Shown: one piece after another, positions 1-64,000 of the stretch | How positions within the stretch are numbered: position 1 is the first letter of the stretch | How the letters are laid out: each line of letters begins with the position of its first letter | Source: Escherichia coli | GTDB lineage: Bacteria; Pseudomonadota; Gammaproteobacteria; Enterobacterales; Enterobacteriaceae | Assembly: GCF_003334405.1 (NCBI RefSeq) | Contig: NZ_QOWM01000012.1 | DNA: 64,000 bases | Reading direction: 5' to 3' (one strand) | Program-made: the position numbers and the translations under genes | Notes under the pieces: model-generated | What the model was told of the DNA's origin: nothing | The model's input: only the letters and a program-made list of their open reading frames with translations | Databases searched by the model: none

Positions 1-2534
1 GTGTTTTTCGTCCCCAAATCCGTACTGGATGCGCTGGCGCTGTGGGTGTGCGATTTAATGCCGTCCTGTTCCTGAGACAATACGGCACGACCACTGGCGG
101 GTTTGCCCTTAATCGTCCAGCCACGCATATCAGGGATCACGCCTGACGGATAAGCGGCTGCAAGTTTCGGGTATGCAGATTTGTCAAAAGTCTGTCCCTG
201 CATCAGGGCATAGCCAGACGGAACGGTATCTGATGGCCACGGGATTGGTGCGCCAGGCGGATAAAACTGCTCTGATGGCGTATAGAGTGAATAAACTGTA
301 CCGTCCGTTAACCCTTCCGGCTTATTAGCAGAATATGCTGGTGACGTATGAATCGTCACGCTGGCATTACTGGTATAATCCCATTGAATATTTACACCAG
401 TCGCATAATTTCCGATTGCAACGTAAATATCGTAAGTATCACCAGATGTATTGACCCAGGCAAAATTTGTAAACCCTGTCGATGTGCGCTGCCATAAAGC
501 ACCAGTAATCCCCTTCGGATTACCATTACCTGCACGCAAAACAAGTTCAGATATACCTGCCTGTTGAGGTGACCCCACGTTAAATCCCGCGCCACCAATC
601 AACGTAATTGAAACAACAGAACTCGCCTGTGGCATGGTTACCGTTGCTAATTTGAACCAACCAGCACCACCGCTGAATGACATTGTTGTTGAGTTAAGCG
701 TACCAATATCTTTCGGCGTCAGTGTTATATCCGCTGAAAGCGCCTTACCATTCACCTTACGGGCAGAAGGTACCCGACCATTCGCATTATCATTAGCTGC
801 TTTCACTGCTTTCGGTGTCGCGGCAAGCGTTTCAGATGCGCTGTTGGTTGCACTACTGAGCTGGACAATTCCTTTTTGTGCTGTCGTAGCGTCCTGAGCA
901 GTATATTTCCCGTTAGCAAGGTCATAGGCTGCCTTTACCGACTTTGGCGTTGCCGCCAGCATTTCAGATGTGCTGTTGGTCGCGTTGCTAAGCTGAACTA
1001 TCCCTTTCTGTGCTGTCGTTGCATCCTGTGCGGTGTATTTCCCGTTAGCCAGCTCATACGCGGCCTTAACGGCTTTTGGCGTTGCCGCCAGTGACTCGGA
1101 AGTGCTGTTAGTCGCACTGCTGAGCTGTACTATCCCCTTTTTCGTCGTGCTCGCATCCTCAAGCGCCACGGCGGATGCAATATCCTCTGCCCGTTTTGCC
1201 GCTGTCTCGGCGCGCGTTGCCGCGGATTCCGCCGTACTTTTGCTCTGAGCTGCCGCCGTCGCACTGCCAGCTGCCTCTGTCGCCTTCGTGGATGCCGTCG
1301 TGGCGCTGCCCTTTGCTGCTGACGCCTGTCTGGTCGCCTCATCTTTTGAAGCAGACGCAGATGATGCCGATGACGCCGCCGAACTGGCGGACGATGCGGC
1401 AGCCGTTTTTGAGGATTCTGCGCTGGTTTCCGACGCTTTCGCGTTCGTCTCGGATGTCTTCGCTGCGGAAGCAGACCTCGCTGCTGCGCTGGCCTGTACA
1501 GCGGCTTCGCCAGCCTTCGTTGTGGCTGTTGAAGCAGACGATGCAGCACTTTCTGCCGATTTTCCGGCGGCGGTGGCACTGGCTGAGGCCTGCCCGGCAC
1601 TTGTTGACGCGGCACTGGCAGATAATGCAGCCGCTGTTTTTGAGCCTGCCGCAGCTGAGGCGCTCTGTCCCGCTGCCGTTTCAGAAGACCTGGCGTTCGT
1701 CTCGGACGTTTTTGCCGCCTTCGCAGAATTTGCTGCCGCCGTTGCCGAGGAAGCTGCGCTGCTGGCGCTCGAGGCTGCGTTCGTTTCTGATGATTTTGCC
1801 GCCTCTTTTGAAGCCGACGCATCCCGTGCTGAAGTGGCTGCTTCTGACGCTTTCGTGGTCGCGGTGGATGCAGAAGTGGCTGCTGATTGTTGTGACGCTG
1901 CCGCATTCGTTTCTGACGTTTTCGCCGCACCGGCACTGGTAGCCGCCGCGCTTTTTGAGGACTCTGCAGCGGCAGCACTTTTTGATGCCTCAGAGGCTTT
2001 TGCTGATGCCGTTCCTGCGCTGGAAAAAGCCTCCTGAGCCGACGTCGCGGCCTGTCCGGCTGACGTGCTGGCTGCACGTGCTGAGCCTGCAGCATCAGTC
2101 GCATGGGTTGCCGCCTCACTGGCAGATGTGCTGGCATCACTGGCTGACTTCTTCGCGGCTGCCGTGTTCTGTGCCACTGCGGACGCGTTACGCACCACCT
2201 CTTCCACCATCAGTTCAAAACGTCGCAATGCCTCCGGACGGGCATCATCCTCCGTCATGGCACCGAGAAAATCATTCAGCGTACCGGGTTGAGAATCTTC
2301 ATACACGGTGATGGTCCCGGCATGTGACGGCGGGAATCCTTCCACCAACAGAATAACGCTGTACTGACCGTACTCAACGTCCATGCTGTAACGCCCGGCT
2401 TCATCCGGATTTTCTGAGGCCAGCGTGTTCACCACCACCGTGGTGCTGTTACGTTTTGCTTTCAGCTGGATTGTGCAGTTCTGTACCGGTTTTCCTGTGC
2501 CGTCTTTCAGTACACCTGAAATCTTTACTGCCAT
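1..2534 (-). CDS. stf: Side tail fiber protein Stf, partial (C-terminal end lies beyond the window start)
   Basis: Minus-strand ATG at 2534 gives [30 protein letters not shown]..., matching the lambda Stf N-terminus; a fragment at 1141-1200 translates [19 protein letters not shown] in the same frame; my manual scan of that frame from 1140 to 1 found no stop. Absent from the ORF track because it has no stop inside the window. Confidence 0.8.
780..1150. repeat. About 2.5 tandem copies of a ~132-bp unit inside stf (44-aa peptide repeat)
   Basis: Recurring blocks gctgttggt...tttcccgttagc...ggcgttgccgccag at ~132-bp spacing. Confidence 0.6.
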
Positions 2535-2545
2535 ATTCACCCCAC

Positions 2546-2576
2546 AAAAAAGCCCGCCTGAACCGGCGGGCTGTCA
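2546..2576 (-). terminator. Putative rho-independent terminator between lom and stf
   Basis: Minus-strand hairpin gcccgccggttcaggcgggc followed by a T-run. Confidence 0.5.
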
Positions 2577-2598
2577 TAACACTGTGTTACCTGGCTAA

Positions 2599-3198
2599 TC
2601 AGAATTTATAACCGACACCCATGATGAAACCGTCAGTGCGCCAGTCGCCACTGCCGGAGCCTTCATAAGCAATATCAATGGCCACGGATTCGGTCGGGTT
2701 AAACTGCACGCCAGCTCCCCACGCCAGAGACGTGTTGCTGTGGCGACCGTCATCACTTCCGGTCAGCACGTCGTGCGTTTTCCCCTTGTTGTCAGTTACG
2801 CGGAGATAATCCCCGGAGAAAGTCGACACACGGCTGTAAGCCACACCCGCCATCGCATACGCGCTGAACCATTCATTCACGCGCACAGACGGCCCCGCCA
2901 TCACGCTGAACCAGCGGTTACGAACGGAATCTTCATGCCAGCGGGTATCGCTGTAATGGGTCAGCTGGCGATTCTTGTCTCCTGCATAGCTGAATGACGT
3001 CACCATCCCCAGTGTGTCCGTAAACTCATAACGGTATTTCACGTTAATCCCGTTCAGATCATCGCTGCCGGGAACGTTCGTCGAGGCATGAAGATACCCC
3101 GCGCTCAGCGTGGACTGATGTTCAGATGCCCATGCAGGCGCACCGGATACGGCCAGACAAATGGCTGCGGAAAAAATGGCGGCATAAAGTTTACGCAT
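2599..3198 (-). CDS. lom: Lom/Ail-family outer membrane beta-barrel protein
   Basis: 199-aa ORF with signal peptide MRKLYAAIFSAAICLAVSGAPAWA and C-terminal GVGYKF; sits between J and stf as in lambda. Confidence 0.85.
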   Translation of the reverse strand: MRKLYAAIFSAAICLAVSGAPAWASEHQSTLSAGYLHASTNVPGSDDLNGINVKYRYEFTDTLGMVTSFSYAGDKNRQLTHYSDTRWHEDSVRNRWFSVMAGPSVRVNEWFSAYAMAGVAYSRVSTFSGDYLRVTDNKGKTHDVLTGSDDGRHSNTSLAWGAGVQFNPTESVAIDIAYEGSGSGDWRTDGFIMGVGYKF

Positions 3199-3220
3199 AA
3201 TTACCTCTCGCTTTTCTGCA

Positions 3221-3250
3221 ATAAAAAAGGCACCATTTCTGGTGCCCTTA
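3221..3250 (-). terminator. Putative rho-independent terminator downstream of the J remnant
   Basis: Minus-strand hairpin ggcaccagaaatggtgcc followed by ttttttatt. Confidence 0.45.
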
Positions 3251-3267
3251 TATGGGTTATAACAATT

Positions 3268-5294
3268 TCAACGAATACTGATGCCGGAAGCGGCTTTTTT
3301 GGTCACAATCACCGTACAGTCGGTGATATTACCTGCCCGCTGATTGCCTTTATGGAAAACCTTAAACTCCAGAGTGACGCTTCCCCTGCCACTCGGCATA
3401 TCAATAACCGCACTGTAGCTACCGGGAATGGCCCCTTTAGTTTCTCTGGATGCGATTAATACACCGTTTTTGCGAACTTCAAAACCATAACCCGTGTATC
3501 TTGTACCTCCCGGGTTATTACCACTTCCCGGATCGCTATACGCTATTCCGTTAAAGATAATGGGCGGAATAATAATCTGACGGTCAAAGTTATGATCATC
3601 GCTGATGGTGACTGTAACCGTCCCGTTTGGTGTTTCCGTGTTACCCCACGTACCAGCCTGTTTCGGAAATGATTTGGATACAGCTTTAACGAAGTCACCT
3701 CTGACCTGAGTCGCCTCCAGCATGCCCTTAATCGTACAGTTTTCATTTACCGTGACATTGTTGAGCGTCCCGGCGTTCGCATTCACACTGCCACTGATAT
3801 CCGCATTTTTAGCGGTCAGCTTTCCGTCCGGTGTCAGGGAAAATGCCGGTGGATTTCCACCGCTGGTAATGGTGGGGGCCGTCAGGCGTTTCAGGAACAC
3901 GTCGTTCATGAATATCTGATCGCCCTGACCAACAAACATCGGTTTTGTGTTGCCATTCGCAGGATTAACCATCGCAATCCTGTCCGCCGCCAGCAGCACC
4001 TGACTCTGCATGCCGTCAGGGGTGTTCTCAATACCGGCACCAATACCCGCGATATAAAGGCGTCCGTCCTGCATCTGCTGCAGCTTCACAGCCCACATGC
4101 TGTTCAGGTTATTATTTGTATCAACCTGAACCTTCTGTATCTGCTGAATTGCCGCACTCTGGTCTTCCAGTTTCTTATTGACGGTCTGCGTGATTTCATT
4201 GCTGACATCCGTAATGGACGTCCTGATTTCAGCCAGGTCAGGCGCAAGCTGACCGTTATCAATCTGCGTCCACAGCTCCTGAGCCAGATGGGTTTTCCCT
4301 ATCTCGCCTTTGAAAAAATCCAGATAGCCGGATGCATCATCACTCGGCCGACCAACAGCCTCCACGAATGCCGATTTGCCAACGGTGTTCACACTGCGAA
4401 CGTAAAAATAATAATCATGGCCCGGTTTGATATTGATACTGGCGGCTATCCAGTACAGCGCCGTACCAAGATAACGCGCGCTGGTTTCAACCTGCCTGAT
4501 ATCAGCAATCCGTTTTTCCGAGAACCAGAACTCAAACTGTACCGTCGGATCATAAACCGCAAGATGCGGCGTGGCGGTTATCTGAAAATAGCCCGGCGTC
4601 AGCTCAATCCGCGACGGCGCTGCCGGTGCGGCAACAGGCGCTGGCGCAACGTCGGCAGCTTCAGCCCCCATACGCTGTATTCAGCAACGCCGTCAGGAAC
4701 ACGGCTCACTTTCACCTTCACGCCGCCGGTGACGGACTGAACCTCCACGCTGACCGGACTCCCCTGCCCGTCAACCAGGCTTATCAGCGTGGTACCGGAG
4801 GATGGCAGCGTGATTTCACGGTCGAGCGTCAGCGTCCGGGTCTGGCTGTTTACCGCCAGCACGCGCCCGCCGGTGCGGATACCGGCATAGTCATCATCGC
4901 AGATTTCAATGACATCGCCCGGTACATGGCGAAGCCCTTCGGCACCCACGCTGAAGTCCACGGTCTGCGTTTCCAGCAGTTCTGTTTTAATCAGCCACAG
5001 CCCGGCGCGGTGTGCCTGCCCCCGGCTGGTACAGCCAAAGGCATCCATCTTCGTGACGTTACGACCGTAACGGGCAATGGCCTGCGTGTCCTCCACAAGC
5101 TCTGTTGCCGTCTCCCAGCCGTTGTCCGGGTCAATCCAGTTCACCTCAACGGCATTATGGCGGTCCTTCAGGGCGCTGAAGCTGTAGCGGAACGGCGCGT
5201 CATCATCCGGCATCACCACATTACTGCGGTTATAGGTCCACACCTTATCCCGAAGAAAACACCACCAGAGAGACCGCAGGTCCGGACAGAGCAT
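3268..5294 (-). pseudogene. J: Tail tip host-specificity protein J remnant: N-terminally truncated, with an internal out-of-frame deletion near 4640-4680
   Basis: ORF 4599..5294 matches the central region of lambda J (FRYSFSALKDRHNAVEVNWIDP...[14 protein letters not shown]); ORF 3268..4671 matches the J C-terminus ([36 protein letters not shown]...); the two frames overlap at 4599-4671. Confidence 0.8.
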
Positions 5295-5413
5295 TCAGCT
5301 CTGCCAGTGTTTCTCCCGGGATCACAGTCATATCGACATCATTAATCGAGGCTGTCTTTCCCATCTTTCTGACCGTGATAGCATCCATACGCGCTGCCAG
5401 CCGGGAAAAGGGA

Positions 5414-5782
5414 TCAGACATTGAGTTTTACCGGCACTTCTTCTGCACTGGTTCCGGCATCTGCCCAGACAACCCCGACCAGCGGATCAGAGCCGCTGTT
5501 AGTCAGCTGAATTTTTCCGGACTTCAGATAAACCTTCTTACCCGTTTTCATGTCATCCGTTTTCAGCTTAGGCAGCATAAACACACCTTCGGTCATGCCG
5601 TCGCCTGTTTCACCCTGTGGAATATCGGTCAGCGCCACCGCAAAAACATCGCCCACCTGCACCAGATCTCCGCTGCTGATGGCTGCACTGGCAACAATCG
5701 CCACCGTTTTTCCTTCTTCTACAAAATTCTTTGCCATAACTGTCTCCGCACAGCCCCGTTCAGGGGCTGATTTCAGGTACAA
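5414..5782 (-). CDS. Small head decoration/cement-like protein (DUF2190-like)
   Basis: 122-aa ORF MAKNFVEEGKTVAIVASAAISSGDLVQVGD..., directly downstream of the capsid gene. Confidence 0.6.
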   Translation of the reverse strand: MYLKSAPERGCAETVMAKNFVEEGKTVAIVASAAISSGDLVQVGDVFAVALTDIPQGETGDGMTEGVFMLPKLKTDDMKTGKKVYLKSGKIQLTNSGSDPLVGVVWADAGTSAEEVPVKLNV

Positions 5783-5823
5783 AAAAAGCCCTTACGGGCC
5801 ATCAGAGTTGTTGTCTGCGACGT

Positions 5824-7782
5824 TTACGCCGTACATTTCACCAGACCGCGGTGATCAACTGGCGCGACACCGGCGTCAATACGCACTTTCGTTGTCACGC
5901 CATCCACACTGAAGCCCTCCATCTGATCAATATATGGCGTATCCACACCGTTGAGATAAGCCACTTCAATCGTATCGGAGCCTTTTGACGCAGCCAGGTA
6001 GAAGGTGGTCTGGCTGTTATCATCAAGACGAGGCTCTGCAATAACGGTCGCAAAATCTTTCACCGGGTTAATAATACCGGCGTTAATGTCAGCCCCCTTG
6101 ACACTTGAGGAGCGAATGACCTGGTTAGCAACAGACTCCATCGCCGTCGGTACCAGTACGAACGCAGGACGAATATTCAGATGACGCTCCCCCTCTTTCT
6201 GAACGCGCATCAACTGGCGGGCTTTATCCAGCGATGCCACGTCCATTGCAGCGCTCTCCAGTACGTTTGCATGTTTCGCTTTATCGAACAGACTTACATT
6301 ATCTGTGGAGATTTTCGGGTTAGACGTCAGAATGGCATAAACCAGATCGGCAATAGTGGATTTCGCCGCACGGCCCAGTTTCATCGGGACATCGGTCAGC
6401 ATATTCAGATCATCATTGATAATGGCCTGACGGGTGATACTGAACAGCTCGCCATAGGTCGCCAGTGCAATAGTGGCCTGTTTATCTCCGGTGGTGACGT
6501 ATTTATATTCCGCCCCTTCACGCACCTGACGCAGAGCACTGAAGCCCCCCATACCCACACGATGGGCAATTTTAAAATCAGACAACTGACCTTTCCGCGT
6601 CCACTGTTCATAGGTTTCAGGGGCATCTTCCCAGCCCTGCAGAATGGCTTTGTTCGCAACATCCAGCAGAATATTACCGAAGTCAGACGTACTGTGTGTG
6701 AACGCCGCACCGACCATCTGCATCGGGTTATAACCGGAAACCCCAATACCCCGTTCAGTTAGTGACATACGGGCATATTCACGCAGGGTCATCCCGTTGT
6801 AGACATTATCACGTTCGGTTTTTTCAAATCCGGCACGCGCCATCAGCGCCTGGCGAATCCCGTCCCCCACAAAATTACCGTTACCGGCATAAATATGAGC
6901 CGGGGTATTTTTATTGGATGGCGTGGACTCGCGCCCCATCTCGTTCAACAGCTTTTCACGGGCCTGCTCCAGCGAACATTCAGGATCGGCAAGACACTGA
7001 GCCTGCAGCGTCTGATAACGCCCGCCAAACATGGCAAACAGATCATTAATACCGTTTACACGCGCTTTTTGCTCTGCCAGTACCTGCGCACGGATGCTGT
7101 TTTCATCCACCACGGGTGCTGCTGCCTGCACTGGCGTCCGGGAGGCTTCAGATTCATTATCCTGTACGCGTGGAGCACTGTTGCGTGGCGGAGTAATCAT
7201 GTTTCGAATGGATTCCGGCATCTTTTTAAATTCCTCTGTACGTTTTGACTGAATACATGCCATTGCCTTAACGGCTGGCGTTACCTGATCAGCAAATCCA
7301 TGTGCCAGACATTCGGCACCGGACATCCAGGTCTCATCCGCCAGCATGGCAGCAATTTCATCGGTGGTTTTCCCGGTTTTCTGTGCATAAGCGGGTAACA
7401 GAACCGCCTCAACTTTATCGAGCAGGTCGGCATAGGTGCGCATGTCCTCCGCATCACCGCCCGTAAAGCCAAATGGTTTATGAATCATCATGAAGGTGTT
7501 TTCCGGCATAATGACCGGGTTTCCTACCATCGCAATGACCGACGCCATTGACGCCGCCACACCGTCGACATAAACGGTAATGGACGCACCATGTGTTTTC
7601 AGCGCATTAAAAATGGCGATGCCTTCAAAGACATCGCCACCCGGTGAATTAATATGGAGATTAATGTGGGTGATATCGCCCAGTGCATTCAGATCACTGA
7701 TAAACTGCTTCGCTGTAACACCCCAGAAACCAATCTCGTCATAAATATAAATATCCGCGTCACTCTGGTGACCAGCCTGCAT
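5824..7782 (-). CDS. ClpP-like prohead protease fused to an HK97-fold major capsid protein
   Basis: ORF track gives 5824..8043 (739 aa); the first ~87 codons overlap the terminase ORF, so the likely start is the ATG at 7782 (MQAGHQSDADIYIYDEIGFW). ClpP-like block NSPGGDVFEGIAIFNALK...ASMASVIAMVG, then a capsid-like C-terminal half. Confidence 0.8.
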   Translation of the reverse strand: MQAGHQSDADIYIYDEIGFWGVTAKQFISDLNALGDITHINLHINSPGGDVFEGIAIFNALKTHGASITVYVDGVAASMASVIAMVGNPVIMPENTFMMIHKPFGFTGGDAEDMRTYADLLDKVEAVLLPAYAQKTGKTTDEIAAMLADETWMSGAECLAHGFADQVTPAVKAMACIQSKRTEEFKKMPESIRNMITPPRNSAPRVQDNESEASRTPVQAAAPVVDENSIRAQVLAEQKARVNGINDLFAMFGGRYQTLQAQCLADPECSLEQAREKLLNEMGRESTPSNKNTPAHIYAGNGNFVGDGIRQALMARAGFEKTERDNVYNGMTLREYARMSLTERGIGVSGYNPMQMVGAAFTHSTSDFGNILLDVANKAILQGWEDAPETYEQWTRKGQLSDFKIAHRVGMGGFSALRQVREGAEYKYVTTGDKQATIALATYGELFSITRQAIINDDLNMLTDVPMKLGRAAKSTIADLVYAILTSNPKISTDNVSLFDKAKHANVLESAAMDVASLDKARQLMRVQKEGERHLNIRPAFVLVPTAMESVANQVIRSSSVKGADINAGIINPVKDFATVIAEPRLDDNSQTTFYLAASKGSDTIEVAYLNGVDTPYIDQMEGFSVDGVTTKVRIDAGVAPVDHRGLVKCTA

Positions 7783-7795
7783 CCTGAACCAGGAA

Positions 7796-9592
7796 TTATT
7801 CTTCGGACTGGTCGTCGGTGTGCTGCGGCTCCTGTCGTTTCGTTGCGGCACTACTGCCTCCTTTATCACTGGCCGGATCGGTATCAAATACCAGATCCAG
7901 CTTGCGGTTTTCATCAATTTCGGCCTTGCGCCGACGTTTGACATCATCCGGATTACGACCACCAGCACGTACCCAGTCTGATTCTGTCGCCGCTCCACCA
8001 CGAATCTGGATTTTCCAGGCCTCAGCCTCCTTAACAGGGTCAATCCACGGCATCACTGGTCCGGAATACACCGCGGTATACAGTGAAGAACGGTCAAGAT
8101 CGCGGGGTAGCCTGATAACACCGGATGCCACAGCCTGTTTCAGCCACGCACGATACATCGGGCGGGTGACGGCACCAATAAACCAGTCCTGCAGGATCAG
8201 GTAGCTGGCCGGATCAATTCGCTGGCTCTCCCCGTCGCTGTCACCGCGCAATGACTGCGTGATGTTGTAACGATCAATAATCCAGCGTTCGCCACGGCTG
8301 CCATAGCCCGTTACCTGAACCACAAAACGGCGATGACGTCCCGCCTGCACATCCACTGTCGCCACAAGGAAATTAACGCCATCCGGCACACTGCGGGAAG
8401 GAACTGGCTCTGCCCGCTGCTCAAGCAGTTCACTTTTTCGTTGCTCCATGCTGGCGCGGGGAAGATAAGGTAATCCCCAGTCGGTATTGATAACCGTCTT
8501 GAGTGTTTCTTCACTTCCGGTTGTCTCGTATTCCTGTTCTGCAGTAAGCAGTTTGTAAACGAGTTGCGAGAGTGTCTGGTAAGCAGCTGCCGGACCCTCC
8601 ATCCAGAATGACGCAATACGTGAGCGTCGGGGATCACCATAACGACTGCCATCCGCATTGATGGATTCACCATCCCGCAACCAGACCCCACGTCCGTTCA
8701 GCTCACGTTTGTGTTCAGGCATAATCCGTCCTGAACAGGAAGGACACTGAATATAAGCCGCCTCACTTGCCAGCACGGGATCGGCAATATCACGGAAACC
8801 AGCAACCACATCGCCGCAGGGCTGAAAATACTCACCACAGTGTGGACAGGGCCAGTACCAGCGACGGCGATCGCCACGGTTATAGAGCGACAGTATCCCC
8901 GTGGTTGGTGGAGCCTCATGCGGTGAAGTCCGTCGCCATTTCACATCCTTCACATCCCTGCCGGGGGAACTCTCCACAAGCGTCATACCACTGGACATAA
9001 ATGTTGTGGTACGTTTTGAGGCAAGAGAGAAAGCATCCCCCTCGCCATCAATATCTTCCGGAAAACGGTCATAATCCGTCAGCGCGACGCATTTATAATC
9101 TGATGAGGACATGATATTGACTGACGGCCAGCCGATTTTCAGGTAGTTACCAGCAAGGAATGTTCTGTCATAAACGTTGTTGTCATTTTTGTTCGGACTC
9201 AGGCGACTGACCACTTCCGGGCTGACGCGAAACGTTCTGGCGAGTCGTTTTTTGGAGTGTTCGCGGGCTTTTTCCTCCGTCATCTGAATGATCAGCATAT
9301 CAGCAGGATCGCAAATCACGTTGTAAATCACCCAGCCGTCAATCAGGCCGATAGTCTTGCCGGTTCGTGCCGGGCCAACAAATATCACTGCGTCGTATTC
9401 ACGCGAGGCCAGGCAGTTCATCGGCTCAATAACATACGGTGCCACCAGCGGATCCCACGGGACTGAGTTCCCTGCCCCCATGGGCACCCGCATATACTGA
9501 GCAACGGCATCAGCAACCCGCATTCGTCTCGGTGCGCGAAGGATATAACCTGAATCGGTTCGTGCTGCCTTTGCGGTTTCCTGATTCAGCAT
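7796..9592 (-). CDS. Terminase large subunit, lambda GpA family (the C-terminal ~90 aa may be a fused remnant, see findings)
   Basis: 598-aa ORF with Walker A VGPARTGKT and zinc-finger-like WPCPHCGEYF...CPSCSG, typical of GpA-type terminases. Confidence 0.85.
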   Translation of the reverse strand: MLNQETAKAARTDSGYILRAPRRMRVADAVAQYMRVPMGAGNSVPWDPLVAPYVIEPMNCLASREYDAVIFVGPARTGKTIGLIDGWVIYNVICDPADMLIIQMTEEKAREHSKKRLARTFRVSPEVVSRLSPNKNDNNVYDRTFLAGNYLKIGWPSVNIMSSSDYKCVALTDYDRFPEDIDGEGDAFSLASKRTTTFMSSGMTLVESSPGRDVKDVKWRRTSPHEAPPTTGILSLYNRGDRRRWYWPCPHCGEYFQPCGDVVAGFRDIADPVLASEAAYIQCPSCSGRIMPEHKRELNGRGVWLRDGESINADGSRYGDPRRSRIASFWMEGPAAAYQTLSQLVYKLLTAEQEYETTGSEETLKTVINTDWGLPYLPRASMEQRKSELLEQRAEPVPSRSVPDGVNFLVATVDVQAGRHRRFVVQVTGYGSRGERWIIDRYNITQSLRGDSDGESQRIDPASYLILQDWFIGAVTRPMYRAWLKQAVASGVIRLPRDLDRSSLYTAVYSGPVMPWIDPVKEAEAWKIQIRGGAATESDWVRAGGRNPDDVKRRRKAEIDENRKLDLVFDTDPASDKGGSSAATKRQEPQHTDDQSEE

Positions 9593-10086
9593 TACTCCTC
9601 CTGCTGTAATTCCTCCTCATCATCCGCACCTGCTTCAGTCACCCGCAGGGCTATCTGATCGCGCAGATCATCAATAATGGACTGAACACGGCTCACAGCG
9701 GCAGGCTGCAGACCGCAGTCACGTTCAAGAATATCCGGTAATGTCTCCAGCACCTGCACGACCGCTTTTGCCCAGATGGCAAACTCCCGTCTGACATCAC
9801 TGGCCGGAATGAGTTGTGCCGTTTCCTGTTCGAACTTAAGACGCTCACGTTCAGACTGATACCAAGCTTTGCGCTCATGCGCGTCCATTTCGCCTTCTGC
9901 AACCGGCGGTGGTAATGCCAGAAATGCCGACACAATATCAACCACCCGATAAAGCTTGAGGTTGCTTTCATGCCCCCCTGCAACGGGTAGATTTTGCAGC
10001 CTTGCCGCAGCAGTCTGGCGATGTACACCTGACAGTGCCGCCAGTTGACTGATATTCAGCGTCAGATTTTTCAACTCTCGATCCAT
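9592..10086 (-). CDS. Terminase small subunit (Nu1-like)
   Basis: 164-aa ORF directly upstream of and overlapping the terminase large subunit start; N-terminal HTH-like LTLNISQLAALSGVHRQTAAARL; acidic C-terminus. Confidence 0.75.
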   Translation of the reverse strand: MDRELKNLTLNISQLAALSGVHRQTAAARLQNLPVAGGHESNLKLYRVVDIVSAFLALPPPVAEGEMDAHERKAWYQSERERLKFEQETAQLIPASDVRREFAIWAKAVVQVLETLPDILERDCGLQPAAVSRVQSIIDDLRDQIALRVTEAGADDEEELQQEE

Positions 10087-10249
10087 ACCCGCTCCAGAAT
10101 GTTTTAAACATGCATCTTGCGAACAACTTTAGGCAAACGGTGTTAGCGATGAACAAAAAACAATCAAAATCGACACCGTAAAAATAAAAACACTGTAATA
10201 TCAATATATTACAGTAGTGGTGATGACGAATAAAATTTCAAAAACTAGC

Positions 10250-10290
10250 CTTTTTCCGCGACGCTCCCGCCCCGTGGCAGGCCACCCCAC
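10250..10290. other. Candidate cos site
   Basis: Minus-strand CACGGGGCGGGAGCGTCGCGG followed downstream by TTCGTCAT, resembling lambda cosN GGGGCGGCGACCTCGCGG...CTTCGTCAT; lies just upstream of the Nu1-like gene. Confidence 0.4.
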
Positions 10291-10539
10291 CGGAAGGACC
10301 CGCCAAAATGAGAGTGATTATCACCATTGCTGATGAATAAATTGATGAAAATCATTGAAACGCCTTTCAGCAAGATAACGGCGACGGTCGTTGTTGAACT
10401 CCGTAGCTCTGCTACTAAGGTTAAAAGCATGGCCATCTTTTGCCACCGGCAAATCTTCAATGGATTTCCCCTGCCGGTTTTTTATTCCTCACATTATCGC
10501 AGCCCCTCAGTGAAGGGCTGCTGTAATGCCTGCTCTTAC

Positions 10540-10902
10540 TCAGTAACGACCGCGCCTTCCGGTAATTTCATACCGGCAAATACCGGACAGCCCGGGGATC
10601 GTTATCTGCAGCTGGTTAGCCAGGGAGTTAATCTCAGCGACCAACACTGGCTTCGTATAGCGCCATGCCGCCAGCCCTTGTCCACAGAAGCTCGCCATAT
10701 CTTTTTTCTGATCAAACTCATGACACTTCATATTGAGCTGCGCACTTAAGCTGTTGCGATGCTGAAGTTCTCCGGTGAAGTAGTCATCCAGGACTTTATA
10801 GGCTGCATATTTAAATCCGGGGTTTAGCCATGCTGCATAATCATAAGCAACAAACTTCCCGCCATATGTTCCACCGTGTACACCGCGCTCAGTAAAAACC
10901 AC
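10540..10902 (-). CDS. Hypothetical phage protein with a KilA-N-like motif
   Basis: 120-aa ORF; GGTYGGKFVAYDYAAWLNPGF resembles the conserved KilA-N core also seen in the 265-aa ORF at 16986..17783. Confidence 0.45.
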   Translation of the reverse strand: MVFTERGVHGGTYGGKFVAYDYAAWLNPGFKYAAYKVLDDYFTGELQHRNSLSAQLNMKCHEFDQKKDMASFCGQGLAAWRYTKPVLVAEINSLANQLQITIPGLSGICRYEITGRRGRY

Positions 10903-10923
10903 AGATTCGTGTTTTTTCTCCAG

Positions 10924-11391
10924 CTACTTAATGCGCTGGGTGCGGATATATTCCTGCGCCCCTTCCAGTTGCTTCTGCATCGTCATCAACCGTTCTCTGA
11001 GGGTGAAATAATCCCGTTCAGCGGTGTCTGCCAGTCGGGGGCTGGTTGCATTATCCATGCTGGTGGGTCCGGTGGCTTCACGCACGGCTGCGGAGCAACT
11101 GGCATTGACCCGCAGGCGCTTACGACCAGCGGCAACATCAGCGCGCAGAGTTTCATTTTCAGTTTTCGCATCGGCTAACTCCTTCGTGTATTTTGCATCG
11201 ATCGCAGCAACATCACGCTGACGCTGCTGCATGTCAGCGATGGTGGCGGTCGCCTGCTTCAGCTCACTGACTTTTTTATCACGCTGTTCTTTGTAGGCGA
11301 TGGCGTTATCACGGTAATGATTGACCGCCCACGACAGGCAGACGATGATGCAGATAACCAGAGCGGAGATAATCGCGGTTACTCTGCTCAT
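10924..11391 (-). CDS. Rz: Spanin inner-membrane subunit Rz
   Basis: Strongly similar to lambda Rz ([31 protein letters not shown]...); ORF track start is 11403, likely start is MSRV at ~11391. Confidence 0.85.
10986..11171 (-). CDS. Rz1: Spanin outer-membrane lipoprotein Rz1, embedded in Rz in another frame
   Basis: 61-aa ORF with lipobox LVVSAC and proline-rich [29 protein letters not shown], as in lambda Rz1. Confidence 0.8.
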
Positions 11392-11885
11392 TGTTGCCCC
11401 CACAAACAGACTTCACGCTCAATCTCACGACGAGTCATCAGGCCTTTCCATTGCTTACCGCCAGCGTATGTCCAGCGACGTAGCTGGTCACATGCGCCTT
11501 TGATATCGCCCTGGTTGATTTTGCGAAGAAGCGTCGATGTTCTGAAATTGCCAGCACCCACGTTGTAGACGAACGAGTAAAGAGCGCCGCGCGTTGTTTC
11601 CGGTATATCGACTTTGATGTACGGGTTAATTTGTCTGGCGACCGTGGCAAGGTCTTTATTCAGGAGGGCTTTGCATTCTGCTTCGGTATACGTTTTACCT
11701 AGCATGATGTCTTTTCCGGTGTGTCCGTGACATACAGTCCATACGCCAACGATATCTTTGTATGGTATGTAGCTGACACCTTCCAGGCCATCGTCACCAC
11801 TCGGACCAGTGATGAGCACAGACGCTATGGCAACAGCCCCACCACCAATAGCAGCAGCAACAGCCTTGCGTAATGATGGCGACAT
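11388..11885 (-). CDS. R: SAR endolysin (phage lysozyme, phage 21 R-like)
   Basis: 165-aa ORF with an N-terminal weakly hydrophobic signal-anchor-release segment [18 protein letters not shown], then a lysozyme-like domain. Confidence 0.9.
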
Positions 11886-12100
11886 TATTCACCTCTCGCA
11901 GCCTTACGCTTATCTTCTTTAATCTTGAAATAAAGGTTTGTCAGATACGTCAGCAAGCCAAATACCAGACTACCTAGCACACCTATTGCCGCCCACTGTG
12001 AGGGCGTGACTTTATCGAGCAACTGTAAAAACCAGTACCCGGCACTACCTGCTGAGGTGCCATAGGCGACACCCGTTGTTAACTTATCCATGGATTTCAT
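11885..12100 (-). CDS. S: Pinholin (phage 21 S-like)
   Basis: 71-aa [29 protein letters not shown]... with the dual-start MKSM motif and two transmembrane segments, paired with the SAR endolysin. Confidence 0.9.
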
Positions 12101-12166
12101 AACCCCACCTCGCAGATGCGGGTGCTGTGTAATGGAAATAAAAAGGCCACCTACGTGGCCACCAGA

Positions 12167-13219
12167 TTATTTCCCCACCAGCTCGTTTATCTCTTTCACT
12201 GTCTGGTTAAACCGCTCTGACTCAAGCTCAACACCTAAGGCCCGACGCCCCAGCGCCATTGCTGCTTTTATTGTGGAACCGGATCCCATAAAAAAATCAG
12301 CAACCAGATCACCAGGTCGACTACTGGCATTGATTATTTGCCGGAGCATATCCGCAGGTTTCTCACACGGATGTTTACCCGGGTAGAACTGAACGGGTTT
12401 ATGCATCCAGACATCGGTATAAGGCACGGAGACTGATACGGAGAAATAGCGCCGGAGAGATTTAAACTCATCCAGCAATTCAGAATATTTGCGATTCAGT
12501 GAATCATAAGATGCCACCAGCTGGTGGTGTGGTTGTTCCAGTTGTTGTTCCTGAAACTTCTCTGCCGCTATACGGGAAAACAGTGCCTGTAACTTCCGAT
12601 AGTCAGCCTCATTCGGCAACTGCCACTGACTGGCACCAAACCAGTGGGAAACCATATTTTTCTTACCTGTGGCTTCGGCAATTTGTTTTGCCGTTATACC
12701 CAGTTCGGCACGAGCATCCCTGAAATACGATATCAGCGGTGCCATTATGTGCTGTTTGAGTTCCCTTTCTTTTGCCGCATAGCCGTCACTTTTGCCGCGA
12801 TATGGCCCCTGGTAATGTTCAGCAAACAGAACGCGCTCTGTGGCAGGAAAATATGCGCGCAGACTTTCTTTATTACACCCATTCCAACGTCCGGACGGCT
12901 TCGCCCAGATGATATGGTTAAGCACGTTGAAACGTTCACGCATCATGATCTCAATATCAGATGCCAGGCGATGCCCACAGAACAGGTAAAGGCTTCCGGC
13001 AGGTTTCAACACCCGCCAGAACTGGGCCAGACAGTGGTCCAGCCACTTAAGGTAATCTTCGTCCCCTTTCCACTGATTGTCCCAACCGTTGGGTTTCACC
13101 TTGAAGTAAGGCGGATCGGTAACAATCAGGTCAATGGAATCATCAGGCAGGGACTGAATAAAATGCAGGCAATCAGCGTTGATTAAATCAACACTGTTTA
13201 TTTTTACAGTATTTTTCAT
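12167..13219 (-). CDS. Orphan DNA methyltransferase (N6-adenine/N4-cytosine beta class)
   Basis: 350-aa ORF with motif IV DPPY near the N-terminus (LIVTDPPYF) and motif I FFMGSGST near the C-terminus. Confidence 0.85.
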   Translation of the reverse strand: MKNTVKINSVDLINADCLHFIQSLPDDSIDLIVTDPPYFKVKPNGWDNQWKGDEDYLKWLDHCLAQFWRVLKPAGSLYLFCGHRLASDIEIMMRERFNVLNHIIWAKPSGRWNGCNKESLRAYFPATERVLFAEHYQGPYRGKSDGYAAKERELKQHIMAPLISYFRDARAELGITAKQIAEATGKKNMVSHWFGASQWQLPNEADYRKLQALFSRIAAEKFQEQQLEQPHHQLVASYDSLNRKYSELLDEFKSLRRYFSVSVSVPYTDVWMHKPVQFYPGKHPCEKPADMLRQIINASSRPGDLVADFFMGSGSTIKAAMALGRRALGVELESERFNQTVKEINELVGK

Positions 13220-13368
13220 GGATCAGTAAGCGTAACTCTGGTAGGCTCACTCTGCTTTTGCGCTAAAGCAGTGGGCCGTGGTTCGCTTGTGACCAGTAAG
13301 CATGAGCGAATGGCTGGCAGGTGCTACCAACACCCACCAGCCGCCCATTTTCACAAATTAAAAGTCCT

Positions 13369-13587
13369 TCATTGCTGAAGGCGTCTGTAACAGCCGAACT
13401 GGTAATCTGCCAGCCCCGCCATAACCAACTGGGTCAGTATTAACTGACAGCGTTCGCGTGAAAGATATGTGTTTTGTGCAATCTCCCCGACTGTTGCCGG
13501 TTCGATGCTTAATTCATTAAAAACAACTTTCGCCGTTTCTGTCATATCTTGCTGTTTTAGCATGTCTTTTTTCCTTCTGGTTAACAT
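13369..13587 (-). CDS. Small hypothetical protein, possible winged-helix DNA binder
   Basis: 72-aa ORF; segment TVGEIAQNTYLSRERCQLILTQLVMAGL looks HTH-like. Confidence 0.4.
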   Translation of the reverse strand: MLTRRKKDMLKQQDMTETAKVVFNELSIEPATVGEIAQNTYLSRERCQLILTQLVMAGLADYQFGCYRRLQQ

Positions 13588-13662
13588 GACATACCAATAA
13601 CTCTTGTCTAAAAAGCCAGCAAGATAAAAAGTCAGTATTCACGACCACCAGCGTGTTTACCG

Positions 13663-13697
13663 TACTGCACCAGGTTTACAGGTACAAAAAAACCCGC
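13663..13697. terminator. Strong intrinsic terminator hairpin, candidate tR'-type element on the minus strand
   Basis: aaaaaaacccgctcgacggcgggttt; the minus-strand reading has the stem followed by seven T. Confidence 0.45.
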
Positions 13698-13975
13698 TCG
13701 ACGGCGGGTTTAAGTTGTGTGGCGAAGTAACCACTCTTGAGAGCATATCTGATTATTTACGATTGTAAATAATATATTCCCCCCAATAATTAGATTGAGA
13801 AAACATTACCATATTGATAATAAGGCAATTGACATAATTATAAAAATCATTCTTGGTTGATTTTAAAACAACAAATGCACGATATTTACCCAATCATTGA
13901 TGAATACATCTCTAAATGTTATAAATTTATTGTTTTTCTAAAGATAACTCTCATTCATATCAGGAAAGATAAAAA

Positions 13976-15427
13976 ATGTCAGACATAAAAAATATACTAA
14001 AATGCATGTACTTTGATAAAAATAGATACTCAAACTTTGGCTCCGTAATTAAAAGTCTAGAGATAAATGGATTTCGAGGAATAAAAAAACTAACATTAAA
14101 TATAAATTTTCCGGTAACTGCAATATCAGGGCTAAACGGCGCTGGGAAAAGCACTCTTGGGCAGTTAGCAATATGCGCATATAAAAAACCAGTTACAGCC
14201 CGTGAATATAAGAGATTATATATTAAAGATTTTTTCCCTGTATCTAAAGCCGATCCAGCCCCTTTCGATAATGACGCCAGTGTCATTTATAAATATGAAA
14301 CAAATGATTCAACGAAAACACAAGATGTGACTGTCACTCGCATAAAGTCTTCTTGGTCTGGATATAAAAGACAACCAGAAAGACACTGTTTTTACATTGG
14401 TTTTACTGTCTATATTCCAAAAGTAGAACGTAGAGATATAAGTGTTTATGGCGGTAAAGACTTTGATTTAACAGAGAGAAGAAGCGTCGACCATTCAGTA
14501 ATATTGAAGATGGCAAAAATAATAGGTCATCCATATGATGATATCGCATTCCAAGGAATTTCTCATAGAGCACGTCGTTCAGAAATTGGTATTGTTGAAA
14601 GACTTGGGTATTCTTATTCTGAAAATAACATGGGGTTTGGCGAAGGAAGAGTTCTTTATACGGTTGATATGCTTGAAACAGCTCCAGAGCAAAGTCTTTT
14701 CGTACTAGAAGAACCAGAAACATCTCTTCATGAAAGCGCACAGTATGAATTTGCAAAATATTTAATGGAAGTATGTCAACGTAGAAAACATCAAATAATA
14801 TTATCAACACACTCAAGTGTGATATTAAATGCTTTACCTCCTGATGCACGAAAATTACTTATTAGAGATCAGACTGGTGTCTATATCAAAGATGGAATTT
14901 CAACAACTCATGTGAGATCAATACTGTCTGATGGGCAGTTTAAAGGGCTGCATATTTGCGTAGAAGACCAGTTTGCAAAAGTTTTACTTAGTGAAGTAAT
15001 TAGAGCAAAGCGGAGAGACATTCTTAAATCCATTCAAATCACTGATATTGGAGATAAAGATGCAGTCCGACAAGCAGTCGAGGTATTCAAGAAAGCAGGC
15101 CTTAATGTTATTGCCGTAAGAGATGCAGATGTTGGAGAAAACATTAAAGATGATTTATTTTCTTTCCCTGGCAATAGGCCACCAGAAGTAGAAGTATTTC
15201 AACATGAGGAAGTAAAAAAATTCCTCTACAAGGAGTATCATATTGATTTTGATTGGTTAATAAAAAAGGAAGGGATTAGTGATCATCACAATTACACTCA
15301 AGCAATTGCTAAAGAAGCAGAATGTGAGGAGGAAGTAATTAGAACTTTAGCAATAAAAAAATATATTGAAATTATTGATGAGAAATTTGACCCACTTATT
15401 ACAAATATAGTAAGCAAAATAAAATAA
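13976..15427 (+). CDS. OLD-family-like ABC ATPase with C-terminal TOPRIM-like nuclease motifs; candidate single-gene anti-phage defence moron
   Basis: 483-aa ORF on the opposite strand to the phage operons, in an AT-rich island; Walker A GLNGAGKST, Walker B/D-loop LFVLEEPETSLH, H-loop LSTHSS, then ICVEDQ and IAVRDADVG (Toprim-like E and DxD); SD aggaaag upstream. Confidence 0.8.
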   Translation: MSDIKNILKCMYFDKNRYSNFGSVIKSLEINGFRGIKKLTLNINFPVTAISGLNGAGKSTLGQLAICAYKKPVTAREYKRLYIKDFFPVSKADPAPFDNDASVIYKYETNDSTKTQDVTVTRIKSSWSGYKRQPERHCFYIGFTVYIPKVERRDISVYGGKDFDLTERRSVDHSVILKMAKIIGHPYDDIAFQGISHRARRSEIGIVERLGYSYSENNMGFGEGRVLYTVDMLETAPEQSLFVLEEPETSLHESAQYEFAKYLMEVCQRRKHQIILSTHSSVILNALPPDARKLLIRDQTGVYIKDGISTTHVRSILSDGQFKGLHICVEDQFAKVLLSEVIRAKRRDILKSIQITDIGDKDAVRQAVEVFKKAGLNVIAVRDADVGENIKDDLFSFPGNRPPEVEVFQHEEVKKFLYKEYHIDFDWLIKKEGISDHHNYTQAIAKEAECEEEVIRTLAIKKYIEIIDEKFDPLITNIVSKIK

Positions 15428-15599
15428 CAAACCAGCAGGCGCTAATTACTAAAAACCTTGTACATTAGCGCCACCCTCAAATAAATTAGTGGTTATTAAA
15501 TCCCCACAAAAACATTAATATAAAGCACAAACAGTCCACCCTCCTTAATTTCATGCTAACAATACAAATTAAAAATCCAGATACTCATAAAATATCTTT

Positions 15600-15986
15600 C
15601 TAGATATTTGAGTCCATTTCCAATTCTATTTCTAACATTATCAACATACCTTCAATGATGCCTTCTGCCTTTTGCAATAAGCGCCCAACCCAGCAATCAG
15701 AACGCCCATGTTTACGGGCAAGCGCCATAAACGTCATACCACCTACATAATAATCTACTAATAAATCGTGCAAATCGCTGTTGTTCTTTTTCAGACGGGC
15801 CATGCACCCGCAAATGATCATCGCGTCATCGTCACAACATTGCGGACGGGATTTTACTTTTGAAGGAAGTAATCCCTTAAAACCGGCAGCAATGGACGAC
15901 CAGGTCACATCCTCATGATTATTAGCCGCCCATGCCCCCCAACGTTCAAGAACCATTTGAATATCACGCATCAACTTCCTCCACAA
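15600..15986 (-). CDS. Q: Late-gene antitermination protein Q
   Basis: 128-aa ORF with Cys-rich zinc-binding block [14 protein letters not shown]; sits upstream of the lysis and packaging genes. Confidence 0.8.
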
Positions 15987-15988
15987 AA

Positions 15989-16984
15989 TCAGGCCAGCAC
16001 GCCTATTGCCAGCGCACGATCGATAAAACGAAATATCAGCTCCAGCTGGGAACCATACTTCTCTTCAAATGCCACGGTATCCGCATGCAGCTCGTCGTGA
16101 TGCTTTCTGCACAAAGGCAACACAAAGAGGTCATGCGCTTTTGTAGCCATTCCACCCTGACCGTGGCCTATCAGGTGGTGGGGATCATCAGCAGGCTTTC
16201 CACAACATGCACACGGCTGTGTCTTAACCCAGCGTGTGTACTTTTCATTAACCCAGCGGCGACGTTTTGGGCGTAACATAAAAGACTCCGGCGACTCCGG
16301 ATCCACTTTCAGCGCCAGCACCTTTTTCGCCTTATCCTGGATGATGCTGGTGGCAGGAACCGAAGGCACAAGGTCACTTTCCCGGGTGACAGACGGCACA
16401 ACAGGCTTCGGTAATCTCAGTGCCTTACGGGCTGCACTTTCCGGTAAGGCATCCGCCAGGTCATTACGAATCAGCCACCAGCACAGTTCCGGCATTGTCA
16501 CAACGTGACTGTCATCAAAACCGAGATCCCGACGCACAACAGACAACACCCAGCGGGCACAGTTATCCGTTGCCATTGATTCCAGCCGTTCCGTGAACTG
16601 ATCACGCAGCTGGTTATCGCAGTGCCAGCACAGACGGATTGCGCCCGGCGCGTGTCGCATTGTTGTCATGTTCTCGCTGTGCCAGTCGGAATGAGGCCAC
16701 TGGCAGCCTTTTTCACGAAGTAACCAGCTTTCAAGACATTCCACGCCACCAGCACGACGGATCACTGCCTCATTGCGGAACACGGCCCGAACGGCAGGAT
16801 CATCCGCCAGCGGTTGTGATGCCGCCGGAACGGCACCACTGGCGAAAGATGAATAACGTTCCGGCTCAGGCTCCAGCAGGACACGCCCCTGCATAAACAG
16901 GGGCATCAGCTCTGAACCTGGTCTGAACAATACGATCCCCATACGCGGGGCAATTTCAGGGGTCAGTAGTGCTCTCACGGTCAC
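15989..16984 (-). CDS. Phage protein (DUF968-like) with a C-terminal Cys/His zinc-binding motif
   Basis: 331-aa ORF; C-terminal [14 protein letters not shown]...CRKHHDELH. Confidence 0.65.
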
Positions 16985-16985
16985 C

Positions 16986-17783
16986 TCAATGAACGGTATC
17001 GAGCAGCTTTAACAGCTCAGGGAATCGGGATTCGAAGAAATGCGGCTGCGTCTCGCGCGGATTTGCGGGACTGGTGATGTTCTTGCCGAACATGCAACCT
17101 TTCGCTGTCAGCGACCAGAATTTTTTGATGTTGTTAATCGCGGTACGGCTGTATCGTTCGCGTTGTTCCACGATCCCCAGCTTCGCCATCTGGTGATATG
17201 CCTGATTAGCCGTCAGGCAGATACCATACTGTTTCAGCAGTGCACTCAGTGACAGTGTCGGGCGACTTGAGCCATCAGGCGCGTCAGCAGGAGCATCAAT
17301 GGCATAGCGTGGTGCCAGATTCGGTAAGCCAACAGCCTCCTGGAGTTTCTGACAGGCCCCAAGCACAGATGAGTTAGACAGGTTTAACTCCCGGCGCATA
17401 AAGTCCAGCAGAATCACGCCAGCCTGCATCTTGTCAGCAGCCTGCCCGGATAATTTTTCCGGTGCGCTGGTTACCATATCGAAAGTACGGATCACCTTCA
17501 GATGGAATGACGGGCTGATCCACATTGCATAGGCATACACCAGTTCTTTGCAGACATACGTCCCCTGGTTATTTCCGCCACGACTAACGTTAACTGGCTC
17601 TATATTGACCGAGTTGCAAATCTGCAACTCGCTTATTAAACGTTCGGTTTGCTCATTGCGGAGCCAGAATGCAGGCTTATGCTTATCCTGAGAACCGGCA
17701 GCCCTGTGCAGATCGTTCAGGCTGTAACGCCCATAAGCATCACGACGAACTTCAATACCATCAATGACCATCAGATTATTCAT
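16986..17783 (-). CDS. KilA-N domain protein (antirepressor-like)
   Basis: 265-aa ORF; N-terminal MVIDGIEVRRDAYGRYSLNDLHRAAG and GTYVCKELVYAYAMWISPSF are typical of KilA-N. Confidence 0.7.
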   Translation of the reverse strand: MNNLMVIDGIEVRRDAYGRYSLNDLHRAAGSQDKHKPAFWLRNEQTERLISELQICNSVNIEPVNVSRGGNNQGTYVCKELVYAYAMWISPSFHLKVIRTFDMVTSAPEKLSGQAADKMQAGVILLDFMRRELNLSNSSVLGACQKLQEAVGLPNLAPRYAIDAPADAPDGSSRPTLSLSALLKQYGICLTANQAYHQMAKLGIVEQRERYSRTAINNIKKFWSLTAKGCMFGKNITSPANPRETQPHFFESRFPELLKLLDTVH

Positions 17784-17802
17784 ACTTCGTTTCTCCTCTT
17801 AA

Positions 17803-18192
17803 TCAGGCGGCTGCACCCGCCGTTTTCTCGTACTTACTGATAGTGATCTCGACCTTCCCTTCCGGGATAACCGGCCCCCACTCCACCAGCATTCTTTTCA
17901 CCTGGCTGTCGTCTTCCCACACCCCCGCGTGGGTCAGGGCGTCAAACAGCGCCTTGTTATAGTTGTCCAGATCGCGGATCCGGTTATCCGGAGGAAACAA
18001 CACGATCTCCACTGAAGCAGGTGCCGACGTTGGTTTCGGCAGACGACGTAACTGCTCAACTATTGCTGCGCACGCCGCGCTCTGGAATTTTCGCCCCGCC
18101 TCGCTTATCAGGCTTTTACCTACAAACGCCCCTTTGTTGGGGTGTCGCCAGTACGTGTTCACGCTGGGCGGGAAAGGCAAGATCAGCTTCAT
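17803..18192 (-). CDS. rusA: RusA-family Holliday junction resolvase
   Basis: 129-aa ORF LILPFPPSVNTYWR...DLDNYNKALFDALT. Confidence 0.85.
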   Translation of the reverse strand: MKLILPFPPSVNTYWRHPNKGAFVGKSLISEAGRKFQSAACAAIVEQLRRLPKPTSAPASVEIVLFPPDNRIRDLDNYNKALFDALTHAGVWEDDSQVKRMLVEWGPVIPEGKVEITISKYEKTAGAAA

Positions 18193-18515
18193 ACTTTCAG
18201 GCCTCTCTCATGTAACCAGTGGGCTGCACGCAGCCTGGCTTTTTCCTCACCGGCAAGCAGTGCGCGGATAATCCCGACCGCCTCGCTGTCGTCGTCCTTC
18301 ACCGCGGTATGAAGCGTTATCCCCCGGGCCACGCCACGCTTTATCGTGATGACGCCTTTTTTCTCCAGTGCACGAAGATGCTCTACCGCTGCATTCACTG
18401 AACGGTATCCCAGCATGGTTGCCACCTCCTGATTGGTTGGCGGAAAGCCACGCTCTTTCTGGTAAGAAATCAGCATATCCAGCACCTGCTGCTGGCATTG
18501 AGTTAACGTCGTCAT
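18189..18515 (-). CDS. Phage regulator with a LexA-like N-terminal DNA-binding domain
   Basis: LTQCQQQVLDMLISYQKERGFPPTNQEVATMLGYRSVNAAVEHLRALEKKGVI resembles the LexA winged-helix domain; ORF track start is 18548, probable start is MTTLTQ at 18515. Confidence 0.55.
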   Translation of the reverse strand: MTTLTQCQQQVLDMLISYQKERGFPPTNQEVATMLGYRSVNAAVEHLRALEKKGVITIKRGVARGITLHTAVKDDDSEAVGIIRALLAGEEKARLRAAHWLHERGLKV

Positions 18516-19009
18516 TACGCCCCCACGTAATTCCCTGACAGATACCACTCATCACTCGATACAGCGCGCTTGCTGCTTTTCCGTAAACACTGCTCACGAC
18601 GCGCCAGAAAATTGTTTCGTTCTGGCTGGGAGTGGCTTTCACGGAATGCCACCATCCACACCGTTGCAGCACGACGGTATAAGCCCCTGGACTCCAGTTC
18701 TTCAGCCTGGCGGGTCAGGCACAAAATCTCCCGCTGGTCGTTAGTGCCGACATAGAAATTGCGCACAGGTCTGGTTTCACGAACTGGTTGCGGTTCCGCC
18801 TCCTGCGCTCTCTCAGTCAGGCGCGGGAAATGTCTGCGTGTATCCCCTTCACAACGGTGAGCCACACGACCACTCTGACGTAACTTGCTTGCTGACTGCA
18901 GAACGCGCTGCCGTGAGTAACCTGCAAAAGCATCCGCAATGTCTCCGGAAGTACACCCCGGATGGGCTTCAATGAATTTCTGAACGTCATTCAAAAGACT
19001 CATAATCAC
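18515..19009 (-). CDS. PerC/Pch-like regulator homolog
   Basis: 164-aa ORF; LESRGLYRRAATVWMVAFRESHSQPERNNFLARREQCL resembles the PerC-family core. Confidence 0.5.
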   Translation of the reverse strand: MIMSLLNDVQKFIEAHPGCTSGDIADAFAGYSRQRVLQSASKLRQSGRVAHRCEGDTRRHFPRLTERAQEAEPQPVRETRPVRNFYVGTNDQREILCLTRQAEELESRGLYRRAATVWMVAFRESHSQPERNNFLARREQCLRKSSKRAVSSDEWYLSGNYVGA

Positions 19010-19947
19010 CCCCTGAATCCTGCCGGGATCTGGCTGTAGTCCACGTTGTCGTAACTGGCTTTGAAGTACGGGTCTTCGCGTTTTTCGGTGTACGTGCTGA
19101 CGGACGGCGTTAAGCGCAGGGAAAGCTCATCCCATTTTTCCCGCAGCTTCGACGGGCTGAGCACGTTACGGCACCAGAACGGATCGCGACTGACGCGGCT
19201 GTACATCTCGCAGATTTGTTTATGAGTACGACCATCCTGCACACACATCAGGCGAATTTCGTTTGCCCAGGCTGTCCAGTTCGGTTCTTTGGGACGAACC
19301 ACCTCGCCGTCACATTCGGCGGCATGCTCGTACAGGGCGATGATTTTTTTCCAGAGCCACTGTGCGCAGGTCAAATCATCCTGCGTTCCCCACTGGCGCT
19401 TTTTAGGGCTGAATACAACCGCATCAGGATGGCGAGTTAAAAACTCCTGTTCAGCCGTCTGCGTGTCCGGTTGCGAAGCGTCCGGACGAGAAGTTTTTTT
19501 ATCTGACGGATCATGTTTTGATTTTACTGACGGATCCCCGCCAGATTCTGACGGGTGAAAACCCGCTTTTTTGCCAGATTTCGACGCATCAAATTTTGAC
19601 GGGTCAGATTTTGATGCGTCAGATTTTGACGGGTCAGAATCTGACAGTTGAGAAAATGCCGCTGCCTGAAGCTTCGCAACGTTAAGCTGATAAACATTCG
19701 ACGCATTGCGGTTACCCTGGCGACGCGCCTTACGCGTTAACCAACCTTCTGCTTCCAGCCGTGCGATAGCCGTCCTGACGGTACTCATCCCCGCGCCAAT
19801 CTGACGGGCAATGGTTTCAATTGATGGCCAGCACACACCTTCGTCATTACTGAAATCAGCCAGGCGGGCCATAATTGCCACGCTGGATAATTTCATGCCT
19901 GACGCTGCGCAACCATCCCATACATAGCCGGTTAATTTAGTGCTCAT
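19006..19947 (-). CDS. Replication initiation protein (O-like replisome organiser) containing the ori iterons
   Basis: 313-aa ORF; N-terminal HTH region; internal peptide repeat SDPSKSDASKSDPSKFDASKSG encoded by DNA direct repeats. Confidence 0.7.
   Translation of the reverse strand: MSTKLTGYVWDGCAASGMKLSSVAIMARLADFSNDEGVCWPSIETIARQIGAGMSTVRTAIARLEAEGWLTRKARRQGNRNASNVYQLNVAKLQAAAFSQLSDSDPSKSDASKSDPSKFDASKSGKKAGFHPSESGGDPSVKSKHDPSDKKTSRPDASQPDTQTAEQEFLTRHPDAVVFSPKKRQWGTQDDLTCAQWLWKKIIALYEHAAECDGEVVRPKEPNWTAWANEIRLMCVQDGRTHKQICEMYSRVSRDPFWCRNVLSPSKLREKWDELSLRLTPSVSTYTEKREDPYFKASYDNVDYSQIPAGFRG
19520..19660. repeat. Iteron-like direct repeats (putative phage ori) inside the replication gene
   Basis: Repeated units tttgacgggtcagattttgatgcgtcagattttgacgggtcagaatctgac and variants. 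Confidence 0.5.
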
Positions 19948-19956
19948 GACCGACCT

Positions 19957-20295
19957 CTATTTCCCTGAATTTACGACGAAACTGTTCGAGCGGACTGAAG
20001 CACTCATGCTCATAGCCTTCGCGGAGGTAGATAACCCGTTGTGTTTCCGGTTCCCAACGAATGACTCTGACGGGCACTCCGTAGTGATCTTTGAACCAGC
20101 GGTTAACTTGTCGCAAAGGACTGTCTCCTTCTGCCGGTTGAAATCCCCCACAGCCCACTCTGCAAAGCTGTGGGTTACAATTTCCCTGTCACCTGGTACA
20201 TTCACTGCATAGCAATACTCCACCTTCGCTTTTCCACCCGGTACAGGAAGCGCAATCAGTTGCGAGCGACGGTAGTGTGTTGTTAAACTGTTCAT
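19957..20295 (-). CDS. Hypothetical phage protein
   Basis: 112-aa ORF whose ATG overlaps the upstream stop as ATGA; an alternative 73-aa ORF at 19937..20158 in another frame cannot be excluded. Confidence 0.35.
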
Positions 20296-20855
20296 GCGTT
20301 AGTTTCTCCACAGTCACGACACGCCACGGCGCCCGGAGCTGCACACTCGCGGGCGTCACTACTTTCTGAAACGCAAAAGATTTTGTAGACCAGTGCTGCA
20401 TGCTCCTGCAGCTTCGAAATTGAGAGGTACAGCTCGTCGTTAATTGCTGTCTTCTCATGCGGTTCCACTACACCGTCTTCAATTGCTGAACGAATCTGTT
20501 TTGAATAACTGCCGATCTGTTCAATGACCTCCAGCAGGCGTTGGTTGATATCGGCGTTGTCCACATCCTCGACATCAGGAAGAGACACAAAAACGCCATT
20601 TGCAGACTGCGCCACAGCGTCAGCAATGAAGTGAGTTCCACCAGCACGTTGCAAAATCATTGCCCATCCCAGCGGGAAAATCTGATCGCCATCGGCACGA
20701 AGGCGGTTAAATAATGCGTTCTCTGTTACATCCAGCCAGTCAGCCGCTTCAGCGTAACCACCCGGCAACGCCGCGATAGTTTTTCTGACAGCTTTCACGT
20801 ACCACTCAGGCTGTTTTTCTATTTTCCAGTGATGCTTACCCACGATTAGCCTCAT
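20292..20855 (-). CDS. YdaT-like phage protein
   Basis: 187-aa ORF immediately downstream of the Cro-like gene, the same arrangement as racR-ydaS-ydaT in the Rac prophage. Confidence 0.55.
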
Positions 20856-20886
20856 CGTTCTGTGGTTAAAAATTGAAAGTGTTCTG

Positions 20887-21087
20887 CTAATCTTTCGGAT
20901 AGATATCCGGTCTTAAGTCAGATTTCGTAATTGCACCTGACGTGCATTGCTCAAGTTTTTTAGCCAGCACAAAACTGGCTTTTTTATAGCCATTGAAAAC
21001 CAGCCGTAAGTAGCCAGGTGTTGAGCCAACTTTTCCGGCCAACTCGCCCTGCTGTTCTTTGGTTAAAGAGTCCCAATACGCTTTCAT
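20887..21087 (-). CDS. Cro/YdaS-like small HTH regulator
   Basis: The ORF track extends this to 21390 (167 aa), overlapping the cI start; the plausible gene is the last 66 aa (MKAYWDSLTKEQQGELAGKVGSTPGYLRLV...), divergent from cI. Confidence 0.6.
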   Translation of the reverse strand: MKAYWDSLTKEQQGELAGKVGSTPGYLRLVFNGYKKASFVLAKKLEQCTSGAITKSDLRPDIYPKD

Positions 21088-21177
21088 ACAATATGTACCT
21101 CCGGTATACATATTACATGATTGAAATGAACCTTCAAGATACTTGTACCTTAACGGTACAAGGGTTTTAATTTCGTT
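21088..21177. promoter_or_regulatory. Divergent cI/cro promoter-operator region with palindromic operators
   Basis: CTTGTACC-ttaac-GGTACAAG perfect inverted repeat and ATATGTACC-tcc-GGTATACATAT; more TGTACC half-sites at 21890-21925. Confidence 0.5.
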
Positions 21178-21852
21178 ATGAAAACAATCCATGACATCCG
21201 GCGGTCTAACGCCAGAAAACTGAGAGATGGTGTTGGCGGGAATTCTTCCTTTGCCACTATGATTGATCGCGAGCCAACCCAAACCAGCAGGTTTATGGGA
21301 GATGGTGCTACTAAAAATATCGGTGACAGCATGGCACGACACATCGAAAAATGTTTCGACCTGCCTGTCGGATGGCTCGATCAAGAACACCAGACAACGA
21401 ACATCACAAAAAAACCTGATGTTTCAATCACTAATAAACAAATCACATTAGTCCCTGTCATATCATGGGTACAGGCCGGAGCATGGAAAGAAGTTGGATA
21501 TTCTGAGGTTGATTTGAGCACAGCAGAAACGTATCCCTGCCCTGTACCCTGTGGGGAAATGACTTATATCTTGCGGGTGATAGGTGATTCAATGATTGAT
21601 GAGTACCGCCCGGGAGACATGATTTTTGTCGATCCTGAAGTACCTGCCTGCCACGGTGACGACGTTATTGCATTGATGCACGATACAGGTGAAACCACCT
21701 TCAAAAGGTTGATAGAAGATGGGACACAGCGTTATCTCAAAGCGTTAAACCCAAACTGGCCTGAGCCTTACATTAAGATCAACGGTAATTGCTCTATAAT
21801 TGGTACTGTGATTTTCTCAGGAAAACCAAGAAGATACAAAATCAAAGCTTAA
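21178..21852 (+). CDS. CI-like prophage repressor with LexA-type S24 autopeptidase domain
   Basis: 224-aa ORF; C-terminal half has the S24 Ser/Lys dyad context (VIGDSMIDEY ... TFKRL). Confidence 0.8.
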   Translation: MKTIHDIRRSNARKLRDGVGGNSSFATMIDREPTQTSRFMGDGATKNIGDSMARHIEKCFDLPVGWLDQEHQTTNITKKPDVSITNKQITLVPVISWVQAGAWKEVGYSEVDLSTAETYPCPVPCGEMTYILRVIGDSMIDEYRPGDMIFVDPEVPACHGDDVIALMHDTGETTFKRLIEDGTQRYLKALNPNWPEPYIKINGNCSIIGTVIFSGKPRRYKIKA

Positions 21853-21855
21853 TCA

Positions 21856-21882
21856 ATGTTTATGAACCTGCTTCGGCAGGTT
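21856..21882 (+). terminator. Rho-independent terminator after the repressor gene
   Basis: gaacctgcttcggcaggttttttta. Confidence 0.5.
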
Positions 21883-22086
21883 TTTTTATACTTGACAATG
21901 TACCTTTGAGATACATAATGTACCCAAGAGAAACAACAAACAGGCAGGACGCTCACGAAGTAGCCGCCTGGGGCATATGAAGTCCAGGATGATTCGTTAG
22001 CAACAAAAAAGCGCCCTACAGGACGCTTAGCTCTTTAACAATCTGGTCCCCATCAACAAGTAACTGATAACTTGAGGAGGTGTGAA

Positions 22087-22293
22087 ATGCACAAAACAGA
22101 ACCCAAAATCGTTGCGCCTGGCTACACAGATGAGGAAATTTATGAGTGGATGACAAAGAAGCTGGCAGCTATAAACCAGCTTCGTGAAGTGCTGTCTTAT
22201 CGACAGGAAACAATAGACTCCTTAAAAAAACTGGATCAGGAAATCACGGTTTTATCACAGGATGTTACTTTAGATATTGTGCAGACAAATTAG
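22087..22293 (+). CDS. Hypothetical small protein
   Basis: ATG preceded by gaggagg; MHKTEPKIVAPGYTDEEIYEWMTKKLAAINQLREV...; AT-rich island. Confidence 0.4.
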   Translation: MHKTEPKIVAPGYTDEEIYEWMTKKLAAINQLREVLSYRQETIDSLKKLDQEITVLSQDVTLDIVQTN

Positions 22294-22699
22294 GATCCCA
22301 TTCATTTTCGTCAAAATCATCAAAGTGATGAATTTGTGATCTCCAGTCTCGATAATCTAAAAATTTCTGGGCGGTTACGCTTATTTTATCAAGTGTGAGT
22401 TCATCCTGAATTGAAAGAAGAAGTTCATCAAATTTCATCTCATTAATCTGTTTTGGCATCCAGTGATGCTTCATCAGAATAAGGTGAACCAGTGCCTTTT
22501 TCCCATTCAACTGATTATAGGGAGTGCCGAATTTCTTCCGGTGCTCATGTAAGACAAGGTCCAGAAGAGTAAGTAATGTTGCCCTTGATTCCACTTTGCT
22601 TATTTCGACTGATGACACTACCCCACTGATTTCAATGCCCCGATACTTTCCAACATTTTCACAGTGGGATTTGTACAGCGTGTAGATATTACCGGACAT
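22265..22699 (-). CDS. Hypothetical protein, candidate moron
   Basis: 144-aa ORF in an AT-rich island, convergent with the previous ORF; no recognisable motif. Confidence 0.45.
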   Translation of the reverse strand: MSGNIYTLYKSHCENVGKYRGIEISGVVSSVEISKVESRATLLTLLDLVLHEHRKKFGTPYNQLNGKKALVHLILMKHHWMPKQINEMKFDELLLSIQDELTLDKISVTAQKFLDYRDWRSQIHHFDDFDENEWDPNLSAQYLK

Positions 22700-22739
22700 T
22701 TCTTTTCCTTTTGCGTTGTTGGGGATAACCAGATTAACC

Positions 22740-23200
22740 GAATCCTTGTTGTTGGGGAATAACCAGGTCCACCTCGCCTGATGTGGCTAAAAGCAGGCAC
22801 ATAACAGCTAAGTATTTTTAACCAGAGAGAATCCTTAGCGTTGTGGTGAATGCGGCTCAGCGCACGCGGGTTAAGGTTGAGGCTGACAGTCGACCTTCTG
22901 TGGATACCCACCCGTCTGGTGTGCAACCTTCGCCAGGCACCGGGAGGCACCCGGCACCACAACTTTATGCTGTGTGTAGTCCTGGAGGTACCAGTTTGTA
23001 CCCTTGCTTCCGGCTGGTACCGTCCTTTTTACAAAACAGAGAAGAGCATCACCGGACGACGGGCTCATAACCCAATCCATCCGGGCGGCTGCCACCGCAG
23101 GTGTTCTTCTCTGTTTTGTGGAGAAACTAACCGCCCCTACGGGGGCATTCATGGAAATGTAATTGACTCAATAATCGCCGGACGGTGAGGGCTTCCTTTT
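22740..23200. other. GC-rich ORF-free segment, candidate structured non-coding RNA or decayed gene
   Basis: All overlapping ORFs are Arg/Pro-rich and look non-coding; long-range complementarity GTTGTGGTG...CACCACAAC and local stem GGTACCAG...CTGGTACC. Confidence 0.3.
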
Positions 23201-23216
23201 ACCCGAATTCAGCGCG

Positions 23217-23780
23217 GTGCAGCGCATATACGTGGAGAGCAAAATGTCATTTATTAAAACTTTTTCCGGGAAGCATTTTTATTATGACAGGATAAATAAA
23301 GACGACATCGATATTAACGATATCGCGGTTTCCCTTTCAAATATCTGTCGCTTTGCCGGTCATCTTTCGCACTTCTACAGCGTCGCCCAACATGCGGTTC
23401 TTTGCAGCCAGCTGGTGCCGCAGGAATTTGCTTTTGAAGCGTTAATGCATGATGCAACAGAAGCGTATTGCCAGGACATTCCCGCACCACTGAAACGCCT
23501 TCTTCCTGACTATAAACAAATGGAAGAAAAAATAGACGCCGTAATCCGTGAGAAATACGGGTTACCCCCAGTTATGAGTACGCCCGTGAAATATGCCGAT
23601 CTCATCATGCTGGCAACCGAACGCCGCGATCTCGGGCTTGATGATGGCTCTTTCTGGCCTGTACTGGAAGGTATCCCGGCAACAGAGATGTTCAACGTGA
23701 TTCCACTGGCACCGGGCCATGCCTACGGGATGTTTATGGAACGCTTTAACGAGTTATCGGAGTTACGCAAATGCGCATGA
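23217..23780 (+). CDS. HD-domain phosphohydrolase (YfdR-like 5'-nucleotidase)
   Basis: 187-aa ORF with HD signature FAGHLSHFYSVAQHAVL...MHDATEAY; probable start MSFIKTF at 23244. Confidence 0.7.
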   Translation: MQRIYVESKMSFIKTFSGKHFYYDRINKDDIDINDIAVSLSNICRFAGHLSHFYSVAQHAVLCSQLVPQEFAFEALMHDATEAYCQDIPAPLKRLLPDYKQMEEKIDAVIREKYGLPPVMSTPVKYADLIMLATERRDLGLDDGSFWPVLEGIPATEMFNVIPLAPGHAYGMFMERFNELSELRKCA

Positions 23781-24133
23781 ATGTTTTCGAAATGGAAGGG
23801 TTTCTTCGTGGGAGATGTGTACCGCGAGATCTGAAAGTAAATGAAACAGATGCTGAATACCTGGTGCGTAAATTCGATGAGCTTGAAGCTAAATGTGCAG
23901 CACAGGAAAACAAAGTAATACCAGTGTCAACTGAACTGCCACCAGCAAATGAAAGTGTTTTGTTATTCGATGCTAACGGAGAAGGCTGGCTAATTGGCTG
24001 GCGTTCTCTCTGGTACACCTGGGGACAAAAAGAAACCGGAGAATGGCAGTGGACATTTCAGGTCGGGGACCTTGAAAACGTCAATATCACTCACTGGGCA
24101 GTAATGCCAAAAGCACCGGAGGCTGGAGCATAA
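23771..24133 (+). CDS. Hypothetical phage protein (DUF551-like)
   Basis: 120-aa ORF with Trp-rich C-terminus WLIGWRSLWYTWGQKETGEWQW. Confidence 0.5.
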   Translation: MRMNVFEMEGFLRGRCVPRDLKVNETDAEYLVRKFDELEAKCAAQENKVIPVSTELPPANESVLLFDANGEGWLIGWRSLWYTWGQKETGEWQWTFQVGDLENVNITHWAVMPKAPEAGA

Positions 24134-24438
24134 TGACCACTTTTACCGACAAAGAACTGATTAAAGAAATTAAAGAGCGTATCAGCAGCCTTGACGTGCG
24201 AGACGATATTGAGCGCCGTGCTTATGAAATCGCACTCCTATCTCTGGAAGTAGAACCAGATGAACGCGAAGCTTATGAATTATTCATGGAAAAGCGTTTC
24301 GGTGACTTAGTAGATCGTCGGAGAGCAAAAAACGGCGATAACGAATACATGGCATGGGATATGACTCTCGGTTGGATCGTCTGGCAGCAACGAGCTGGTA
24401 TCCATTTTTCAACAATGTCACAGCAAGAGGTGAAATAA
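24133..24438 (+). CDS. Hypothetical phage protein
   Basis: 101-aa ORF, translationally coupled to its neighbours. Confidence 0.5.
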   Translation: MTTFTDKELIKEIKERISSLDVRDDIERRAYEIALLSLEVEPDEREAYELFMEKRFGDLVDRRRAKNGDNEYMAWDMTLGWIVWQQRAGIHFSTMSQQEVK

Positions 24439-24788
24439 TGGAGCCATACAGCCTCACACTCGATGAGGCCTGTCATTTTCTCAAGATATCCAGACCGACT
24501 GCCATTAACTGGATACGCACAGGGCGTCTTCAGGCAACACGCAAAGATCCCACTAAGAATAAATCTCCTTACCTCACAACACGACAAGCCTGCATTGCGG
24601 CTCTTCAGTCTCCGCTGCATACTGTCCAGGTGAGCGCGGGTGATGGCATAACAGAGGAAAGAAAATGTCACTCTTCCGCAGAGGTGAAATATGGTACGCC
24701 AGTTTCACATTGCCGAACGGTAAAAGATTTAAACAGTCTCTTGGAACAAAGGACAAAAGGCAGGCGACAGAACTCCATGACAAGCTAA
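24438..24788 (+). CDS. xis: Excisionase (P22 Xis-like, long form)
   Basis: Starts [37 protein letters not shown] (HTH); ~117 aa, overlapping the int start as in P22. Confidence 0.6.
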
Positions 24789-25828
24789 AGGCTGAAGCAT
24801 GGCGGGTCAGCAAACTTGGTGAAATACCTGATATAACGTTCGAGGAAGCGTGTGTCAGGTGGCTTGAAGAGAAAGCATATAAAAAATCACTGGACGATGA
24901 CAAAAGCCGGATCGGATTCTGGCTTCAACATTTCGCAGGAATGCAACTAAGAGACATTACTGAATCAAAAATTTATTCAGCAATGCAGAAAATGACGAAC
25001 CGGCGTCATGAGGAAAACTGGAAACTCAGGGCAGAAGCATGCAGAAAAAAAGGGAAACCTGTTCCAGAATACACGCCAAAACCAGCGTCCGTTGCAACGA
25101 AGGCTACGCATCTTTCATTTATAAAGGCCCTACTAAGAGCCGCAGAGCGTGAATGGAAAATGCTGGATAAGGCACCAATTATTAAAGTGCCTCAACCAAA
25201 GAATAAACGGATCCGCTGGCTGGAGCCCCATGAAGCACAAAGGCTGATTGATGAATGTCCGGAGCCATTAAAGTCTGTTGTTGAATTTGCACTGGCAACA
25301 GGCTTAAGACGCTCGAACATCATCAACCTTGAATGGCAACAAATAGATATGCAGCGCCGGGTGGCATGGATAAACCCGGAAGAGAGTAAATCAAACCGCG
25401 CAATCGGCGTTGCGCTGAATGATACTGCATGTCGCGTTTTGAAAAAACAAATCGGGAATCATCACCGTTGGGTATTTGTGTACAAGGAAAGCTGTACCAA
25501 ACCAGACGGAACGAAAGCGCCAACAGTAAGGAAGATGCGGTATGACGCAAACACAGCCTGGAAAGCGGCGCTGAGACGGGCTGGTATTGATGATTTCAGA
25601 TTTCACGACTTGAGACACACCTGGGCAAGTTGGCTGGTTCAAGCCGGAGTCCCGTTGTCAGTGTTACAGGAAATGGGAGGCTGGGAGTCTATCGAAATGG
25701 TTCGTCGATATGCTCACCTTGCACCTAATCACCTTACCGAACACGCACGGCAAATAGACTCGATCCTGAACCCATCGGTCCCAAATTCGTCCCAGTCAAA
25801 AAATAAGGAAGGTACTAATGATGTGTAA
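24665..25828 (+). CDS. int: Tyrosine integrase (P22 Int-like), thrW-specific
   Basis: 387-aa [37 protein letters not shown]...; catalytic region [39 protein letters not shown]; adjacent to the tRNA-Thr 3' end. Confidence 0.9.
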
Positions 25829-25841
25829 CTTATTGATTTAA

Positions 25842-25917
25842 ATGGTGCCGATAATAGGAGTCGAACCTACGACCTTCGCATTACGAATGCGCTGCTCTAC
25901 CAACTGAGCTATATCGG
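25842..25917 (-). tRNA. thrW: tRNA-Thr (anticodon CGU)
   Basis: Minus-strand read GCCGATATAGCTCAGTTGGTAGAGCAGCGCATTCGTAATGCGAAGGTCGTAGGTTCGACTCCTATTATCGGCACCA; coordinates +/-1. Confidence 0.9.
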
Positions 25918-26032
25918 CCCTGAAAGGACATGTTCACGAACGTGAATCACGGTGGACAAGGTTAAAACTAACCGGGCGATGCGTCAATGGCCTTGTGAAT
26001 CAAATGGCTACTTTTGCATCACCCGGTTTTAT

Positions 26033-27286
26033 TTACGCACGAATGGTGTAATCACCAATGCCGATCCACTTGTAAGTGGTCAGTGCTTCCAGCCCCATTG
26101 GGCCACGCGCGTGGAGTTTTTGTGTGCTTACCGCCACTTCCGCACCCAGACCAAACTGGCCGCCGTCGGTAAAACGCGTAGAGGCGTTAACGTAAACAGC
26201 GGACGAATCCACTTCGTTAACAAAACGCTGGGCGTTGCGCATATCGCGGGTCAGGATCGCATCGGAGTGTTGTGTGCCGTGTTCACGAATATGGGCGATG
26301 GCATCGTCAAGATCGCTGACGATTTTGACGTTCAAATCTAATGACAGAAACTCATCGTCATACTCTTCGGCTTTAACAGCAACCACCTTCGCAGGGCCTG
26401 CCTGCAACTGCGCCAGTGCAGCTGCATCTGCGTGTAATGTCACGCCGCTTTCCGCCATTTGTTTGCTTAATGCGGGCAGGAAGCTATCGGCGATGTTTTT
26501 ATTCACCAGCAACGTTTCAACCGTATTACATGTGCTCGGACGCTGAGTTTTCGCGTTGACGATCACTTTTAATGCTTCAGCGATCTCTACACTTTCATCA
26601 ACGTAAATATGGCATACGCCTATACCACCTGTGATCACCGGGATTGTCGACTGTTCACGGCACAGTTTATGCAAACCAGCGCCACCACGCGGGATCAGCA
26701 TGTCGATGTATTTATCCATACGCAGCATTTCACTGACCAGCGCACGGTCAGGATTATCAATCGCCTGCACGGCACCCGCCGGTAAGCCGCAGGATTTCAG
26801 GGCGTCCTGAATCACCGCCACCGTTGCAGCGTTAGTGCGACACGTTTCTTTGCCACCGCGCAGGATCACCGCATTACCGGTTTTCAGGCACAGCGAAGCG
26901 ACATCAACCGTCACGTTCGGGCGCGCTTCATAAATCACGCCAATAACCCCCAGCGGTACGCGACGACGCTCAAGACGCAGGCCGCTGTCCAGTACGCCGC
27001 CATCGATTACCTGCCCCACCGGATCGGCGAGGTTGCACACCTGACGTACATCGTCGGCAATGCCTTTCAGCCGTGCGGGCGTCAGTGCCAGACGGTCAAG
27101 CATCGCTTCGCTAAGGCCATTGGCTCGCGCGTCAGCAACATCCTGGGCGTTAGCGTTGAGGATGATTTCGCTTTGTGCTTCCAGTTCATCGGCGATTTTT
27201 TCCAGCACGCGATTTTTTTCGCGGCTGGAGAGTTGCGCTAATTTATACGAGGCTTGCTTCGCGGCAATGCCCATTTGTTCCAGCAT
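26033..27286 (-). CDS. proA: Gamma-glutamyl phosphate reductase
   Basis: 417-aa ORF with the conserved ProA sequence. Confidence 0.95.
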
Positions 27287-27297
27287 CAGCCTGCTCC

Positions 27298-28401
27298 TTA
27301 ACGGGTAATCATGTCATCACGGTGAACGGCAACCGGGCCGTATTCATATCCCAGTATTGCATCAATTTCTTGCGAGTGGTGTCCGGCAATACGGCGTAAT
27401 GCATCGCTGTTGTAACGACTGACGCCGTGGGCGATATCGCGGCCTTCGAGGTTGCAAATGCGGATGACTTCACCACGCGAGAAATTGCCAGTCACGCTTT
27501 TAATGCCTTTCGGCAACAGGGAGCTGCCGCGTTCCAGAATGGCGGCAGTTGCCCCTTCATCTACCGTGATTTCACCCGCCGGCGGCGCACCGAAAATCCA
27601 GCGTTTACGGTTTTCAAGCGGAGTCGCCTGGGCATGGAACAGCGTACCGACGGAAATGCCTTCCATCACATCACCAATAACGCCCGGCTTGCTGCCCGCG
27701 GCAATAATGGTGTCGATACCCGCACGGCAAGCCACGTCAGCGGCCTGCAATTTGGTACTCATGCCGCCAGTTCCGAGGCCTGAAACGCTGTCACCGGCAA
27801 TCGCGCGCAGTGCGTCATCAATGCCGTAAACATCTTTAATCAGTTCTGCCTGCGGATTGCTGCGCGGGTCAGCGGTATACAAACCTTTTTGATCGGTCAG
27901 CAGCAACAGTTTATCGGCACCCGCAAGAATCGCCGCCAGCGCAGAAAGGTTATCGTTATCGCCGACCTTAATCTCTGCCGTAGCGACAGCATCGTTCTCA
28001 TTGATTACCGGAACGATATTGTTATCGAGCAACGCTCGCAGGGTGTCGCGGGCGTTCAGGAAGCGTTCACGGTCTTCCATATCAGCACGGGTCAGCAGCA
28101 TTTGCCCGACGTGAATGCCATAAATCGAAAACAGCTGTTCCCACAGTTGAATCAGTCGACTCTGCCCTACCGCCGCCAGCAGTTGTTTCGAGGCGATGGT
28201 CGCTGGCAGTTCCGGGTAACCCAGGTGCTCACGTCCGGCGGCGATCGCGCCCGACGTCACAATAACAATCCGATGCCCGGCGGCATGTAACTGCGCGCAC
28301 TGGCGAACAAGTTCAACGATATGGGCACGGTTCAGACGGCGCGATCCGCCTGTTAGCACACTGGTGCCGAGTTTTACCACCAGCGTCTGGCTGTCACTCA
28401 T
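27298..28401 (-). CDS. proB: Glutamate 5-kinase
   Basis: ORF track gives a 396-aa form from 28488; the conserved ProB start is [12 protein letters not shown] at ~28401. Confidence 0.9.
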
Positions 28402-28589
28402 GATTCTCTGCCATTCAATTTTAGGAAAAATGATATCAAACGAACGTTTTAGCAGGACTGTCGTCGGTTGCCAACCATCTGCGAGCAAAGCATGGCGTTT
28501 TGTTGCGCGGGATCAGCAAGCCTAGCGGCAGTTGTTTACGCTTTTATTACAGATTTAATAAATTACCACATTTTAAGAATATTATTAAT

Positions 28590-28615
28590 CTGTAATATAT
28601 CTTTAACAATCTCAG
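28590..28615 (+). promoter_or_regulatory. Pho box (PhoB binding site) of the phoE promoter
   Basis: ctgtaatatatctttaacaatctcag upstream of phoE. Confidence 0.5.
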
Positions 28616-28688
28616 GTTAAAAACTTTCCTGTTTTCAACGGGACTCTCCCGCTGAATATTCGCGCGTTAATTAAAATCAGGAATGAAA

Positions 28689-29744
28689 ATGAAAAAGAGC
28701 ACTCTGGCATTAGTGGTGATGGGCATTGTGGCATCTGCATCTGTACAGGCTGCAGAAATATATAATAAAGACGGTAATAAACTGGATGTCTATGGCAAAG
28801 TTAAAGCCATGCATTATATGAGTGATAACGCCAGTAAAGATGGCGACCAGAGTTATATCCGTTTTGGTTTTAAAGGCGAAACACAAATTAACGATCAACT
28901 GACTGGTTATGGTCGTTGGGAAGCAGAGTTTGCCGGTAATAAAGCAGAGAGTGATACTGCACAGCAAAAAACGCGTCTCGCTTTTGCCGGGTTGAAATAT
29001 AAAGATTTGGGTTCTTTCGATTATGGTCGTAACCTGGGGGCGTTGTATGACGTGGAAGCCTGGACCGATATGTTCCCGGAATTTGGTGGCGATTCCTCGG
29101 CGCAGACCGACAACTTTATGACCAAACGCGCCAGCGGTCTGGCGACGTATCGGAACACCGACTTCTTCGGCGTTATCGATGGCCTGAACTTAACCCTGCA
29201 ATATCAAGGGAAAAACGAAAACCGCGACGTTAAAAAGCAAAACGGCGATGGCTTCGGCACGTCATTGACATATGACTTTGGCGGCAGCGATTTCGCCATT
29301 AGTGGGGCCTATACCAACTCAGATCGCACCAACGAGCAGAACCTGCAAAGCCGTGGCACAGGCAAGCGTGCAGAAGCATGGGCAACAGGTCTGAAATACG
29401 ATGCCAATAATATTTATCTGGCAACTTTCTATTCTGAAACACGCAAAATGACGCCAATAACTGGCGGCTTTGCCAATAAGACACAGAACTTTGAAGCGGT
29501 CGCTCAATACCAGTTTGACTTTGGTCTGCGTCCATCGCTGGGTTATGTCTTATCGAAAGGGAAAGATATTGAAGGTATCGGTGATGAAGATCTGGTCAAT
29601 TATATCGACGTCGGTGCTACGTATTATTTCAACAAAAATATGTCAGCGTTTGTTGATTATAAAATCAACCAACTGGATAGCGATAACAAATTGAATATTA
29701 ATAATGATGATATTGTCGCGGTTGGCATGACGTATCAGTTTTAA
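28689..29744 (+). CDS. phoE: Outer membrane phosphoporin PhoE
   Basis: Signal peptide [21 protein letters not shown], porin body and C-terminal F; the ORF track begins two codons earlier at 28683. Confidence 0.9.
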
Positions 29745-29749
29745 TGAAT

Positions 29750-29776
29750 ATTGCCGGATGTGATGCATCCGGCACA
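29750..29776. terminator. Bidirectional hairpin terminator between phoE and crl
   Basis: gccggatgtgatgcatccggc palindrome. Confidence 0.5.
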
Positions 29777-29782
29777 TTTCAC

Positions 29783-30241
<459 letters not shown>

Positions 30242-31486
30242 TTAACACAAGCGTTTTTCGATCCAGTCGGTGATTTCCTGAAGACCTTTGTCAAAATTCC
30301 GATACACCGGGTTAAATGGGATCTCTAATAATTTACCGTCAGCAGATGATGAGGTGATTAAGCGTGAGTCCTCTTCCGGGCTGAACGGATCGTTCTTCCA
30401 GTAGCCTGATAACATTGGCGTTGGGCAGCGACGTCCCAGCAATCCTTGCACTTTTAATGAATAGCGATTCAGCTCCACGCGCAACGCTTCATCGGAAGCA
30501 TCATGCATCCCCAAACGACTGGCCAGAACGTCAAGATACATTTCCGGCACCTGTTGCTGGCACTTAAAATCACTCAACAGGGTATGAACTACCGGACCAA
30601 GACAGGCAACCGCTTTCAGACGCGGCGATTCAAGGTATGCCAGACGCACGGCAACGTTAGCGCCGAAACGGAAACCAAAGGCCGCGACGCGAGTGTGATC
30701 CACCCACGGTACGTTAGGCAGCGCCTTTAAGACGTGCTGATGCAACAGGCTGGAGTCCTGGGTGAGCTTCCATTTTGAAGAAAAGCCCACCGACGGCATA
30801 TCAATAGTCAGCATCGCAATGCCGCGCGGCGCAAAATAACGTTCATACAGGCTGTAATAGTCCGTCTGCATCGCATCCAGACCACCACACATTAATACCG
30901 TCGGGAACGGGCCATCGCCTTTCGGCATATGCAAAAAGCCGGTGATGGGCGCACCGCCGGGTACGGTAAACTCCATCTGCCGCATCGTGCCCGGTAGACG
31001 CTGAGCGGCCTCTTCATAGGCGCGGTTTGACAAAGCCTGCGCTTGCTCGGCCAGGTCATCTCCTTTCAGATGAGGATAGGCGGCAATGTTGTACAACGTA
31101 GCCGCATGCAGCCAGTGACGACCACTGAGTTGCGGATCGTCTTCCGCACAGGCTTTTTGTTGCCACACCATCGCCTGGGTGGCCCACTCATAAATCCAGT
31201 TGCCGCCACGGTAGCCAATCACCGTATCGTATAAATCATCGTCGGTACGTTCGGCATCGCTCATCACAATACGTGCCTGGACGTCGAGGATTTCGCGTGG
31301 GTCAATGCCGCGCCAGATCCACATCAGACGGTTAATCATGCGATACCAGTGAGGGATGGTTTTACCATCAAGGGCCGACTGCACAGGCGGTTGTGCGCCG
31401 TGATTAAAGCGGCGGACTAGCGTCGAGGTTTCAGGATGTTTAAAGCGGGGTTTGAACAGGGTTTCGCTCAGGTTTGCCTGTGTCAT
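30242..31486 (-). CDS. frsA: Esterase FrsA
   Basis: 414-aa alpha/beta hydrolase ORF matching FrsA. Confidence 0.9.
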
Positions 31487-31577
31487 GGATGCAGCCTCCA
31501 GAATACTTACTGGAAACTATTGTAACCCGCCTGAAGTTAAAAAGAACAACGCCCGGCAGTGCCAGGCGTTGAAAAGA

Positions 31578-32036
31578 TTAGCGACCGGAGATTGGCGGGA
31601 CGAATACGACGCCCATATCCCACGGCTGTTCAATCCAGGTATCTTGCGGGATATCAACAACATAGTCATCAACCAGCGGACGACCAGCCGGTTTTGCGAA
31701 GATGGTGACAAAGTGCGCTTTTGGATACATTTCACGAATCGCAACCGCAGTACCACCGGTATCCACCAGGTCATCAATAACGATGAAGCCTTCGCCATCG
31801 CCTTCTGCGCGTTTCAGCACTTTAAGCTCGCGCTGGTTGTCGTGATCGTAGCTGGAAATACAAACGGTATCGACATGACGAATACCCAGTTCACGCGCCA
31901 GTAACGCACCCGGTACCAGACCGCCACGGCTTACGGCAATAATGCCTTTCCATTGTTCAGAAGGCATCAGTCGGCTTGCGAGTTTACGTGCATGGATCTG
32001 CAACATGTCCCAGGTGACGATGTATTTTTCGCTCAT
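31578..32036 (-). CDS. gpt: Xanthine-guanine phosphoribosyltransferase
   Basis: 152-aa [26 protein letters not shown]... Confidence 0.95.
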
Positions 32037-32296
32037 GTGAAGTGTCCCAGCCTGTTTATCTACGGCTTAAAAAGTGTTCGAGGGGAAAATAGGTTGCGCG
32101 AGATTATAGAGATCTGGCGCACTAAAAACCAGTATTTCACATGAGTCCGCGTCTTTTTACGCACTGCCTCTCCCTGACGCGGGATAAAGTGGTATTCTCA
32201 AACATATCTCGCAAGCCTGTCTTGTGTTGACAACATTTTCTGCTAACCCTGTGACCTGCAATACTGTTTTGCGGGTGATCGACAAGGAGACTTAAC

Positions 32297-33754
32297 GTGT
32301 CTGAACTGTCTCAATTATCTCCACAGCCGCTGTGGGATATTTTTGCCAAAATCTGTTCTATTCCTCACCCGTCCTATCATGAAGAGCAACTCGCTGAATA
32401 CATTGTTGGTTGGGCAAAAGAGAAAGGTTTCCATGTCGAACGCGATCAGGTAGGTAATATCCTGATTCGTAAACCTGCTACCGCAGGTATGGAAAATCGT
32501 AAACCGGTCGTCTTACAGGCCCACCTCGATATGGTGCCGCAGAAAAATAACGACACCGTGCATGACTTCACGAAAGATCCTATCCAGCCTTATATTGATG
32601 GCGAATGGGTTAAAGCGCGCGGCACCACGCTGGGTGCGGATAACGGCATTGGTATGGCCTCTGCGCTGGCGGTTCTGGCTGACGAAAACGTGGTTCACGG
32701 CCCGCTGGAAGTGCTGCTGACCATGACCGAAGAAGCCGGTATGGACGGTGCGTTCGGCTTACAGGGCAACTGGTTGCAGGCTGATATTCTGATTAACACC
32801 GACTCCGAAGAAGAAGGTGAAATCTACATGGGTTGTGCGGGGGGTATCGACTTCACCTCCAACCTGCATTTAGATCGTGAAGCGGTTCCAGCTGGTTTTG
32901 AAACCTTCAAGTTAACCTTAAAAGGTCTGAAAGGCGGTCACTCCGGCGGGGAAATCCACGTTGGGCTGGGTAATGCCAACAAACTGCTGGTGCGCTTCCT
33001 GGCGGGTCATGCGGAAGAACTGGATCTGCGCCTTATCGATTTCAACGGCGGCACACTGCGTAACGCCATCCCGCGTGAAGCCTTTGCGACCATTGCTGTC
33101 GCAGCTGATAAAGTCGACGTCCTGAAATCTCTGGTGAATACCTATCAGGAGATCCTGAAAAACGAGCTGGCAGAAAAAGAGAAAAATCTGGCCTTATTGC
33201 TGGACTCTGTAGCGAACGATAAAGCTGCCCTGATTGCGAAATCTCGCGATACCTTTATTCGTCTGCTGAACGCCACCCCGAACGGTGTGATTCGTAACTC
33301 CGATGTAGCCAAAGGTGTGGTTGAAACCTCCCTGAACGTCGGTGTGGTGACCATGACTGACAATAACGTAGAAATTCACTGCCTGATCCGTTCACTGATC
33401 GACAGCGGTAAAGACTACGTGGTGAGCATGCTGGATTCGCTGGGTAAACTGGCTGGCGCGAAAACCGAAGCGAAAGGCGCATATCCTGGCTGGCAGCCGG
33501 ACGCTAATTCTCCGGTGATGCATCTGGTACGTGAAACCTATCAGCGCCTGTTCAACAAGACGCCGAACATCCAGATTATCCACGCGGGCCTGGAATGTGG
33601 TCTGTTCAAAAAACCGTATCCGGAAATGGACATGGTTTCTATCGGGCCAACTATCACCGGTCCACACTCTCCGGATGAGCAAGTTCACATCGAAAGCGTA
33701 GGTCATTACTGGACACTGCTGACTGAACTGCTGAAAGAAATTCCGGCGAAGTAA
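32297..33754 (+). CDS. pepD: Cytosol nonspecific dipeptidase
   Basis: 485-aa M20-family ORF matching PepD. Confidence 0.95.
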   Translation: MSELSQLSPQPLWDIFAKICSIPHPSYHEEQLAEYIVGWAKEKGFHVERDQVGNILIRKPATAGMENRKPVVLQAHLDMVPQKNNDTVHDFTKDPIQPYIDGEWVKARGTTLGADNGIGMASALAVLADENVVHGPLEVLLTMTEEAGMDGAFGLQGNWLQADILINTDSEEEGEIYMGCAGGIDFTSNLHLDREAVPAGFETFKLTLKGLKGGHSGGEIHVGLGNANKLLVRFLAGHAEELDLRLIDFNGGTLRNAIPREAFATIAVAADKVDVLKSLVNTYQEILKNELAEKEKNLALLLDSVANDKAALIAKSRDTFIRLLNATPNGVIRNSDVAKGVVETSLNVGVVTMTDNNVEIHCLIRSLIDSGKDYVVSMLDSLGKLAGAKTEAKGAYPGWQPDANSPVMHLVRETYQRLFNKTPNIQIIHAGLECGLFKKPYPEMDMVSIGPTITGPHSPDEQVHIESVGHYWTLLTELLKEIPAK

Positions 33755-33810
33755 TTATTTGATTTGCTGCCGGATGGCGTTTAATCGCCTTCCGGCAGTT
33801 TCATCCTTCA

Positions 33811-34368
33811 TTATCCTTCGATAAAAGCCATCCCTGTAAATGTCCGTCGCGGGTTGCCACGTTCAATCTGGTGATGGAACATTCGCCGCTGCGATTTCAG
33901 CGCCGCGCTATTTTCCTGTTGCTGTTGCTCCAGCTTCCAGGCAATCAGCAATCGTGCCAGCCGCTTGTTAGCATGCTGACTACGCTCTGACTGAACCTTC
34001 ACGCTAATACCGGATGCCAAATGCGTGGCGCGTACCGCCGAGTCGGTTTTATTGACATGTTGACCGCCCGGCCCCGACGAACGCAGCGTCTCATAACGGA
34101 TTGCATCCGATTGTTCCTGCTCATCAGCGGTAAAACGCCCAATGCCCAGAAACCAGTTTTTGCGCCCATGATGAGGCCGATACGGACTCGGACAAATCCA
34201 CTGAATAGTGCCACACCAGCTTTCGCTTAATGCCCATGCGTTATCGCCATCGAGAGAAACCAGCGCCGAACGCAGTGTGTCAGAGTAGCGGCCCGTTTCT
34301 GTTTCCAGCACCGTTACCGCGACGTCTTGCCGGGTAAAAACGACCAACAGAGAAGAACGCTGCGCCAA
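33811..34368 (-). pseudogene. prfH: Release factor homolog PrfH, 5'-truncated
   Basis: Retains GGQ motif [16 protein letters not shown] but lacks the native N-terminus; abuts the rtcB fragment. Confidence 0.7.
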
Positions 34369-34546
34369 TCGGGTAGCCGCGTCCGGGGTGTAAATCTGGC
34401 ATCCCCACTACGCGCTGCATGTTGGGTAAATTTGCCGTGGTGTGTAATTGTTGGATCGCTAAACTCTCGATCCACAGGTCATCAGATGCGATGGTAAATA
34501 CCGCATCGGATAAGGGACGAATATATTTGCCCATGTACCATTCCAT
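34280..34546 (-). pseudogene. RtcB-family RNA ligase N-terminal fragment (ykfJ-like)
   Basis: 88-aa ORF with [18 protein letters not shown], the RtcB N-terminal motif, then loss of frame into prfH. Confidence 0.55.
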
Positions 34547-34851
34547 TTATACTCGTCATACTTCAAGTTGCATGTACTGCGACTGCGTTCGTTCACCCCA
34601 GTCACTTACTTATGTAAGCTCCTGGCGATTCACTCGCTTGTCGCCTTCCTGCAACTCGAATTATTTAGAGTATATAAATATAAAAATCAGGAAATGGCAG
34701 ACGAATCCAGGGCAAGAAAAAAAGAATTAATCCTGGAAAGGTCTGCAAAGAGTCATTGATAAAGGATTTGTCATGATTTACCTCCTTGCAGTTTGTGGAA
34801 TCAGAAAACGCGCACATACCAGGCGGGCGTTATTTTCATTGCAAGCTGGAT

Positions 34852-35304
34852 TTAATGTTGCGGTTTATATCGCATATAAAAATTAGTAAACCACGCTCCC
34901 CGGCATTCAACGCGCTGCTGCTTAACTGTCTGAAAACCATAACGTTCAAAAAAGGGTTTTGCGGTTATGCTTGCGTCCACCGTAAGTTCGGATTCAGACT
35001 TAATCAAAGGTTTTAACAAAGCGCTGGCAACCCCACGGCGGGTGTATTCAGGGTCAACAAATAACATATCGATATAATGTTCAATGCGGGAAATAAAACC
35101 AACCGGTTGTGCATTAATGATCGCAACCCACACTTGTGATTTCGCGAGTTTCTCCTTCCAGCGAGATTCGTCAATCTGCGCCCAGGCGGAAATTTGTTGT
35201 GGTGAATAATGCTGACTGGCGGTCATCGTAACCGCTCTAATGAAAATAGCGCATAGTTGCTGAAAATCGCCAGGCTGATAGTTTCTTATTTGTATGTTAT
35301 TCAT
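34852..35304 (-). CDS. yafP: GNAT acetyltransferase YafP
   Basis: 150-aa ORF, last gene of the dinB-yafNOP operon. Confidence 0.85.
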   Translation of the reverse strand: MNNIQIRNYQPGDFQQLCAIFIRAVTMTASQHYSPQQISAWAQIDESRWKEKLAKSQVWVAIINAQPVGFISRIEHYIDMLFVDPEYTRRGVASALLKPLIKSESELTVDASITAKPFFERYGFQTVKQQRVECRGAWFTNFYMRYKPQH

Positions 35305-35313
35305 AATATAAAT

Positions 35314-35712
35314 TCAAAAACGCATGCGAAACGCTTCTGCCATTTTCCCAATTTTATGCATTTGGTTGTTATCTCGAGCCAGTTTATGAGGTTCAGGTTT
35401 CAGAATGGCAATGAGCAACCATGCTTGCTCATCAAACGCCCCCTGACAATATACCAAATGCGCTTCGTCATTCGTTCTGCTGAATTGGCGCAACTGTGGC
35501 GGAAATGGATTATTCTCATTTGCCAGATGAATATGAGCAACTCGCTCAAATTTGATTAATGGCCAGGTAAAGGAGTCGTCGTAGAGTGCATCGCGACCAA
35601 ATATATCTGGCAAAACACCGTCACGCTTATAGGAAATAAAATCCGCCGTTAACGCATCAAGTTCCTCTGCTGTAAGTTGCAGGCGAATAAGTTTTGTTTT
35701 GAATACCCGCAT
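35314..35712 (-). CDS. yafO: Toxin YafO
   Basis: 132-aa ORF in the conserved position. Confidence 0.85.
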   Translation of the reverse strand: MRVFKTKLIRLQLTAEELDALTADFISYKRDGVLPDIFGRDALYDDSFTWPLIKFERVAHIHLANENNPFPPQLRQFSRTNDEAHLVYCQGAFDEQAWLLIAILKPEPHKLARDNNQMHKIGKMAEAFRMRF

Positions 35713-35714
35713 CC

Positions 35715-36008
35715 TTATTCCTTAAAGTCATTGAAATCATCATCCGTCATATCATTAAGATATTGTTCAGCGCGGCGTGTAATTTCCTCTAATCTTGCAG
35801 CACTTGGACGGAAGCGCGCCTTTATGGGCTTTTTCTCCTCTTGTTCAGCAAGCATGTCCATTAACGCTTCGAATGCGCTGGCACTTAAGAGATATCCTGC
35901 GGGGCGATTATTAGAAAGAACCGCAACCGGTTGATCAATAAAGTATTTAGCTGGGTTTTTACGTAACTCAGTGATATTGACCGATTTTTCAGCGAGAATT
36001 CGATGCAT
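35715..36008 (-). CDS. yafN: Antitoxin YafN
   Basis: 97-aa ORF upstream of yafO. Confidence 0.85.
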   Translation of the reverse strand: MHRILAEKSVNITELRKNPAKYFIDQPVAVLSNNRPAGYLLSASAFEALMDMLAEQEEKKPIKARFRPSAARLEEITRRAEQYLNDMTDDDFNDFKE

Positions 36009-36059
36009 ACAGTGATACCCTCATAATAATGCACACCAGAATATACATAATAGTATACA

Positions 36060-37115
36060 TCATAATCCCAGCACCAGTTGTCTTTCCATTTGCGGGTCAA
36101 GCAACGTCACATGCAGCCCCACCAGACGCACACCGCGCCCGCCGCGGCGTTCATCCCAGGTTTTACGCGCGGTGGCGATTAGATCAGCTTTATTCAGCCG
36201 CGGCCAGACGTGCTCCTGGGTGGTTTGCTGAAAATCGTCGAACTTTAATTTCACCCCCTGGCGAGCAATCAGTAAATCAGGTTTTACCTTTGCCAGACGG
36301 CGTTCAAGTTCCGGATACAGCCGCTCGATAATCGCTTCACATTCAGACCAGTGATGAATATCTTCCGCCATCGTGCGTTCCACGCCGACGGATTTTCGCA
36401 ACCGTTCGCTGTTAACATCGCGTTCGTCAATCCCCTGACTACGCTCCCACAAAATGCGGCCAAATTTGCCAAAGCGTTTAAGCAGCATCACCAGATCACA
36501 CTTTTGTACATCACCGCAGGTCCGCAGCCCCATCGCTTCCAGTTTTGCCGCTGAGACTTTGCCGACGCCGGGGATTTTTGCCAGCGGTAAGGTTTGTAAA
36601 AATGCCGGAACTTCTGCCGGCGTAATCACAAACTGGCCGTTGGGTTTATTCATGTCGGAGGCGATTTTGGCGAGAAACTTTACTGGTGCCACGCCCGCAG
36701 ACGCCGTCAGTTGCAGCTCGTTGAAGATTGTCTGGCGGATTTCCTGGGCGATGAGGGTCGCAGAACCGTGGCAATGGACGCTATCGGTGACATCGAGATA
36801 AGCCTCATCCAGTGACAACGGTTCAATGCGCGAGGTGTAGCGCGAGAAGATTTCACGGATATGATTTGAGGCTTCTTTGTAGGCGTCAAAGCGCCCCGGA
36901 AGCAAGGTGAGATGTGGGCATAATTTGAGCGCCATCCCTGTCGGCATAGCGCTACGTACGCCAAATTTACGCGCGGGATAATTGGCGGTGCTGATCACCC
37001 CCCGACGTTCGCGGCTGCCGCCAATAGCAATAGGGATATCGCGCAGGGCGGGATTGTCGCGCATCTCCACTGCGGCGAAAAAGCAGTCCATATCCACATG
37101 AATGATTTTACGCAT
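36060..37115 (-). CDS. dinB: DNA polymerase IV
   Basis: 351-aa Y-family polymerase [29 protein letters not shown]... Confidence 0.95.
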
Positions 37116-37129
37116 TGCTCACCTCTCAA

Positions 37130-37149
37130 CACTGGTAAAGTATACAGTG
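37130..37149. promoter_or_regulatory. LexA (SOS) box of dinB
   Basis: cactggtaaagtatacagtg, i.e. CTGT-N8-ACAG, just upstream of the dinB start. Confidence 0.7.
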
Positions 37150-37185
37150 ATTTCAGGGTTTGAGAAATGCGTAAAGATTCAGCAT

Positions 37186-38109
37186 TTAACGCGTTCGCTG
37201 CGAAAGCACCTGCTGCTTATCCAGCTTTTGCACCAGCGGCTGCACCACTTTATCCCCATGCTGACCAAAGTATTGATACAGCGTATCGGACGCACTTTTG
37301 GTCAGCACCATAATCTCAATGCGCCGGTTGCCCGCGCTTTGCGGATTTTTGGAATCCAGCAGCATCTGGTCCGCCATTGCGCTTACCTGCATCACTTTAT
37401 CTTCCGGCATTCCGGCCTCTTCCAGCACCCGACGAGCCGAAAGCGCGCGGTCACCCGAAAGGTTCCAGTTGTTGTAGATATTGTTTTTGTAGGCCATCGC
37501 ATCGGTATGCCCGGTAATAATAATTTTATTATCGAGCGAGTCGAACACTGGCGCGAGCTCCACCAGCAGCGTTTTAAAGAACGGCATAATCTTCGCGCTG
37601 CCGCGTTCAAACATATTGCGGTTCTGGTCGTCTTTAATCAGCACGCGTAATCCCTGGGGAACAATCTCCATCTCCAGATTCGCTTCCATATGCGCATCAC
37701 GGGCAATGGTGTTGATACTGGTTGCCAGCTCACCAAGCTCGGTGGCGGATTTCTTCTTCAGCAGCGCCGTTTTCTCATTCACATCACGCGCTTTTTTCTC
37801 CGTCTCTTCCGGCACCGCCACGGTGGCAGGTTTTGGCGGATGAGACGGGCTGATTTTATTTAACGGCGACAGCCCACCACCGTTAAAAATCGACTGCCCG
37901 TGCAGCGCGGCGATAATGCTTTCACGCTCGGATTTACTGACGCTGTTGACAATCCACAGCGTCATAAACAGCGCCATCATTGCCAAAGTAAAGTCGGCGA
38001 ACGCCACCTTCCACGCCCCGCCGTGGTGCCCGGCATGATTCTTTTTGATCTGCCGCCGGACGATGGTGGTTTTTGCCCCACGATCGCGGCGGTTACCCGT
38101 CTTTCTCAT
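37186..38109 (-). CDS. lafU: Lateral flagellar stator protein, MotB-like
   Basis: OmpA-like C-terminal domain (NRRIEIMV); the ORF track extends to 38142, probable start MRKTGN at ~38109. Confidence 0.8.
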   Translation of the reverse strand: MRKTGNRRDRGAKTTIVRRQIKKNHAGHHGGAWKVAFADFTLAMMALFMTLWIVNSVSKSERESIIAALHGQSIFNGGGLSPLNKISPSHPPKPATVAVPEETEKKARDVNEKTALLKKKSATELGELATSINTIARDAHMEANLEMEIVPQGLRVLIKDDQNRNMFERGSAKIMPFFKTLLVELAPVFDSLDNKIIITGHTDAMAYKNNIYNNWNLSGDRALSARRVLEEAGMPEDKVMQVSAMADQMLLDSKNPQSAGNRRIEIMVLTKSASDTLYQYFGQHGDKVVQPLVQKLDKQQVLSQRTR

Positions 38110-38111
38110 GC

Positions 38112-38975
38112 TTATTCTTGCTCCAGCATCGCATTCACCCACGCGTCGAGGTTGGCGAAGGTCGGTTTGGACGCCAGATGCAGTAGCTTACGCCCGGCGT
38201 CCACCGCCAGCAGCGTCGGTTTGCCGCCTGCCTGCGCCACCAGCACGGTACGCACGCATTCCAGCAAAGAATGTTCTGCCCGCGCCTGTTGTTCCATGGC
38301 GTTGGCGAGTGGGTCCATCAGGCAGTAGCAGATAAAGACGCCTAAAAATGTCCCCACCAGCGCTGCCGCCACTTTCAGGCCAATCAGGGCGATAGAGCCG
38401 TCAATCGACTGCATGGTGATGATGATGCCCAACACCGCCGCACAAATGCCAAACCCCGGCATCGCTTCGGCGGTACGTTGCAGCGAGCGCGACGGCGTTA
38501 GCAGCGACTCTTCCGCGGTGTCCAGTTCCTGATCGAGAATGCCTTCCAGTTCATGGGCGTCGATTTTACCCATCGCCATCAGGCGAAAGTTATCGGCAAT
38601 AAAGGTCACCAGCCGCTTCTGGGTTAACACCAGCGGGTATTTCTGGAAAATGGTGCTCTCTTCCGGTTGCTCAATATGTTGATCCAGCATGCGCAGACCA
38701 CCGTTTTGCACCATTTCGAGTAACTCATACAGGCACATTAATAGCTGGCGCTGAAACTCCGGCCCGAGCTGTTTTTTACTGATTACGCCTTTAATTTGAT
38801 GGGCAATCTCTTTCAGCACATGTTTCGGGTTACCAATAATCATCGCCCCGAAACCGGCACCCAAAATAATGATCATTTCCGCCGGTTGCCAGATAGCCAC
38901 TAATTGCCCGCCCGCTTCAAAATAACCGCCAAATACGCAGCCGAGCACCACCAGTAAACCTAATATTTTTTGCAT
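38112..38975 (-). CDS. lafT: Lateral flagellar stator protein, MotA-like
   Basis: 287-aa polytopic membrane ORF with MotA/TolQ/ExbB-like sequence. Confidence 0.85.
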   Translation of the reverse strand: MQKILGLLVVLGCVFGGYFEAGGQLVAIWQPAEMIIILGAGFGAMIIGNPKHVLKEIAHQIKGVISKKQLGPEFQRQLLMCLYELLEMVQNGGLRMLDQHIEQPEESTIFQKYPLVLTQKRLVTFIADNFRLMAMGKIDAHELEGILDQELDTAEESLLTPSRSLQRTAEAMPGFGICAAVLGIIITMQSIDGSIALIGLKVAAALVGTFLGVFICYCLMDPLANAMEQQARAEHSLLECVRTVLVAQAGGKPTLLAVDAGRKLLHLASKPTFANLDAWVNAMLEQE

Positions 38976-38987
38976 GATTTCTTCACT

Positions 38988-39704
38988 TTAATTCGGATAG
39001 ACAAAATCACGAATTTTCTGCGCGATCTGTTTATTCAGTTGACAAATTCGGGCCTCGGTTAGCCCTAATACCAGCGCAATCTCTTTGAGATTCATCTCAT
39101 GCTGGTAATACATGGAGAGGATCAGTTGCTCTTTTTCGCTTAATTGTGAAAGCGCCTGTTGCAGCATTTGCTGGGTGACAAACTGATCTTCCAGCTCCCT
39201 GCCAGCAAGCAGAATGCCAGGCCCTTCGCCGTTCAGCAGTTCGTCCAGGCTGGCGAGCGTTTCCGCCCCTTCCAGTTGCTGATATTCGAGATAATCTTCA
39301 TGCGAGATCCCTTCCACGGCCAGTTCTGACCACTCCGGTTCGTGCCCCAGTTTTTTGCGCGTTTCGCGAATCAGATCTTTCATCTGATGATATTTCTGTC
39401 GCAGCTGGCGCGGTCGCCAGTCGAGAGCGCGCAGCTCATCCAGGATCGCGCCGCGAATACGGTGCACGGCATAGCCCGCAAAACCTTCGTCCGGCAGCCC
39501 GTAGCGACGGATGGCATTAAGCAGCCCCATTAACGCCGTTTGTTCCATATCCTGACGATCAATAATGCAATTACACTGCGGGGCAAGTTGCCGCACCACT
39601 TTACGCACCAACGGTAAATAGGCCTGCAAGTAGTGGCTCTCCTGCTGCGGGGTTAATACCGGCGCGGCAGCAAATTCTTCCGACTCGAATACATCCTGTA
39701 GCAT
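38988..39704 (-). CDS. lafS: Lateral flagellar sigma factor (FliA/sigma-28 family)
   Basis: 238-aa ORF with sigma-70 regions 2 and 4 (LVRKVVRQL..., LSEKEQLILSMYYQHEMNLKEIALVLGLTEARICQL). Confidence 0.85.
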   Translation of the reverse strand: MLQDVFESEEFAAAPVLTPQQESHYLQAYLPLVRKVVRQLAPQCNCIIDRQDMEQTALMGLLNAIRRYGLPDEGFAGYAVHRIRGAILDELRALDWRPRQLRQKYHQMKDLIRETRKKLGHEPEWSELAVEGISHEDYLEYQQLEGAETLASLDELLNGEGPGILLAGRELEDQFVTQQMLQQALSQLSEKEQLILSMYYQHEMNLKEIALVLGLTEARICQLNKQIAQKIRDFVYPN

Positions 39705-39723
39705 ATTTATATCCGCCTGGTGA

Positions 39724-40191
39724 TTACTGGAAGACCACTTTTTTCACCAGCAAATCCTTATACGGTGCGCTCATTTTGCGACGCTGAAGATCTTTCTTTA
39801 ACGCGTCAGAAATGAGTTTGCGGATGGCGGATATTTTCATGCCACGCAAATCTTCAAATTTCATTTCCGTCAGGCATTCAACCGCAATACTTTGATACAG
39901 CGGCTCCTGATGTTTTATTTTTTCCGCTTCTTTGTCACTGGCGACCACCATCACTAATTCCGCCGACAAATAATGGTCCGCGCCGTTGTTGTCATGCAGC
40001 GTGACAATGGTTTCCGGCAACGTCACAAACACGCTTTTGCTTTCATCCAGGGTTTCCACCGTTTCCGTCTGCGCGGCGGCAGTCGGTTTTCCTTTTCCGG
40101 CATAATGATGCCAGACACCCCATCCAGCTCCGGCCCCCACCACCAACGCCAGAACGGCGCTGACCACGCCCGCCACCACGATTTTCTTCAT
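39724..40191 (-). CDS. lafF: FliL-like basal-body-associated protein
   Basis: 155-aa ORF with one N-terminal TM helix, FliL-like. Confidence 0.7.
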   Translation of the reverse strand: MKKIVVAGVVSAVLALVVGAGAGWGVWHHYAGKGKPTAAAQTETVETLDESKSVFVTLPETIVTLHDNNGADHYLSAELVMVVASDKEAEKIKHQEPLYQSIAVECLTEMKFEDLRGMKISAIRKLISDALKKDLQRRKMSAPYKDLLVKKVVFQ

Positions 40192-40198
40192 ATTGCCT

Positions 40199-41260
40199 TT
40201 ACACTTTGATCAAAACGGATTCGTTCTGTTGAAATTGAGGCGCATCATCAAGCTGTAAGGCGGCACTCACCTCTTCCTGCTGATGGCCCGACTGTTGTTG
40301 TTGCTGCGACTGCCCTTCGGAGGAGACCTGTACGTTCACCTCCATAAAATTTTGCGCCGTCAGATGCTGGCGGAGATCGTCGCTAAACTGCTGTAACGCG
40401 CGGCAAACTTCACTTTGGTTCGCGCCGATGTGCACCATCAGTTTGCCGTTGTCGAGTTGTACGGCGATCTCGAGCTTGCCAAGCGACGGTGGATCGAGAC
40501 GGATGGTGGAGATCTGCTGTTGTTTGTTGAGCTGAAAGTGGATCTGATCTTTCAAAAGCGTCGTCAGTTTTTCGCCCAGTTCGTCCATCGAAAGCGTGGC
40601 TGGTTTGGCGACAATCTCCTGATGCTCGCTGAGCAGCTCCGGCGTCTTAACCTGCAACACCGCACGCGCAATAACCGGTTCGCTGTCCGGCACTTTTTCC
40701 GTTTTACGCTCGACCTGCGGGCGCGCGGTCACACGGGTTAGTTCAGGTTTTGGGCGAGCTGGCTGTGTTGAAACGCGCGGCTGCGTCGGCGCAATGGCAT
40801 GTAAATCTTCACTGGCGTAAGTCGCCAGTCTGGCCTGCTGTTCGGGCTTCGCCTGTGGCAACTGACTGATCAGTTCCTGCAACTGCGGCGGCAACGGCGT
40901 GAGTTCCTGCTGTTGCGTCTGGCGTTGCGGCGCGTTTTGCACCACCGCTTTCGTCAATTGCTGGATAACCGGCGATGTTGCGACGTTTCGCGGCTGCGGC
41001 GTGTGCTGATGCGGCGCGGCAGGTTGTGGAAGTAACAGCGCCATTAGCGCCTGCATCGCCACCGGATCGTTCTCCTGCGGGCGCGTCGCCTGTTGCTGAC
41101 TGGTTTTAGCGCTATGAACGCGCTCCGCCACCGCCGCGACCGCCATTTTCGGCAGGGTAAACGCGGGCGCGTTTTCACCGCTCACCGGCGGTAAAATATC
41201 CGCCTTCAACGAAGCGGTTTCCGCAAGCGTTCCGAGCGTGGCAAGCAATGCCGGATTCAT
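40199..41260 (-). CDS. lafE: Hook-length control protein, FliK-like
   Basis: 353-aa Pro/Gln-rich ORF with a FliK-like C-terminal domain. Confidence 0.7.
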   Translation of the reverse strand: MNPALLATLGTLAETASLKADILPPVSGENAPAFTLPKMAVAAVAERVHSAKTSQQQATRPQENDPVAMQALMALLLPQPAAPHQHTPQPRNVATSPVIQQLTKAVVQNAPQRQTQQQELTPLPPQLQELISQLPQAKPEQQARLATYASEDLHAIAPTQPRVSTQPARPKPELTRVTARPQVERKTEKVPDSEPVIARAVLQVKTPELLSEHQEIVAKPATLSMDELGEKLTTLLKDQIHFQLNKQQQISTIRLDPPSLGKLEIAVQLDNGKLMVHIGANQSEVCRALQQFSDDLRQHLTAQNFMEVNVQVSSEGQSQQQQQSGHQQEEVSAALQLDDAPQFQQNESVLIKV

Positions 41261-41568
41261 GACTTCTCCGAAAGTAAATTAACAATTGAGTAGGCGAGCA
41301 CACCTTCCTGATGCCGCTGATGCTGTTCCATACGCGCCTTCAACACTTCTGCGCGCTGCTCGCGCCGTTTAATCAGGGCATTAAACGCGCCGTACAAATG
41401 CGCCTTTACCGCACAGAACTGCGCCGCGTCGGTTTCCGCCGCCGCGTAATCGTGAAACTGGCGCATCAACTGCTGATGCAGTGCCGGAAGGCGTCGCCAG
41501 CGTTGCTTGTCGAGGGCTTCATTCATCGCCTCGACCAGTGCGAAAAGTTGCCTGCGTTGTTTTTCCAT
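41257..41568 (-). CDS. lafD: FliT-like export chaperone
   Basis: 103-aa helical ORF downstream of the fliS homolog. Confidence 0.55.
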   Translation of the reverse strand: MEKQRRQLFALVEAMNEALDKQRWRRLPALHQQLMRQFHDYAAAETDAAQFCAVKAHLYGAFNALIKRREQRAEVLKARMEQHQRHQEGVLAYSIVNLLSEKS

Positions 41569-41572
41569 CGTC

Positions 41573-41965
41573 TTAACCCAGCTTGCCCGAAAGCCCTTCC
41601 CAGCCTTCGCGCAGGTTGCTTAAGATCAGCATCACTTCATCGATTTTCTCTGCCGATAATTCGCCGCTGGCCTCATACAATCGGTAAACGCAGTGGTCAT
41701 AGAGTCGCGAAAGGTTGACCACCAGCTCACCGCCGGTTTCAAACTCCAGCGAACTGGTAAGCGCATTGAGAATGTCGATGCATTTATTGATGCTCTGGGC
41801 TTTCTTCTCGAAACGCCGCCCTTCAATATGGCTTTTGGCGCGTTCCAGCTCGTCCATCAGGCCAGAAAACAGCACCAGCACCAGTTCCAGAGGCGATGCC
41901 GCCGCAGTACGCGCCGCGAGATCGATCTCTTTATATTGTGAATAGCCGTCCTGTACTTGGTACAT
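41573..41965 (-). CDS. lafC: Flagellin chaperone, FliS-like
   Basis: 130-aa ORF with FliS-like sequence. Confidence 0.8.
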   Translation of the reverse strand: MYQVQDGYSQYKEIDLAARTAAASPLELVLVLFSGLMDELERAKSHIEGRRFEKKAQSINKCIDILNALTSSLEFETGGELVVNLSRLYDHCVYRLYEASGELSAEKIDEVMLILSNLREGWEGLSGKLG

Positions 41966-41987
41966 CTTTAGGGATATTCCTTCTGAG

Positions 41988-43304
41988 TTACGCGAATGCC
42001 GCCATGCTGGCTTTCATGGTGTACACCTCGACCAGCGTGTTGGTGTACTCCTCGAGATAACGGTCGTAGTTGGCGTTATAGGTATCGGTAAGCTGATCGC
42101 CTTCGTCCTGAATTTTGCTCATCTGATCGTCAATGTTCTGCTGGCGCAGGGTGATGATGCCGTTGCTGGAGTCCGTGTAGGTGTTAATCAGGTCGTCCAT
42201 CTGCGCCACCATGCTGTTGTCGCCAACGAAAATAGAGGTCAGACCGTCAGGATTTTTCGCCATTTCGTCGTTGAACTGGTCGGAGTCAATCTGTAAGTGG
42301 CCGTGAGAATCAAGCGTGATGCCATAGTCAACAATCGACACGCCGTTGTAGTTGGCATGGGCGATGTCATCGAGCTGGTTCGCCAGTGAATTGAGTCCGG
42401 CGTCGCCTGCAAATACCCCGGCGCTGGTACTGTCATCACCATGAGTAGTCAGTGAATCAACCGTATCAATCAAGGTGTTATAGGCATCGACAAAGGTCTG
42501 TACTTTCTCCTGACTGGCGCTGGAATCTTCGCTGATGTTAAAGGTAGTGAGATCGCTGTCAGAATCGCTGACTTCGGTGAAAGTCATGGTGACGCCGGGG
42601 ATCACATCATCAAATGTATTGCTGCTGTTGGTGATCTCAGGCCCTGTGGCGCTACCGAGATGAATAATCGCGTCCTGAGCGGAGGAAACATCCGTGGCAA
42701 CGGGCGCGCTGGCGCTATCGTTGCTGGCATCATGCCCCGTTACGCTCACCGAAAACGCGCTCTGCGCCCCGGTGCTATCCGAGGTGAGCATAATCGTGGT
42801 GGTGCCGTCGGTTTTTACCAGCGCAGCCGACACGCCCGGATTGTCATCGGAGTCGTTAATCGCATTCACCAGTTCACTGGCGTCGATAAAACCGTCGCCG
42901 TCACCGTTCTGATCCGCCGCCGCCAGATCAATATCCATGGTGCTGTCGCCCATGGTCATTTCGAACGTCCCCGTCGCAGAAAAGGTGTCATCACCCATAC
43001 TGAACGTGGTCTGCTGCCCCTGCGCCAGTTGTTCAACGAAAAACGAGTAGCTTCCCGCCTGCGCCTGCGAGTTAGCGGAAACGGTCGCCGAGTCATTATT
43101 GCTGGTGGCAGCGAAGGTCACCGGGCCGTCGGTATCGCTGTTTAGCGCATCCACGGCGCTCTGGAAATCGCTCAACGCCGAGCTGAGCGAGTCCAGGCCG
43201 CTGCTTTCGGCATCCAGCTCCGTTTGCTTCTCCTGCAAGTTTGCCGCCTGAGTGGCGACATCTGCATAAGCGATTTCTTGCGCAATGGTTCTTGGGTTGA
43301 TCAT
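41988..43304 (-). CDS. lafB: Filament cap protein, FliD-like
   Basis: 438-aa ORF with FliD-like N- and C-terminal coiled-coil regions. Confidence 0.8.
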   Translation of the reverse strand: MINPRTIAQEIAYADVATQAANLQEKQTELDAESSGLDSLSSALSDFQSAVDALNSDTDGPVTFAATSNNDSATVSANSQAQAGSYSFFVEQLAQGQQTTFSMGDDTFSATGTFEMTMGDSTMDIDLAAADQNGDGDGFIDASELVNAINDSDDNPGVSAALVKTDGTTTIMLTSDSTGAQSAFSVSVTGHDASNDSASAPVATDVSSAQDAIIHLGSATGPEITNSSNTFDDVIPGVTMTFTEVSDSDSDLTTFNISEDSSASQEKVQTFVDAYNTLIDTVDSLTTHGDDSTSAGVFAGDAGLNSLANQLDDIAHANYNGVSIVDYGITLDSHGHLQIDSDQFNDEMAKNPDGLTSIFVGDNSMVAQMDDLINTYTDSSNGIITLRQQNIDDQMSKIQDEGDQLTDTYNANYDRYLEEYTNTLVEVYTMKASMAAFA

Positions 43305-43484
43305 TGATGACTCCGGATAACGATGTCAGGTTATTGGCAAAAGGCGTGCCAATAATTTTTATGTGAATAATCAATAGATTGAAAAATGGGCGGAAAGGCC
43401 ATTTCCGGTCTGGTGGAAATACGCCTGCCGCAGAAAGAACAACACCGCCCGCAGGCGGTGTTGAGACTGATGACAAACGCAACA

Positions 43485-43590
43485 CTGCCTGATGCGCTGC
43501 GCTTATCAGGCCTACAAGGTTTCTGCAATATATTGAATTTGCAATATTTTGTAGGCCGGATAAGGCGTTCACGCCGCATCCGGCAAGTCC
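43485..43590. repeat. REP elements between lafB and lafA
   Basis: cctgatgcgctgcgcttatcaggcctac ... gtaggccggataaggcgttcacgccgcatccggcaag. Confidence 0.7.
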
Positions 43591-43594
43591 GCCA

Positions 43595-44509
43595 TTACTG
43601 CAGCAGGCTGGAAACCATGCTGGACATGCTGTTGGACTGTTTCAGCATGGTGATGCCGGTCTGCATCAGCACCTGCTGTTTGGTCATATTGGACGCTTCC
43701 GTAGCGTAGTCGGTATCCATGATGTTACCGATAGCAACTTCGGTGTTGTCCTGCATACTGGTCAGGTTATTAGCCGTGTCGTTCAGACGGTTGATAGACG
43801 CACCCAGCTTGGACTGGATCTGCGAAACATCATCCATCGCGGTAGAAATGCTGGTGATCATCTGGTTAGCCGAGCCAGACGCAGTCAGTTCAGTACCGCC
43901 AGAAACGCCTGCGGTGCCTGTGGTGTCTGCCTGATCCGCACTGAAGGAGTTGCTGATAGCAGAAAGGTCAGTCACCAGCGTGTTCAGTTGGCTAGAGATG
44001 TTCACGGTCATGGTGTCGGAAGATTCCGCGCCCACCTGGAAAGTTACCGCGCTCTGGAACAGGCCGTCAGTACCGGTGTTGCTGGTGCCGGAAACACCGA
44101 ACAGGTTGGTGCCGCCGTAGGTGGTGTTTTGCAGCATGTCAGACATCTGCTGGCCCAGTTCGTCGTATTCGTCCTGCATCGCCTGCAGATCGTCGTCGCT
44201 GTAGGTGCCGTTCGCTGCCTGAGTTGACAGGTCTTTCATACGACCCAGCACGTCAGACATTTCGTCGAACATGCTGTCGGCGGTTTGCAGCATCGCGGTG
44301 GCATCATTGATGTTGCTCAGCGCAACATCCATACCGCTGGACTGTGCTGTCAGACGGTTAGCAATTTGTTTGCCTGCGGCGTCATCGGCAGAAGAGTTAA
44401 TCCGGTTACCTGTCGCCAGGCGTTCCATAGATGTAGACAGAGAAGAGCTGCTTTTGCTGATTGCATTAACGGCGGCCATTGAGGCGTTATTGGTGTTAAT
44501 AGATAACAT
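43595..44509 (-). CDS. lafA: Lateral flagellin
   Basis: The ORF track starts at 44575; the conserved flagellin N-terminus MLSINTNNASMAAVNAISK begins at ~44509; conserved C-terminal D0 region. Confidence 0.85.
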   Translation of the reverse strand: MLSINTNNASMAAVNAISKSSSSLSTSMERLATGNRINSSADDAAGKQIANRLTAQSSGMDVALSNINDATAMLQTADSMFDEMSDVLGRMKDLSTQAANGTYSDDDLQAMQDEYDELGQQMSDMLQNTTYGGTNLFGVSGTSNTGTDGLFQSAVTFQVGAESSDTMTVNISSQLNTLVTDLSAISNSFSADQADTTGTAGVSGGTELTASGSANQMITSISTAMDDVSQIQSKLGASINRLNDTANNLTSMQDNTEVAIGNIMDTDYATEASNMTKQQVLMQTGITMLKQSNSMSSMVSSLLQ

Positions 44510-44943
44510 GATACTGCTCCTTGGGATTAATCGTTTTCGTTTCGATACCCTGTAAAAACGACACCTCGGGAGCAAACTTAAAACCGCCGTTAAAAAAATT
44601 TCACTGCGGTTTATCTGATGCCACTTTTAGCTAAAAAAAGCAGAGTTTAAATTCAGATAAAAAGATTATTAGCAATATCTGCCACATGGCCAGGTATCAA
44701 AATATGTCTTTATCAAACGCTTGATATAGTTAAGATTACCATCAATTAACGCGTTTTCTTCTCAATGTACTGATGCCAAAATTTACATTGCGTTGCAAAT
44801 AGTACACATTTGGCTATTGTACCTGTCCTGTCATTTCGTTACATTTCCACGCCATATAGTGATTAAGAATAATCCTATTACCATAAAATATTAATTATCA
44901 CGCAGAAAAATCATCTTCTCAGGGACGTATAAGACTGTGCTTT

Positions 44944-45837
44944 ATGCAAAGCACTATCAGGAAACATTTATCCCTTGCTAAGGTAAACTCAACTATGAGT
45001 ATTATTATCAACAACTGGCGGATGGACCCGTCGCTTAATGCCTTAATACATTGCGAAACGGGTGAAACACGTCGTCTCGGCGAATACCATTTTATTTTGC
45101 TGGAAACATTAGCAAAAAATGCCGATGTGGTTTTATCGCGATCTTATTTATGTGCCGAAGTATGGAAGAACCGCATTGTCGGCGGTAACAGCCTGCCGAC
45201 GGCGATACATGCATTACGCGTTGCTATCGACGATGATGGCAAACAACAGAACATTATTAAAACCATCCCGAAAAAAGGTTACCTGTGCAATAAAGAGTAT
45301 GTGTCTTTGCCGGAGTCATCGCCTGCGGAAGCGCTGATTATTACCAACCAGGTACAGGAAACTGTGCCAGGAGAGATATCTTCGACAACCCTGCCTGTGC
45401 CTGTTAGAAAAAAACATAAAGGACTGATGGGGTTAGCGTTGACCGCGGCTGTTATATTTATTGGCTCGACCGTGGGGTATTCACACTTGAAAAGTACACC
45501 TGACGCCCCGCAACTGGTAAAAGAGTCAATTAACAGCCCAAGAATAAAAATATTTCACCTTAGTTCTGGAAAAGAAAATAATTCCGCACCGTTACTGTCA
45601 CAAACCCTCGCACCAGGAAAAGACAAACTCGATAATTTATTGTCAGCGCATAATATGACAATGACAACCTATTATAAATATGTTCGTAACCGACTGGAGA
45701 GTGATATTGTTCTGCGCAACCAGTGCAACGGTAGCTGGCAATTAACCTTTAATGTGGATGAGTGGCAGAATAGCGATATTAATAGCGCGATGTATCAGAA
45801 TTTAGAGAAGTTGTTAAATACTGTGCAGAAGTGCTGA
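44944..45837 (+). CDS. lafZ: ToxR/CadC-like membrane-anchored transcriptional regulator
   Basis: N-terminal OmpR/PhoB-type winged helix, single TM helix GLMGLALTAAVIFIGSTVGY, periplasmic C-terminal domain; start may be MSIIINN at 44995. Confidence 0.7.
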   Translation: MQSTIRKHLSLAKVNSTMSIIINNWRMDPSLNALIHCETGETRRLGEYHFILLETLAKNADVVLSRSYLCAEVWKNRIVGGNSLPTAIHALRVAIDDDGKQQNIIKTIPKKGYLCNKEYVSLPESSPAEALIITNQVQETVPGEISSTTLPVPVRKKHKGLMGLALTAAVIFIGSTVGYSHLKSTPDAPQLVKESINSPRIKIFHLSSGKENNSAPLLSQTLAPGKDKLDNLLSAHNMTMTTYYKYVRNRLESDIVLRNQCNGSWQLTFNVDEWQNSDINSAMYQNLEKLLNTVQKC

Positions 45838-45844
45838 TGAGTGC

Positions 45845-45892
45845 CAATATATGCCGGATGCGACGCTAAACGCGTCTTATCCGGCCTACCGA
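45845..45892. repeat. REP element
   Basis: gccggatgcgacgctaaacgcgtcttatccggcctac. Confidence 0.6.
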
Positions 45893-45895
45893 TAA

Positions 45896-46873
45896 TTATC
45901 CCAATAAACTCCTCACCGTCTGGCTGGAAATTCGCGCCTGACCATTCACCGCCTGCAATAACACCTGATAGTTATGATTCGCGCTATCCAACACGCCGCC
46001 GAGATTTTCCGACGCCTGCACGGCGTTTTCCGTTTGCGGGAAGCGGGACATGCCGTCGATCAACTGGCGGGCTTTTTCCTGCTGCACCGCCATTTGCGCG
46101 CGCTGCTGATTAATGTTTTCTAACATCTGGGAAATCCCTGCCCCGCCCTGTTGCAGGCTTTGCGCTAAACGCTCGGCCTGCGACGGTTCGGCAAAGGTTT
46201 TTAGCGGCATAAACGCCGACTTATCACCATCGGTGCGCACGCTTAAGGTGCTTTCAATGTTGGGCCACTGCTTTTCGGTGGTGGAGAAGCTGATGCCGTC
46301 CGCTTGCTGATGCAGTTGCACACCCACGCGGCGCAGGGCGTTGGTCAGCCGCGTCTGATACTGCGCGGCGCTGTCATCCTCAGACAGCATCACCGCCGAA
46401 AGCTGAGTCTGCCGCCCGTCAGAGACGCTGAACATGCGCGTTCCCGGCGTGGGGTTGTGTACGAGATTCGCCAGATCCGGCGAGTGAAAAGTCACCCGCG
46501 CCTCGCCCTGCAACACTGGCTGCAACTGGCGGTCTACCGCACCGCCGGAAAGCGCGGTGCGTTTGTCCAGCATCTGCATCAGCGCCGTACTCTGCGCCTG
46601 CCCGCCCTTACGCTGGCTGTGACGATAATCGAGCAACTGCTGCTCCAGTTGCCCGAGGTAGTGATCCGCCTGCTGCAACGTGGTGAGCTGGTCGTTAAGC
46701 TGCACGCTGTAACGCTGCGGGCGAGTGGTAATCAGCGGCGAGGCCGGATATTCACTCGCCGTCGCCGGGAGTTTTTGCCGCACCGCCTGAGTGGGCGCAA
46801 CGGTTGACGACGATACCGCAGCGCTATGCGCGCTGCCGGTGGCGAGTGACGAAGAAGTAAGTCCGACCTGCAT
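45896..46873 (-). CDS. lafW: Lateral-flagella-specific protein of unknown function
   Basis: 325-aa Gln-rich ORF at the conserved position between lafZ and the flgL homolog. Confidence 0.6.
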   Translation of the reverse strand: MQVGLTSSSLATGSAHSAAVSSSTVAPTQAVRQKLPATASEYPASPLITTRPQRYSVQLNDQLTTLQQADHYLGQLEQQLLDYRHSQRKGGQAQSTALMQMLDKRTALSGGAVDRQLQPVLQGEARVTFHSPDLANLVHNPTPGTRMFSVSDGRQTQLSAVMLSEDDSAAQYQTRLTNALRRVGVQLHQQADGISFSTTEKQWPNIESTLSVRTDGDKSAFMPLKTFAEPSQAERLAQSLQQGGAGISQMLENINQQRAQMAVQQEKARQLIDGMSRFPQTENAVQASENLGGVLDSANHNYQVLLQAVNGQARISSQTVRSLLG

Positions 46874-46889
46874 ACGGTTCCTGAAAGAG

Positions 46890-47819
46890 TTAGAGAACGC
46901 TGAACAAATTCAACTCACTCACTTTCGAGTAAGTCTTGAGAGTAGCTTCCATTGCCACTTCCAGTCCGGTAAAGGTGATCGACGCCGGGCCGTAATCGAG
47001 ATCCTGTAAAGAACCAATCAACTCATCATTAGAGGTAGAAATATCGGTCTGCGCATCGCTCAGCATCGACATGGTGTTCTGCGTCTCGCCAAGCGACGCA
47101 ATTGAGGCGTTGAGATCGTCCGAAGCGGTATCCACCACATCAACGGCGTTCTGAATATCGCTCTGCACCTGCGGATCTGCCGGGTCAACGTTGGGGGCTT
47201 GCAACTCCTGAGAGAGCGAATTGAGCGTGTTGAGCACATCTAAATTGCTACCGAAGAAATCGCTCGCCGCCACGTTGGTATCCACTTCCACGCCGTTCGA
47301 AACGGTGGTCTGGCGGTGGTCGCTGTTGCCCTGATAGCTGTAGCTATCGGTCACGCCGTCGCCGTCATCGTCCACCGCCACAATCGGCGGCTGATCGTTG
47401 ATAGTGCCGCCAAACACGTAGTGCCCGTCTTCGTCCTGATAGTTCAGCGCCGCGACCATTGATTCGGTGAGCGACTCAATATCCTGCCCGAGACTTGCGA
47501 GCGAATCGGCGGTATTGGTGCCGTTCGCTGCTTCCAGCAGGTCGTCACGCACCGCCAGCAGGCTGTTGTTGACGCCATCGAGAATTGATTCCTGCTGGCT
47601 TAACCCCGCCGACGCGGAGTCGATATTGCTCTGATACTGCTCAATCGCCGACTGCTGGCGGTTTAACTGGGTAATGCGCGTGGCGGCGATCGGGTCATCG
47701 GACGGCTGCAAAATCTGCTTGCCGGTTGCCATCTGCTCGACCACATGCGCCAGATCGCCGGAGAGATCATTAAAACTTTGCGTCATCGAGACGTAGGTTT
47801 GTTGGGTGGTTACTCGCAT
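46890..47819 (-). CDS. lfgL: Hook-filament junction protein, FlgL-like
   Basis: Flagellin-like N- and C-terminal helices; ORF track start is 47843, likely start MRVTTQQ. Confidence 0.8.
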   Translation of the reverse strand: MRVTTQQTYVSMTQSFNDLSGDLAHVVEQMATGKQILQPSDDPIAATRITQLNRQQSAIEQYQSNIDSASAGLSQQESILDGVNNSLLAVRDDLLEAANGTNTADSLASLGQDIESLTESMVAALNYQDEDGHYVFGGTINDQPPIVAVDDDGDGVTDSYSYQGNSDHRQTTVSNGVEVDTNVAASDFFGSNLDVLNTLNSLSQELQAPNVDPADPQVQSDIQNAVDVVDTASDDLNASIASLGETQNTMSMLSDAQTDISTSNDELIGSLQDLDYGPASITFTGLEVAMEATLKTYSKVSELNLFSVL

Positions 47820-47833
47820 TTTCGCGCTCCCGC

Positions 47834-49210
47834 TTAGCTGCACATTTCCAGCACCGAATCGAAAATCTCGGCCCCGGCGGAAATGACTTTCAGATTGGCT
47901 TCATAAATTTGTTGATAGGTGATCAGGTTAACCGCCTCTTCGTCCATGCTGACGCCGCTGACGCTGCTCTGCTGGTTTTGCGCTGCGGAATAGACATTGG
48001 ACGCGGCATCGACTTCCGTCTGGTTTTGCTGGCTGTAAATGCCGATATTGCTGATGATTGACGAGCACGCCTGCCCGACCGTCACACTGCCAAGATTGGC
48101 AATTTCCAGCGGTTCGGTGGAGATGTTGATCAGCGCCTGCAGGTTGTCGCTGTTACCGCTTTCGTCCGGCGAACTGGAAAACGCCAGCTCATCGGCGGTG
48201 ATATCCGGGTTAACGGTCAGTGGGCCATCGGCATTGCTGGCGTCATAAATAAACAGCGGCTCGCCGGGGTTACCGTTGAGATCGTAGCCCTGCGCCAGCT
48301 GGTTGTTGACCGCATCGGCAAACTGCGAGGCCATGCTGTTGATGGTGTCGGTCAACGGCGTCAGCACATCGTTTTGATAATCAAACAGTGCGCCTAATGA
48401 ACCTCCAGTGTCGGTGGTCATCGTCGAGGTGGTGCCAGCGAAGGTCAGCGACATGGTCGGCGTGCCGTCGGCGTTGGTTTCCAGCGCGATGGTCGAGCTT
48501 TGTTGCCCGCTCACCAGCGGCTGACCGTTTTTCAGGGTGACGTTGTAGTTGCCCTGGTCGTCGATATTGACCTGCACTTCCATCATCCCGCTCAGTTCTT
48601 CCACCATCTGATCGCGGGCGTCGTACAGCGCAGAGGCGTTATCACCGTTGGCTTCGGCCTGAGCAATTTGCTGGTTATAGCTGGCGATACCGCTGGTGAG
48701 CGTGTTGATTTGCGACACCATCGCCTGCTGCTGGCTGATGATTTCCGTGCTTTGCGAGTCGACGTAATCGAGCGTGTTATCAATACGCAACGACAGCGCC
48801 CCGGCTTCGCTGATCACCTGCTCGCGCAGGGCGGAATCATCGGGGCTGGTGGTCGCTTCGTTAAGGGCGGCGAAGAAGTTATCGAAGCCGCCGCTCAGGC
48901 TGCTGTTATCGTCGCTTAGTACCGCTTCCAGTTGGCTGAGATACCCCTGCTGGGTGCTGTAATAGCCGTAATCGCTGGCGGCATACCACACCTGATTCAC
49001 CTGATACTGGTTGGAGACGCGGCGAATGCTGTCCACCTGTACGCCGTTACCGGCGCTGTTCGGCGAACCGCCGCTGGCACCGATGGTGCTGATCTCCGCC
49101 ACCTGGCGAGTGTAGCCAGTGATCATGGCGTTAGCGGTGTTTTGCGCCGTGACGTTCAGCTCCACCTGCGCGGTTGATGCGCCGCTGTAGCCGATGTTAA
49201 TCATGTCCAT
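47834..49210 (-). CDS. lfgK: Hook-associated protein, FlgK-like
   Basis: 458-aa ORF with FlgK-like termini. Confidence 0.85.
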   Translation of the reverse strand: MDMINIGYSGASTAQVELNVTAQNTANAMITGYTRQVAEISTIGASGGSPNSAGNGVQVDSIRRVSNQYQVNQVWYAASDYGYYSTQQGYLSQLEAVLSDDNSSLSGGFDNFFAALNEATTSPDDSALREQVISEAGALSLRIDNTLDYVDSQSTEIISQQQAMVSQINTLTSGIASYNQQIAQAEANGDNASALYDARDQMVEELSGMMEVQVNIDDQGNYNVTLKNGQPLVSGQQSSTIALETNADGTPTMSLTFAGTTSTMTTDTGGSLGALFDYQNDVLTPLTDTINSMASQFADAVNNQLAQGYDLNGNPGEPLFIYDASNADGPLTVNPDITADELAFSSSPDESGNSDNLQALINISTEPLEIANLGSVTVGQACSSIISNIGIYSQQNQTEVDAASNVYSAAQNQQSSVSGVSMDEEAVNLITYQQIYEANLKVISAGAEIFDSVLEMCS

Positions 49211-49274
49211 GTTGGATCCTTACCGGTAAATCGTGCCGGTTAAAAGCGGCGTGAAGATGGGGATTCTTAAATTC

Positions 49275-49500
<226 letters not shown>

Positions 49501-49513
49501 GAACGTCGGAGCC

Positions 49514-49813
49514 TCACCTATGCTTCGGCGACAACTGCTTCACAATCATCGCCGCAATCCCAATCCCGTGCTGCTGCGCCAGGGTGTTACACAACTCATC
49601 GTCATAAAATCCCTGCATCATGCGCACCGAATCGCTGTTAAATGGGTTATCTTTCGAATCAAACAACTCGTTGGTTTTACGCATCTCTTTCAGCATGTTG
49701 CGTAAAAAAATCGCCTCAAACTGTTCGGCGGCCTGCCTGATATCATTGGCCTGAACCTTCGGCCCCATTAACGCATCGCTGCCGTCAATCCCGCCGCTGC
49801 CGTTAACTTTCAT
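49514..49813 (-). CDS. lfgJ: Rod-binding protein, FlgJ N-terminal-domain-only homolog
   Basis: 99-aa ORF carrying only the rod-binding region; no muramidase domain. Confidence 0.75.
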   Translation of the reverse strand: MKVNGSGGIDGSDALMGPKVQANDIRQAAEQFEAIFLRNMLKEMRKTNELFDSKDNPFNSDSVRMMQGFYDDELCNTLAQQHGIGIAAMIVKQLSPKHR

Positions 49814-50928
49814 CAGATCACCTCCAGGTCGGCATCCAGCGCGCCCGCTTCATGCAGCGCCTGCAAAATTGACATAATGTCATCCGGCGTCGCACCTAAA
49901 CTGTTCAACGCATTGACCAGCGTTTTCAGGCTGCTCGACTCCGGCAAACTCACCACGCCCGGACGGGCATGATTCACCGCGATATTGCTCTGCGGCGTTA
50001 CCGCTGTGCGCCCGCCCGCAAAGGCATTCGGCTGGCTGACGTTGCTGGTTTCGTTAATCGAAACGGTCAAACTGCCGTGCGACACCGCCGCCGCGTGCAG
50101 CGCAACGCCATCGCCCATCACCACCGTGCCGGTACGCGAGTTAAACACCACGCGAGCGCGGATTTTCTCTGCCTGCACCTGCACATCGTCCAGTTGCGAC
50201 ATAAACGCCACCCGCGCACCGGGGCTGGTAGGCGCACGCACGGTAACGTTGGTGGAACTCTGTGCGGTGGCAATGCCACCAAACGAGGCGTTAATCGCCG
50301 CCGCAATGTTGTTAGCGTCTTTAAACGACGGACGTTTCAGGTTGAGGGTGATAGTGTCGCCCATCTGAAAATCGCTGGGGATCTCGCGCTCCACCGTTGC
50401 GCCGTTAGGAATTAACCCGGCGGTTGGAGTATTAACCGTTACGCTGGAGCCACTAGCCCCGGTGGCGTTCATCCCGCCGACCACCACGCTGCCCTGCGCC
50501 AGGGCATACACTTCACCATCTGCGCCGTGCAACTGCGTCAACAGCAAGGTGCCGCCGCGAATACTTTTCGCATCGCCAATCGACGAGACGGTGACATCAA
50601 TGGTCTGCCCGCGCGAGTACATCGGCGGCAACGTGGCGCTCACCGCCACTGCGGCGACGTTTTTCACCTTCGGGTCGATTTTATTCGGCAACTGCACGCC
50701 AAACTGGCGCAGCATATTGGTGATGGTCTGGTTGGTGAATTTGACCTGGTTTTTATCACCGGTACCGTCGAGGCCGACCACCAGGCTGTAGCCGACCAGT
50801 TGGTTTTCACGCACGCCCTGTACGTTAACCAGTGACTCCAGCGATTGCGCCAGCACCACGCCGGGTAGCGCCAGGCTTACGGCTACGACCACTGTTTTTA
50901 TCCAGTTTTGCATTGCACTCTCCGGCAT
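49813..50928 (-). CDS. lfgI: P-ring protein, FlgI-like
   Basis: 371-aa ORF with signal peptide and FlgI-like sequence. Confidence 0.9.
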
Positions 50929-51593
50929 TAAATCGGGAACAGAGGATGGTTAAACAACCGCGTCAGCCAGCCTGCGGCATTGGCGTCGCTTAACGCGCCA
51001 CGTCCGGCATAGGAGATACGGGCGTCGGCGATCCGCTGGGAGGAAACCGAGTTGTCGTTCTGGATGTCGTCGGCGCGCACCAGGCCGCTTAAGCGGATGT
51101 ACTCATCGCCCTGGTTGAGGGTGAGCCATTTCTCGCCGCGAATTTCCAGGATGCCGTTGGGCTGCACCGCATGGACGGAAACGGTGATCTCCCCGCGCAG
51201 GCTGTTCTGCTGCTGGGAAGTGGCGCTGCCGTCAAAGTCGCGGTTGGCGTCGATAGAGCCGGAAAGCTTATCTTTAGTGTGACCAAAAATGGTCGGTGCG
51301 CCGATATCGACGGTGTTGCTTTTGCCGAAGTTGGTTTTCGCCTGTTTGCTCGACTGGGTGGATTCTTCGAGGATCACCGTCAGGATATCGCCCACGCGAT
51401 AAGCCCGCCGATCGGCGGTCAGCGACCAGTTGTAGCCAGTTTCAAATACACCGCCAGCACGCCCGTCTGCCGGAGGCGGTGCTTCGGTTTTCGGTGGCGC
51501 AAAGTATGCGTCGTCTTTTTTGACCAGAATGGCCTGCGATTCACACCCGCTAAGCAGGGGAAGCAGTGCCACCAGCCAGAGATAATTTTTCAC
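50928..51593 (-). CDS. lfgH: L-ring lipoprotein, FlgH-like
   Basis: 221-aa ORF with lipobox LLSGC. Confidence 0.85.
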
Positions 51594-51631
51594 GTTCTGC
51601 CTGTTTTAAATACAGTGAGTTATGTGCTCTT

Positions 51632-51795
51632 GTAGGTCGGATAAGACGCGTCAGCGTCGCATCCGACAACAAGCGTGTGCACATTGCCCGATGCGCGTGT
51701 GGACGGTTTATAAACGGTTAATCAACCAAACTATGTGCACCGTCCACTCGCTTATCGTGCCTACAAGGGCGTCAGCGTCGCATCCGACATTTCGC
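51632..51795. repeat. REP-like palindromic elements
   Basis: gtaggtcggataagacgcgtcagcgtcgcatccgac and an inverted copy. Confidence 0.6.
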
Positions 51796-51796
51796 C

Positions 51797-52582
51797 TTAC
51801 AGCGTCTGGCTGATGTACTGCAACATATCGTCCGCCGCCGACACCATTTTGGCGTTCATCTCGTACGCGCGTTGCACCGTAATCATCGCCACCATTTCGT
51901 TGACGATATCCACGTTCGAGCCTTCCAGTGCGTTGTCCTGCAAAGTGCCAAGCCCATCTTCGCCCGGCACACCTTCTGTCGGCTGACCGCTGGCGGCGGT
52001 TTCCAGATACAGGTTGTCGCCCTCGGCGGAAAGCCCCGCCGGGTTGGCGAAGTTAACCAGCGTCAGTTGCCCTAACTCGGTCGCGTCGCTGTCGCCGGGT
52101 AAGATCGCCGTCACTGTGCCATCCTCACCAAACGCGACGTTGGTGGCCCCTGCCGGAACGTCGATTTCCGGCTGCAACGGCAAGCCCTGCGAGTTGGTCA
52201 GCACGCCGTCGGCGTTCACCTGCAAGTTGCCATCGCGGATATAGGCGATATCGCCGTTAGCCTTTTGCACCTGCAAAAATCCCTGCCCCATAATGGCGAC
52301 ATTCATCGCGTTGTCGGTGGTTTCGACGTTGCCTTCGGTGAAGGTTTTCTGGGTACCGACAATGCGCACGCCGCTACCGAATTGCAGCCCGGTCGGCATG
52401 ATGTTGTTCTGGTCGAGCATCGCGCCCGGCGCTTCCTGGGTCTGGTAGAACAGATCCTGAAACATCACCCGGTCGCGCTTGAAGCCGGTGGTATTAACGT
52501 TGGCGATGTTGTTGGCAATCGCGCTCATTTCAGCATCCTGCGCCGAGAGGCCGGTTTTGCTGATCCATAATGCTGCGTTCAT
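51797..52582 (-). CDS. lfgG: Distal rod protein, FlgG-like
   Basis: 261-aa ORF with conserved rod-protein termini. Confidence 0.9.
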   Translation of the reverse strand: MNAALWISKTGLSAQDAEMSAIANNIANVNTTGFKRDRVMFQDLFYQTQEAPGAMLDQNNIMPTGLQFGSGVRIVGTQKTFTEGNVETTDNAMNVAIMGQGFLQVQKANGDIAYIRDGNLQVNADGVLTNSQGLPLQPEIDVPAGATNVAFGEDGTVTAILPGDSDATELGQLTLVNFANPAGLSAEGDNLYLETAASGQPTEGVPGEDGLGTLQDNALEGSNVDIVNEMVAMITVQRAYEMNAKMVSAADDMLQYISQTL

Positions 52583-52606
52583 GGTGGTAAATTCCGTGTT
52601 ATTTTT

Positions 52607-52650
52607 GGGCCGCGGTTGCCGGATGCGGCGTGAACGCCTTATCCGGCCTA
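52607..52650. repeat. REP element
   Basis: gccggatgcggcgtgaacgccttatccggcctac. Confidence 0.6.
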
Positions 52651-52660
52651 CGATGTGCGG

Positions 52661-53398
52661 TTACGAGCCGCGCAATAAGCGGTTGCCCGCGTCGCTGATA
52701 TCTTCGGCGGTTTTCATCATCTTGATCTGCGCTTCGAACTGGCGGTTCATGGCGATGGACGACATCATTTCGCTCACCGCCGAGACGTTGCTGCCCTCGA
52801 GAAAACCGCCGCTGACTTTGATATTTTCATCGCGCTGGGCCGGAACGCCGTCCGCCGTTATCAACATCCCTTCAGGATTTTTCGCCAGGTTAGCGACCGG
52901 GATATCCACCAGCTTCAGGCGGTCGATATCCATCGTCGCGGTCACGTCGCCGTCATCGGGCGTCACCGACAGCGTGCCGTCGCTGCCAAACGAAGCAATG
53001 GCATTCGGCGGCAGAATGATCGGGCCGTTATCCCCCAGCACCAGATTGCCGTCGATGGCCAGTTGCCCCTGGTCGTCCTGCTGAATGTTGCCGTTGCGGG
53101 TATACACTTCGTTGCCGTTTTTATCCTGCACCGCAATGTAACCCGCGCCCTGAATCGCCACGTCCAGCGGGCGTTCGGTTTTCTCCGCTACACCCGTGCT
53201 GTCGTTCACGCCGCTGGCCCCTTCCTGCGCCATATAGCGCGTGTCGAAGCCGCCGCCTTTCACCTTGTCGTTGGTTGCCATTGCCATATCGGCGCGAAAA
53301 CCGTTGGTGTTGACGTTCGCCAGGTTGTTGGCGCTAATCTGCTGCTCGTACAGGGTCTGAGAAGCACCGCTCAGGGCGGTATAAATCAGGCGGTCCAT
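52661..53398 (-). CDS. lfgF: Proximal rod protein, FlgF-like
   Basis: 245-aa ORF with rod-protein termini. Confidence 0.85.
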   Translation of the reverse strand: MDRLIYTALSGASQTLYEQQISANNLANVNTNGFRADMAMATNDKVKGGGFDTRYMAQEGASGVNDSTGVAEKTERPLDVAIQGAGYIAVQDKNGNEVYTRNGNIQQDDQGQLAIDGNLVLGDNGPIILPPNAIASFGSDGTLSVTPDDGDVTATMDIDRLKLVDIPVANLAKNPEGMLITADGVPAQRDENIKVSGGFLEGSNVSAVSEMMSSIAMNRQFEAQIKMMKTAEDISDAGNRLLRGS

Positions 53399-54600
53399 TA
53401 CATTGCCTGGAACAGCGCGTCATCGAGCTGCGTGCTGGTAGCGATAACTTTGGTGTTGGCCTGATAGTTACGCTGGGCGGTCATCAGGTTGACCAGTTCG
53501 CTGGTGATATCGACGTTAGAGCTTTCGAGCACGCCGGACGACAGCGTACCGCAGGTACCGGAGCCGGGAACGCCAATCAGCGGGGTACCGGATTCCCCGG
53601 TTTGTACCCACGCGGTGCCGCTTACCGCTTCGAGTCCGTTTTCATTCGGGAAAGTCGCCAGCACCACCTGGCCCTGCAACATGCGCTCGCCGTTGCTGTA
53701 GGTAGCGTAAACTTTGCCATCGTCATCGACCTGCACACCGTTCTGAGTCGCGGAAGCGTAGCCGTTGGCGGCGTTGGTGGTGACCGAGAAGTCCGAGCCG
53801 TATTGCGTACAGGTCGAGTAATCGACGGTTAAGTCGATGGGTGCGGCGGCGTCGGTTTGAAATTCAATGGTCTGCGGCGTGGTTGGCGAGGTCAGCTTCC
53901 CGGTGTTCGGGTCGAAGGTTAACGTCGTCGCCGGAACACCAGTCTGCTGCTGACCGTCGAAGGTGTACTGCACTTCCCAGGTGTTATCGCTGGTTTTGGT
54001 GAAGTACTGGCATACCGAATGTTCGTTGCCTAATGAGTCATATACCGTGGTGGTGTAGCTGTCGGTGTACGAGCTGCTGTTGGTCGCATCAAACGGTACG
54101 GTTGTACGGTCGATAGCATCGTCGCTGGCATCGAAGTTGGCGGTAAAAGTCAGGCTGCTGCTGGCCTGCGCCGGGATATTGCCGGTTTTGATCTGGATAT
54201 CGGTGACCGTACCGGTTTGCAGAGTGCCAGTGTCATCGACCGGATAGCCCTGCAAATAAGCGCCCGAGGCGTTGACGATATAGCCGTTTTTGTCGGTTTC
54301 AAACGATCCGGCGCGGGTGTAGGAAATGTTGCCCGCGCTGTCGCAGGTAACAAAAAAGCCGTCGTCGTTAATCGCCAGATCCAGCGCGTTACCGGTGGAG
54401 ACCAGCGAACCGCCGCGCGAAATGCTCTGCGCCGTACCCGCCACGCTGACGCCCATCGCCTGACTTCCGGCATACATAGCTGAAAACTGAGTGGTCATCG
54501 ACTTATAGCCCACCGTTCCGGCGTTGGCGATGTTGTTACTGATCCCGTCCAGTTGTTCGTTAACGGCATTCAGCCCCGTCGCGGCAATTTCATAACTCAT
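53398..54600 (-). CDS. lfgE: Hook protein, FlgE-like
   Basis: 400-aa ORF with hook-protein termini. Confidence 0.85.
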   Translation of the reverse strand: MSYEIAATGLNAVNEQLDGISNNIANAGTVGYKSMTTQFSAMYAGSQAMGVSVAGTAQSISRGGSLVSTGNALDLAINDDGFFVTCDSAGNISYTRAGSFETDKNGYIVNASGAYLQGYPVDDTGTLQTGTVTDIQIKTGNIPAQASSSLTFTANFDASDDAIDRTTVPFDATNSSSYTDSYTTTVYDSLGNEHSVCQYFTKTSDNTWEVQYTFDGQQQTGVPATTLTFDPNTGKLTSPTTPQTIEFQTDAAAPIDLTVDYSTCTQYGSDFSVTTNAANGYASATQNGVQVDDDGKVYATYSNGERMLQGQVVLATFPNENGLEAVSGTAWVQTGESGTPLIGVPGSGTCGTLSSGVLESSNVDITSELVNLMTAQRNYQANTKVIATSTQLDDALFQAM

Positions 54601-54643
54601 TGTGTCTTCCTGTTAATTCAAATTTTGACAGCGTGCCCGTTGT

Positions 54644-54725
54644 TTTGCCGGATGCGGCGTGAACACCTTATCCGGCCTACAAAACAATGCAGTTTCATGT
54701 AGGCCTGATAAGCGAAGCGCATCAG
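54644..54725. repeat. REP elements
   Basis: gccggatgcggcgtgaacaccttatccggcctac ... gtaggcctgataagcgaagcgcatcaggc. Confidence 0.6.
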
Positions 54726-54743
54726 GCAATTTGGCACCGGACA

Positions 54744-55457
54744 TCACGCCACATCACTGTCGGCATCGGGTACGCCAAACTGGCTAATCATGGTGAACGG
54801 CACTTCGCCCACGCCTGCAACGTTGAGCACCGGAGAGCTGCCGTCGAGCGGGATGCGCACATCTTCTACTTCGCCGGAGACTTCAATCGGCACCTCTTCT
54901 TCGCCGGTGTTGGTCACCACCGAAACGTCGTAATCGCCCGGCGGGATGCCGTAATCGGCGGGATCCACCGAGAAATCCACCTGGCCTGGCCCGACGGACG
55001 AACTACCTTGCGGGATCAGCGAGACGGTGTAGTCATCGCCTGCGGCATCGGTAAAGTGGAGATCGGCGGTGGTACAGGCGTCGTCCAGCGTGGCGCGACC
55101 GTTAATGGTCTGGTCGCTGACCTGCAAGGCGGTGGTCTGCACCATAATGTCGTCGCCCACCAGGTTGCCGAGCGCCATCACCTGAATGTTGCTCATCAGC
55201 ACCGCGTTGGTGTTGGCCTGCACGCTCATCTCTTCCATCATCGCCACCTGCGCCATCGACGAAAGCTGGTCGATATATTCGGTGGCGTCGGTTGGGTCGG
55301 TCGGGTCCTGGTTTTGGATCTCGGCGACAAACAGCGTCAGGAAGGTATCGACGGGCGAGCTATCGCTGCTGCTTGTCGTGTCGCTGGCCGCCACATTATT
55401 GCTTTCCGCCGTGGCGGTCGGCTGCGGCGATTGCGCATTCAGCGCCAGGGTATTCAT
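54744..55457 (-). CDS. lfgD: Hook capping protein, FlgD-like
   Basis: 237-aa ORF at the conserved position between flgC and flgE homologs. Confidence 0.8.
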   Translation of the reverse strand: MNTLALNAQSPQPTATAESNNVAASDTTSSSDSSPVDTFLTLFVAEIQNQDPTDPTDATEYIDQLSSMAQVAMMEEMSVQANTNAVLMSNIQVMALGNLVGDDIMVQTTALQVSDQTINGRATLDDACTTADLHFTDAAGDDYTVSLIPQGSSSVGPGQVDFSVDPADYGIPPGDYDVSVVTNTGEEEVPIEVSGEVEDVRIPLDGSSPVLNVAGVGEVPFTMISQFGVPDADSDVA

Positions 55458-55888
55458 CAGGCTTCTCCCAGTTTCAGCAAACTTTGCTGCATACTTTTCA
55501 CGTTGTTGAGCACATCGACATTGGTTTCGAAATCGCGCGAAGCCGACATCATGTCCGCCATCTGTTCCACCACGTTGACGTCGGGATACCAGACATCCCC
55601 GTTAGCATCCGCCAGAGGTGAATGCGGTTCATAGCGTTTCACCGCCCCGCCGGTTTGCAGCACGTCCTGCACCTGCACGCTGGCAGCGTCAATGGCATGA
55701 CGATGTGTACCCGCCAGCAAGCTGTGGTGATACACCGCCGCAAACACCGGGCTGCGCGCTTTATACGCCTGCGCCTCGCTACCGGCAGGCGCCTCGGCGT
55801 TCGCCAGGTTACTGGCGACGGTATTCAGGCGAATGGTCTGTGCCGTCATCGCCGAGCCGGAAATCTGATAGATATCAGTAAATGACAT
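55457..55888 (-). CDS. lfgC: Rod protein, FlgC-like
   Basis: 143-aa ORF with FlgC-like sequence. Confidence 0.9.
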   Translation of the reverse strand: MSFTDIYQISGSAMTAQTIRLNTVASNLANAEAPAGSEAQAYKARSPVFAAVYHHSLLAGTHRHAIDAASVQVQDVLQTGGAVKRYEPHSPLADANGDVWYPDVNVVEQMADMMSASRDFETNVDVLNNVKSMQQSLLKLGEA

Positions 55889-55890
55889 GC

Positions 55891-56226
55891 TTATTTCCCT
55901 TCAATGGCCTCTCTGATGCCGCTGATTTGCAGATTCAGAAAGGTCAGACTGCTTTGATAATCCATACTATTTTGTGAAAACCGCGCCTGTTCGCTGTTCA
56001 GCTCCACGGTGTTGCCATCTTCCGACGGCTGCATCGGCACGCGGTACTGGACATCCACCGCCGCGTTATTTGCCCGTTGCATCTCCCTGGCAAAATCAAT
56101 ATCTTTAGCCTTGAAATTTGGCGTATCGACGTTCGCCAGATTCGCAGTCAGTAGCTCGGTCCTCTCAAGACGTAACTTCACTGCCTGCGGATGTACTCCC
56201 AATGCCTGTTGAAAACTGATCCCCAT
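55891..56226 (-). CDS. lfgB: Rod protein, FlgB-like
   Basis: The ORF track starts at 56256; an internal start MGISFQQALG at 56226 leaves room for a divergent promoter with lfgA. Confidence 0.8.
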   Translation of the reverse strand: MGISFQQALGVHPQAVKLRLERTELLTANLANVDTPNFKAKDIDFAREMQRANNAAVDVQYRVPMQPSEDGNTVELNSEQARFSQNSMDYQSSLTFLNLQISGIREAIEGK

Positions 56227-56307
56227 TTCCTGCGTCACTCCTGCTTCAATCCGCATACGCTAAGCAATCGCCGTGCCATTTTTTAAGTGACTGATGAGAA
56301 AGGGTTT

Positions 56308-57045
56308 ATGAGTTTTCAATTTTGCAGGCGGAAGTTTTATTTCCTCCTGGCGCTGGCCTTACCGGGCTACGCCGCCGTCCACCCCGTGCAGCACAGCGCG
56401 CGGGAACAAGTCAACGCCCAGGTGCTGAATGCCGCGAGCCAAAAAATTGAATCGCTGGCGCAACAGCGGCAGTGGCATGACTATCACTACACCTTTAAGG
56501 TCTACATTCCCTCGCAGATTGCGACCGCCGCGCCCTGTGCGACTACACCCGGCGTTACGCTCACTTCGCCTGCGGAAATCGCCCTCAACCGGATGAACTT
56601 CACCGTCAGTTGCCCGCAAAGCTGGCAGATGAACGTGGCGGTGCGCCCGGATGTGCTGGTGCCGGTGGTGATGACAAAGTCACTGGTTGCCCGCGATACG
56701 CCGCTCACGGCAAATGATGTGGAGTTGAAGCCCTACAACGTCAGCGCCCAGCGCAGGGAGGTGTTGATGGAACTCGATGACGCGATTGGTTTCAGCAGTA
56801 AACACGCGCTGCAACCAGGCAGGCCAATCACCAAAGAAGAGCTGGTGTCTCCGGTGCTGGTCGGGCGCGATCAGCCGGTGATGATTGTTTACCAGAGCGC
56901 GGGGATCACCGCCTCGATGCCCGGCGTGGCGCTGAAAAATGGTCGCAAAGGCGAGATGGTGAAAGTGCGTAACGCCAGCAGCCAGCGGGTCATCAGCGCG
57001 ATGGTGGCGGAAAGCGGCGTGGTGACAACGGTAAGCGCGGAGTAA
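56308..57045 (+). CDS. lfgA: P-ring assembly chaperone, FlgA-like
   Basis: The ORF track starts at a GTG at 56287; the ATG at 56308 has SD gagaaaggg and begins a signal peptide MSFQFCRRKFYFLLALALPGYAA. Confidence 0.75.
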   Translation: MSFQFCRRKFYFLLALALPGYAAVHPVQHSAREQVNAQVLNAASQKIESLAQQRQWHDYHYTFKVYIPSQIATAAPCATTPGVTLTSPAEIALNRMNFTVSCPQSWQMNVAVRPDVLVPVVMTKSLVARDTPLTANDVELKPYNVSAQRREVLMELDDAIGFSSKHALQPGRPITKEELVSPVLVGRDQPVMIVYQSAGITASMPGVALKNGRKGEMVKVRNASSQRVISAMVAESGVVTTVSAE

Positions 57046-57125
57046 TTTGCGCTGGCGATTAAAGTTTTGCCGCCTGTTAACCGCTTTACCGGAGTAACCC
57101 ACCCAAATACCGAGACGAGGTTGCG

Positions 57126-57404
57126 ATGAAAATCACCCCGACTATGCCAGGCAATCGCCCAACAACCACAACGGCAGGCTCCAGCCAGCCGCGCAAAACC
57201 ACGGCGACCACCACCACGACGCTGAGCGCCGACGACATTACTCAGGCGGGATTGCAGTCTGCCCAGCAAACGCTGAACGACCAGCAAGAGAGCGATATCG
57301 ACAGCAACAAAGTGGCGCAAGTGCAGGCGATGCTGGCGTCCGGCAGCCCGCAAGTGGACACTGAACAGTTAGCCAGCGACATGCTGAGTTTTTTCCAGAA
57401 CTAA
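57126..57404 (+). CDS. lfgM: Anti-sigma-28 factor, FlgM-like
   Basis: 92-aa ORF with Thr-rich disordered N-terminus and a conserved C-terminal region. Confidence 0.7.
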   Translation: MKITPTMPGNRPTTTTAGSSQPRKTTATTTTTLSADDITQAGLQSAQQTLNDQQESDIDSNKVAQVQAMLASGSPQVDTEQLASDMLSFFQN

Positions 57405-57416
57405 GAGGCCGATGAA

Positions 57417-57845
57417 GTGAGTATCCGGTTACAACAGGTGAAGGCGTTGTTGCAGGGAATTCGTGACGACGACGCGCTGTATGATTCCCTGCGCGAACGT
57501 CTCCAGCGCCAGCGGATCTGCATGATTCGCCGCGCCAGCGAGGAGTTGCTGGCGGTAAACGATGAGATTACGCATCACTATGAGCAGTTACACAGCCATA
57601 GCCATCAGCGGCATAGCCTGCTGAAAATGCTCGGTGTTAGCGTAAATCGTGACGGTCTGGCGCAGGTGTTTGCCTGGCTTCCGGCGGTACAAAAAGCGGC
57701 AGCACAACAATTGTGGCAACACCTTGAGCAAAAAGCGGAACGCTGCAAAGCCTACAACGATAAAAACGGCGAGTTGTTGATTCGCCAGTATGAATTTATT
57801 CAGTCGTTTTTAGGCAGCGAAGCAGATTTTCTGTATCAGGAATAA
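57417..57845 (+). CDS. lfgN: Export chaperone, FlgN-like
   Basis: 142-aa helical ORF immediately after the flgM homolog. Confidence 0.65.
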   Translation: MSIRLQQVKALLQGIRDDDALYDSLRERLQRQRICMIRRASEELLAVNDEITHHYEQLHSHSHQRHSLLKMLGVSVNRDGLAQVFAWLPAVQKAAAQQLWQHLEQKAERCKAYNDKNGELLIRQYEFIQSFLGSEADFLYQE

Positions 57846-57933
57846 CGACAATACCTTCCCCCATCGCGGAAACGGATTTTCCGCCTGATTGCCAATCCCT
57901 TGTTTTTGACTACAAAAAATCCCGGCACGCTTA

Positions 57934-58902
57934 TTGCACATCCTGCACAGCATTAAAGACTGGAAGCCACCTATGAGTTTTATTGAATGTTACGAACCGG
58001 AATACGTGCGCAATTTTATGACGCAATACCCCGGTTCGCCTTTATACGTCCGCAAGGTGTGGAAAAACGAGATTCGCCTGAGCCTGATGCTGACAGAGCC
58101 AGAAAGCTGCGAAGCGATGCTCAACGATGTCAGGGCCTTTGATTTACAGCTCACCTACCGTCCTGTGGAAGAAAATGCCGCAGAGCTTTCCGCGCGCGAT
58201 GCGATAGTAAACCAGGTGATTTTGAGTACCCTCACGCTCCGTGATTTAACACCAGAACTGTCATTGTATGCCGTCGGTATCCTGCTCTCCCGCGCCAGTA
58301 AAATGCCGGGCAGAGACGGAGATATTCTTGCCCGTTTGACGACGCTGCCGCAGGCGCTGGCCGATCATGCGAAAAAAGGCATCCTACAGGCACAGTTCGC
58401 CCAGCTGCCGCCCGTGCCACAGCTGGTGCGTCACCTGGCCACGTTACTCGGGAGTTTTACGTTTGACTGGTCGATTTTGCCGGAAAGCCCGCGCAAAACT
58501 TCGCTGCCGTTGCAGATGCCTTTGCTGACGCTGCATGACGCTAACAGCGAAGCCCTGTTACAACAGCAGCTTCAGACGCAGTGGCAAACCACCTGGCAAC
58601 AGCATTTTGCCACCGCGCCCTGGATGATGCGTAACTGGCTGATTTACCGCGTTTACCACGATGTGATTGGGCAGACTGACGGGGCGGATTATTTCCCGCT
58701 GGTGTGCGATTTTTATCTCCTCCGCACGTTAATCAGTTTATGGACGCTGGATGGTTCTTCGCTGCGGCAGGAGGATATTTTCGCCCTCTTTGCCATGTTT
58801 GAACGCTGGCGAGCCAGTGAAAATGCGCTGTTGGTTCGCCAGCAAATTCAGTCGTTATGTGCCGCCGACCCGCTGCTTTCAGCGTTTTCGCTGCTAACGT
58901 GA
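57934..58902 (+). CDS. Hypothetical protein embedded in Flag-2
   Basis: 322-aa ORF with no recognised motif; precedes the glycosyltransferase. Confidence 0.5.
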   Translation: MHILHSIKDWKPPMSFIECYEPEYVRNFMTQYPGSPLYVRKVWKNEIRLSLMLTEPESCEAMLNDVRAFDLQLTYRPVEENAAELSARDAIVNQVILSTLTLRDLTPELSLYAVGILLSRASKMPGRDGDILARLTTLPQALADHAKKGILQAQFAQLPPVPQLVRHLATLLGSFTFDWSILPESPRKTSLPLQMPLLTLHDANSEALLQQQLQTQWQTTWQQHFATAPWMMRNWLIYRVYHDVIGQTDGADYFPLVCDFYLLRTLISLWTLDGSSLRQEDIFALFAMFERWRASENALLVRQQIQSLCAADPLLSAFSLLT

Positions 58903-58904
58903 GT

Positions 58905-59045
58905 CGCTCTGTGCGCGCTTTGCCCCTCACCCTAACCCTCTCCCCAAAGGGGCGAGGGGACCGATCGAGCACAGTGTTAAAATCGGCGCTGATTTTCTCC
59001 CTCTCCCTGTGGGAGAGGGTTGGGGTGAGGGCATCAGCGCGCACA
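58905..59045. repeat. Long imperfect palindromic repeat element, distinct from REP
   Basis: gcccctcaccctaaccctctccccaaaggggcgagggg ... ctccctctccctgtgggagagggttggggtgagggc. Confidence 0.5.
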
Positions 59046-61525
59046 TTCATCACATTCACCCATTAACTCACCCAAACACCATGCCAACACCAACCATCAT
59101 CAAAACACTCAACACCCACCGCGAAAAACCGTTTGTCAGCGTCGTCACGCCAACCTGGAACCGCGGCGCATTCCTGCCGTACCTGCTCTATATGTACCGC
59201 TATCAGGATTACCCGGCAGACCGCCGCGAACTCATCATCCTCGACGATTCCCCACAAAGCCATCAACACATCATCGACCGCCTGACCAATGGCACGCCGG
59301 AAGCCTTTAACATCCGCTACATCCATCACCCGGAAAAACTGCCGCTGGGCAAAAAACGCAACATGCTCAACGAACTGGCGCGCGGCGAATACATCCTCTG
59401 CATGGACGATGACGACTACTACCCGGCAGATAAAATCTCTTACACCATCGCCATGATGCAAAAACACCGGGCGCTCATCTCCGGCTCCGATCAGATCCCC
59501 ATCTGGTACAGCCACATCAACCGCATCTTTCAAAGCCGCAGCTTTGGCCCGCATAACATCCTCAACGGCACCTTTTGCTATCACCGTAACTACCTGAAAA
59601 AGCACCGTTACGACGATGATTGCAATTTAGGCGAAGAGAAACGTTTCACCGACAATTTCAGCGTAAACCCGCTGCAACTGCCCGGCGAGCGCACGATTCT
59701 GTGTATCTCGCATAGTCAAAACACCTTTGATAAAGATTTTATTCTCGGGGCCAGCACGCCAGTAAACGCGGCGCTTACGGATATCGTCCGCGATCCGCTG
59801 CTGCGCAATGCTTATCTGAGTCTGCATAACGCCACTCATCACCAGGCGATCAACCATCAGGCGATCGATCAGATCGTTCTGCTGAATCTGGATAAACGCC
59901 CGGATCGCTTACAACAGATCCGTGAAGAACTGGCATTGCTGCATATTCCACCTGAGAAGATCACCCGCCTTGCCGCCAGTGAAGATGAAAACGGTCAACG
60001 GGGCCGCCGTCAGTCGCACTTACAGGCGCTGCGCCTGGCGCAACAGCACGGCTGGCAAAACTACCTGCTGCTGGAAGATGACGCGGTTATTCTCAAGCAG
60101 GAGAAACATATTCAGGTACTGAACACGCTGCTGGCGAGCCTGGCGAAAATTCCCTGGCAGGTGATGATCCTCGGTGGCGAAATTTCGCAGGGAACGATGC
60201 TAAAAAGTTTGCCGGGGCTGGTGCACGCGCGGGACTGCCGCAAAGTGTGCGCGTATCTGGTGAACAGCCGCTACTACCCGCAACTGGCGCAGCAGATGAG
60301 CAACGATGAGCACTCGCTGGAAGCCTGCTGGCAGCCGCTGCTACGCGCCGACAAATGGCTGGCCTGTTACCCGAGCCTTTGCTACCAGCGACCGGGTTTT
60401 AGTGATATCGAGAAAAAAACGACTGATAATATTGCTCACTATTTCAATAAGTTACCCGTAGCCACCAAGCCATCTACATTACCCATCGCCGATACCATCG
60501 GCTTTTTTATGGAAACCTCATTCCACTACACGCTGTACCGCCCAATCATCACCGCTCTACAGGCGCAGGGGCAGAGCTGCACACTAGTGATCAATGACCG
60601 CGTGTTTAAACCGTTTCTTGATGAGATGCTGGAAACACTGAAAAACATCGACGATCCGCAGCTTAAAGGTATGCGTCTGTCAGAAATGCAGACACATGGT
60701 CAGCGGGTGAAATGCCTGGTCAGCCCCTACCACACGCCTGCGCTCAATGGCCTGGCGGCGGTGAACATCCGCGCTATGTACGGCTTAGCCAAAGAGACGT
60801 GGAACCACGCCGACTGGAATCGTTTTTACCAAAGCATTTTGTGTTATAGCCACTACAGTCAGCAGGCGCTGGCGCATTTCGGCAGCGCAAAAGTGGTCGG
60901 CAACCCGCGCTTCGACGCCTGGCATAACGGCACGTTCGATCGCGCGTTGCCGGAAAACATCCAATCAGATTACCGTAAACCTACGGTGCTCTATGCCCCA
61001 ACGTTTAGCGCATTAAGCTCCCTGCCCCACTGGGCTGAAAAATTGGGCCGCTTGAGCGGTGATGTGAACCTGATTTGCAAACTGCACCATGGCACCTGCT
61101 CACGCCCGGAAGAAGCAGCATCGCTGGCCCTGGTGCGCAGGCATTTAAAACAGCGCACCGACTCCGCCCGCCACACGCTGGCGCTGCTGGCAAAAGCCGA
61201 TTACGTGCTGACCGATAACAGCGGGTTTATTTTCGATGCTATCCACGTTGATAAGCGGGTGATCCTGCTCGACTTTCCGGGCATGAATGATTTGCTCGAC
61301 GGTGAGAAAAGTTATTCCACGGCAGAGAGCGCCGACCAGCGAATCCGCGAAATATTGCCGGTTGCTCATGATGTTGCAGAACTGCGTTATTTGTTGTCAG
61401 AGGCGTTTGACTGGGGGTCGGTGCAGGCGCGGCTTACGGAGATTCGCCATCACTATTGCGATGCGTTTATGGATGGCAAGGCGGGAGAACGGGCGGCGAT
61501 TGTGATTGTGGAGGCGCTGGGGTAA
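59009..61525 (+). CDS. Multidomain glycosyltransferase: N-terminal GT2-like, central GT25-like, C-terminal TagF-like CDP-glycerol glycerophosphotransferase
   Basis: 838-aa ORF; VSVVTPTWNR...ILDDS and CMDDDDYY (GT-A DxD motifs); LLNLDKRPDR (GT25-like); VLYAPTF and YVLTDNSGFIFDAIH (TagF-like). Likely start MPTPTII at ~59081. Confidence 0.75.
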   Translation: MGEGWGEGISAHIHHIHPLTHPNTMPTPTIIKTLNTHREKPFVSVVTPTWNRGAFLPYLLYMYRYQDYPADRRELIILDDSPQSHQHIIDRLTNGTPEAFNIRYIHHPEKLPLGKKRNMLNELARGEYILCMDDDDYYPADKISYTIAMMQKHRALISGSDQIPIWYSHINRIFQSRSFGPHNILNGTFCYHRNYLKKHRYDDDCNLGEEKRFTDNFSVNPLQLPGERTILCISHSQNTFDKDFILGASTPVNAALTDIVRDPLLRNAYLSLHNATHHQAINHQAIDQIVLLNLDKRPDRLQQIREELALLHIPPEKITRLAASEDENGQRGRRQSHLQALRLAQQHGWQNYLLLEDDAVILKQEKHIQVLNTLLASLAKIPWQVMILGGEISQGTMLKSLPGLVHARDCRKVCAYLVNSRYYPQLAQQMSNDEHSLEACWQPLLRADKWLACYPSLCYQRPGFSDIEKKTTDNIAHYFNKLPVATKPSTLPIADTIGFFMETSFHYTLYRPIITALQAQGQSCTLVINDRVFKPFLDEMLETLKNIDDPQLKGMRLSEMQTHGQRVKCLVSPYHTPALNGLAAVNIRAMYGLAKETWNHADWNRFYQSILCYSHYSQQALAHFGSAKVVGNPRFDAWHNGTFDRALPENIQSDYRKPTVLYAPTFSALSSLPHWAEKLGRLSGDVNLICKLHHGTCSRPEEAASLALVRRHLKQRTDSARHTLALLAKADYVLTDNSGFIFDAIHVDKRVILLDFPGMNDLLDGEKSYSTAESADQRIREILPVAHDVAELRYLLSEAFDWGSVQARLTEIRHHYCDAFMDGKAGERAAIVIVEALG

Positions 61526-61534
61526 ACCGCGCAA

Positions 61535-61620
<86 letters not shown>

Positions 61621-61642
61621 AATACATCTCTGTTTTAGTACT

Positions 61643-62038
61643 TTATAAAAGCCCTCTAATCACCTCAATAATCCCCGTCGTCGACACCGACGGCGTGCGG
61701 GGGAAATAGACCACCTCACAAATATACGCAAAGCTGTCAAACTTCCCTGCCCAGTCATCCCCCATCACTAAAATATCCGCACTGTACCCGCGCAAATACT
61801 CCGCTTTTTGCTCCAGCGACTCTTCCAGAAATACGCCATCCACGCACGCCAGCCCGGCGATGATCGCCATGCGGTCATCCTGATGGTAAACCGGTGCCCT
61901 GCCCTTTTTGGCGATGTTCAGGGCGTCGGACGATACGCCGACCAGCAGCCGCTCGCCCAATGCGCGGGCGCGTTGTAAAAGGCGCAGATGACCGACATGA
62001 AACACATCGAAGGTGCCGAAGGTGATGACCGTTTTCAT
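61643..62038 (-). CDS. Glycerol-3-phosphate cytidylyltransferase (TagD-like)
   Basis: MKTVITFGTFDVFHVGHLRLL (HxGH motif) and VMGDDWAGKF...VVYFPRTPSVSTTGII match TagD; the ORF track extends to 62176, which would overlap lfiJ. Confidence 0.8.
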   Translation of the reverse strand: MKTVITFGTFDVFHVGHLRLLQRARALGERLLVGVSSDALNIAKKGRAPVYHQDDRMAIIAGLACVDGVFLEESLEQKAEYLRGYSADILVMGDDWAGKFDSFAYICEVVYFPRTPSVSTTGIIEVIRGLL

Positions 62039-62040
62039 GG

Positions 62041-62502
62041 CTACTCCGCTAATTTGTGCCGCAGCCAGCACTGCACGGCGATGTCGTCCACCGCTTTTTG
62101 CGCTTTCGCCGTGGCGCTTTCTTGTTGCTCGCGGCGTTTGTCGTCCAGCGTCAGGGCGACTACTTTCTCTTCGCACGCCGCCGCCGTGAGGTTTTTCTGC
62201 ATTCGCGTGGCTTTGATATTGGCCAGCGTTTTTTCCTGCTCCTGCCAGGCGATTACCTTGCGCAGGGTGCCTTTGTAGCCGCTGACGTTTTTCAGCGATT
62301 CCACCGACACCGCCGCACCCGCAGATGTTTTCTCGACAAGGTAGCCTAACGCCTTGATATTGTTGTCATAACCCGCGCAAATCTGTTTTTGCTTTGCCAG
62401 CTCGACGGTTTTGTCTTTGACCGATTTATCCCGCAGGCGCTGCAACTGCGCCAGGGTGTCGATGATTTGTCGCATAGTTACTGTTCTGCCTTTTTGGCAC
62501 AA
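62041..62502 (-). CDS. lfiJ: Export apparatus protein, FliJ-like
   Basis: Coiled-coil ORF directly downstream of the fliI homolog; start may be the internal M at ~62475. Confidence 0.7.
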   Translation of the reverse strand: MCQKGRTVTMRQIIDTLAQLQRLRDKSVKDKTVELAKQKQICAGYDNNIKALGYLVEKTSAGAAVSVESLKNVSGYKGTLRKVIAWQEQEKTLANIKATRMQKNLTAAACEEKVVALTLDDKRREQQESATAKAQKAVDDIAVQCWLRHKLAE

Positions 62503-63815
62503 GGAAAGAGGATTTGCAGGCGGCTTTGCACCAGTTCGAGGGAGGCGGGTTCGCGCATCTCCTGGCGCAAAAATCGCTCAATGGCCGGAAACATTTTCAC
62601 CGCTTTGTCGACGCTGGCGTCGGCACCTGCCACATAGCCGCCGAGCGGGATCAGAGGTTTGATCTCCATATAGGCGGCATAGTTTTGCTTTAACGCGCGG
62701 GCGGATTGCTGATGTTCCAGGCTGGTGACCTGGTTCATGCAGCGGCTGATCGACTGGCCGATATCAATGGCCGGATAGTGCCCCGCTTCCGCCAGTTTGC
62801 GGGTTAATACGATATGCCCGTCCAGCACCGCGCGCGCGCAGTCGACAATCGGATCTTGCTGGTCGTCACCTTCCGCCAGCACGGTGTAGATGGCGGTCAT
62901 CGATCCCGCGCTTTCGCTGTTGCCTGCGCTTTCGACCAGTTTGGGGATCATGCCGAATGCCGATGGCGGATAACCTTTGGTGGCGGGCGGTTCGCCGAGC
63001 GAGAGGGCGATTTCCCGCTGCGCCATCGCGTAGCGGGTCAGGGAATCCACCAGCAGTAAGACGTGATGCCCGCGGTCGCGAAACCAGGCGGCGATGGAGT
63101 GGCACAGTTCGGTGGCTTTCAGACGCATCAGCGGCGATTCATCGGCAGGCGCGACGACGACGATAGACTTTGCCAGCCCGTCCGCGCCCAGCGAGTGGTC
63201 GATAAACTCTTTCACTTCGCGCCCGCGTTCCCCAATCAGCCCAACCACCACGATATCGGCTTTGGTCTGGCGGGTGATCATCCCCAGCAGCACGCTTTTC
63301 CCGACGCCGCTGCCTGCCATTAGTCCGACGCGCTGGCCTTTGCCGATGGTCAGCAGGCCGTTGATCGCTTTCACGCCCACGTCCAGCGGTTCGTCTACCG
63401 AACGACGAGTTAAGGGATTAACCGAGGGCGGCAACGGCGGCAGAAGGTCGTTGCCGTTCAGGCGGCCTTTGCCATCCAGCGGTTCGCCGAGGCCATTCAC
63501 CACGCGGCCTAACCAGCTTTCGCCTATCAGGATGTCGTGGGCTTTTTCTTCCGGGAAGACGCGTGCGCCTGCCATCAGGCCGACCGGCTGTTTAAACGGC
63601 ATTAAATAGGTGATGTCGCGATTAAAGCCCACGGCCTGCGCGTCGATCAGCGTGTGATTGGCACTTTCGATGCGGCACAGCTGCCCGGTCATTAGCGGGC
63701 AGCCGACACTCTCCAGCAGGATGCCGTTAAGGCGCACCAGCCGCCCGGCGACGCGGGCCAGCGGGATCGACTCCAGCGAGCGCAGGGCGTTATCGAACGC
63801 AGAAAAATCACTCAC
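62478..63815 (-). CDS. lfiI: Flagellar export ATPase, FliI-like
   Basis: 445-aa ORF with Walker A GSGVGKS and F1-ATPase-like fold; GTG start. Confidence 0.9.
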   Translation of the reverse strand: MSDFSAFDNALRSLESIPLARVAGRLVRLNGILLESVGCPLMTGQLCRIESANHTLIDAQAVGFNRDITYLMPFKQPVGLMAGARVFPEEKAHDILIGESWLGRVVNGLGEPLDGKGRLNGNDLLPPLPPSVNPLTRRSVDEPLDVGVKAINGLLTIGKGQRVGLMAGSGVGKSVLLGMITRQTKADIVVVGLIGERGREVKEFIDHSLGADGLAKSIVVVAPADESPLMRLKATELCHSIAAWFRDRGHHVLLLVDSLTRYAMAQREIALSLGEPPATKGYPPSAFGMIPKLVESAGNSESAGSMTAIYTVLAEGDDQQDPIVDCARAVLDGHIVLTRKLAEAGHYPAIDIGQSISRCMNQVTSLEHQQSARALKQNYAAYMEIKPLIPLGGYVAGADASVDKAVKMFPAIERFLRQEMREPASLELVQSRLQILFPCAKKAEQ

Positions 63816-64000
63816 CCTGCGACTCCGGCGTGAGTGTTTCTTTCAGCGCGGTCATGCATTGTTCAAGGCGATGCTCGCAGCCGATATCCAGTTCGGATTT
63901 GTCGGTGATCACCCGGCATTCGCCCGGTGGCAGATCCGGCGAAGGCGTCAGCCCCCATTCGCTGACCTTTTCCGGCACCGCGTCGCGCAGGCGGTTAAAC
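63809..64000 (-). CDS. lfiH: FliH-like export component, partial (N-terminus beyond the window end)
   Basis: Open minus-strand frame ending ...LEQCMTALKETLTPESQGE with its stop overlapping the fliI homolog start. Confidence 0.5.

Follow-up and report, generated by a model that had tools for sequence, protein, structure and literature searches.

Positions 24438-25918 of the analysed stretch of Escherichia coli DNA (64,000 nucleotides, hereafter the window) very probably contain the junction between host DNA and the int-proximal end of a lambdoid prophage, integrated at the 3′ 46 bp of thrW by a heterobivalent integrase of the P22/SfI-SfII-SfIV-SfV type. Modules of this kind are common, well described and already known. 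What is added here are the precise relatives of the module, the anatomy of its att site, evidence that the prophage is defective, and an explanation of why the far att copy is not visible.

Organization of the int/xis module

The genes of the module and the ORFs that precede them are encoded on the plus strand of the window as follows.

23217-23780, plus strand: yfdR-like 5′-deoxynucleotidase ORF, named from RefSeq annotation of collinear prophages
23771-24133, plus strand: 120-aa ORF between the yfdR-like and yfdT-like ORFs
24133-24438, plus strand: yfdT-like ORF, named from RefSeq annotation of collinear prophages
24438-24788, plus strand: xis, 116-aa excisionase (recombination directionality factor) of P22 type
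24665-25828, plus strand: int, 387-aa tyrosine integrase of P22/Sf type

The three ORFs upstream of xis (23217-24438) are arranged end-to-end and in the same orientation. The ATG of xis shares bases with the TAA of the yfdT-like ORF (TAATG) and is preceded by the Shine-Dalgarno sequence GAGGTG. The int gene begins within xis, 227 nt from the xis start and in the +2 frame with respect to it, which results in an overlap of 124 nt; the ATG of int is preceded by GAGGA. Both genes are free of frameshifts and stops, and int ends 14 bp from the 3′ end of a tRNA-Thr(CGT) gene. From this arrangement, we infer that yfdR-orf-yfdT-xis-int form one leftward operon. Scanning for consensus promoters and terminators around the module disclosed sites no more numerous than in shuffled sequence, and the regulation suggested for the module is therefore inferential. 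Two minus-strand ORFs which extend across xis and int (24273-24671 and 24574-24903) were unsupported and were taken as spurious.

Start sites of both genes vary among existing annotations. The RefSeq/PGAP integrase is 372 aa long and begins at TTG 24710, 15 codons downstream of ATG 24665. The 15 codons upstream of this TTG specify residues of which 14 are identical to P22 Int, and they are accompanied by a good Shine-Dalgarno sequence; RefSeq often sets the int start too far downstream by these 15 codons. For xis, RefSeq in some genomes has a 144-aa HTH protein whose start, at 24354, lies 28 codons too early, in place of the P22-like ORF of 116 aa.

Integrase and excisionase

Int aligns with P22 Int in full length and without gaps, with 347 of 387 residues identical (90%). 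Only one difference is located in the arm-binding N-terminus (residues 1-41). The Pfam domain Phage_integrase (PF00589) covers residues 184-355 (E=6e-47), and alignment to the HP1 integrase places the catalytic motifs ATGLR (R215), HDLRH (H314, R317, H318), GGW (W340), and RRY (Y349). Xis is also similar to its P22 counterpart throughout its length (101/116 identical residues, 87%; E=3e-74). Its N-terminus matches Pfam HTH_17 (E=1e-7), a match to the NCBIfam ‘excise’ domain (E=1e-5) is below the cutoff of that model, and its calculated pI is 9.7. Sequence search of PDB with Xis gave chance matches only. In the segment where the two genes overlap, comparison with P22 shows 1 of 41 amino acids changed in the Int frame and 8 of 41 in the Xis frame, indicating that the Int N-terminus is the more constrained reading frame.

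A previous sequence-only reading of this DNA proposed a P22-type int/xis/att module in thrW within a mosaic prophage, based on the N-terminus and overall sequence of the integrase and on a long excisionase that overlaps int as in P22. The alignments bear out each of these points, and the comparison with P22 int/xis and attP which that reading suggested as a check yielded full-length protein matches and an invariant 46-bp core. The excisionase is of P22-type length as proposed, with 116 aa in place of the estimated ~117. The ORF positions within the range given for the module (24438-25917) are correct, while its end is one base short, as both ARAGORN and Rfam extend the tRNA to 25918.

The att site and thrW

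Features of the junction and of the adjacent host DNA are listed below.

25778-25794, plus strand: two GTCCCA motifs, 11 bp apart (starts at 25778 and 25789), inside the int 3′ end
25843-25888, no strand assigned: att core of 46 bp, with the sequence shared by the P22 and SfIV attP cores and the 3′ end of thrW (46 nt)
25843-25918, minus strand: thrW, tRNA-Thr(CGT), full length (ARAGORN; Rfam tRNA, 71.8 bits)
26033-27286, minus strand: proA, host flank (ORF and RefSeq annotation of collinear genomes)
27298-28488, minus strand: proB, host flank (ORF and RefSeq annotation of collinear genomes)

The tRNA gene is identified as thrW because tRNA-Thr(CGT) was matched at about 262.0-262.2 kb in a chromosome of K-12 size (H117). 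In matching genomes RefSeq annotates tRNA-Thr adjoining proA. The proA-proB pair represents conserved neighbours of thrW, and phoE comes after proB. Over the module range, Rfam detected the tRNA only.

The core reads TGGTGCCGATAATAGGAGTCGAACCTACGACCTTCGCATTACGAAT, and one exact copy was found in the 64-kb window (chance expectation in shuffles 0.00). Homology to phages ends at 25888, and the switch from phage to host falls at 25888/25889. Up to the left edge of the core, the window corresponds to the int end of phage attP. Beyond the right edge it is host DNA, with the 5′ half of thrW, where phage attP runs on as TATAAGAA.... The far core copy in strain C288 is a mirror image, with host DNA on the left and an SfIV-type second arm on the right. 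As judged from these flanks, the core shows the hybrid-site pattern expected of attP x attB recombination which leaves thrW in full length. The 3′ part of thrW is regenerated by the att core.

Measured from the core start, the two GTCCCA motifs are located at -65 and -54, as they are in attP of P22 and SfIV. On the same scale, P22 attP has the motif at -65, -54, +100, +154, and +165, the last three being on the other arm. In total, GTCCCA occurs 9 times on both strands of the 64-kb window. The pair is suggested as candidate arm-type Int binding sites of the int-proximal arm. Likely Xis sites are 10-bp-spaced ATGCAAAG-type repeats on the far arm, outside the window.

Integration very probably took place by site-specific recombination between phage attP and the 3′ 46 bp of thrW. 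Following the P22/lambda paradigm, Int would bind the core and the GTCCCA arm sites, and the reaction would require host IHF in addition to Int. Excision would also need the 116-aa Xis, which would bind and bend the other arm at the far junction. After repressor loss, the leftward early operon yfdR-orf-yfdT-xis-int would be transcribed, with xis and int at its tail, again by analogy with P22 and lambda.

Relationship to Sf phages and P22

Nucleotide identity over window positions 24438-25888 is 99.6% with SfIV, 99.2% with SfV, 98.7% with SfII, and 97.3% with SfI, and it amounts to 97.9% with the E. coli phage phi458. P22 and P22-like Salmonella phages are ~80% identical over the module, and their records annotate int, xis, and attP there; the P22-group relatives of the module also include ST64T, ST104, L, and ES18. 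According to these identities, the nearest relatives are the Shigella flexneri serotype-converting phages, and not P22. SfI, SfII, SfIV, and SfV have a common Int and Xis and a 46-bp att and integrate in thrW, and SfIV is an inducible phage (PMC3851460). Integration in thrW has also been described for P22, ST64T, and ST104 (PMC2629481).

The likeness to Sf phages includes the identical 46-bp att and the same target, thrW. In SfIV it extends to gp30-32, which correspond to the yfdT-like, 120-aa and yfdR-like ORFs upstream of xis (99% identity). Differences are in the host, which is Shigella there and E. coli here, and in the late genes, of myovirus type in Sf phages and of lambda-like siphovirus type in the window. 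In addition, a 1.29-kb stretch of SfIV with the DUF2303/yfdQ gene is absent from the window. It is missing at ~22700-23217, with the junction at 23133-23144. At this gap RefSeq marks a frameshifted hypothetical ORF in relatives, and the longer yfdQ-containing version is present in many E. coli genomes. Sf phages also carry a gtrA-gtrB-gtr(type) O-antigen cassette beside attP on the side opposite to int, a side that lies outside the window.

In P22, xis (1501-1851) and int (1728-2891; both in L004) are 351 and 1164 nt long, and int starts 227 nt into xis. The protein lengths of 387 and 116 aa, the 124-nt overlap, the 46-bp core, the GTCCCA offsets, and the target thrW are all the same as in the window. 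Nucleotide divergence is 13% in the part occupied by xis only, 8% in the overlap, and 23% (mostly synonymous) in the part occupied by int only. P22 differs in having unrelated genes upstream of xis, namely eaC/eaG and the aI RNA, and in being a podovirus with headful packaging.

The far end of the prophage

Position 1 of the window is the start of draft contig QOWM01000012.1 (GCA_003334405.1) and is placed inside a prophage tail-fibre gene. This contig is identical to the window over its initial 19.6 kb (100%). Because the contig breaks inside the prophage and the rest is on another contig, the far att junction is outside reach. Three related prophages that share this int each contain a second exact 46-bp core, at core-to-core distances of 43.7 kb in C288, 41.3 kb in SC476, and 40.7 kb in FORC_081. 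The duplicated thrW 3′ segment, whose absence the sequence-only reading named as refuting, is present in these three relatives. In related prophages the far core is followed by the SfIV-type second arm, the sequence expected after a far 46-bp core being TATAAGAATCCG....

In the E. coli genome collection, no record covers the full prophage, the best one reaching 90% in 10 pieces. An exact 60-mer scan gave no match in GTDB species representatives. The same scan of IMG/VR revealed 13 loci, none of them collinear with the window, and a core copy in L015 only, 6.4 kb further left than the counterpart of window position 1.

In E. coli relatives, the slot at the far att copy, which is the gtrABC position in Sf phages and P22, holds defence-type cargo. 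Retron Ec48 was observed in SC476, SMODS+SLATT in C288, a TrlF-like ATPase in FORC_081, and Avs2 in JX21CE35; the cargo loci are L001 41318-44149, L002 3872-8023, L020 6885-10046, and L003 14133-19016. E. coli JX21CE35 also harbours a second, divergent P22-like integrase pseudogene (L003 12955-14178), with 65% nucleotide identity to the window int. It abuts the far 46-bp att copy and a CP4-6-like element comes next, an arrangement which indicates that several elements occupy thrW in tandem.

Defective state of the prophage

When compared with the collinear prophage of C288, the prophage shows three deletions, of about 0.4, 9.1, and 2.0 kb, amounting to about 11.5 kb in total.

4628-4634, 5246-5250, and 8202-8205: deletion junctions, with microhomology of 4-7 bp

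The ~0.4 kb deletion is located inside J, and the ~9.1 kb deletion extends from mid-J through tail genes I, K, L, M, H, T, G, V, U, and Z. Through the ~2.0 kb deletion, the large terminase gene has lost its end and the portal gene its start, and a small gene is missing as well. All three junctions are matched at 100% identity in an independent Logan assembly (L023), and another (L024) has the 2-kb deletion only. The occurrence of all three deletions in one assembly and of a single one in the other shows that they are real and arose in sequence. From its predicted gene content, the prophage is classified as defective: it would be unable to form virions on its own, and at most could excise.

The module could be an intact-looking but inert relic, in which the far att or its arm/Xis sites have been lost, the remnant is locked in the chromosome, and int and xis persist only for want of time to decay. 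In addition to the deletions, this reading is favoured by the presence of the deletion lineage in several samples, which suggests stable vertical inheritance, and by the far end, which is unseen because the contig ends. Intact int and xis, 99.6% identical to those of inducible SfIV (PMC3851460), intact catalytic motifs of Int, and the retention of both att copies in related prophages argue against it, and we consider an inert module possible but doubtful.

The tail-less prophage lineage was recovered identically from independent samples. It is highly improbable that this tail-less and portal-truncated lineage, with its pristine int/xis/att and its cargo (the HEC-04-like ATPase and a DNA methyltransferase), represents a selected, still-excisable element. 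As opposed to a product of neutral decay, such an element might be a remnant that is mobilisable with the aid of a helper, or it might be a defence island using P22-type excision.

Prophage mosaicism

The prophage spans the left part of the window up to the core.

1-25888, no strand assigned: prophage body, running off the left window edge, composed of Sf/e14-like early and lambda-like late regions

Between 21742 and 25888 the window is 98-99% identical to SfIV. Further blocks of the early region match SfIV from ~15.9 kb and SfV from ~12.1 kb, and RefSeq names in this region are of e14/CPS-53 type (for example ymfK, ymfL, yfdN, yfdR, and yfdT). The late region is 96-97% identical to lambda-like siphoviruses such as vB_EcoS-569R4, Ayreon, cdtI, and mEp460. 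Direct nucleotide homology to lambda is found in the tail fibre, lom region, J, and Rz only, 3.7 kb in total. The int-early block is joined to the lambda-like siphovirus late module in the window and in C288, and in SC476 and FORC_081 the partner of this block is an SfV-like myovirus late module. These comparisons place the mosaic joint between the Sf/e14-like early and the lambda-like late regions, and not at int/xis. The mosaic nature of the element, put forward in the sequence-only reading, is consistent with this; its picture of the module as an isolated insert in a lambda/phage-21-like phage is not, as the match to Sf phages continues from 21742 leftward in blocks.

The association of one int-early block with two unrelated late modules, together with identity to P22 that begins exactly at the xis start and stops at the core, could also mean that int/xis/att are a separately exchanged cassette in an otherwise lambda/phage-21-like genome. 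We find this rather unlikely. The boundary at xis holds for the comparison with P22 only, and the identity to Sf phages continues past xis, so the unit exchanged in this lineage is the early region and not int/xis alone.

The Int/Xis/attP system of lambda follows the same logic as the module: in both, a heterobivalent tyrosine integrase is paired with a small basic excisionase, and the overlapping xis and int genes close a leftward operon beside attP. They differ in that the two integrases are without useful sequence similarity (22% identity over 152 aa, E=0.008), that lambda Xis is 72 aa long with a 23-nt overlap of its gene with int, and that the core here is a thrW sequence. Lambda does not target a tRNA gene but attB, located between gal and bio, and E. 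coli K-12 has a different element, CP4-6, at thrW. An integrase of lambda, P4, or CP4-6 type with merely coincidental adjacency to thrW, for which different integrases annotated beside tRNA-Thr in H114 and H115 might be quoted, has virtually no likelihood and is refuted by the full-length 90% identity to P22 Int, by the match of the core and arm motifs to P22 attP, and by the weak similarity to lambda Int.

A 483-aa ATPase of AAA/ABC type is encoded on the plus strand at 13976-15427, in a low-GC stretch of the prophage (35-40% GC, about 13-16 kb). Its place in the prophage is that of a moron, with the Q antiterminator on one side and the DNA methyltransferase and lysis genes on the other. Its best match among PADLOC families is the candidate defence family HEC-04 (E=4e-47), with weaker matches to the ATPase-Toprim, AriA, and GajA families, and it is likely a prophage-borne anti-phage gene.

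Outside the prophage, the window contains an intact Flag-2 (lateral flagella) cluster at about 37950-64000, 100% identical to that of E. coli FORC_081. Many strains, for example SC476, have lost Flag-2 through a deletion bounded by the flhA remnant and lafU. Inside the cluster, Rfam matched naRNA4 (49347-49424) and ES036 (43508-43550).

Distribution and significance

To assess prevalence, a probe of 701 bp that covers the end of int, the core, and thrW was used, and matches were counted at ≥80% coverage. The int-thrW junction was detected in 1279 of 5426 complete E. coli genomes, about a quarter. Together with GI-thrW described in ST131 (PMC4134206), this frequency supports the earlier statement that thrW is an integration hotspot.

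The module marks the right-hand boundary of the prophage at thrW, and thrW stays intact. In closely related E. coli, the late module combined with the one int-early block is of siphovirus or of myovirus type, which is textbook lambdoid mosaicism. The main use of these results is in correct annotation, in which the prophage should be labelled as defective.

Follow-up and report, generated by a model that had tools for sequence, protein, structure and literature searches.

The rescue and repair of ribosomes that have been cut in the decoding centre is the task of the rtcB2-prfH operon, in which release factor H (PrfH) enters the A site of ribosomes that colicin E3 or CdiA-CT has cleaved between A1493 and G1494 of the 16S rRNA, and frees the nascent peptide via its GGQ motif, whereupon the RNA ligase RtcB2 religates the 16S rRNA (Tian et al., 2022, PMC9304027). 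The Escherichia coli DNA analysed here (contig NZ_QOWM01000012.1; the whole stretch of 64,000 nucleotides is referred to as the window) contains a short RtcB-like and a longer PrfH-like reading frame at the corresponding place, which raises the question of whether any part of this system is still at work or whether the two frames are what a deletion has left of it. A preliminary description, made from the window's own letters, had favoured a deletion as the cause of the loss of most of rtcB and of the prfH start, and this is borne out by the alignment to intact loci and agrees with the published accounts of the locus (PMC1586002, PMC9304027, PMC9223846). We conclude with high confidence that the locus is a pseudogene pair, namely the K-12 ykfJ'-prfH' allele, which was left from an rtcB2-prfH operon by one deletion of 1,027 bp.

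Two truncated reading frames and their surroundings

Both the list of open reading frames (ORFs) and the raw sequence contain two minus-strand ORFs at 33811-34546, as described before; their coordinates, and those of the features around them, are collected in Table 1.

Table 1. Features of the ykfJ'-prfH' locus and its flanks (window coordinates)
Feature	Position	Strand	Remarks
pepD	32297..33754	+	flank of the remnant
pepD-prfH convergent intergenic spacer	33755..33810		GC-rich hairpin GCTGCCGGATGGCG...CGCCTTCCGGCAG, read directly from the sequence
185-aa ORF	33811..34368	-	TTG start; GGQ at ORF codons 101-103 (34060-34068)
prfH' remnant	33811..34336	-	PrfH residues 31/32-204 and stop TAA (33811-33813)
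88-aa ORF	34280..34546	-	ATG start; 4 extra N-terminal codons (MEWY), RtcB2 residues 1-69, 15-aa out-of-frame tail
rtcB2 N-terminal fragment (K-12 ykfJ')	34328..34534	-	codons 1-69 of 379
Deletion junction	34328..34336		one surviving copy of an imperfect 9-bp direct repeat
Upstream extension of the prfH frame	34337..34368	-	out-of-frame rtcB DNA, no PrfH sequence; reaches up to TTG 34368
ERIC/IRU-type repeat	34548..34680		~130 bp, long hairpin between yafP stop and ykfJ' start; not part of the operon
yafP-yafO-yafN-dinB	34852..37115	-	other flank of the remnant

In searches with the NCBIfam models, the 185-aa ORF was matched by TIGR03072 (release_prfH) with an E-value of 5.8e-83 and 277.3 bits (cut-off 166.65), the match being limited to positions 31-200 of the 200 positions of the profile, while weaker matches were obtained for RF2 (E=3e-26), RF1 (E=2e-22), and ArfB (E=3e-8). 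The 88-aa ORF was matched by NF007153 (RtcB family; E=7.7e-31) over only positions 1-69 of 379, and it falls short of the cut-offs for full-length RtcB2 in both models concerned (NF007153, 107.4 versus 407 bits; TIGR03073 release_rtcB, 101.1 versus 271.8 bits). Both family matches are far above chance. The annotation by PGAP is of the same kind, with 33811-34317 labelled as 'peptide chain release factor H, incomplete, missing N-terminus' and the rtcB2 fragment as 'RtcB family protein, incomplete, missing C-terminus'. Several plus-strand ORFs (34021..34230, 34419..34730, and others) were rejected as mechanical, as they lie antisense to recognised homologous coding sequence.

An 88-aa N-terminal RtcB fragment had been described, and such an ORF indeed exists, but only 69 of its residues are RtcB2 sequence and the last 15 are read-through into prfH. 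The last RtcB2 residue is A69, and the Asp-x-x-Cys metal-binding motif (LVGNDIGCG) would have followed immediately; by alignment to the RtcB structures 2epg and 4dwr, NDIGCG starts at residue 73 of intact RtcB2, four residues past the breakpoint. The metal-binding Asp/Cys motif is therefore deleted, as are all catalytic histidines including H294, the residue that was mutated in EcRtcB2 (PMC9304027), and no catalytically competent RtcB2 is encoded. The 185-aa truncated prfH with its GGQ motif was likewise recovered, in that the frame is open and the motif present, but its first 11-12 codons are out-of-frame rtcB DNA and homology to PrfH begins at T31/R32. The GGQ of the remnant corresponds to residues 120-122 of PrfH, of which Q122 is the catalytic residue mutated by Tian et al. 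(PMC9304027). Full-length E. coli PrfH, as solved on the damaged ribosome (7SA4), has 204 aa, and a complete protein of about this length with its own start is not encoded by the window, the ATG and the first ~30 residues being deleted.

The spacer between pepD and prfH received no terminator call in the promoter/terminator scan. On the other side of the pair, the ERIC-like repeat folds with -55.3 kcal/mol (z=-8.7) and is matched over its full length by the Rfam family V_AS5 (34552-34675, minus strand) with 46.5 bits, which is below the gathering score of 96; it matches the ERIC2 primer sequence with one mismatch. The repeat is present in full in K-12, O157, and strain L006, as a 58-bp short form in L002, L005, and L007, and is absent from L003. 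The yafN-yafO toxin-antitoxin pair is present in the window (35314-36008), whereas, of the strains compared (L002, L003, L006, L015, and L018), several lack it and have dinB directly overlapping yafP. Its distribution does not follow that of the rtcB2-prfH deletion, since L006 has the deletion and lacks yafNO, and NC101 has an intact operon together with yafO. In some strains with an intact rtcB2-prfH (L016, L019, and L020) an extra 'metal-dependent hydrolase' gene lies directly downstream of prfH at the place of pepD, and the PrfH C-terminus reads …FVAV or …FIAV rather than …FIEG; the locus may exist here in a variant form, with the hydrolase as a third gene of the operon.

A deletion present in about half of the complete genomes

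The preliminary description had proposed an alignment with intact rtcB-prfH loci as a check, and when the window was aligned with 8 intact syntenic loci with matching flanks (EC01307, JCM5491, STEC309, NC101, E2348/69, and others), a single gap of 1,027 bp was obtained, flanked by a repeat. The order of genes in the intact loci is pepD, prfH (204 aa), rtcB2 (379 aa), and yafP, where rtcB2 and prfH are coupled by a 4-nt ATGA stop/start overlap. The deletion has removed RtcB2 residues 70-379, among them all metal-binding and guanylylation residues, the stop codon of rtcB2 with the prfH start that overlaps it, and the first ~30 residues of PrfH, so that the ATGA coupling to an intact rtcB2 is gone together with most of rtcB2. 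As 1,027 is not divisible by 3, the rtcB frame now reads 15 out-of-frame prfH codons and stops at TGA 34280-34282. The two genes are thus truncated relative to orthologues at the same position, their reading frame is disrupted, and further independent decay is found in the population (see below), all of which are marks of pseudogenes.

At the junction a 9-mer is found, TGCCGGGTA on the plus strand and TACCCGGCA on the coding strand. Intact alleles have two copies of this repeat, 1,027 bp apart, one in rtcB2 codons 67-69 (TA(C/T)CCGGCA) and the other at prfH codons 30-33 ((A/G)CCCGACA). A 9-bp repeat at the junction would be the expected signature of a microhomology-mediated deletion, and most likely the segment was lost between the repeats through slippage during replication or through illegitimate recombination.

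Among 5,426 complete E. coli genomes, a 121-bp probe across the junction was covered to at least 80% in 2,692, and a 1,001-bp probe from the interior of the deleted segment, again to at least 80%, in 2,675. The deletion is an old and common polymorphism, which divides the species into two almost equal halves. These counts also bear on the reading that the deletion is an artefact of assembly or sequencing, the true genome containing an intact rtcB-prfH. No point was found in favour of this reading, and its probability is virtually nil: the 2,692 complete genomes with the identical junction come from many laboratories and platforms and include K-12 MG1655, DH10B, and O157:H7, and the junction has repeatedly been described in the literature. 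The recovery of an intact rtcB on resequencing, which the preliminary description had named as the finding that would overturn the remnant, is effectively excluded by the identity of the junction in so many independently assembled genomes, and the remnant claim stands.

Whether the deletion arose once or several times is a different matter. The gap is identical, at 1,027 bp, in 11 of the 11 distinct carrier alleles that were aligned (the window, O157:H7, and nine others), and it is conceivable that the same deletion occurred repeatedly at the 9-bp repeat in different haplotypes. This would be in line with the three junction variants that are found in carriers (TACCCGGCA, TACCCGACA, and TATCCGGCA), in which each variable base is a state seen in the intact repeat copies, and with the divergence of the remnant alleles, which differ by up to ~4.5% on the prfH side and have 18 polymorphic sites in common with intact alleles. 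However, one and the same haplotype of 230 nt on the rtcB side is found in 9 of the 11 distinct carrier alleles and in none of the 6 intact alleles compared, and conversion tracts with their ends at the heterology boundary can account for the junction variants. Repeated origin is accordingly regarded as unlikely, and the shared rtcB-side haplotype favours a single origin of the deletion with recombination thereafter, as far as can be judged from the aligned alleles.

The remnant of this deletion has not remained unchanged. In L006 and L007 a second deletion of 169 bp, corresponding to 33977-34145 of the window and associated with a 4-bp GCAT microhomology, takes out the GGQ and causes a frameshift. 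When the 169-bp segment was itself searched for, it was missing from 670 of the 5,426 genomes; if all 670 are carriers, for which L006 and L007 are the only basis, about a quarter of the carriers would be devoid of the GGQ segment. An IS1 element lies between yafP and ykfJ' in one locus, and in one otherwise full-length locus prfH is interrupted by an IS3 and rtcB2 is frameshifted. Decay of the remnant continues in some lineages. Among the loci with an otherwise intact prfH, L018 (EPEC E2348/69) has a premature stop, R194*, by which the protein is 11 residues shorter.

Is anything still made from the remnant?

The pseudogene reading is countered by the state of the retained part of prfH, which is an unbroken frame of 173 codons with the GGQ intact, and by the low pairwise dN/dS between remnant alleles (0.03-0.17, with pS reaching up to 0.15 between the window, i.e., the K-12 allele, and O157), which could suggest constraint. 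Yet 18 of the variable sites in the 173 codons that remain are polymorphic among carriers and among intact alleles alike, which means that much of the variation predates the deletion or came by recombination, and constraint was therefore no longer read from the pairwise values. When only private variants are considered, the ratio of non-synonymous to synonymous changes is 5/8 in carriers and 9/26 in intact alleles, which leans toward relaxed selection but is not significant (Fisher p=0.48, with only 8 + 8 alleles). The private changes of carriers include S116P in the O157 lineage, four residues before the GGQ.

With respect to translation, the prfH frame offers only three possible starts upstream of the GGQ, namely TTG 34368, TTG 34347, and GTG 34311, for which the predicted pairing with the anti-Shine-Dalgarno sequence is -3.7, -1.5, and -3.0 kcal/mol, respectively; the first ATG of the frame is codon 163 and lies downstream of the GGQ. 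A promoter and terminator scan of 33700-34900, which is of little use for judging expression, returned no sigma-70-like promoter and two weak terminator-like sites on the plus strand, which are at chance level, and the only hit in an Rfam scan of the remnant was a chance-level match to the snoRNA sR28 (34164-34231; E=0.042), with 18.4 bits where the gathering score is 39. Translation of the 185-aa prfH frame from an internal start, as had been suggested, finds no support, given that only non-ATG starts with weak Shine-Dalgarno pairing are available and the ATGA coupling has been lost. Three further observations speak against it: knockouts of the remnant in BW25113 are without change toward colicin E3, a β-strand of domain 2 is missing, and the GGQ segment itself is gone in an estimated quarter of carriers.

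An N-terminally truncated PrfH could nevertheless still be made, either from one of the TTG/GTG starts or by re-initiation near 34280-34282, and retain some GGQ-dependent or ribosome-binding activity. The frame is, after all, open over 185 codons and unbroken in 9 of 11 distinct carrier alleles (the other two being those with the second deletion), the ykfJ-frame ORF overlaps it, so that ribosomes may reach the area, and ykfJ was differentially expressed, 2.45-fold up, in one RNA-seq paper. We consider such a product extremely unlikely, because, in addition to the weak starts and the loss of the native coupling to rtcB2, the missing ~30 N-terminal residues include a core β-strand of domain 2 (PMC1586002), O157 alleles carry P79L and S138T besides S116P, and even full-length PrfH gave no protection against colicin E3 when supplied alone (PMC9223846). 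Even less probable is that the 88-aa chimeric ORF encodes a new small protein with its own function. This ORF has an ATG start and an open frame, and the 230 nt on the rtcB side are almost invariant across carriers, but so little variation is what a deletion haplotype of single origin would show; moreover, the ORF lacks any catalytic element of RtcB, its 15-aa tail results by accident from reading prfH out of frame, and its start region has weak Shine-Dalgarno pairing (-2.5 to -3.3 kcal/mol) and is buried in the ERIC hairpin (-55 kcal/mol). Taken in a broader form, a hidden role of the locus might consist in low-level translation of the PrfH remnant or the YkfJ peptide with residual or new activity on the ribosome, or else the allele, at ~50%, might be held by balancing selection, for example if RtcB2-PrfH carries a cost where colicin E3 producers are lacking, with recurrent deletion; this, too, we hold to be very improbable. 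The reading of the locus as a pseudogene pair is hence retained.

Relation to the K-12 allele and to the intact operon

prfH was first found in K-12 (Pel et al., 1992, as cited in PMC1586002). Relative to CFT073, a deletion of ~1,000 nt was later described in the K12 strains MG1655 and W3110 as well as in O157:H7 Sakai and EDL933, both genes were termed pseudogenes, and it was pointed out that the product would lack a central β-strand of domain 2 (Baranov et al., 2006, PMC1586002). Both genes were also considered presumably inactive in K12 by Tian et al. (2022, PMC9304027). In vivo protection was demonstrated in ATCC 25922, whereas none was seen in BW25113, which is sensitive to colicin E3, and neither the single nor the double knockouts of its remnant genes changed this; the construct with full-length prfH alone was plasmid-borne (Maviza et al., 2022, PMC9223846). 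The remnant, its deletion, and the function of the intact operon are thus already known in all essentials. What is added here beyond these papers is the near 50/50 split in 5,426 genomes, the exact 9-bp junction with its three variants, and the frequent 169-bp deletion that removes the GGQ, which are incremental details of population genetics and not a new biological system.

The ykfJ'-prfH' pair of K-12 (b0236 region) is the closest known counterpart: 33755-34860 of the window is 100% identical to MG1655 and DH10B, and the junction, the flanks (pepD and yafP-yafO-yafN-dinB), and the annotation as pseudogenes are the same, so that the locus itself is without difference. Within the 7.1 kb around the remnant a single base, at 33196 inside pepD, differs from MG1655. 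The possibility that the window is K-12 itself was rejected, as only 25833-37957 aligns to MG1655 (99.96%, 5 mismatches); the best 24-kb match of the window is FDAARGOS_1337 (99.8%). Below 25833 the window contains a lambdoid prophage, with its integrase next to tRNA-Thr (thrW), in place of the CP4-6 of K-12, and beyond 37957 dinB is followed by a long Flag-2 cluster (lafU, motA, fliA-like, fliD, lafA, flgL…flgN), whereas K-12 has only lafU and a flhA' remnant at the Flag-2 site.

For practical purposes the allele is to be labelled as two pseudogenes, ykfJ' and prfH', of which neither is an RNA ligase or a release factor; ykfJ is still taken for 'the RNA ligase RtcB' in some expression work (PMC12871917). 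Since the 1,027-bp deletion leaves no ribosome-repair activity at the locus, the strain is predicted to be without RtcB2-PrfH protection against colicin E3 and would be expected to be sensitive to it; in general, a strain with the remnant allele is predicted to have lost this protection from ribotoxins of the colicin E3 type, which cut 16S rRNA.

The canonical RtcB of the rtcBA operon on the one hand, and RF1, RF2, and ArfB on the other, are homologous to the two fragments but belong to distinct paralogous families, and are widely outscored by the RtcB2-specific and PrfH-specific models. In comparison with the intact RtcB2-PrfH operon of the ATCC 25922/CFT073 type (PMC9304027, PMC9223846, PMC13166195), the remnant is without the 1,027 bp and has no ligase function, nor a release-factor function as tested in K-12, yet it occupies the same chromosomal site, its retained parts are 95-99% identical to the operon at the DNA level, and the GGQ with Q122 is kept.

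Follow-up and report, generated by a model that had tools for sequence, protein, structure and literature searches.

The segment between positions 37186 and 64000 of the analyzed stretch (64,000 nucleotides of an Escherichia coli contig, hereafter the window) is, with practical certainty, the known E. coli Flag-2 locus, of which it contains about two thirds. Taken as a whole, it is very probably best explained as this known locus operating under a laf-like cascade that passes from sigma-54 to sigma-28. The identification as Flag-2 is correct, and the locus itself is ordinary and already known.

Gene content and site of the Flag-2 locus

The window encodes 30 uninterrupted full-length Flag-2 open reading frames (ORFs; 37186-63815) along with the last 64 codons of lfiH, and the ORF lengths equal those of the PGAP gene models in the nearest complete genomes. 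Gene families were assigned by NCBIfam profile matches compared with the cut-off of each profile in bits, and by Pfam for some genes. The content comprises cluster 3 (lafW, Z, A-F, S, T, U), cluster 2 (lfgN, M, A-L), the variable region VR1 (lafV, GT2, tagD), and lfiJ-lfiI, in the same gene order as the published three-cluster architecture (PMC6993521). The Flag-2 site is chromosomal, between dinB and the rayT/yafL region; in the window, the lafU end adjoins dinB (36060-37115, 70 bases from lafU), while the lfhA end, beyond the window here, lies beside rayT/yafL in the close relatives FORC_081, AH21, and C1. All 11 genes of cluster 3 are open and occur in the expected order (lafW, Z, A, B, C, D, E, F, S, T, U) at 37186-46873:

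37186-38109, minus: lafU, MotB-like stator subunit with an OmpA-like peptidoglycan-binding domain (NF005273 LafU, 578.6 bits vs. 383; length equal to PGAP)
38112-38975, minus: lafT, MotA-type stator subunit (TIGR03818 MotA, 375.5 bits vs. 303.8)
38988-39704, minus: lafS, sigma-28 (FliA/WhiG) factor dedicated to Flag-2 (NF009091, 447.4 bits vs. 339)
39724-40191, minus: lafF, FliL-like (FliL families match below their cut-offs; PGAP name FliL)
40199-41260, minus: lafE, FliK-like hook-length control (weak YscP-type match; PGAP name FliK)
within 41257-43304, minus: lafD, 103 aa (no family match; FliT in one record)
41573-41965, minus: lafC, FliS chaperone (TIGR00208 FliS, 79.2 bits vs. 53.75)
41988-43304, minus: lafB, FliD filament cap (FliD families, E = 2e-44)
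43595-44509, minus: lafA, lateral flagellin, 304 aa (NF033376 lat_flg_LafA_1, 667.8 bits vs. 440, full length 1-304)
44995-45837, plus: lafZ, ToxR/CadC-like membrane-anchored winged-helix regulator (Pfam Trans_reg_C, residues 25-97, E = 3.6e-13)
45896-46873, minus: lafW, Flag-2-specific, proposed to be hook-associated (named in PMC6993521; dN/dS 0.06-0.09)

The LafA flagellin lacks the hypervariable middle domain. LafZ has a single hydrophobic segment (residues 143-161), and its gene sits in a low-GC patch (about 41%); LafW has no NCBIfam or Pfam match. Cluster 2 is likewise open in all 14 of its genes (lfgN, M, A, B, C, D, E, F, G, H, I, J, K, L; 46890-57845), and the lfi genes follow beyond VR1:

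46890-47819, minus: lfgL, hook-filament junction protein (TIGR02550, 196.2 bits vs. 127.2)
47834-49210, minus: lfgK, hook-filament junction protein (TIGR02492, 347 bits vs. 170.75)
49292-49501, no strand: pair of REP/BIME-type units separated by 118 bases, lfgK-lfgJ spacer
within 49514-51593, minus: lfgJ, 99 aa, rod-binding domain only (TIGR02541 FlgJ, matched at positions 21-91 of 294)
49813-50913, minus: lfgI, P ring (NF003676 FlgI, 450.6 bits vs. 300)
50928-51593, minus: lfgH, L ring (NF009072 FlgH, 433.1 bits vs. 323)
51797-52582, minus: lfgG, distal rod, carrying the private change T115I (TIGR02488, 348.6 bits vs. 252.75)
52661-53398, minus: lfgF, rod protein (NF009280, 314.7 bits vs. 210)
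53398-54600, minus: lfgE, hook protein (NF005286, 534.4 bits vs. 467)
within 54744-56226, minus: lfgD, hook cap (profile match)
55457-55888, minus: lfgC, rod protein, intact here (profile match)
55891-56226, minus: lfgB, rod protein (profile match)
in the block 56308-57845, plus: lfgA, P-ring chaperone (TIGR03170, 115.7 bits vs. 54.65)
57126-57404, plus: lfgM, anti-sigma-28 (TIGR03824 FlgM, 45.5 bits vs. 40.75)
57417-57845, plus: lfgN, chaperone (FlgN by PGAP and Pfam PF05130)
57973-62038, no strand: VR1, between lfiJ and lfgN, with lafV, GT2 glycosyltransferase, and tagD arranged as in PMC6993521
57973-58902, plus: lafV, FliB-like lysine N-methylase (NF038110, 42.6 bits, below the cut-off of 85; PF27117 FliB_C)
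59081-61525, plus: GT2 glycosyltransferase, 814 aa (PF00535, E = 2.4e-17; weak C-terminal match to CDP-glycerol glycerophosphotransferase, PF04464, E = 0.009)
61643-62038, minus: tagD-like cytidylyltransferase (TIGR01518, 115.1 bits, below the cut-off of 165.4)
62041-62475, minus: lfiJ (TIGR02473, 59.4 bits vs. 50.45)
62478-63815, minus: lfiI, export ATPase, 445 aa, open (NF005535, 772 bits vs. 715)
63808-64000, minus: lfiH 3' end, last 64 codons, cut by the window end

In the lfgK-lfgJ spacer, AH21 and many other strains have 118 extra bases. In the FlgJ of enteric primary flagella, a muramidase is fused to the rod-binding domain, whereas the TIGR02541 match to LfgJ lacks this C-terminal domain, and LfgJ is 93-99 aa long at every locus examined; cell-wall cutting would therefore need an outside supplier. 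The locus lacks dedicated chemotaxis genes. The laf genes motY and maf-5 are reported absent from E. coli Flag-2 (PMC3032704, PMC4637896), and neither was found between 37186 and 64000, where the stretch is assigned to genes and the largest intergenic gap (485 bases) leaves no room for them.

The whole Flag-2 locus measures 38 kb, and about 11 kb of it lies beyond position 64000. In the nearest complete genomes, this remainder holds the rest of lfiH, lfiG, lfiF (MS ring), lfiE, and lafK (the master activator), followed by lfiM and lfiN (C ring), and by lfiP, lfiQ, lfiR, lfhB, and lfhA (export gate). Two contigs of the same clone (L009 and L010) carry nine of these genes in open form (lfiH, G, F, E, lafK, lfiM, N, P, Q), with LafK having Sigma54_activat and HTH_8 domains; for lfhB, lfhA, and the 3' part of lfiR, the only copies observed are those of close relatives.

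These results agree with the initial annotation on the location of the Flag-2 genes next to dinB, as the 30 open ORFs and their NCBIfam assignments show, and on a dedicated sigma-28 (LafS), anti-sigma factor (LfgM), stator, hook, rod, and flagellin, all so assigned by NCBIfam. Its description of the gene set as full and complete does not hold, given that the window is cut in lfiH and that the MS ring, C ring, export gate, and LafK are outside; the rings that it listed are present as the L and P rings only.

Promoters and predicted regulatory cascade

Two exact sigma-54 sites of the -24/-12 type occur in the 64 kb, where 0.39 would be expected by chance, and each immediately precedes a Flag-2 operon in the matching orientation. 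These sites, a related site with one mismatch, and three candidate sigma-28-type promoters are as follows:

43337-43351, minus: exact sigma-54 site (TGGCAC-N5-TTGC) whose end precedes the lafB start codon by 32 bases
56264-56278, minus: exact sigma-54 site whose end precedes the lfgB start codon by 37 bases
57923-57937, plus: sigma-54-like site (CGGCAC-N5-TTGC, one mismatch) whose end precedes the lafV start codon by 35 bases
44555-44581, minus: candidate sigma-28-type promoter of lafA, TTAAGTTT-N11-GTCGTTTT
49243-49270, minus: candidate sigma-28-type promoter of lfgK
57060-57087, plus: candidate sigma-28-type promoter of lfgMN, TAAAGTTT-N12-ACCGCTTT

The lafB and lfgB sites are invariant in 042, AB_24_S34, and ST131 (dS about 0.2), and sigma-54 sites before these same two genes have been reported for PCN033 (PMC4578781). 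The site before lafV is also invariant across four lineages. For the late genes, the sigma-28-like motif was defined after the fact from the lafA, lfgK, and lfgMN sites themselves; so defined, it has no other occurrence in the window, and it is kept in four lineages. The E. coli FliA consensus has no match before the late genes in the window.

The order of the cascade is most likely that suggested by the Vibrio and Aeromonas laf systems and by the sites found here. The sigma-54 activator LafK, encoded just outside the window, would switch on the -24/-12 promoters, driving lfgB-L (rod, hook, L and P rings) and lafB-U (cap, chaperones, hook-length control, FliL, the sigma-28 factor LafS, and the stator LafT/LafU); lafV and the glycosyltransferase are probably also behind a LafK-driven promoter. 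Upon completion of the hook-basal body, the anti-sigma factor LfgM would be exported, and LafS, once freed, would transcribe lafA (flagellin), lfgMN, and lfgKL through the sigma-28-type promoters. LafA is probably lysine-methylated by LafV and probably also modified through the GT2/TagD pair, rotation would be powered by LafT/LafU, and LafZ, as a ToxR-like membrane regulator, may relay an external signal. The gene identities, open frames, conserved promoter motifs, and between-lineage purifying selection are direct observations, whereas the cascade order, the flagellin modifications, and the question of whether a flagellum is made are matters of inference.

Distribution and selection among E. 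coli genomes

The lfgF-lfgE region is present in about a quarter of complete E. coli genomes (1277 of 5426), the locus having been lost from about 76%, and 837 genomes carry at least 80% of positions 37186-62000. In most complete genomes, the match is limited to about 770 bases of lafU and flhA fragments; this supports the description of K-12-like strains as holding remnants alone, in accord with earlier reports (PMC3032704, PMC6993521). Ten loci were sampled irrespective of lesions, and in seven of these no Flag-2 gene is annotated as a pseudogene within the fetched part of the locus. These figures do not support treating an intact copy as noteworthy.

Across the 30 genes (24 kb of coding sequence), dN/dS is 0.060 against 042, 0.068 against AB_24_S34, and 0.070 against ST131, with values of 0.036-0.048 for the flanking housekeeping genes; the Flag-2 genes are under strong purifying selection between lineages. 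LafA differs by one residue (dN 0.0014) at a dS of 0.15-0.17, and lafT has a dN/dS of at most 0.01. Within the clade of the window, there are 16 non-synonymous changes (one of them nonsense) and four synonymous changes, with an omega of about 1.2. These counts reject an omega of 0.065 (P = 2e-9) and of 0.3 (P = 0.006) and are compatible with neutrality; the changes look neutral and unfiltered.

All 30 ORFs are open, as their intact appearance had suggested, with the caveat of one missense change, LfgG T115I. This change is private to the window clone and falls inside the conserved YTRDG (Y-T/S-R-D/N-G) motif, which is kept in LfgF, LfgE, all six of the other loci compared, and solved FlgG structures. 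LafV A152V, GT2 H213Q, and GT2 G643S are also private to this clone; because the private alleles are present in six public assemblies, they are not read errors. Disabling lesions occur elsewhere: in FORC_081, the nearest complete genome, lfiI carries a nonsense change (Q45 to TAG, where the window has CAG), stop codons interrupt lafZ and lafV in ETEC 2011EL-1370-2, and lfiH or the GT2 gene is split at other loci.

The locus of enteroaggregative strain 042 (NC_017626.1, 284682-323159), described by Ren et al. (2005, J Bacteriol 187:1430), shares the site beside dinB, the order of all 30 window genes, and the lafV-GT2-tagD content of VR1, at a nucleotide identity of 92-99% per gene. It differs in that lfgC, intact in the window, is frameshifted (two gaps and five stop codons in the comparison), that a RelE/HTH toxin-antitoxin pair separates lafW from lafZ (VR2) where the window has an empty gap of 58 bases, and that its intergenic spacers have a different REP content. 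Intact Flag-2 loci are known from E. coli W and Crooks (PMC3032704), ST131 EC958 (PMC4637896), and the porcine ExPEC strain PCN033 (PMC4578781). Like the window, these have an intact lfgC, no VR2 toxin-antitoxin pair, and sigma-54 sites upstream of lfgB and lafB; they belong to other lineages (dS about 0.2 from the window) that lack the four private alleles, and the ST131 locus has additional VR1 genes.

Possible function of Flag-2 in this clone

Swarming has been demonstrated for the Vibrio and Aeromonas laf systems, in contrast to the E. coli locus. The systems of V. parahaemolyticus and A. hydrophila are likewise second flagellar sets, controlled by their own LafK (sigma-54) and LafS (sigma-28) and provided with a short LafA flagellin and a stator of LafT/LafU (works cited in PMC3032704 and PMC6993521). 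The Flag-2 loci of Plesiomonas shigelloides and Yersinia enterocolitica have an orthologous three-cluster architecture (PMC6993521), with differing VR1 content and flagellin glycans; expression or swarming has experimental backing at these loci (PMC4481668; Bresolin 2008, as cited in PMC11420993). No demonstrated Flag-2 function in E. coli is reported in the accessible literature: in EC958, whose Flag-2 is intact, LafA protein and motility were both absent at 28 or 37 °C (PMC4637896), and for E. coli W the question of Flag-2 filaments and motility was left unresolved (PMC3032704).

The initially proposed capacity of the strain for a second, regulated flagellar system is plausible given the open ORFs, the between-lineage dN/dS, and the conserved sigma-54 promoters; against this stand the third of the cluster located past the window end and the negative result in EC958. 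We rate as somewhat below even the chance that the clone, in some condition, can build functional Flag-2 flagella. It is rather unlikely that its Flag-2, in which all visible genes are open and the sigma-54 and sigma-28 promoters are conserved, is a working, conditionally expressed lateral flagellum, with LafK or LafZ perhaps responding to low temperature, viscosity, or surface contact. The LfgG T115I change, the unfiltered clade changes, LfgJ without a muramidase, and the EC958 result argue against a working flagellum in this clone.

The chance is nearly even that the locus is open yet effectively dead or silent in the clone, a relic in the course of being lost, disabled by a missense change such as T115I, a lesion outside the window, or permanent transcriptional silence. 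The within-clade counts, the nonsense codon in the closest complete genome, the lesions in other strains, the absence of the locus from most E. coli, and the lack of expression in EC958 all point toward such decay. It fits poorly with a between-lineage dN/dS near that of neighboring housekeeping genes, with invariant promoter motifs, and with the sampled loci free of pseudogenes. Furthermore, high dN/dS between very close strains is expected in bacteria generally, there having been too little time for selection to act. Retention mainly for a role other than motility, such as protein export, adhesion, or surface sensing, appears improbable. A secretion role was raised by De Maayer et al. (PMC6993521), and both the lack of dedicated chemotaxis genes and strong selection despite no motility phenotype in E. 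coli are consistent with it; however, strong constraint applies to the complete set of filament genes (LafA, LafB, LfgK, LfgL) and to the two stator genes, which is hard to explain without rotation, and Plesiomonas Flag-2 drives swarming (PMC4481668, as cited in PMC6993521).

The reading of the segment as the known Flag-2 locus adds little in annotation value, since the system goes back to a 2005 description, a 2020 survey covered it throughout Enterobacterales, and PGAP names its genes automatically. The biological puzzle is that about one in four strains retain a costly 38-kb system at a dN/dS near 0.06, while single disabling hits recur in individual strains, in different genes. A working lateral flagellum, if confirmed, would show Flag-2-driven motility in E. 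coli for the first time and would explain this retention under strong purifying selection. The intact copy described here provides a usable test strain for function, as do several hundred other sequenced strains.

Gene content and extent of the Flag-2 locus

The window is part of an E. coli chromosome, and its closest complete genome, FORC_081 (NZ_CP029057.1), matches it at full length over 37186-62000; over 25186-64000 the two differ at 15 positions, one of which is the nonsense codon in lfiI of FORC_081. Beginning next to dinB (lafU lies 70 bases from its end), 30 uninterrupted ORFs occupy 37186-63815, with coordinates and lengths equal to the PGAP gene models of FORC_081 and two other near-identical relatives, AH21 and C1; the initial description of intact-looking ORFs is thereby borne out. 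The genes are grouped as follows:

Cluster 3 (laf genes): in the order lafW, Z, A, B, C, D, E, F, S, T, U
Cluster 2 (lfg genes): in the order lfgN, M, A to L
Variable region VR1: lafV and the genes for a GT2 glycosyltransferase of 814 aa and a TagD-like cytidylyltransferase
First cluster 1 genes (lfi/lfh): lfiJ, lfiI, and lfiH (last 64 codons)

NCBIfam models matched above their curated cut-offs for LafU, the MotA-type LafT, the sigma-28 factor LafS, FliS, and the lateral flagellin LafA, for the cluster 2 products FlgL, FlgK, FlgI, FlgH, FlgG, FlgF, FlgE, FlgC, FlgB, FlgA, and FlgM, and for FliJ and FliI of cluster 1. Clear matches below the cut-off were obtained for FliL, FliD, FlgD, and FlgJ, and a Pfam search returned no match for LafW or LafV. 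The locus is the Flag-2 of Ren et al. (2005). The gene order is that of the published Flag-2 architecture (De Maayer et al., 2020, a survey across the Enterobacterales; PMC6993521), and the locus is collinear with the strain 042 reference locus, the comparison that had been proposed initially. Together with the NCBIfam families, these features confirm the Flag-2 identification; the locus is the known Flag-2 rather than a noteworthy new member. It differs from that of 042 in its empty VR2 and its REP content, and from the Vibrio and Aeromonas systems in lacking their motY and maf-5.

The initial annotation had also called the system apparently complete, which was overstated: the only rings encoded in the window are the L and P rings, and the MS ring, C ring, export gate, and lafK lie past 64000. 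Because the window stops there, and a further ∼11 kb of cluster 1 follows the matching point in FORC_081, AH21, and C1, a full system cannot be demonstrated from the window alone. The genes past 64000 in these relatives are:

Rest of lfiH, then lfiG, lfiF (MS ring), lfiE, and lafK (sigma-54 activator)
lfiM and lfiN (C ring), lfiP, Q, R, and lfhB and lfhA (export gate)

The exact LfgG, LafV, and GT2 protein sequences of the window occur on only six public contigs, two of which were fetched (GCA_002190105.1 and GCA_024592625.1). The first is identical to the window over 58943-64000, and in both lfiH, G, F, E, lafK, lfiM, N, P, and Q are open. The genes lfhB and lfhA and the 3′ part of lfiR were seen, intact, in FORC_081, AH21, and C1 only. 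The exact LafK protein sequence is very common in public genomes.

Distribution, lesions, and selection

Among 5426 complete E. coli genomes, lfgF-lfgE is present in 1277, and at least 80% of 37186-62000 in 837. The remaining genomes have the K-12 state, matching only ∼770 bases of lafU and flhA fragments (see also PMC3032704; PMC6993521), as had been stated at the outset for K-12. Lesions were surveyed in ten complete genomes chosen by similarity rank rather than lesion status, for two of which the sequence covered stops short of the cluster 1 end. Annotated Flag-2 pseudogenes were found in three of these:

FORC_081: lfiI, Q45 to stop codon
042: frameshift in lfgC, which is intact in the window
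ETEC 2011EL-1370-2: stop codons in lafZ and lafV

Since the other seven loci have no annotated pseudogene, an intact copy is the usual state among carriers, and with 1277 carriers the earlier view of an intact copy as unusual was too strong. Intact copies, lfgC included, were already known from E. coli W, Crooks, EC958, and PCN033 (PMC3032704; PMC4637896; PMC4578781). Where lesions are present, they are single hits, in a different gene each time. Outside the ten-genome sample, other loci have lfiH or the GT2 gene split.

Comparison of the window with three diverged lineages (042, AB_24_S34, and ST131) gave a dS of 0.18-0.22 and a dN/dS of 0.060-0.070 for the 30 Flag-2 genes, with a dN/dS of 0.036-0.048 for flanking housekeeping genes in the same lineages; LafA differs by one residue. 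These ratios reject a decaying pseudogene as an account of the whole locus over its deep history, and the locus has clearly encoded useful proteins throughout the evolution of the species. Within the window's clade, the decaying-pseudogene reading is kept as a rival for the recent past. Across 37186-64000, the four near-identical loci (window, FORC_081, AH21, and C1) have 22 variable sites, of which 16 are nonsynonymous (including the FORC_081 lfiI nonsense codon), four synonymous, and two intergenic. The resulting omega of ∼1.2 fits neutrality, and values of 0.065 (P = 2e-9) and 0.3 (P = 0.006) are rejected. This could reflect a recent relaxation of selection, or it could reflect the delay with which purifying selection generally takes effect among very close bacterial strains; changes in the flanks are too few to separate the two.

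One substitution private to the window's clone, T115I in the distal rod protein LfgG (position 52239, lfgG codon 115), falls within the Y-T/S-R-D/N-G (YTRDG) motif. The allele is real, because it is shared by six public assemblies. The motif is kept in LfgF, LfgE, all six other loci compared, and solved FlgG chains; residue 115 is T in those six loci and S or T in the solved chains. The rod-binding protein LfgJ (lfgJ, 49514-49813) is only 99 aa long and has a rod-binding domain without a muramidase domain, so that another source must supply the enzyme that cuts the cell wall for the rod; among the visible genes of the locus, none encodes a peptidoglycan hydrolase.

Promoters, proposed regulation, and putative flagellin modification

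Perfect sigma-54 -24/-12 sites (TGGCAC-N5-TTGC) occur exactly twice in the window, against 0.39 expected by chance, and both are strand-correct: one ends 32 bases upstream of the start codon of lafB, the other 37 bases upstream of that of lfgB. These two sites were previously known from strain PCN033 (PMC4578781). A one-mismatch site retaining GG and GC ends 35 bases before the lafV start codon, and all three sites are invariant across four lineages. For the late genes, the E. coli FliA consensus (TAAAG-N14-16-GCCGATAA, mismatches allowed) gave nothing convincing before lafA, lfgK, or lfgM. A conserved bipartite motif, T[TA]AAG-N14/15-RYCGYTTT, is found upstream of these three genes and nowhere else in the window; having been derived post hoc from the same three regions, it is circular as a statistic and serves as a lead only. 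Scans with sigma-70 and terminator consensus sequences showed no enrichment over shuffled sequence.

The most likely mechanism for the Flag-2 of the window is a laf-type cascade, in which LafK with sigma-54 would activate the hook-basal body genes and LafS, export of LfgM would free LafS, and the freed LafS would direct flagellin transcription, with rotation presumably powered by LafT/LafU. Like ToxR and CadC, LafZ combines a winged-helix domain at the N-terminus with a single membrane segment; its gene lies in a 41% GC patch. In the literature, Flag-2 function in E. coli is without demonstration: EC958 produced no LafA and showed no Flag-2 motility (PMC4637896), and the swarming of E. coli W could not be ascribed to Flag-2 (PMC3032704). 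The window gives no special leverage on why E. coli keeps Flag-2.

In VR1, a weak CDP-glycerol glycerophosphotransferase match (E = 0.009) was obtained at the C-terminus of the GT2 protein, whose gene adjoins the TagD-like gene. This pairing is consistent with a putative glycerol-phosphate-type flagellin modification, as suggested in PMC6993521. The content of VR1 is not the same in all strains: VR1 of FORC_028 (locus L019) carries IS621 between the GT2 gene and tagD (28975-29955), and VR1 of AB_24_S34 and ST131 (L007 and L008) has two or three additional hypothetical genes.

Repeats, prophage, and flanking remnants

REP/BIME-type elements lie inside the lfgB-L operon (49292-49501, and spacers 51594-51796, 52583-52660, and 54601-54743). 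The lfgK-lfgJ spacer holds two 118-base units in the window, to which AH21 and many other strains add another. Several spacers differ in REP content between lineages, and in relatives the locus is flanked by a rayT gene. Other features of the window are:

1-25828: prophage, with terminase, fused protease-capsid, and tail fibre genes
13976-15427, + strand: 483-aa prophage ORF of low GC (∼36%), between the late-gene regulator and the lysis genes
24665-25828: prophage integrase
25843-25918: tRNA-Thr(CGT), beside which the prophage is integrated
33811-34546: remnants of an rtcB-prfH pair

The prophage is a mosaic or a different phage from that at the same site in FORC_081, because the two are not collinear before ∼22 kb. 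Its 483-aa ORF has HEC-04 as best PADLOC match (159 bits); AriA, GajA, and other ATPase-type defense proteins match it more weakly, and it is a candidate prophage-borne anti-phage defense gene. In the rtcB-prfH remnants, prfH is without its N-terminus and rtcB is reduced to ∼200 bases; both genes are whole in 042, AB_24_S34, and ST131.

What the first reader, a model, noticed from the sequence alone, without database searches (positions are those of the whole stretch)
44944..45837. ToxR/CadC-type one-component membrane regulator inside the flagellar cluster
lafZ encodes an OmpR-type winged-helix domain, one transmembrane helix and a periplasmic domain, and is divergently placed beside the flagellin gene. 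It could couple a periplasmic or surface signal directly to lateral-flagellin transcription.
Basis: inference. Interest (0 to 1): 0.3.

Follow-up and report, generated by a model that had tools for sequence, protein, structure and literature searches.

The report
Membrane-anchored regulator gene in lateral-flagella cluster
lafZ is the already-named ToxR-like membrane-anchored regulator gene of the E. coli second (lateral) flagellar locus; what is new is that in most other enterobacteria it has an overlapping partner gene, which E. coli has lost.

Summary
The window is the E. coli Flag-2 (lateral flagella) locus, and the ORF is real. Its conserved start is ATG 44995 (280 aa), not 44944.

The protein has three parts:
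- an N-terminal OmpR-type winged helix (Pfam Trans_reg_C, E=4e-13; best solved relatives are the ToxR and CadC DNA-binding domains);
- one N-in transmembrane helix;
- a 114-aa periplasmic domain.

The periplasmic domain is modelled with confidence (pLDDT 91) as the beta2-alpha-beta3-alpha fold of VtrA and ToxR. It carries two invariant cysteines, one of them the last residue.

lafZ lies divergent from the flagellin gene lafA, across a 485-bp AT-rich spacer. The class assignment is therefore supported. It is also already in the literature ("putative transmembrane regulator", 2005 and 2020).

New here: in 68 of 80 related loci, a ~155-aa membrane-anchored periplasmic protein gene overlaps the lafZ stop codon. 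This is the ToxR/ToxS or VtrA/VtrC "co-component" layout. Escherichia and Pseudocitrobacter have lost that gene; only a REP element remains.

Their LafZ is still under purifying selection (omega about 0.1).

lafA itself has a conserved sigma-28-type promoter, so direct control of flagellin by LafZ is untested. No experiment on LafZ was found.

The parts
44995..45837 (+). lafZ coding sequence (280 aa plus stop), taken from the conserved start codon
   Evidence: ORF listing and sequence. Start conserved across homologues. RefSeq annotation WP_000022372.1 'transcriptional regulator'. 100% identical in many E. coli chromosomes; the region is present in 1272 of 5426 complete genomes.
44944..44994 (+). 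17-codon upstream extension of the longest ORF; probably 5' untranslated leader, not coding
   Evidence: The upstream ATG is frameshifted, mutated or preceded by stops in relatives. Homologues start at MSI.... An AAGG Shine-Dalgarno-like element at 44980-44983 lies 10 nt before ATG 44995.
45067..45285 (+). OmpR/PhoB-type winged-helix DNA-binding domain (core match; the whole domain is about residues 1-105). Cytoplasmic.
   Evidence: Pfam PF00486, E=4e-13. ToxR 8b4b E=3.7e-8 and CadC 5ju7 E=2.3e-6. Eighteen invariant residues fall in this domain across 52 sequences. omega 0.03-0.10. pLDDT above 90.
45325..45393 (+). Disordered, fast-evolving cytoplasmic linker (residues 111-133)
   Evidence: pLDDT below 50. 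Unalignable and of variable length among homologues. omega 0.5-1.2 for linker plus TM.
45421..45492 (+). Single transmembrane helix (residues 143-166), N-in
   Evidence: It is the only Kyte-Doolittle peak (1.85). RKKHK flanks it on the N side and SHLKSTPD on the C side. AlphaFold2 helix 144-166.
45493..45834 (+). Periplasmic domain (residues 167-280) with a beta2-alpha-beta3-alpha fold. Invariant Cys244 (45724-45726) and Cys280 (45832-45834; the last codon).
44510..44994 (.). AT-rich (about 35% GC) divergent lafA-lafZ control region. Presumed to hold the lafZ promoter and any LafZ binding sites (inferred).
   Evidence: GC 0.33-0.38 against 0.52-0.65 in the flanks. The spacer is 430-990 bp and 29-40% GC in all 47 loci measured. 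It diverges together with lafZ.
44555..44582 (-). Conserved sigma-28-type promoter of lafA: TTTAAGTTT (44582-44574), N11, GTCGTTTT (44562-44555)
   Evidence: Read on the - strand. The same bipartite motif is in register upstream of lafA in 23 non-redundant loci. AAAACGAC occurs in 17/23 (shuffle maximum 8) and AAATTAA in 20/23 (shuffle maximum 14).
45852..45889 (.). REP element filling the 58-bp lafZ-lafW gap, at the place where other genera carry the partner gene
   Evidence: Sequence. Copies occur elsewhere in the window and in related loci. Weak naRNA4/REP-type Rfam match. The gap is 56-62 bp in six of the seven Escherichia/Pseudocitrobacter-type loci (307 bp in L009, with no ORF of 90 aa or more), against about 450-540 bp in most other genera.
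43595..44509 (-). lafA, lateral flagellin; the divergent neighbour
   Evidence: ORF. RefSeq 'lateral flagellin LafA'.
45896..46873 (-). lafW (putative hook-associated protein); the convergent neighbour
   Evidence: ORF. RefSeq 'hypothetical protein'. Named LafW in PMC6993521.

Best explanation
lafZ (44995..45837) encodes a ToxR/VtrA-class transmembrane transcription regulator of the Flag-2 lateral-flagellar locus.

Shown:
- A cytoplasmic OmpR-type winged helix is joined by a disordered linker to one N-in transmembrane helix and a 114-aa periplasmic beta2-alpha-beta3-alpha domain.
- That domain has two invariant cysteines, one of them the C-terminal residue.
- In most Enterobacterales the gene is the first half of a translationally coupled pair. 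A ~155-aa protein with an N-terminal anchor or signal peptide starts at an ATG inside the LafZ ...N-E-M... codons (aATGAAATGg).
- Escherichia and Pseudocitrobacter have deleted this partner, leaving a REP element. They keep the winged helix and the periplasmic domain under purifying selection.

Inferred:
- The two cysteines form a periplasmic disulfide, as in ToxR.
- The periplasmic domain, together with the partner where present, controls LafZ stability or oligomerisation in response to an envelope or extracellular cue.
- The membrane-tethered winged helix binds AT-rich DNA near its own gene, most likely in the 485-bp lafA-lafZ spacer. From there it sets the level of Flag-2 expression on top of the LafK/sigma-54 and LafS/sigma-28 hierarchy.
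- In E. coli, LafZ works without the partner: either signal-independently or through its own periplasmic domain.
For: Identity of the locus: 100% match to E. coli chromosomes, with full Flag-2 annotation.

Domains:
- Pfam Trans_reg_C, E=4e-13.
- ToxR and CadC DNA-binding domains are the best hits in the PDB by sequence.
- One hydrophobic helix with RKKHK on the N side.
- Full-length model pLDDT 86.5.
- Periplasmic model pLDDT 91, with the same secondary-structure order that PMC9214523 gives for VtrA and ToxR.
- C244 and C280 are invariant in 52 sequences.

Partner:
- 68 of 80 loci have the overlapping ORF, with a conserved junction.
- The partner forms a family of 140 clusters, all 'hypothetical', none from Escherichia.
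- tblastn finds nothing in the window.
- The Yersinia pseudotuberculosis pair (348 aa plus 148 aa, inside Flag-2) fits the BZ17_3283/3282 'lipocalin' candidate of PMC9214523.

Selection: omega is 0.03-0.10 for the winged helix and 0.07-0.15 for the periplasmic domain among partner-less lineages. In Citrobacter, which keeps the partner, the periplasmic value is 0.22.

Link to Flag-2:
- Synteny lafA <- lafZ -> (partner) <- lafW across Enterobacteriaceae, Yersiniaceae, Erwiniaceae and Budviciaceae.
- A long AT-rich spacer everywhere.
- Regulator-only remnants, lafS <- lafZ -> partner -> <- lafK, in genomes that have lost the structural genes.
Against: - No experiment on LafZ was found, so neither target nor signal is known.
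- The only conserved motif found in the spacer is the sigma-28-type lafA promoter, not a candidate LafZ site. There is no ToxR-box there.
- The fold matches are moderate. Ribosome hibernation factors with the same generic topology score as high or higher.
- The periplasmic domain has no sequence-level match to any solved structure.
- The partner's fold was not modelled here (structure-prediction cap). It has no Pfam, NCBIfam or PDB sequence match.
- lafZ-partner cassettes also occur with no flagellar genes within 8 kb in Erwinia, Pantoea and others, so the family is not strictly flagellar.
- LafA was not detected in E. coli EC958 under laboratory conditions (PMC4637896). Whatever LafZ does, it does not switch Flag-2 on there.
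Confidence: 0.6

Rival explanations
1. One reading: LafZ is a self-contained one-component sensor that binds the lafA promoter and directly activates lateral-flagellin transcription in response to a periplasmic or surface signal.
For: The divergent arrangement with lafA is conserved in about 45 loci. ToxR-class regulators usually act on an adjacent gene (VtrA-vtrB, PsaE-psaA, MarT-misL, CadC-cadBA; established knowledge and PMC9214523). The E. coli protein indeed has no partner.
Against: lafA carries a conserved sigma-28-type promoter about 50-75 bp upstream of its ATG, which places it in the late LafS-dependent class. No conserved second motif and no ToxR-box lie next to it. Where lafA has been deleted, lafZ is retained next to lafS and lafK. 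The family is ancestrally two-gene, not one-component.
Confidence: 0.2
2. E. coli lafZ is a functionless relic. After its partner was lost, the protein became unstable or inactive, and this contributes to Flag-2 being silent in E. coli.
For: The partner gene is deleted in all seven Escherichia/Pseudocitrobacter-type loci examined. ToxR, TcpP and VtrA depend on their partners for stability or activity (established knowledge; abstracts). LafA was not detected in E. coli EC958 at 28 or 37 C (PMC4637896). lafZ is AT-rich and lies in a divergence island.
Against: The reading frame is intact and 280 aa long in a cluster of 2295 sequences. omega is 0.03-0.15 for both folded domains across lineages that all lack the partner, no higher than in Citrobacter, which keeps it. 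Both cysteines are retained.
Confidence: 0.12
3. lafZ (with its partner) is a mobile, fast-evolving regulatory cassette that merely lodges in a Flag-2 variable region and controls non-flagellar genes.
For: GC content is 10-20 points below the flanks. PMC6993521 treats the lafW-lafZ interval as horizontally acquired cargo, 'VR2'. Synonymous divergence is saturated between Escherichia and Pseudocitrobacter lafZ, although the flanks are 90-98% identical. Stand-alone cassettes occur in Erwinia and Pantoea, and one sits beside pectinase genes.
Against: The position and orientation between lafA and lafW are the same in four families. PMC6993521 uses lafZ as a marker conserved in most flag-2 loci. 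In remnant loci it stays with the flagellar regulators lafS and lafK.
Confidence: 0.08

Closest known systems
ToxR/ToxS of Vibrio (transmembrane transcription activator plus periplasmic partner)
   Different: No sequence similarity in the periplasmic domain. The E. coli copy has no partner gene at all. In the orthologues the partner overlaps the regulator gene, whereas PMC9214523 lists toxRS as non-overlapping. No ToxR-box in the adjacent spacer. The genomic setting is a flagellar locus, not a virulence or porin regulon.
[quoted passage not shown] 2022 (PMC9214523)
   Different: The defining second component is missing in Escherichia. VtrA itself lacks the disulfide. The paper does not mention flagella or Flag-2 (0 occurrences). 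The partner's lipocalin-like fold was not tested here.
CadC (pH/lysine-responsive one-component regulator of E. coli)
   Same: Membrane-tethered winged helix; second-best PDB sequence hit (5ju7, E=2.3e-6). No partner gene in the same operon. Databases name LafZ 'CadC family transcriptional regulator'.
YqeI/YqeJ and GrvA/FidL of E. coli (ToxR-like cassettes next to type III secretion islands)
   Same: The same general class in the same species: a ToxR-like regulator attached to a horizontally acquired type-III-secretion-related island.
   Different: Those keep their lipocalin partner and, per PMC9214523, lack the C-terminal helix that the LafZ model has. Not compared by sequence here.

Membership tests
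ToxR-like transmembrane transcription regulators | N-terminal OmpR/PhoB-type winged-helix DNA-binding domain with no receiver domain | tested here: met
   Pfam PF00486 is the only domain found, E=4e-13. ToxR and CadC DNA-binding domains are the top PDB sequence hits. The winged helix starts at residue 1, leaving no room for a receiver domain.
ToxR-like transmembrane transcription regulators | Single transmembrane helix with cytoplasmic N-terminus and periplasmic C-terminus | tested here: met
   One hydropathy peak. The N flank is RKKHK (four basic residues plus a histidine); the C flank has one Lys and one Asp. AlphaFold2 helix 144-166. This is prediction only; no dedicated topology predictor or fusion data.
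VtrA/ToxR co-component systems (PMC9214523) | Periplasmic beta2-alpha-beta3-alpha domain | tested here: met
VtrA/ToxR co-component systems (PMC9214523) | Conserved periplasmic disulfide involving a Cys near the C-terminus | tested here: inconclusive
   C244 and C280 (the last residue) are invariant in 52 sequences. The Cys-Cys distance in the model and actual disulfide formation could not be measured.
VtrA/ToxR co-component systems (PMC9214523) | Adjacent, same-strand, usually overlapping gene for a membrane-anchored periplasmic partner | tested here: not met
   In the window only 58 bp and a REP element separate lafZ from the convergent lafW. tblastn with three partners finds nothing in 64 kb. 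No Escherichia protein appears among the listed best 120 of 140 partner clusters. The feature IS met in 68 of 80 orthologous loci.
VtrA/ToxR co-component systems (PMC9214523) | Partner has a VtrC/ToxS lipocalin-like beta-barrel that binds the regulator's periplasmic domain | not tested
The partner has no Pfam, NCBIfam or PDB sequence match. The only support is the likely identity of the Yersinia pair with the 'lipocalin' candidate BZ17_3282.
CadC family (NCBIfam NF007540 equivalog) | Full-length match including the large two-subdomain periplasmic pH sensor | tested here: not met
   33.2 bits against a curated cut-off of 400, and the match covers only winged-helix residues 52-121. The periplasmic domain is 114 aa.
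OmpR-family two-component response regulators | N-terminal receiver domain with a phospho-acceptor Asp | tested here: not met
   All response-regulator models match only their C-terminal DNA-binding part, far below their cut-offs. Pfam finds no receiver domain.
Flag-2 (lateral flagellar) regulon member | Regulates, or is regulated with, Flag-2 genes | not testable with these tools
   Only conserved synteny and co-retention with lafS and lafK bear on this. No expression or binding data were found.

The most novel reading that the evidence does not exclude
The small 'hypothetical' gene that comparative studies list as horizontally acquired cargo between lafZ and lafW (VR2) is the sensor half of a ToxRS/VtrAC-type two-protein receptor. 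Together with LafZ it is the environmental gate of the second flagellar system in Enterobacterales. Escherichia and Pseudocitrobacter have lost this sensor half and run an orphan LafZ. That loss could explain why Flag-2 has not been seen expressed in E. coli, although it is expressed in Yersinia and Plesiomonas. It would also explain why lafZ, its partner, lafS and lafK survive together as regulator-only islands in genomes that have lost the flagellar structural genes.
Probability: 0.3. Interest if true: 0.55.

Novelty: new member of a known kind. Interest (0 to 1): 0.3.

Why it matters
As written, the finding restates a 2005 annotation: lafZ is a putative transmembrane regulator of Flag-2. 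That part is ordinary.

The comparative result adds a concrete and testable point. The Flag-2 locus of most enterobacteria carries a complete ToxRS/VtrAC-like two-gene sensor, and its second gene has been overlooked as "cargo". E. coli has a natural partner-less version.

What signal switches the second flagellar system on is an open question. This pair gives a defined candidate for it, plus a natural experiment: E. coli against Citrobacter, or E. coli complemented with the Citrobacter lafZ-partner pair. It also adds a flagellum-linked member to a receptor class so far tied to virulence islands.

Tried and rejected
- The canonical sigma-28 consensus TAAAG-N-GCCGWTAA gave 0 hits in the window. 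The lafA promoter was found only by aligning upstream regions across genera.
- The ToxR-box TNAAA-N5-TNAAA gave 7 hits in the window, none in the lafA-lafZ spacer.
- The sigma-70 scan of 44400-46000 gave only 9/12 matches, about twice the shuffle mean and not informative. No terminator was found.
- Repeat search in the spacer found only short two-copy families. One inverted repeat (44581-44612) overlaps the lafA -35 but is absent from the nearest divergent Escherichia locus.
- Rfam on 44300-46100 returned only sub-threshold REP-type naRNA4 matches.
- The periplasmic-domain profile against PDB sequences found nothing relevant.
- The partner profile against Pfam, NCBIfam and PDB sequences found nothing. 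The K2P-channel hits are only the hydrophobic N-terminus.
- tblastn of partner proteins against the whole window found nothing.
- A literature search for 'lafZ' alone returned 743 unrelated papers. Combined with 'Flag-2' it gave three papers, none experimental.
- Ren et al. 2005 (PMC545627) is not held, and the supplements of PMC9214523 are not held. The identity of BZ17_3283 with the Yersinia LafZ therefore rests on length, species, domain boundaries and the overlap.
- The idea that the 90-aa ORF 45841..46113 could be a partner remnant was rejected. It lies antisense inside lafW and has no similarity to partners.
- The idea that the two genes between lafW and lafZ in strain 042 are the partner was rejected. 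They are a RelE/ParE toxin-antitoxin pair.

Full report
**What the window is.** The 1.3 kb around the finding is 100% identical to many E. coli chromosomes and is present in 1272 of 5426 complete E. coli genomes. The RefSeq annotation of one of them shows the complete Flag-2 (lateral flagella) locus between dinB and the lfi/lfh genes. In it, a 'transcriptional regulator' lies between 'lateral flagellin LafA' and a hypothetical protein, followed by FlgL and FlgK. This is the gene called lafZ. PMC6993521, citing the original 2005 description, calls it a 'putative transmembrane regulator' and uses it as a marker of flag-2 loci. PMC7526173 lists LafK and LafZ as the regulators unique to flag-2.

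**Checking the observation.** The ORF 44944..45837 exists, but its first 17 codons are not conserved.
- The upstream ATG is frameshifted in Escherichia sp. E1V33 and reads ATA in E. whittamii.
- In-frame stops precede the conserved start in Pseudocitrobacter, Citrobacter and others.
- All aligned homologues begin at the equivalent of ATG 44995, where RefSeq also starts the protein. An AAGG lies 10 nt upstream of it.

The gene is therefore 44995..45837 and the protein is 280 aa. Numbering below uses that form.

**Anatomy.**
- Pfam finds one domain, Trans_reg_C (E=4e-13).
- By sequence, the closest solved structures are the DNA-binding domains of V. cholerae ToxR (E=3.7e-8) and E. coli CadC (2.3e-6), ahead of all response regulators.
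- NCBIfam models match only this winged helix and are far below their cut-offs (CadC 33 bits against 400).
- There is a single hydrophobic segment, residues 143-162, with RKKHK before it. The full-length AlphaFold2 model (pLDDT 86.5) shows a helix at 144-166, preceded by a disordered linker at 111-133.
- The C-terminal 118 residues, modelled from an alignment of 50 homologues, give pLDDT 91 and pTM 0.82, with the element order beta-beta-alpha-beta-beta-beta-alpha.

- Foldseek ranks VtrA third, with probability 0.97.
- There is no sequence-level match of this domain to any solved structure.
- Across 52 full-length homologues, the invariant residues are 18 positions in the winged helix plus two cysteines, C244 and C280; C280 is the last residue of the E. 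coli protein. PMC9214523 notes that these regulators carry a conserved disulfide with one Cys near the C-terminus.

**The unexpected part: a partner gene elsewhere, and none in E. coli.**
- Three distant homologues looked up on their contigs each had a 143-157-aa gene without Pfam domains overlapping the 3' end of the lafZ homologue. These proteins have a hydrophobic N-terminus and are weakly similar to one another.
- A scan of one genome per species returned 80 loci. In 68 of them an ORF (mostly 150-160 aa) starts 20-35 nt before the lafZ stop.
- The junction is stereotyped. The sequence aATGAAATGg encodes ...N-E-M... in LafZ and M-K-W/C in the partner, a few codons before the C-terminal Cys. 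PMC9214523 describes this overlap habit for TcpP/TcpH, PsaE/PsaF and others.
- The seven loci of Escherichia and Pseudocitrobacter type have no such ORF. LafZ ends ...LNTVQKC-stop, and in six of them only 56-62 bp, containing a REP element, separate it from the stop of the convergent lafW. The seventh, L009, has a 307-bp gap with no ORF of 90 aa or more.
- tblastn with partner proteins finds nothing anywhere in the window.
- A profile search of 5.8 billion proteins finds 140 partner clusters, all 'hypothetical'. The named ones come from Citrobacter, Enterobacter, Kluyvera, Yersinia, Erwinia and others, and none from Escherichia.
- The partner family has no Pfam, NCBIfam or PDB sequence match.
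- In strain 042 the lafW-lafZ gap holds a RelE/ParE toxin-antitoxin pair instead.
- PMC6993521 describes this interval as variable region VR2: present in 81% of loci, averaging 0.6 kb and one, mostly hypothetical, protein, and interpreted as horizontally acquired cargo.

The present data indicate that this 'cargo' is mostly the conserved, translationally coupled partner of LafZ. The partner is present in Citrobacter (the nearest relatives, 50% identity), Enterobacter, Leminorella, Yersinia, Erwinia, Budvicia and Pragia. The simplest history is therefore ancestral presence followed by loss in the Escherichia/Pseudocitrobacter lineage (inference).

**Link to the published co-component family.** In Y. 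pseudotuberculosis the pair sits inside Flag-2, between two flagellin genes and lafW. The regulator is 348 aa with its transmembrane helix at about 205-230, and the partner is 148 aa. PMC9214523 lists a Y. pseudotuberculosis candidate, BZ17_3283/BZ17_3282 ('lipocalin'). Its ORFs overlap across the Cys codon, and its periplasmic domain is modelled as residues 235-348. That is very probably the same pair. I could not confirm it, because the supplements are not held. The paper never mentions flagella.

**Is the orphan E. coli gene still functional?** Among the partner-less lineages:
- dN/dS is 0.03-0.10 for the winged helix and 0.07-0.15 for the periplasmic domain;
- dN/dS is 0.5-1.2 for the linker plus transmembrane segment;
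- in Citrobacter, which keeps the partner, the periplasmic domain gives 0.22 and the partner 0.16-0.19.

Both cysteines are retained, and the 280-aa form represents a cluster of 2295 sequences. This argues against decay.

There is also a sharp divergence island. Escherichia and Pseudocitrobacter are 90-98% identical over lafA and lafW, but only 30-80% identical from about 44600 to 45700, which covers the spacer and most of lafZ. Synonymous divergence there is saturated. lafZ and the spacer are also 10-20 GC points below their flanks.

**What it may control.**
- The lafA-lafZ spacer is long (430-990 bp) and AT-rich (29-40% GC) in all 47 loci measured.
- Aligning the lafA-proximal ends across 23 non-redundant loci shows a conserved bipartite motif preceded by an A/T tract. 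In E. coli it is TTTAAGTTT (44582-44574), N11, GTCGTTTT (44562-44555).
- Its two halves are far more widespread than in shuffled controls (17/23 and 20/23, against maxima of 8 and 14).
- It resembles the sigma-28 consensus TAAAGTTT-N11-GCCGATAA (established knowledge). This fits the presence of a dedicated FliA-type sigma factor in the locus. lafA is therefore most likely a late, LafS-dependent gene.

No second conserved motif and no ToxR-box were found in the spacer. Direct activation of lafA by LafZ is thus possible but is not indicated by the promoter architecture.

In several genomes that have lost all flagellar structural genes, a compact island remains: lafS <- lafZ -> partner -> <- lafK. 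These include Erwinia psidii, E. mallotivora, Winslowiella, Silvania, Kosakonia and Limnobaculum, plus the genome of L003. This ties LafZ to the regulatory tier.

Stand-alone lafZ-partner cassettes also exist in Erwinia and Pantoea, and one sits next to pectinase genes, so the family is not exclusively flagellar.

The only relevant experiment found is that LafA is undetectable in E. coli ST131 EC958 at 28 and 37 C (PMC4637896).

**Verdict.** The start coordinate needs correcting. 'One-component' describes a derived, partner-less state of what is elsewhere a ToxRS/VtrAC-type pair. The proposed direct coupling to flagellin transcription remains untested. Interest is modest (0.3). The partner-loss observation and the reinterpretation of VR2 'cargo' are the only new elements.

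Noticed in passing
window 43337-43351 (-) and 56264-56278 (-): Two perfect sigma-54 promoter matches (TGGCAC-N5-TTGC), where about 0.1 would be expected by chance. Each lies 30-45 nt upstream of an operon start: lafB/fliD (ATG 43304) and lfgB (ATG near 56224). This is consistent with the reported RpoN/LafK dependence of Flag-2.
   Followed up: partly
window 44600-45700 compared with L013/L014 (Pseudocitrobacter) and L011: A divergence island. The flanking lafA and lafW are 90-98% identical between Escherichia and Pseudocitrobacter, but the spacer and lafZ are only 30-80% identical, with saturated dS. Either the lafZ allele was replaced by recombination, or the flanks were recently exchanged between the genera.
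   Followed up: partly
L040, L041, L043, L052, L071, L081, L003/L004: Regulator-only islands: lafS (sigma-28) <- lafZ -> partner -> <- lafK (sigma-54 activator), with no flagellar structural genes within about 8 kb. They occur in several genera (Erwinia, Winslowiella, Silvania, Kosakonia, Limnobaculum). The regulators seem to outlive the machine they regulate.
   Followed up: partly
L007 (E. coli 042) 43887-44537; window 45838-45895: In strain 042 the lafW-lafZ gap carries a RelE/ParE toxin plus HTH antitoxin pair. In this window it holds only a REP element. PMC4637896 appears to conflate this pair with 'lafWZ'.
   Followed up: yes
window 43487-43515, 43552-43585, 45852-45889: REP elements flank lafA on its 3' side and fill the lafZ-lafW gap. 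A GC-rich hairpin (43439-43462, - strand) after lafA looks like its terminator.
   Followed up: no
L033 (record titled Chryseobacterium sp. 18061) compared with L032 (Citrobacter sp. 18056): A contig labelled Chryseobacterium carries an enterobacterial Flag-2 locus whose Flag-2 gene matches are almost identical in position and identity to those of a Citrobacter isolate from the same project. The assembly is probably mislabelled or contaminated.
   Followed up: no
L002 (metagenome contig), L035-L039, L045-L051, L062, L065, L069, L083: lafZ-partner cassettes with no flagellar gene nearby (Erwinia, Pantoea, Pluralibacter). One lies directly downstream of KdgM porin, pectinesterase and pectate lyase genes, which suggests that members of the family have been recruited to other regulons.
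   Followed up: no
window 44581-44612: An inverted repeat, AAACCGCCGTTAAA / TTTCACTGCGGTTT, overlaps the A/T tract and -35 region of the lafA promoter. It is not conserved in the divergent Escherichia locus L011, so its meaning is unclear.
   Followed up: partly
L015-L034 compared with L035-L087 partner genes (alignment A3): The partner family has two subtypes. One (Citrobacter, Leminorella and some Enterobacter) has a cleavable-looking signal peptide and two conserved cysteines. The other is broader, starts MKW, has an uncleaved-looking anchor and a QLGFYDL...EIYD motif, and has no cysteines.
   Followed up: no

Follow-up and report, generated by a model that had tools for sequence, protein, structure and literature searches.

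The FlgJ protein of the Escherichia coli Flag-2 lateral-type flagellar locus is a conserved, single-domain rod-binding protein

FlgJ of the flag-1 flagellum of Salmonella and E. coli combines a rod cap with a GH73 beta-N-acetylglucosaminidase, the N-terminal rod-binding region being followed by a linker and a C-terminal glucosaminidase (~150-313). For Salmonella FlgJ, 151 residues are reported as the smallest N-terminal part that still functions (cited in PMC6913195), and a 112-aa FlgJ from Liberibacter did not complement an Agrobacterium flgJ mutant (PMC6913195). FlgJ proteins of a single domain have been recorded in alpha-, delta- and epsilon-proteobacteria and in spirochaetes (Nambu et al., 2006, as cited in PMC6913195 and PMC8517470). 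In the Fla1 system of Rhodobacter sphaeroides FlgJ is a scaffold only, and the wall is cleaved by a separate enzyme, SltF, to which FlgJ binds (PMC7277832). In Borrelia burgdorferi a single-domain FlgJ interacts with LTaseBb (BB0259), an SLT-domain enzyme required for building flagella across the wall (PMC8517470). A single-domain FlgJ accompanied by a separate lytic transglycosylase is thus an already known pattern, and the feature described below is ordinary in that respect; the only new elements are a comparative pattern and a candidate class of partner, both of which we infer.

The analyzed stretch of DNA, referred to as the window, is 64 kb of E. coli chromosome. Its positions 29,100-64,000 differ from strain FORC_081 at 11 of 34,901 bases and, in the FORC_081 annotation, run from phoE through dinB to the Flag-2 (lateral-type) locus, lafU to lfiI; of 5426 complete E. 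coli genomes, 1193 (~22%) carry the region. The Flag-2 operon is named lfgNMABCDEFGHIJKL in the literature (PMC6993521), and what Flag-2 does in Escherichia is, according to PMC11420993, not understood. The FlgJ-like gene, lfgJ, and the genes and signals considered with it were as follows.

49514..49813, minus strand: lfgJ coding sequence, 99 aa, predicted rod cap/scaffold; ATG at 49813-49811, TGA at 49516-49514.
49811..49825, minus strand: translational coupling signal, a GGAGG ribosome-binding site within the 3′ end of lfgI plus the stop/start overlap, read from the sequence.
49813..50913, minus strand: lfgI, P-ring protein, the gene preceding lfgJ in its operon; ORF and RefSeq annotation mapped from FORC_081.
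47834..49210, minus strand: lfgK, hook-filament junction protein 1, the gene that follows lfgJ; ORF and annotation.
51797..52582, minus strand: lfgG, distal rod, presumed assembly substrate of the LfgJ cap; ORF and annotation.
52661..53398, minus strand: lfgF, proximal rod, presumed LfgJ partner; ORF and annotation.
55457..56226, minus strand: lfgC and lfgB, proximal rod, presumed LfgJ partners; annotation mapped from FORC_081.

The role given to lfgG is drawn from the biology of Salmonella FlgJ (PMC8517470). The order lfgI-lfgJ-lfgK corresponds to the flgI-flgJ-flgK position within the basal-body operon, the same post-flgI position as in flag-1, and RefSeq names the same CDS of FORC_081, lying in the FlgI-FlgK interval of the lateral cluster, ‘rod-binding protein’ (WP_000867284.1). 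The length of 99 aa given in the initial annotation agrees with both the ORF and its translation. The lfgI stop and the lfgJ ATG share one base (TGATG), with GGAGG 8-12 nt upstream of the ATG; by coordinates, a one-base overlap also joins flgI and flgJ of K-12. Translation of lfgJ would be coupled to that of lfgI by this arrangement.

LfgJ had been described in the initial annotation as a FlgJ homologue with only the rod-binding domain and without the C-terminal muramidase domain, and both points held when the domain search suggested there was run, since Pfam returned the following domain alone.

49535..49690, minus strand: Rod-binding domain PF10135, aa 42-93 of LfgJ, Pfam E 5.9e-14.

Model positions 1-51 of 51 were covered by this match, and LfgJ ends five residues past the rod-binding region. 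With BLASTP, LfgJ 22-98 aligned to residues 30-102 of K-12 FlgJ at 35% identity (E 2e-14), within the homologous N-terminal region. Pfam gave no match in LfgJ to the GH73 glucosaminidase domain PF01832 and none to an SLT domain (PF01464) C-terminal to PF10135. The NCBIfam equivalog for bifunctional FlgJ, TIGR02541, scored 67.8 bits against a cutoff of 193 and was matched at positions 21-91 of 294 only. The glucosaminidase half (FlgJ 141-313) had no similarity in the LfgJ ORF, and tblastn of full-length FlgJ against the whole 64-kb window returned no credible match to that half (best E 0.046 over 31 aa). By these sequence matches LfgJ is confirmed as a member of the PF10135 family lying outside the bifunctional-FlgJ family TIGR02541, and unlike flag-1 FlgJ it has neither the glucosaminidase nor the linker. 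LfgJ is better not labelled ‘peptidoglycan hydrolase’, the name that some family models and databases give it.

The AF2 model of LfgJ (mean pLDDT 71) has disordered residues 1-17 and helices at 18-49, 61-80 and 86-94. No enzyme-like fold is present in the model, for which a fold search of the PDB gave no match; sequence and fold searches of the PDB found no solved structure of a rod-binding domain. The N-terminus has no hydrophobic signal peptide (peak 11-residue hydropathy 0.24 over the first 25 windows). Since a Sec signal peptide is missing, LfgJ is presumably type III-exported, as is Salmonella FlgJ, and would leave through the Flag-2 type III apparatus by way of its disordered N-terminus. 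At 99 aa LfgJ is shorter than the 151-residue Salmonella minimum and than the 112-aa Liberibacter protein that failed to complement, so the LfgJ cap may work differently.

Between the lfgJ TGA and lfgK lies a spacer of 303 nt, which is filled by repeats.

49280..49501, no strand assigned: two REP/BIME-type units, 49292-49383 and 49410-49501, 90% identical to each other; repeat search.

These repeats occupy the place where a second domain would sit, and they account for the median of 32 matches per E. coli genome that a 901-nt query gave. An in-frame muramidase domain downstream had been named in the initial annotation as the finding that would overturn its reading. The spacer has stops in every one of the three frames and no glucosaminidase similarity, and the test for such a continuation was therefore negative both in and out of frame. 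In FORC_081, rayT (REP-associated transposase) adjoins the lfhA end of Flag-2.

REP/BIME elements directly after the stop invite the reading that lfgJ is a truncated remnant, or an annotation artefact, of a bifunctional gene whose muramidase half was removed by REP insertion; many E. coli strains, K-12 among them, have a degraded Flag-2 (PMC11420993), and the FORC_081 annotation treats lfiI, which encodes the Flag-2 export ATPase, as a pseudogene interrupted by an internal stop. In the window, however, lfiI (62478-63815, minus strand) is an intact ORF of 445 codons, and no frame holds a remnant of GH73. The stop also falls at the identical codon in 7/7 of the 99-aa sequences compared, one being that of the window and six coming from loci of Escherichia, Pseudocitrobacter and Citrobacter, with pairwise dN/dS of 0.02-0.19. 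lfgJ is a complete gene under purifying selection, with no truncation.

The close homologue clusters found were short in 104 of 104 cases, at 50-134 aa overall and about 90-134 aa where complete; the clusters for which Pfam matches were precomputed carry PF10135 and in no case a glucosaminidase domain. A genome scan with a nine-sequence alignment as query and one genome per bacterial species gave 80 loci. Forty-nine of these were Enterobacterales loci with the Flag-2 gene order, from genera that include Escherichia, Citrobacter, Yersinia (including Y. pestis), Pantoea, Erwinia, Serratia, Rahnella, Buttiauxella, Kluyvera, Enterobacter, Pragia and Leminorella, and all encode a FlgJ of 96-142 aa without GH73. 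Six Photobacterium lateral loci, used as stand-ins for Vibrionaceae, encode a FlgJ of 167-176 aa, likewise without GH73; together the two groups make up the 55 Flag-2-type loci referred to below. Scan matches with GH73 came from Alkalimonas, Alishewanella, Colwellia, Arsukibacterium and Thalassotalea, and their FlgG, FlgH and FlgI group with polar-type systems. The short FlgJ is a fixed state of Enterobacterales Flag-2 and no peculiarity of one strain. As the short form occurs in all 49 Enterobacterales loci, which are without these REPs, removal of a second domain by REP insertion is very improbable; the shared stop codon, the dN/dS values, the universal short form, the stops in the spacer and the lack of a GH73 remnant together set aside truncation, pseudogene formation and read-through.

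Because LfgJ has no catalytic domain, it would itself be unable to cut peptidoglycan, and any hole for the rod would come from an enzyme encoded outside Flag-2. Pfam searches of 14 Flag-2 proteins without an obvious structural role (among them LafW, LafZ, LafD, LafU, LafE, LafF, a 309-aa ORF, an 814-aa glycosyltransferase and a cytidylyltransferase) found no SLT, glucosaminidase, lysozyme, amidase, M23 or NlpC/P60 domain. The rest of the Flag-2 locus, by the FORC_081 annotation, holds canonical flagellar genes only and no lytic gene. Six-frame ORFs of the window and of 82 scan and contig loci (L005-L086) were searched with phmmer using a panel of Slt70, EmtA, MltC, MltD, YafL, DpaA, GH24, RrrD and FlgJ, and no lytic gene detectable with this panel lay within 10 kb of lfgJ in the 55 Flag-2-type loci; the panel held no amidase or M23 member, so genes of those kinds would be missed outside the Pfam-scanned proteins. 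None of the 16 most recurrent non-core ORFs of the Flag-2-type loci had a lytic Pfam domain, and Pfam on 110 non-core ORFs listed 20 families, a listing that is weak for families of a single member. The initial annotation had held that a lytic enzyme encoded elsewhere would be needed; its placement outside the locus is supported by these searches, and the need for one is an argument from other systems.

Individual candidates within and around the locus were considered. LafW (45896-46873, minus strand), encoded directly after lfgL in 49 of the 55 Flag-2-type loci, had no Pfam or NCBIfam match and was the only conserved Flag-2 protein whose fold was not known. In its model, built from 45 orthologues (pLDDT 69), a central alpha/beta domain is accompanied by long helices at the termini, the N-terminus being disordered, and Foldseek matched it to flagellins and FlgL/HAP3 (best E 4e-7). 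The predicted fold thus resembles flagellins and HAP3, not lysozymes, which argues against LafW as a hidden lytic partner and agrees with its label in the literature, ‘putative hook-associated protein’ (PMC6993521). The 309-aa ORF was set aside because it gave a weak match to a FliB-like flagellin lysine-N-methylase (E 5.5e-11, below cutoff), a reading that fits PMC11420993. LafD, LafZ, LafU, the glycosyltransferase and the cytidylyltransferase were set aside for want of a lytic domain in Pfam. Neighbours of Flag-2 in FORC_081 include yafL (C40 peptidase), dpaA and ivy, with mltD 25 kb away, and all are core genes, for which reason none was retained as a specific partner. In K-12, a strain without Flag-2, yafL, dpaA/yafK and mltD are also present, and these genes are therefore no specific partners of Flag-2. 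The sole peptidoglycan-degrading gene in the window encodes the prophage lysozyme RrrD (11391-11885, minus strand); with the holin EssD beside it (11888-12100, minus strand) it forms a holin-lysozyme lysis cassette 37 kb from lfgJ, an implausible partner. Set against an SltF-type split system, Flag-2 has the enzyme-less FlgJ and has no lytic transglycosylase gene inside the flagellar cluster; sltF sits in the Rhodobacter flgG operon, whereas no such gene occurs in or beside Flag-2.

The count of 0/55 Flag-2-type loci with a lytic gene linked to lfgJ is also what would be seen if no dedicated or recruited enzyme were used, a thin rod passing through gaps left by ordinary wall turnover and LfgJ acting only as a cap or chaperone for rod polymerisation. 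In the same direction, among 138 more distant representatives of the FlgJ N-domain, 49 carry GH73, five carry SLT and most have no lytic domain. Salmonella FlgJ without its C-terminal half reportedly still allows weak motility (Hirano et al., 2001). Against this, the single-domain FlgJ systems that have been tested need a lytic transglycosylase, SltF or LTaseBb (PMC7277832, PMC8517470), and the rod is reportedly wider than the mesh of the peptidoglycan (PMC8517470). An SLT or a GH73 domain is, moreover, fused to the same N-domain in two further lineages of lateral type, which argues that cleavage is useful for such flagella. Passage without an enzyme is rated as plausible but rather unlikely, and opening of the wall by an enzyme encoded elsewhere is preferred.

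Three FlgJ architectures were found in lateral-type clusters: unfused in Enterobacterales and Photobacterium, fused to SLT in Pseudomonas and Cellvibrio, and fused to GH73 in Plesiomonas. The Rod-binding+SLT fusion (PF10135+PF01464) is 338-409 aa long and is encoded right after flgI, as in the following examples.

L060 9977-11173: Rod-binding+SLT protein of Pseudomonas indica, in the flgJ position of a lateral-type cluster.
L090 10001-11017: Rod-binding+SLT protein of Cellvibrio, in the flgJ position of a lateral-type cluster.
L091 10001-11230: Rod-binding+SLT protein of a related metagenomic contig, in the flgJ position of a lateral-type cluster.

Like LfgJ, these proteins stand in the flgI-flgJ-flgK position and have an LfgJ-like N-domain, and their clusters hold LafZ- and LafW-like genes. 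The Flag-2-like content of the SLT-fusion clusters comprises a LafZ-like regulator, flagellins of ~300 aa, a 455-aa FlgK and, in the LafW position, a 348-aa ORF, which is termed LafW-like on the strength of its position; in P. indica, where the comparison was made, the cluster proteins are nearer to Flag-2 than to flag-1. All of the best-scoring 120 homologue clusters (120/120) were Rod-binding+SLT, the groups among them including Pseudomonas mendocina, stutzeri, resinovorans and alcaligenes. Databases name the fusions just ‘transglycosylase SLT domain-containing protein’, and no published description of the fusion was found in the limited literature covered. LfgJ and the N-domain of the P. 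indica fusion share 48% identity. The SLT domain of that fusion shares 38% identity with residues 504-619 of E. coli Slt70, the Q-E-S catalytic motif included; the Pseudomonas and Cellvibrio fusions differ from LfgJ in carrying a Slt70-like transglycosylase domain with the catalytic E-S. In a comparison that covered four E. coli enzymes only and left out MltA, B, F, G and RlpA, the fused SLT domain matched Slt70 better than MltD, EmtA or MltC.

The lateral cluster of Plesiomonas has the same gene order as Flag-2 (PMC4481668), but its FlgJL, unlike LfgJ, is dual-domain. In P. shigelloides (L092 10001-10987) the protein is 328 aa with PF10135+PF01832, and its closest sequences are polar-type FlgJs; FlgG, FlgH and FlgI of the same system group with Photobacterium lateral systems. 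As FlgJ is polar-like and FlgG/H/I are lateral, the sequences suggest that the Plesiomonas lateral flgJ may have been replaced or recombined, and a FlgJL that is both dual-domain and polar-like means that lateral systems vary among themselves. Concatenated FlgG+FlgH+FlgI (804 columns, 26 taxa, 200 bootstraps) gave a neighbour-joining tree with all lateral-type systems in one clade (100% bootstrap). Within it, Enterobacterales Flag-2 (all unfused) was sister to the SLT-fusion clade and Photobacterium (unfused) grouped with the Plesiomonas lateral system (GH73), each with 100% bootstrap; a distance tree of this kind supports the grouping, and the order of fusion and loss lies outside its reach.

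Fusion of SLT to the same N-domain in the sister lineage of Flag-2 makes, by Rosetta-stone reasoning, a Slt70-like enzyme the leading candidate in E. coli; the link that such a fusion documents is a functional one and belongs to another lineage, which falls short of an interaction within E. coli. That the fused domain there is SLT, not GH73, also speaks against the idea that the glucosaminidase of the bifunctional flag-1 FlgJ in the same cell opens the wall for both flagella. A dual-domain FlgJ does exist in E. coli flag-1, and polar and lateral FlgH cross-complement in Shewanella (PMC5178100). Action in trans at another basal body would be mechanistically awkward, however, because each FlgJ would reach its site by the rod and export channel of its own flagellum; the two systems are also separately regulated, and Flag-2-type loci encoding a short FlgJ are spread over many genera, and extend to Photobacterium, with differing primary systems. 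Such borrowing from flag-1 is considered improbable.

We favour, with some reserve, the reading that LfgJ is the rod cap/scaffold of Flag-2 and that the wall is opened by an unlinked housekeeping enzyme, likely of the SLT family. On the rod as it grows (LfgB/C/F/G), LfgJ would form a small domain of three helices, and the likeliest enzyme would be one of the housekeeping lytic transglycosylases of family 1 (SLT-type, Slt70-like), which LfgJ or the rod would recruit. The further step, that the enzyme-less cap itself recruits a Slt70-like housekeeping transglycosylase to the nascent rod, is put forward tentatively from sequence comparison, as possible but somewhat short of probable. The analysis established the domain content of LfgJ, that its gene is complete, conserved and syntenic, that the locus has no lytic gene and that a sister lineage has N-domain-SLT fusions; how LfgJ is exported, that it caps the rod, that a lytic enzyme is required and which enzyme is the partner are what we infer.

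The division of labour proposed would be that of FlgJ and SltF in Rhodobacter, where FlgJ is scaffold-only like LfgJ, and of FlgJ and LTaseBb in Borrelia. The partner enzymes of Rhodobacter and Borrelia are dedicated, in contrast to the housekeeping enzyme proposed for LfgJ; Borrelia is moreover a distant lineage with periplasmic flagella, and its FlgJ is needed for the hook and filament rather than for the rod. In laboratory-grown E. coli ST131 EC958, Flag-2 expression went undetected (PMC4637896), which makes the need for a wall enzyme hypothetical for E. coli itself. The consequence for E. coli biology is little, single-domain FlgJ being well documented, the gene being annotated and Flag-2 expression not having been seen in the laboratory. 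There is modest comparative value in one lateral-type family whose rod cap is unfused, SLT-fused or GH73-fused, and the pattern yields a testable candidate class, the Slt70-like housekeeping transglycosylases, for the missing wall-opening activity. If the proposal is true, lateral-type flagella use one N-domain in three ways and would offer a natural system for how wall-spanning machines hire general wall enzymes.

Several further observations were made in the window and in related loci. The Flag-2 locus looks intact up to the edge of the window, which ends inside lfiH, after lfiI. The variable region between lfgN and lfiJ (57973-62038) holds the 309-aa ORF, the 814-aa GT2 glycosyltransferase and the small cytidylyltransferase, and these three are probably flagellin-modification genes. 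In the FORC_081 region equivalent to 33811-34534 of the window, between pepD and yafP, prfH and RtcB-family remnants are annotated as partial pseudogenes. Positions 1-25900 hold a lambdoid prophage integrated at tRNA-Thr beside proA; its structural region differs from that of the FORC_081 prophage at the same site, the strains being otherwise near-identical. In 32 of the 55 Flag-2-type loci, a conserved ORF of 170-186 aa lies beside the lafZ-type (ToxR/CadC-like) regulator gene (for example L053 14176-14736, minus strand). It is absent from the E. coli locus, had no Pfam or NCBIfam match and is possibly a ToxS-like partner of LafZ. In E. coli K-12 (L088 8181-9528), the lytic transglycosylase gene emtA (mltE) directly adjoins ycgR, the flagellar brake gene.
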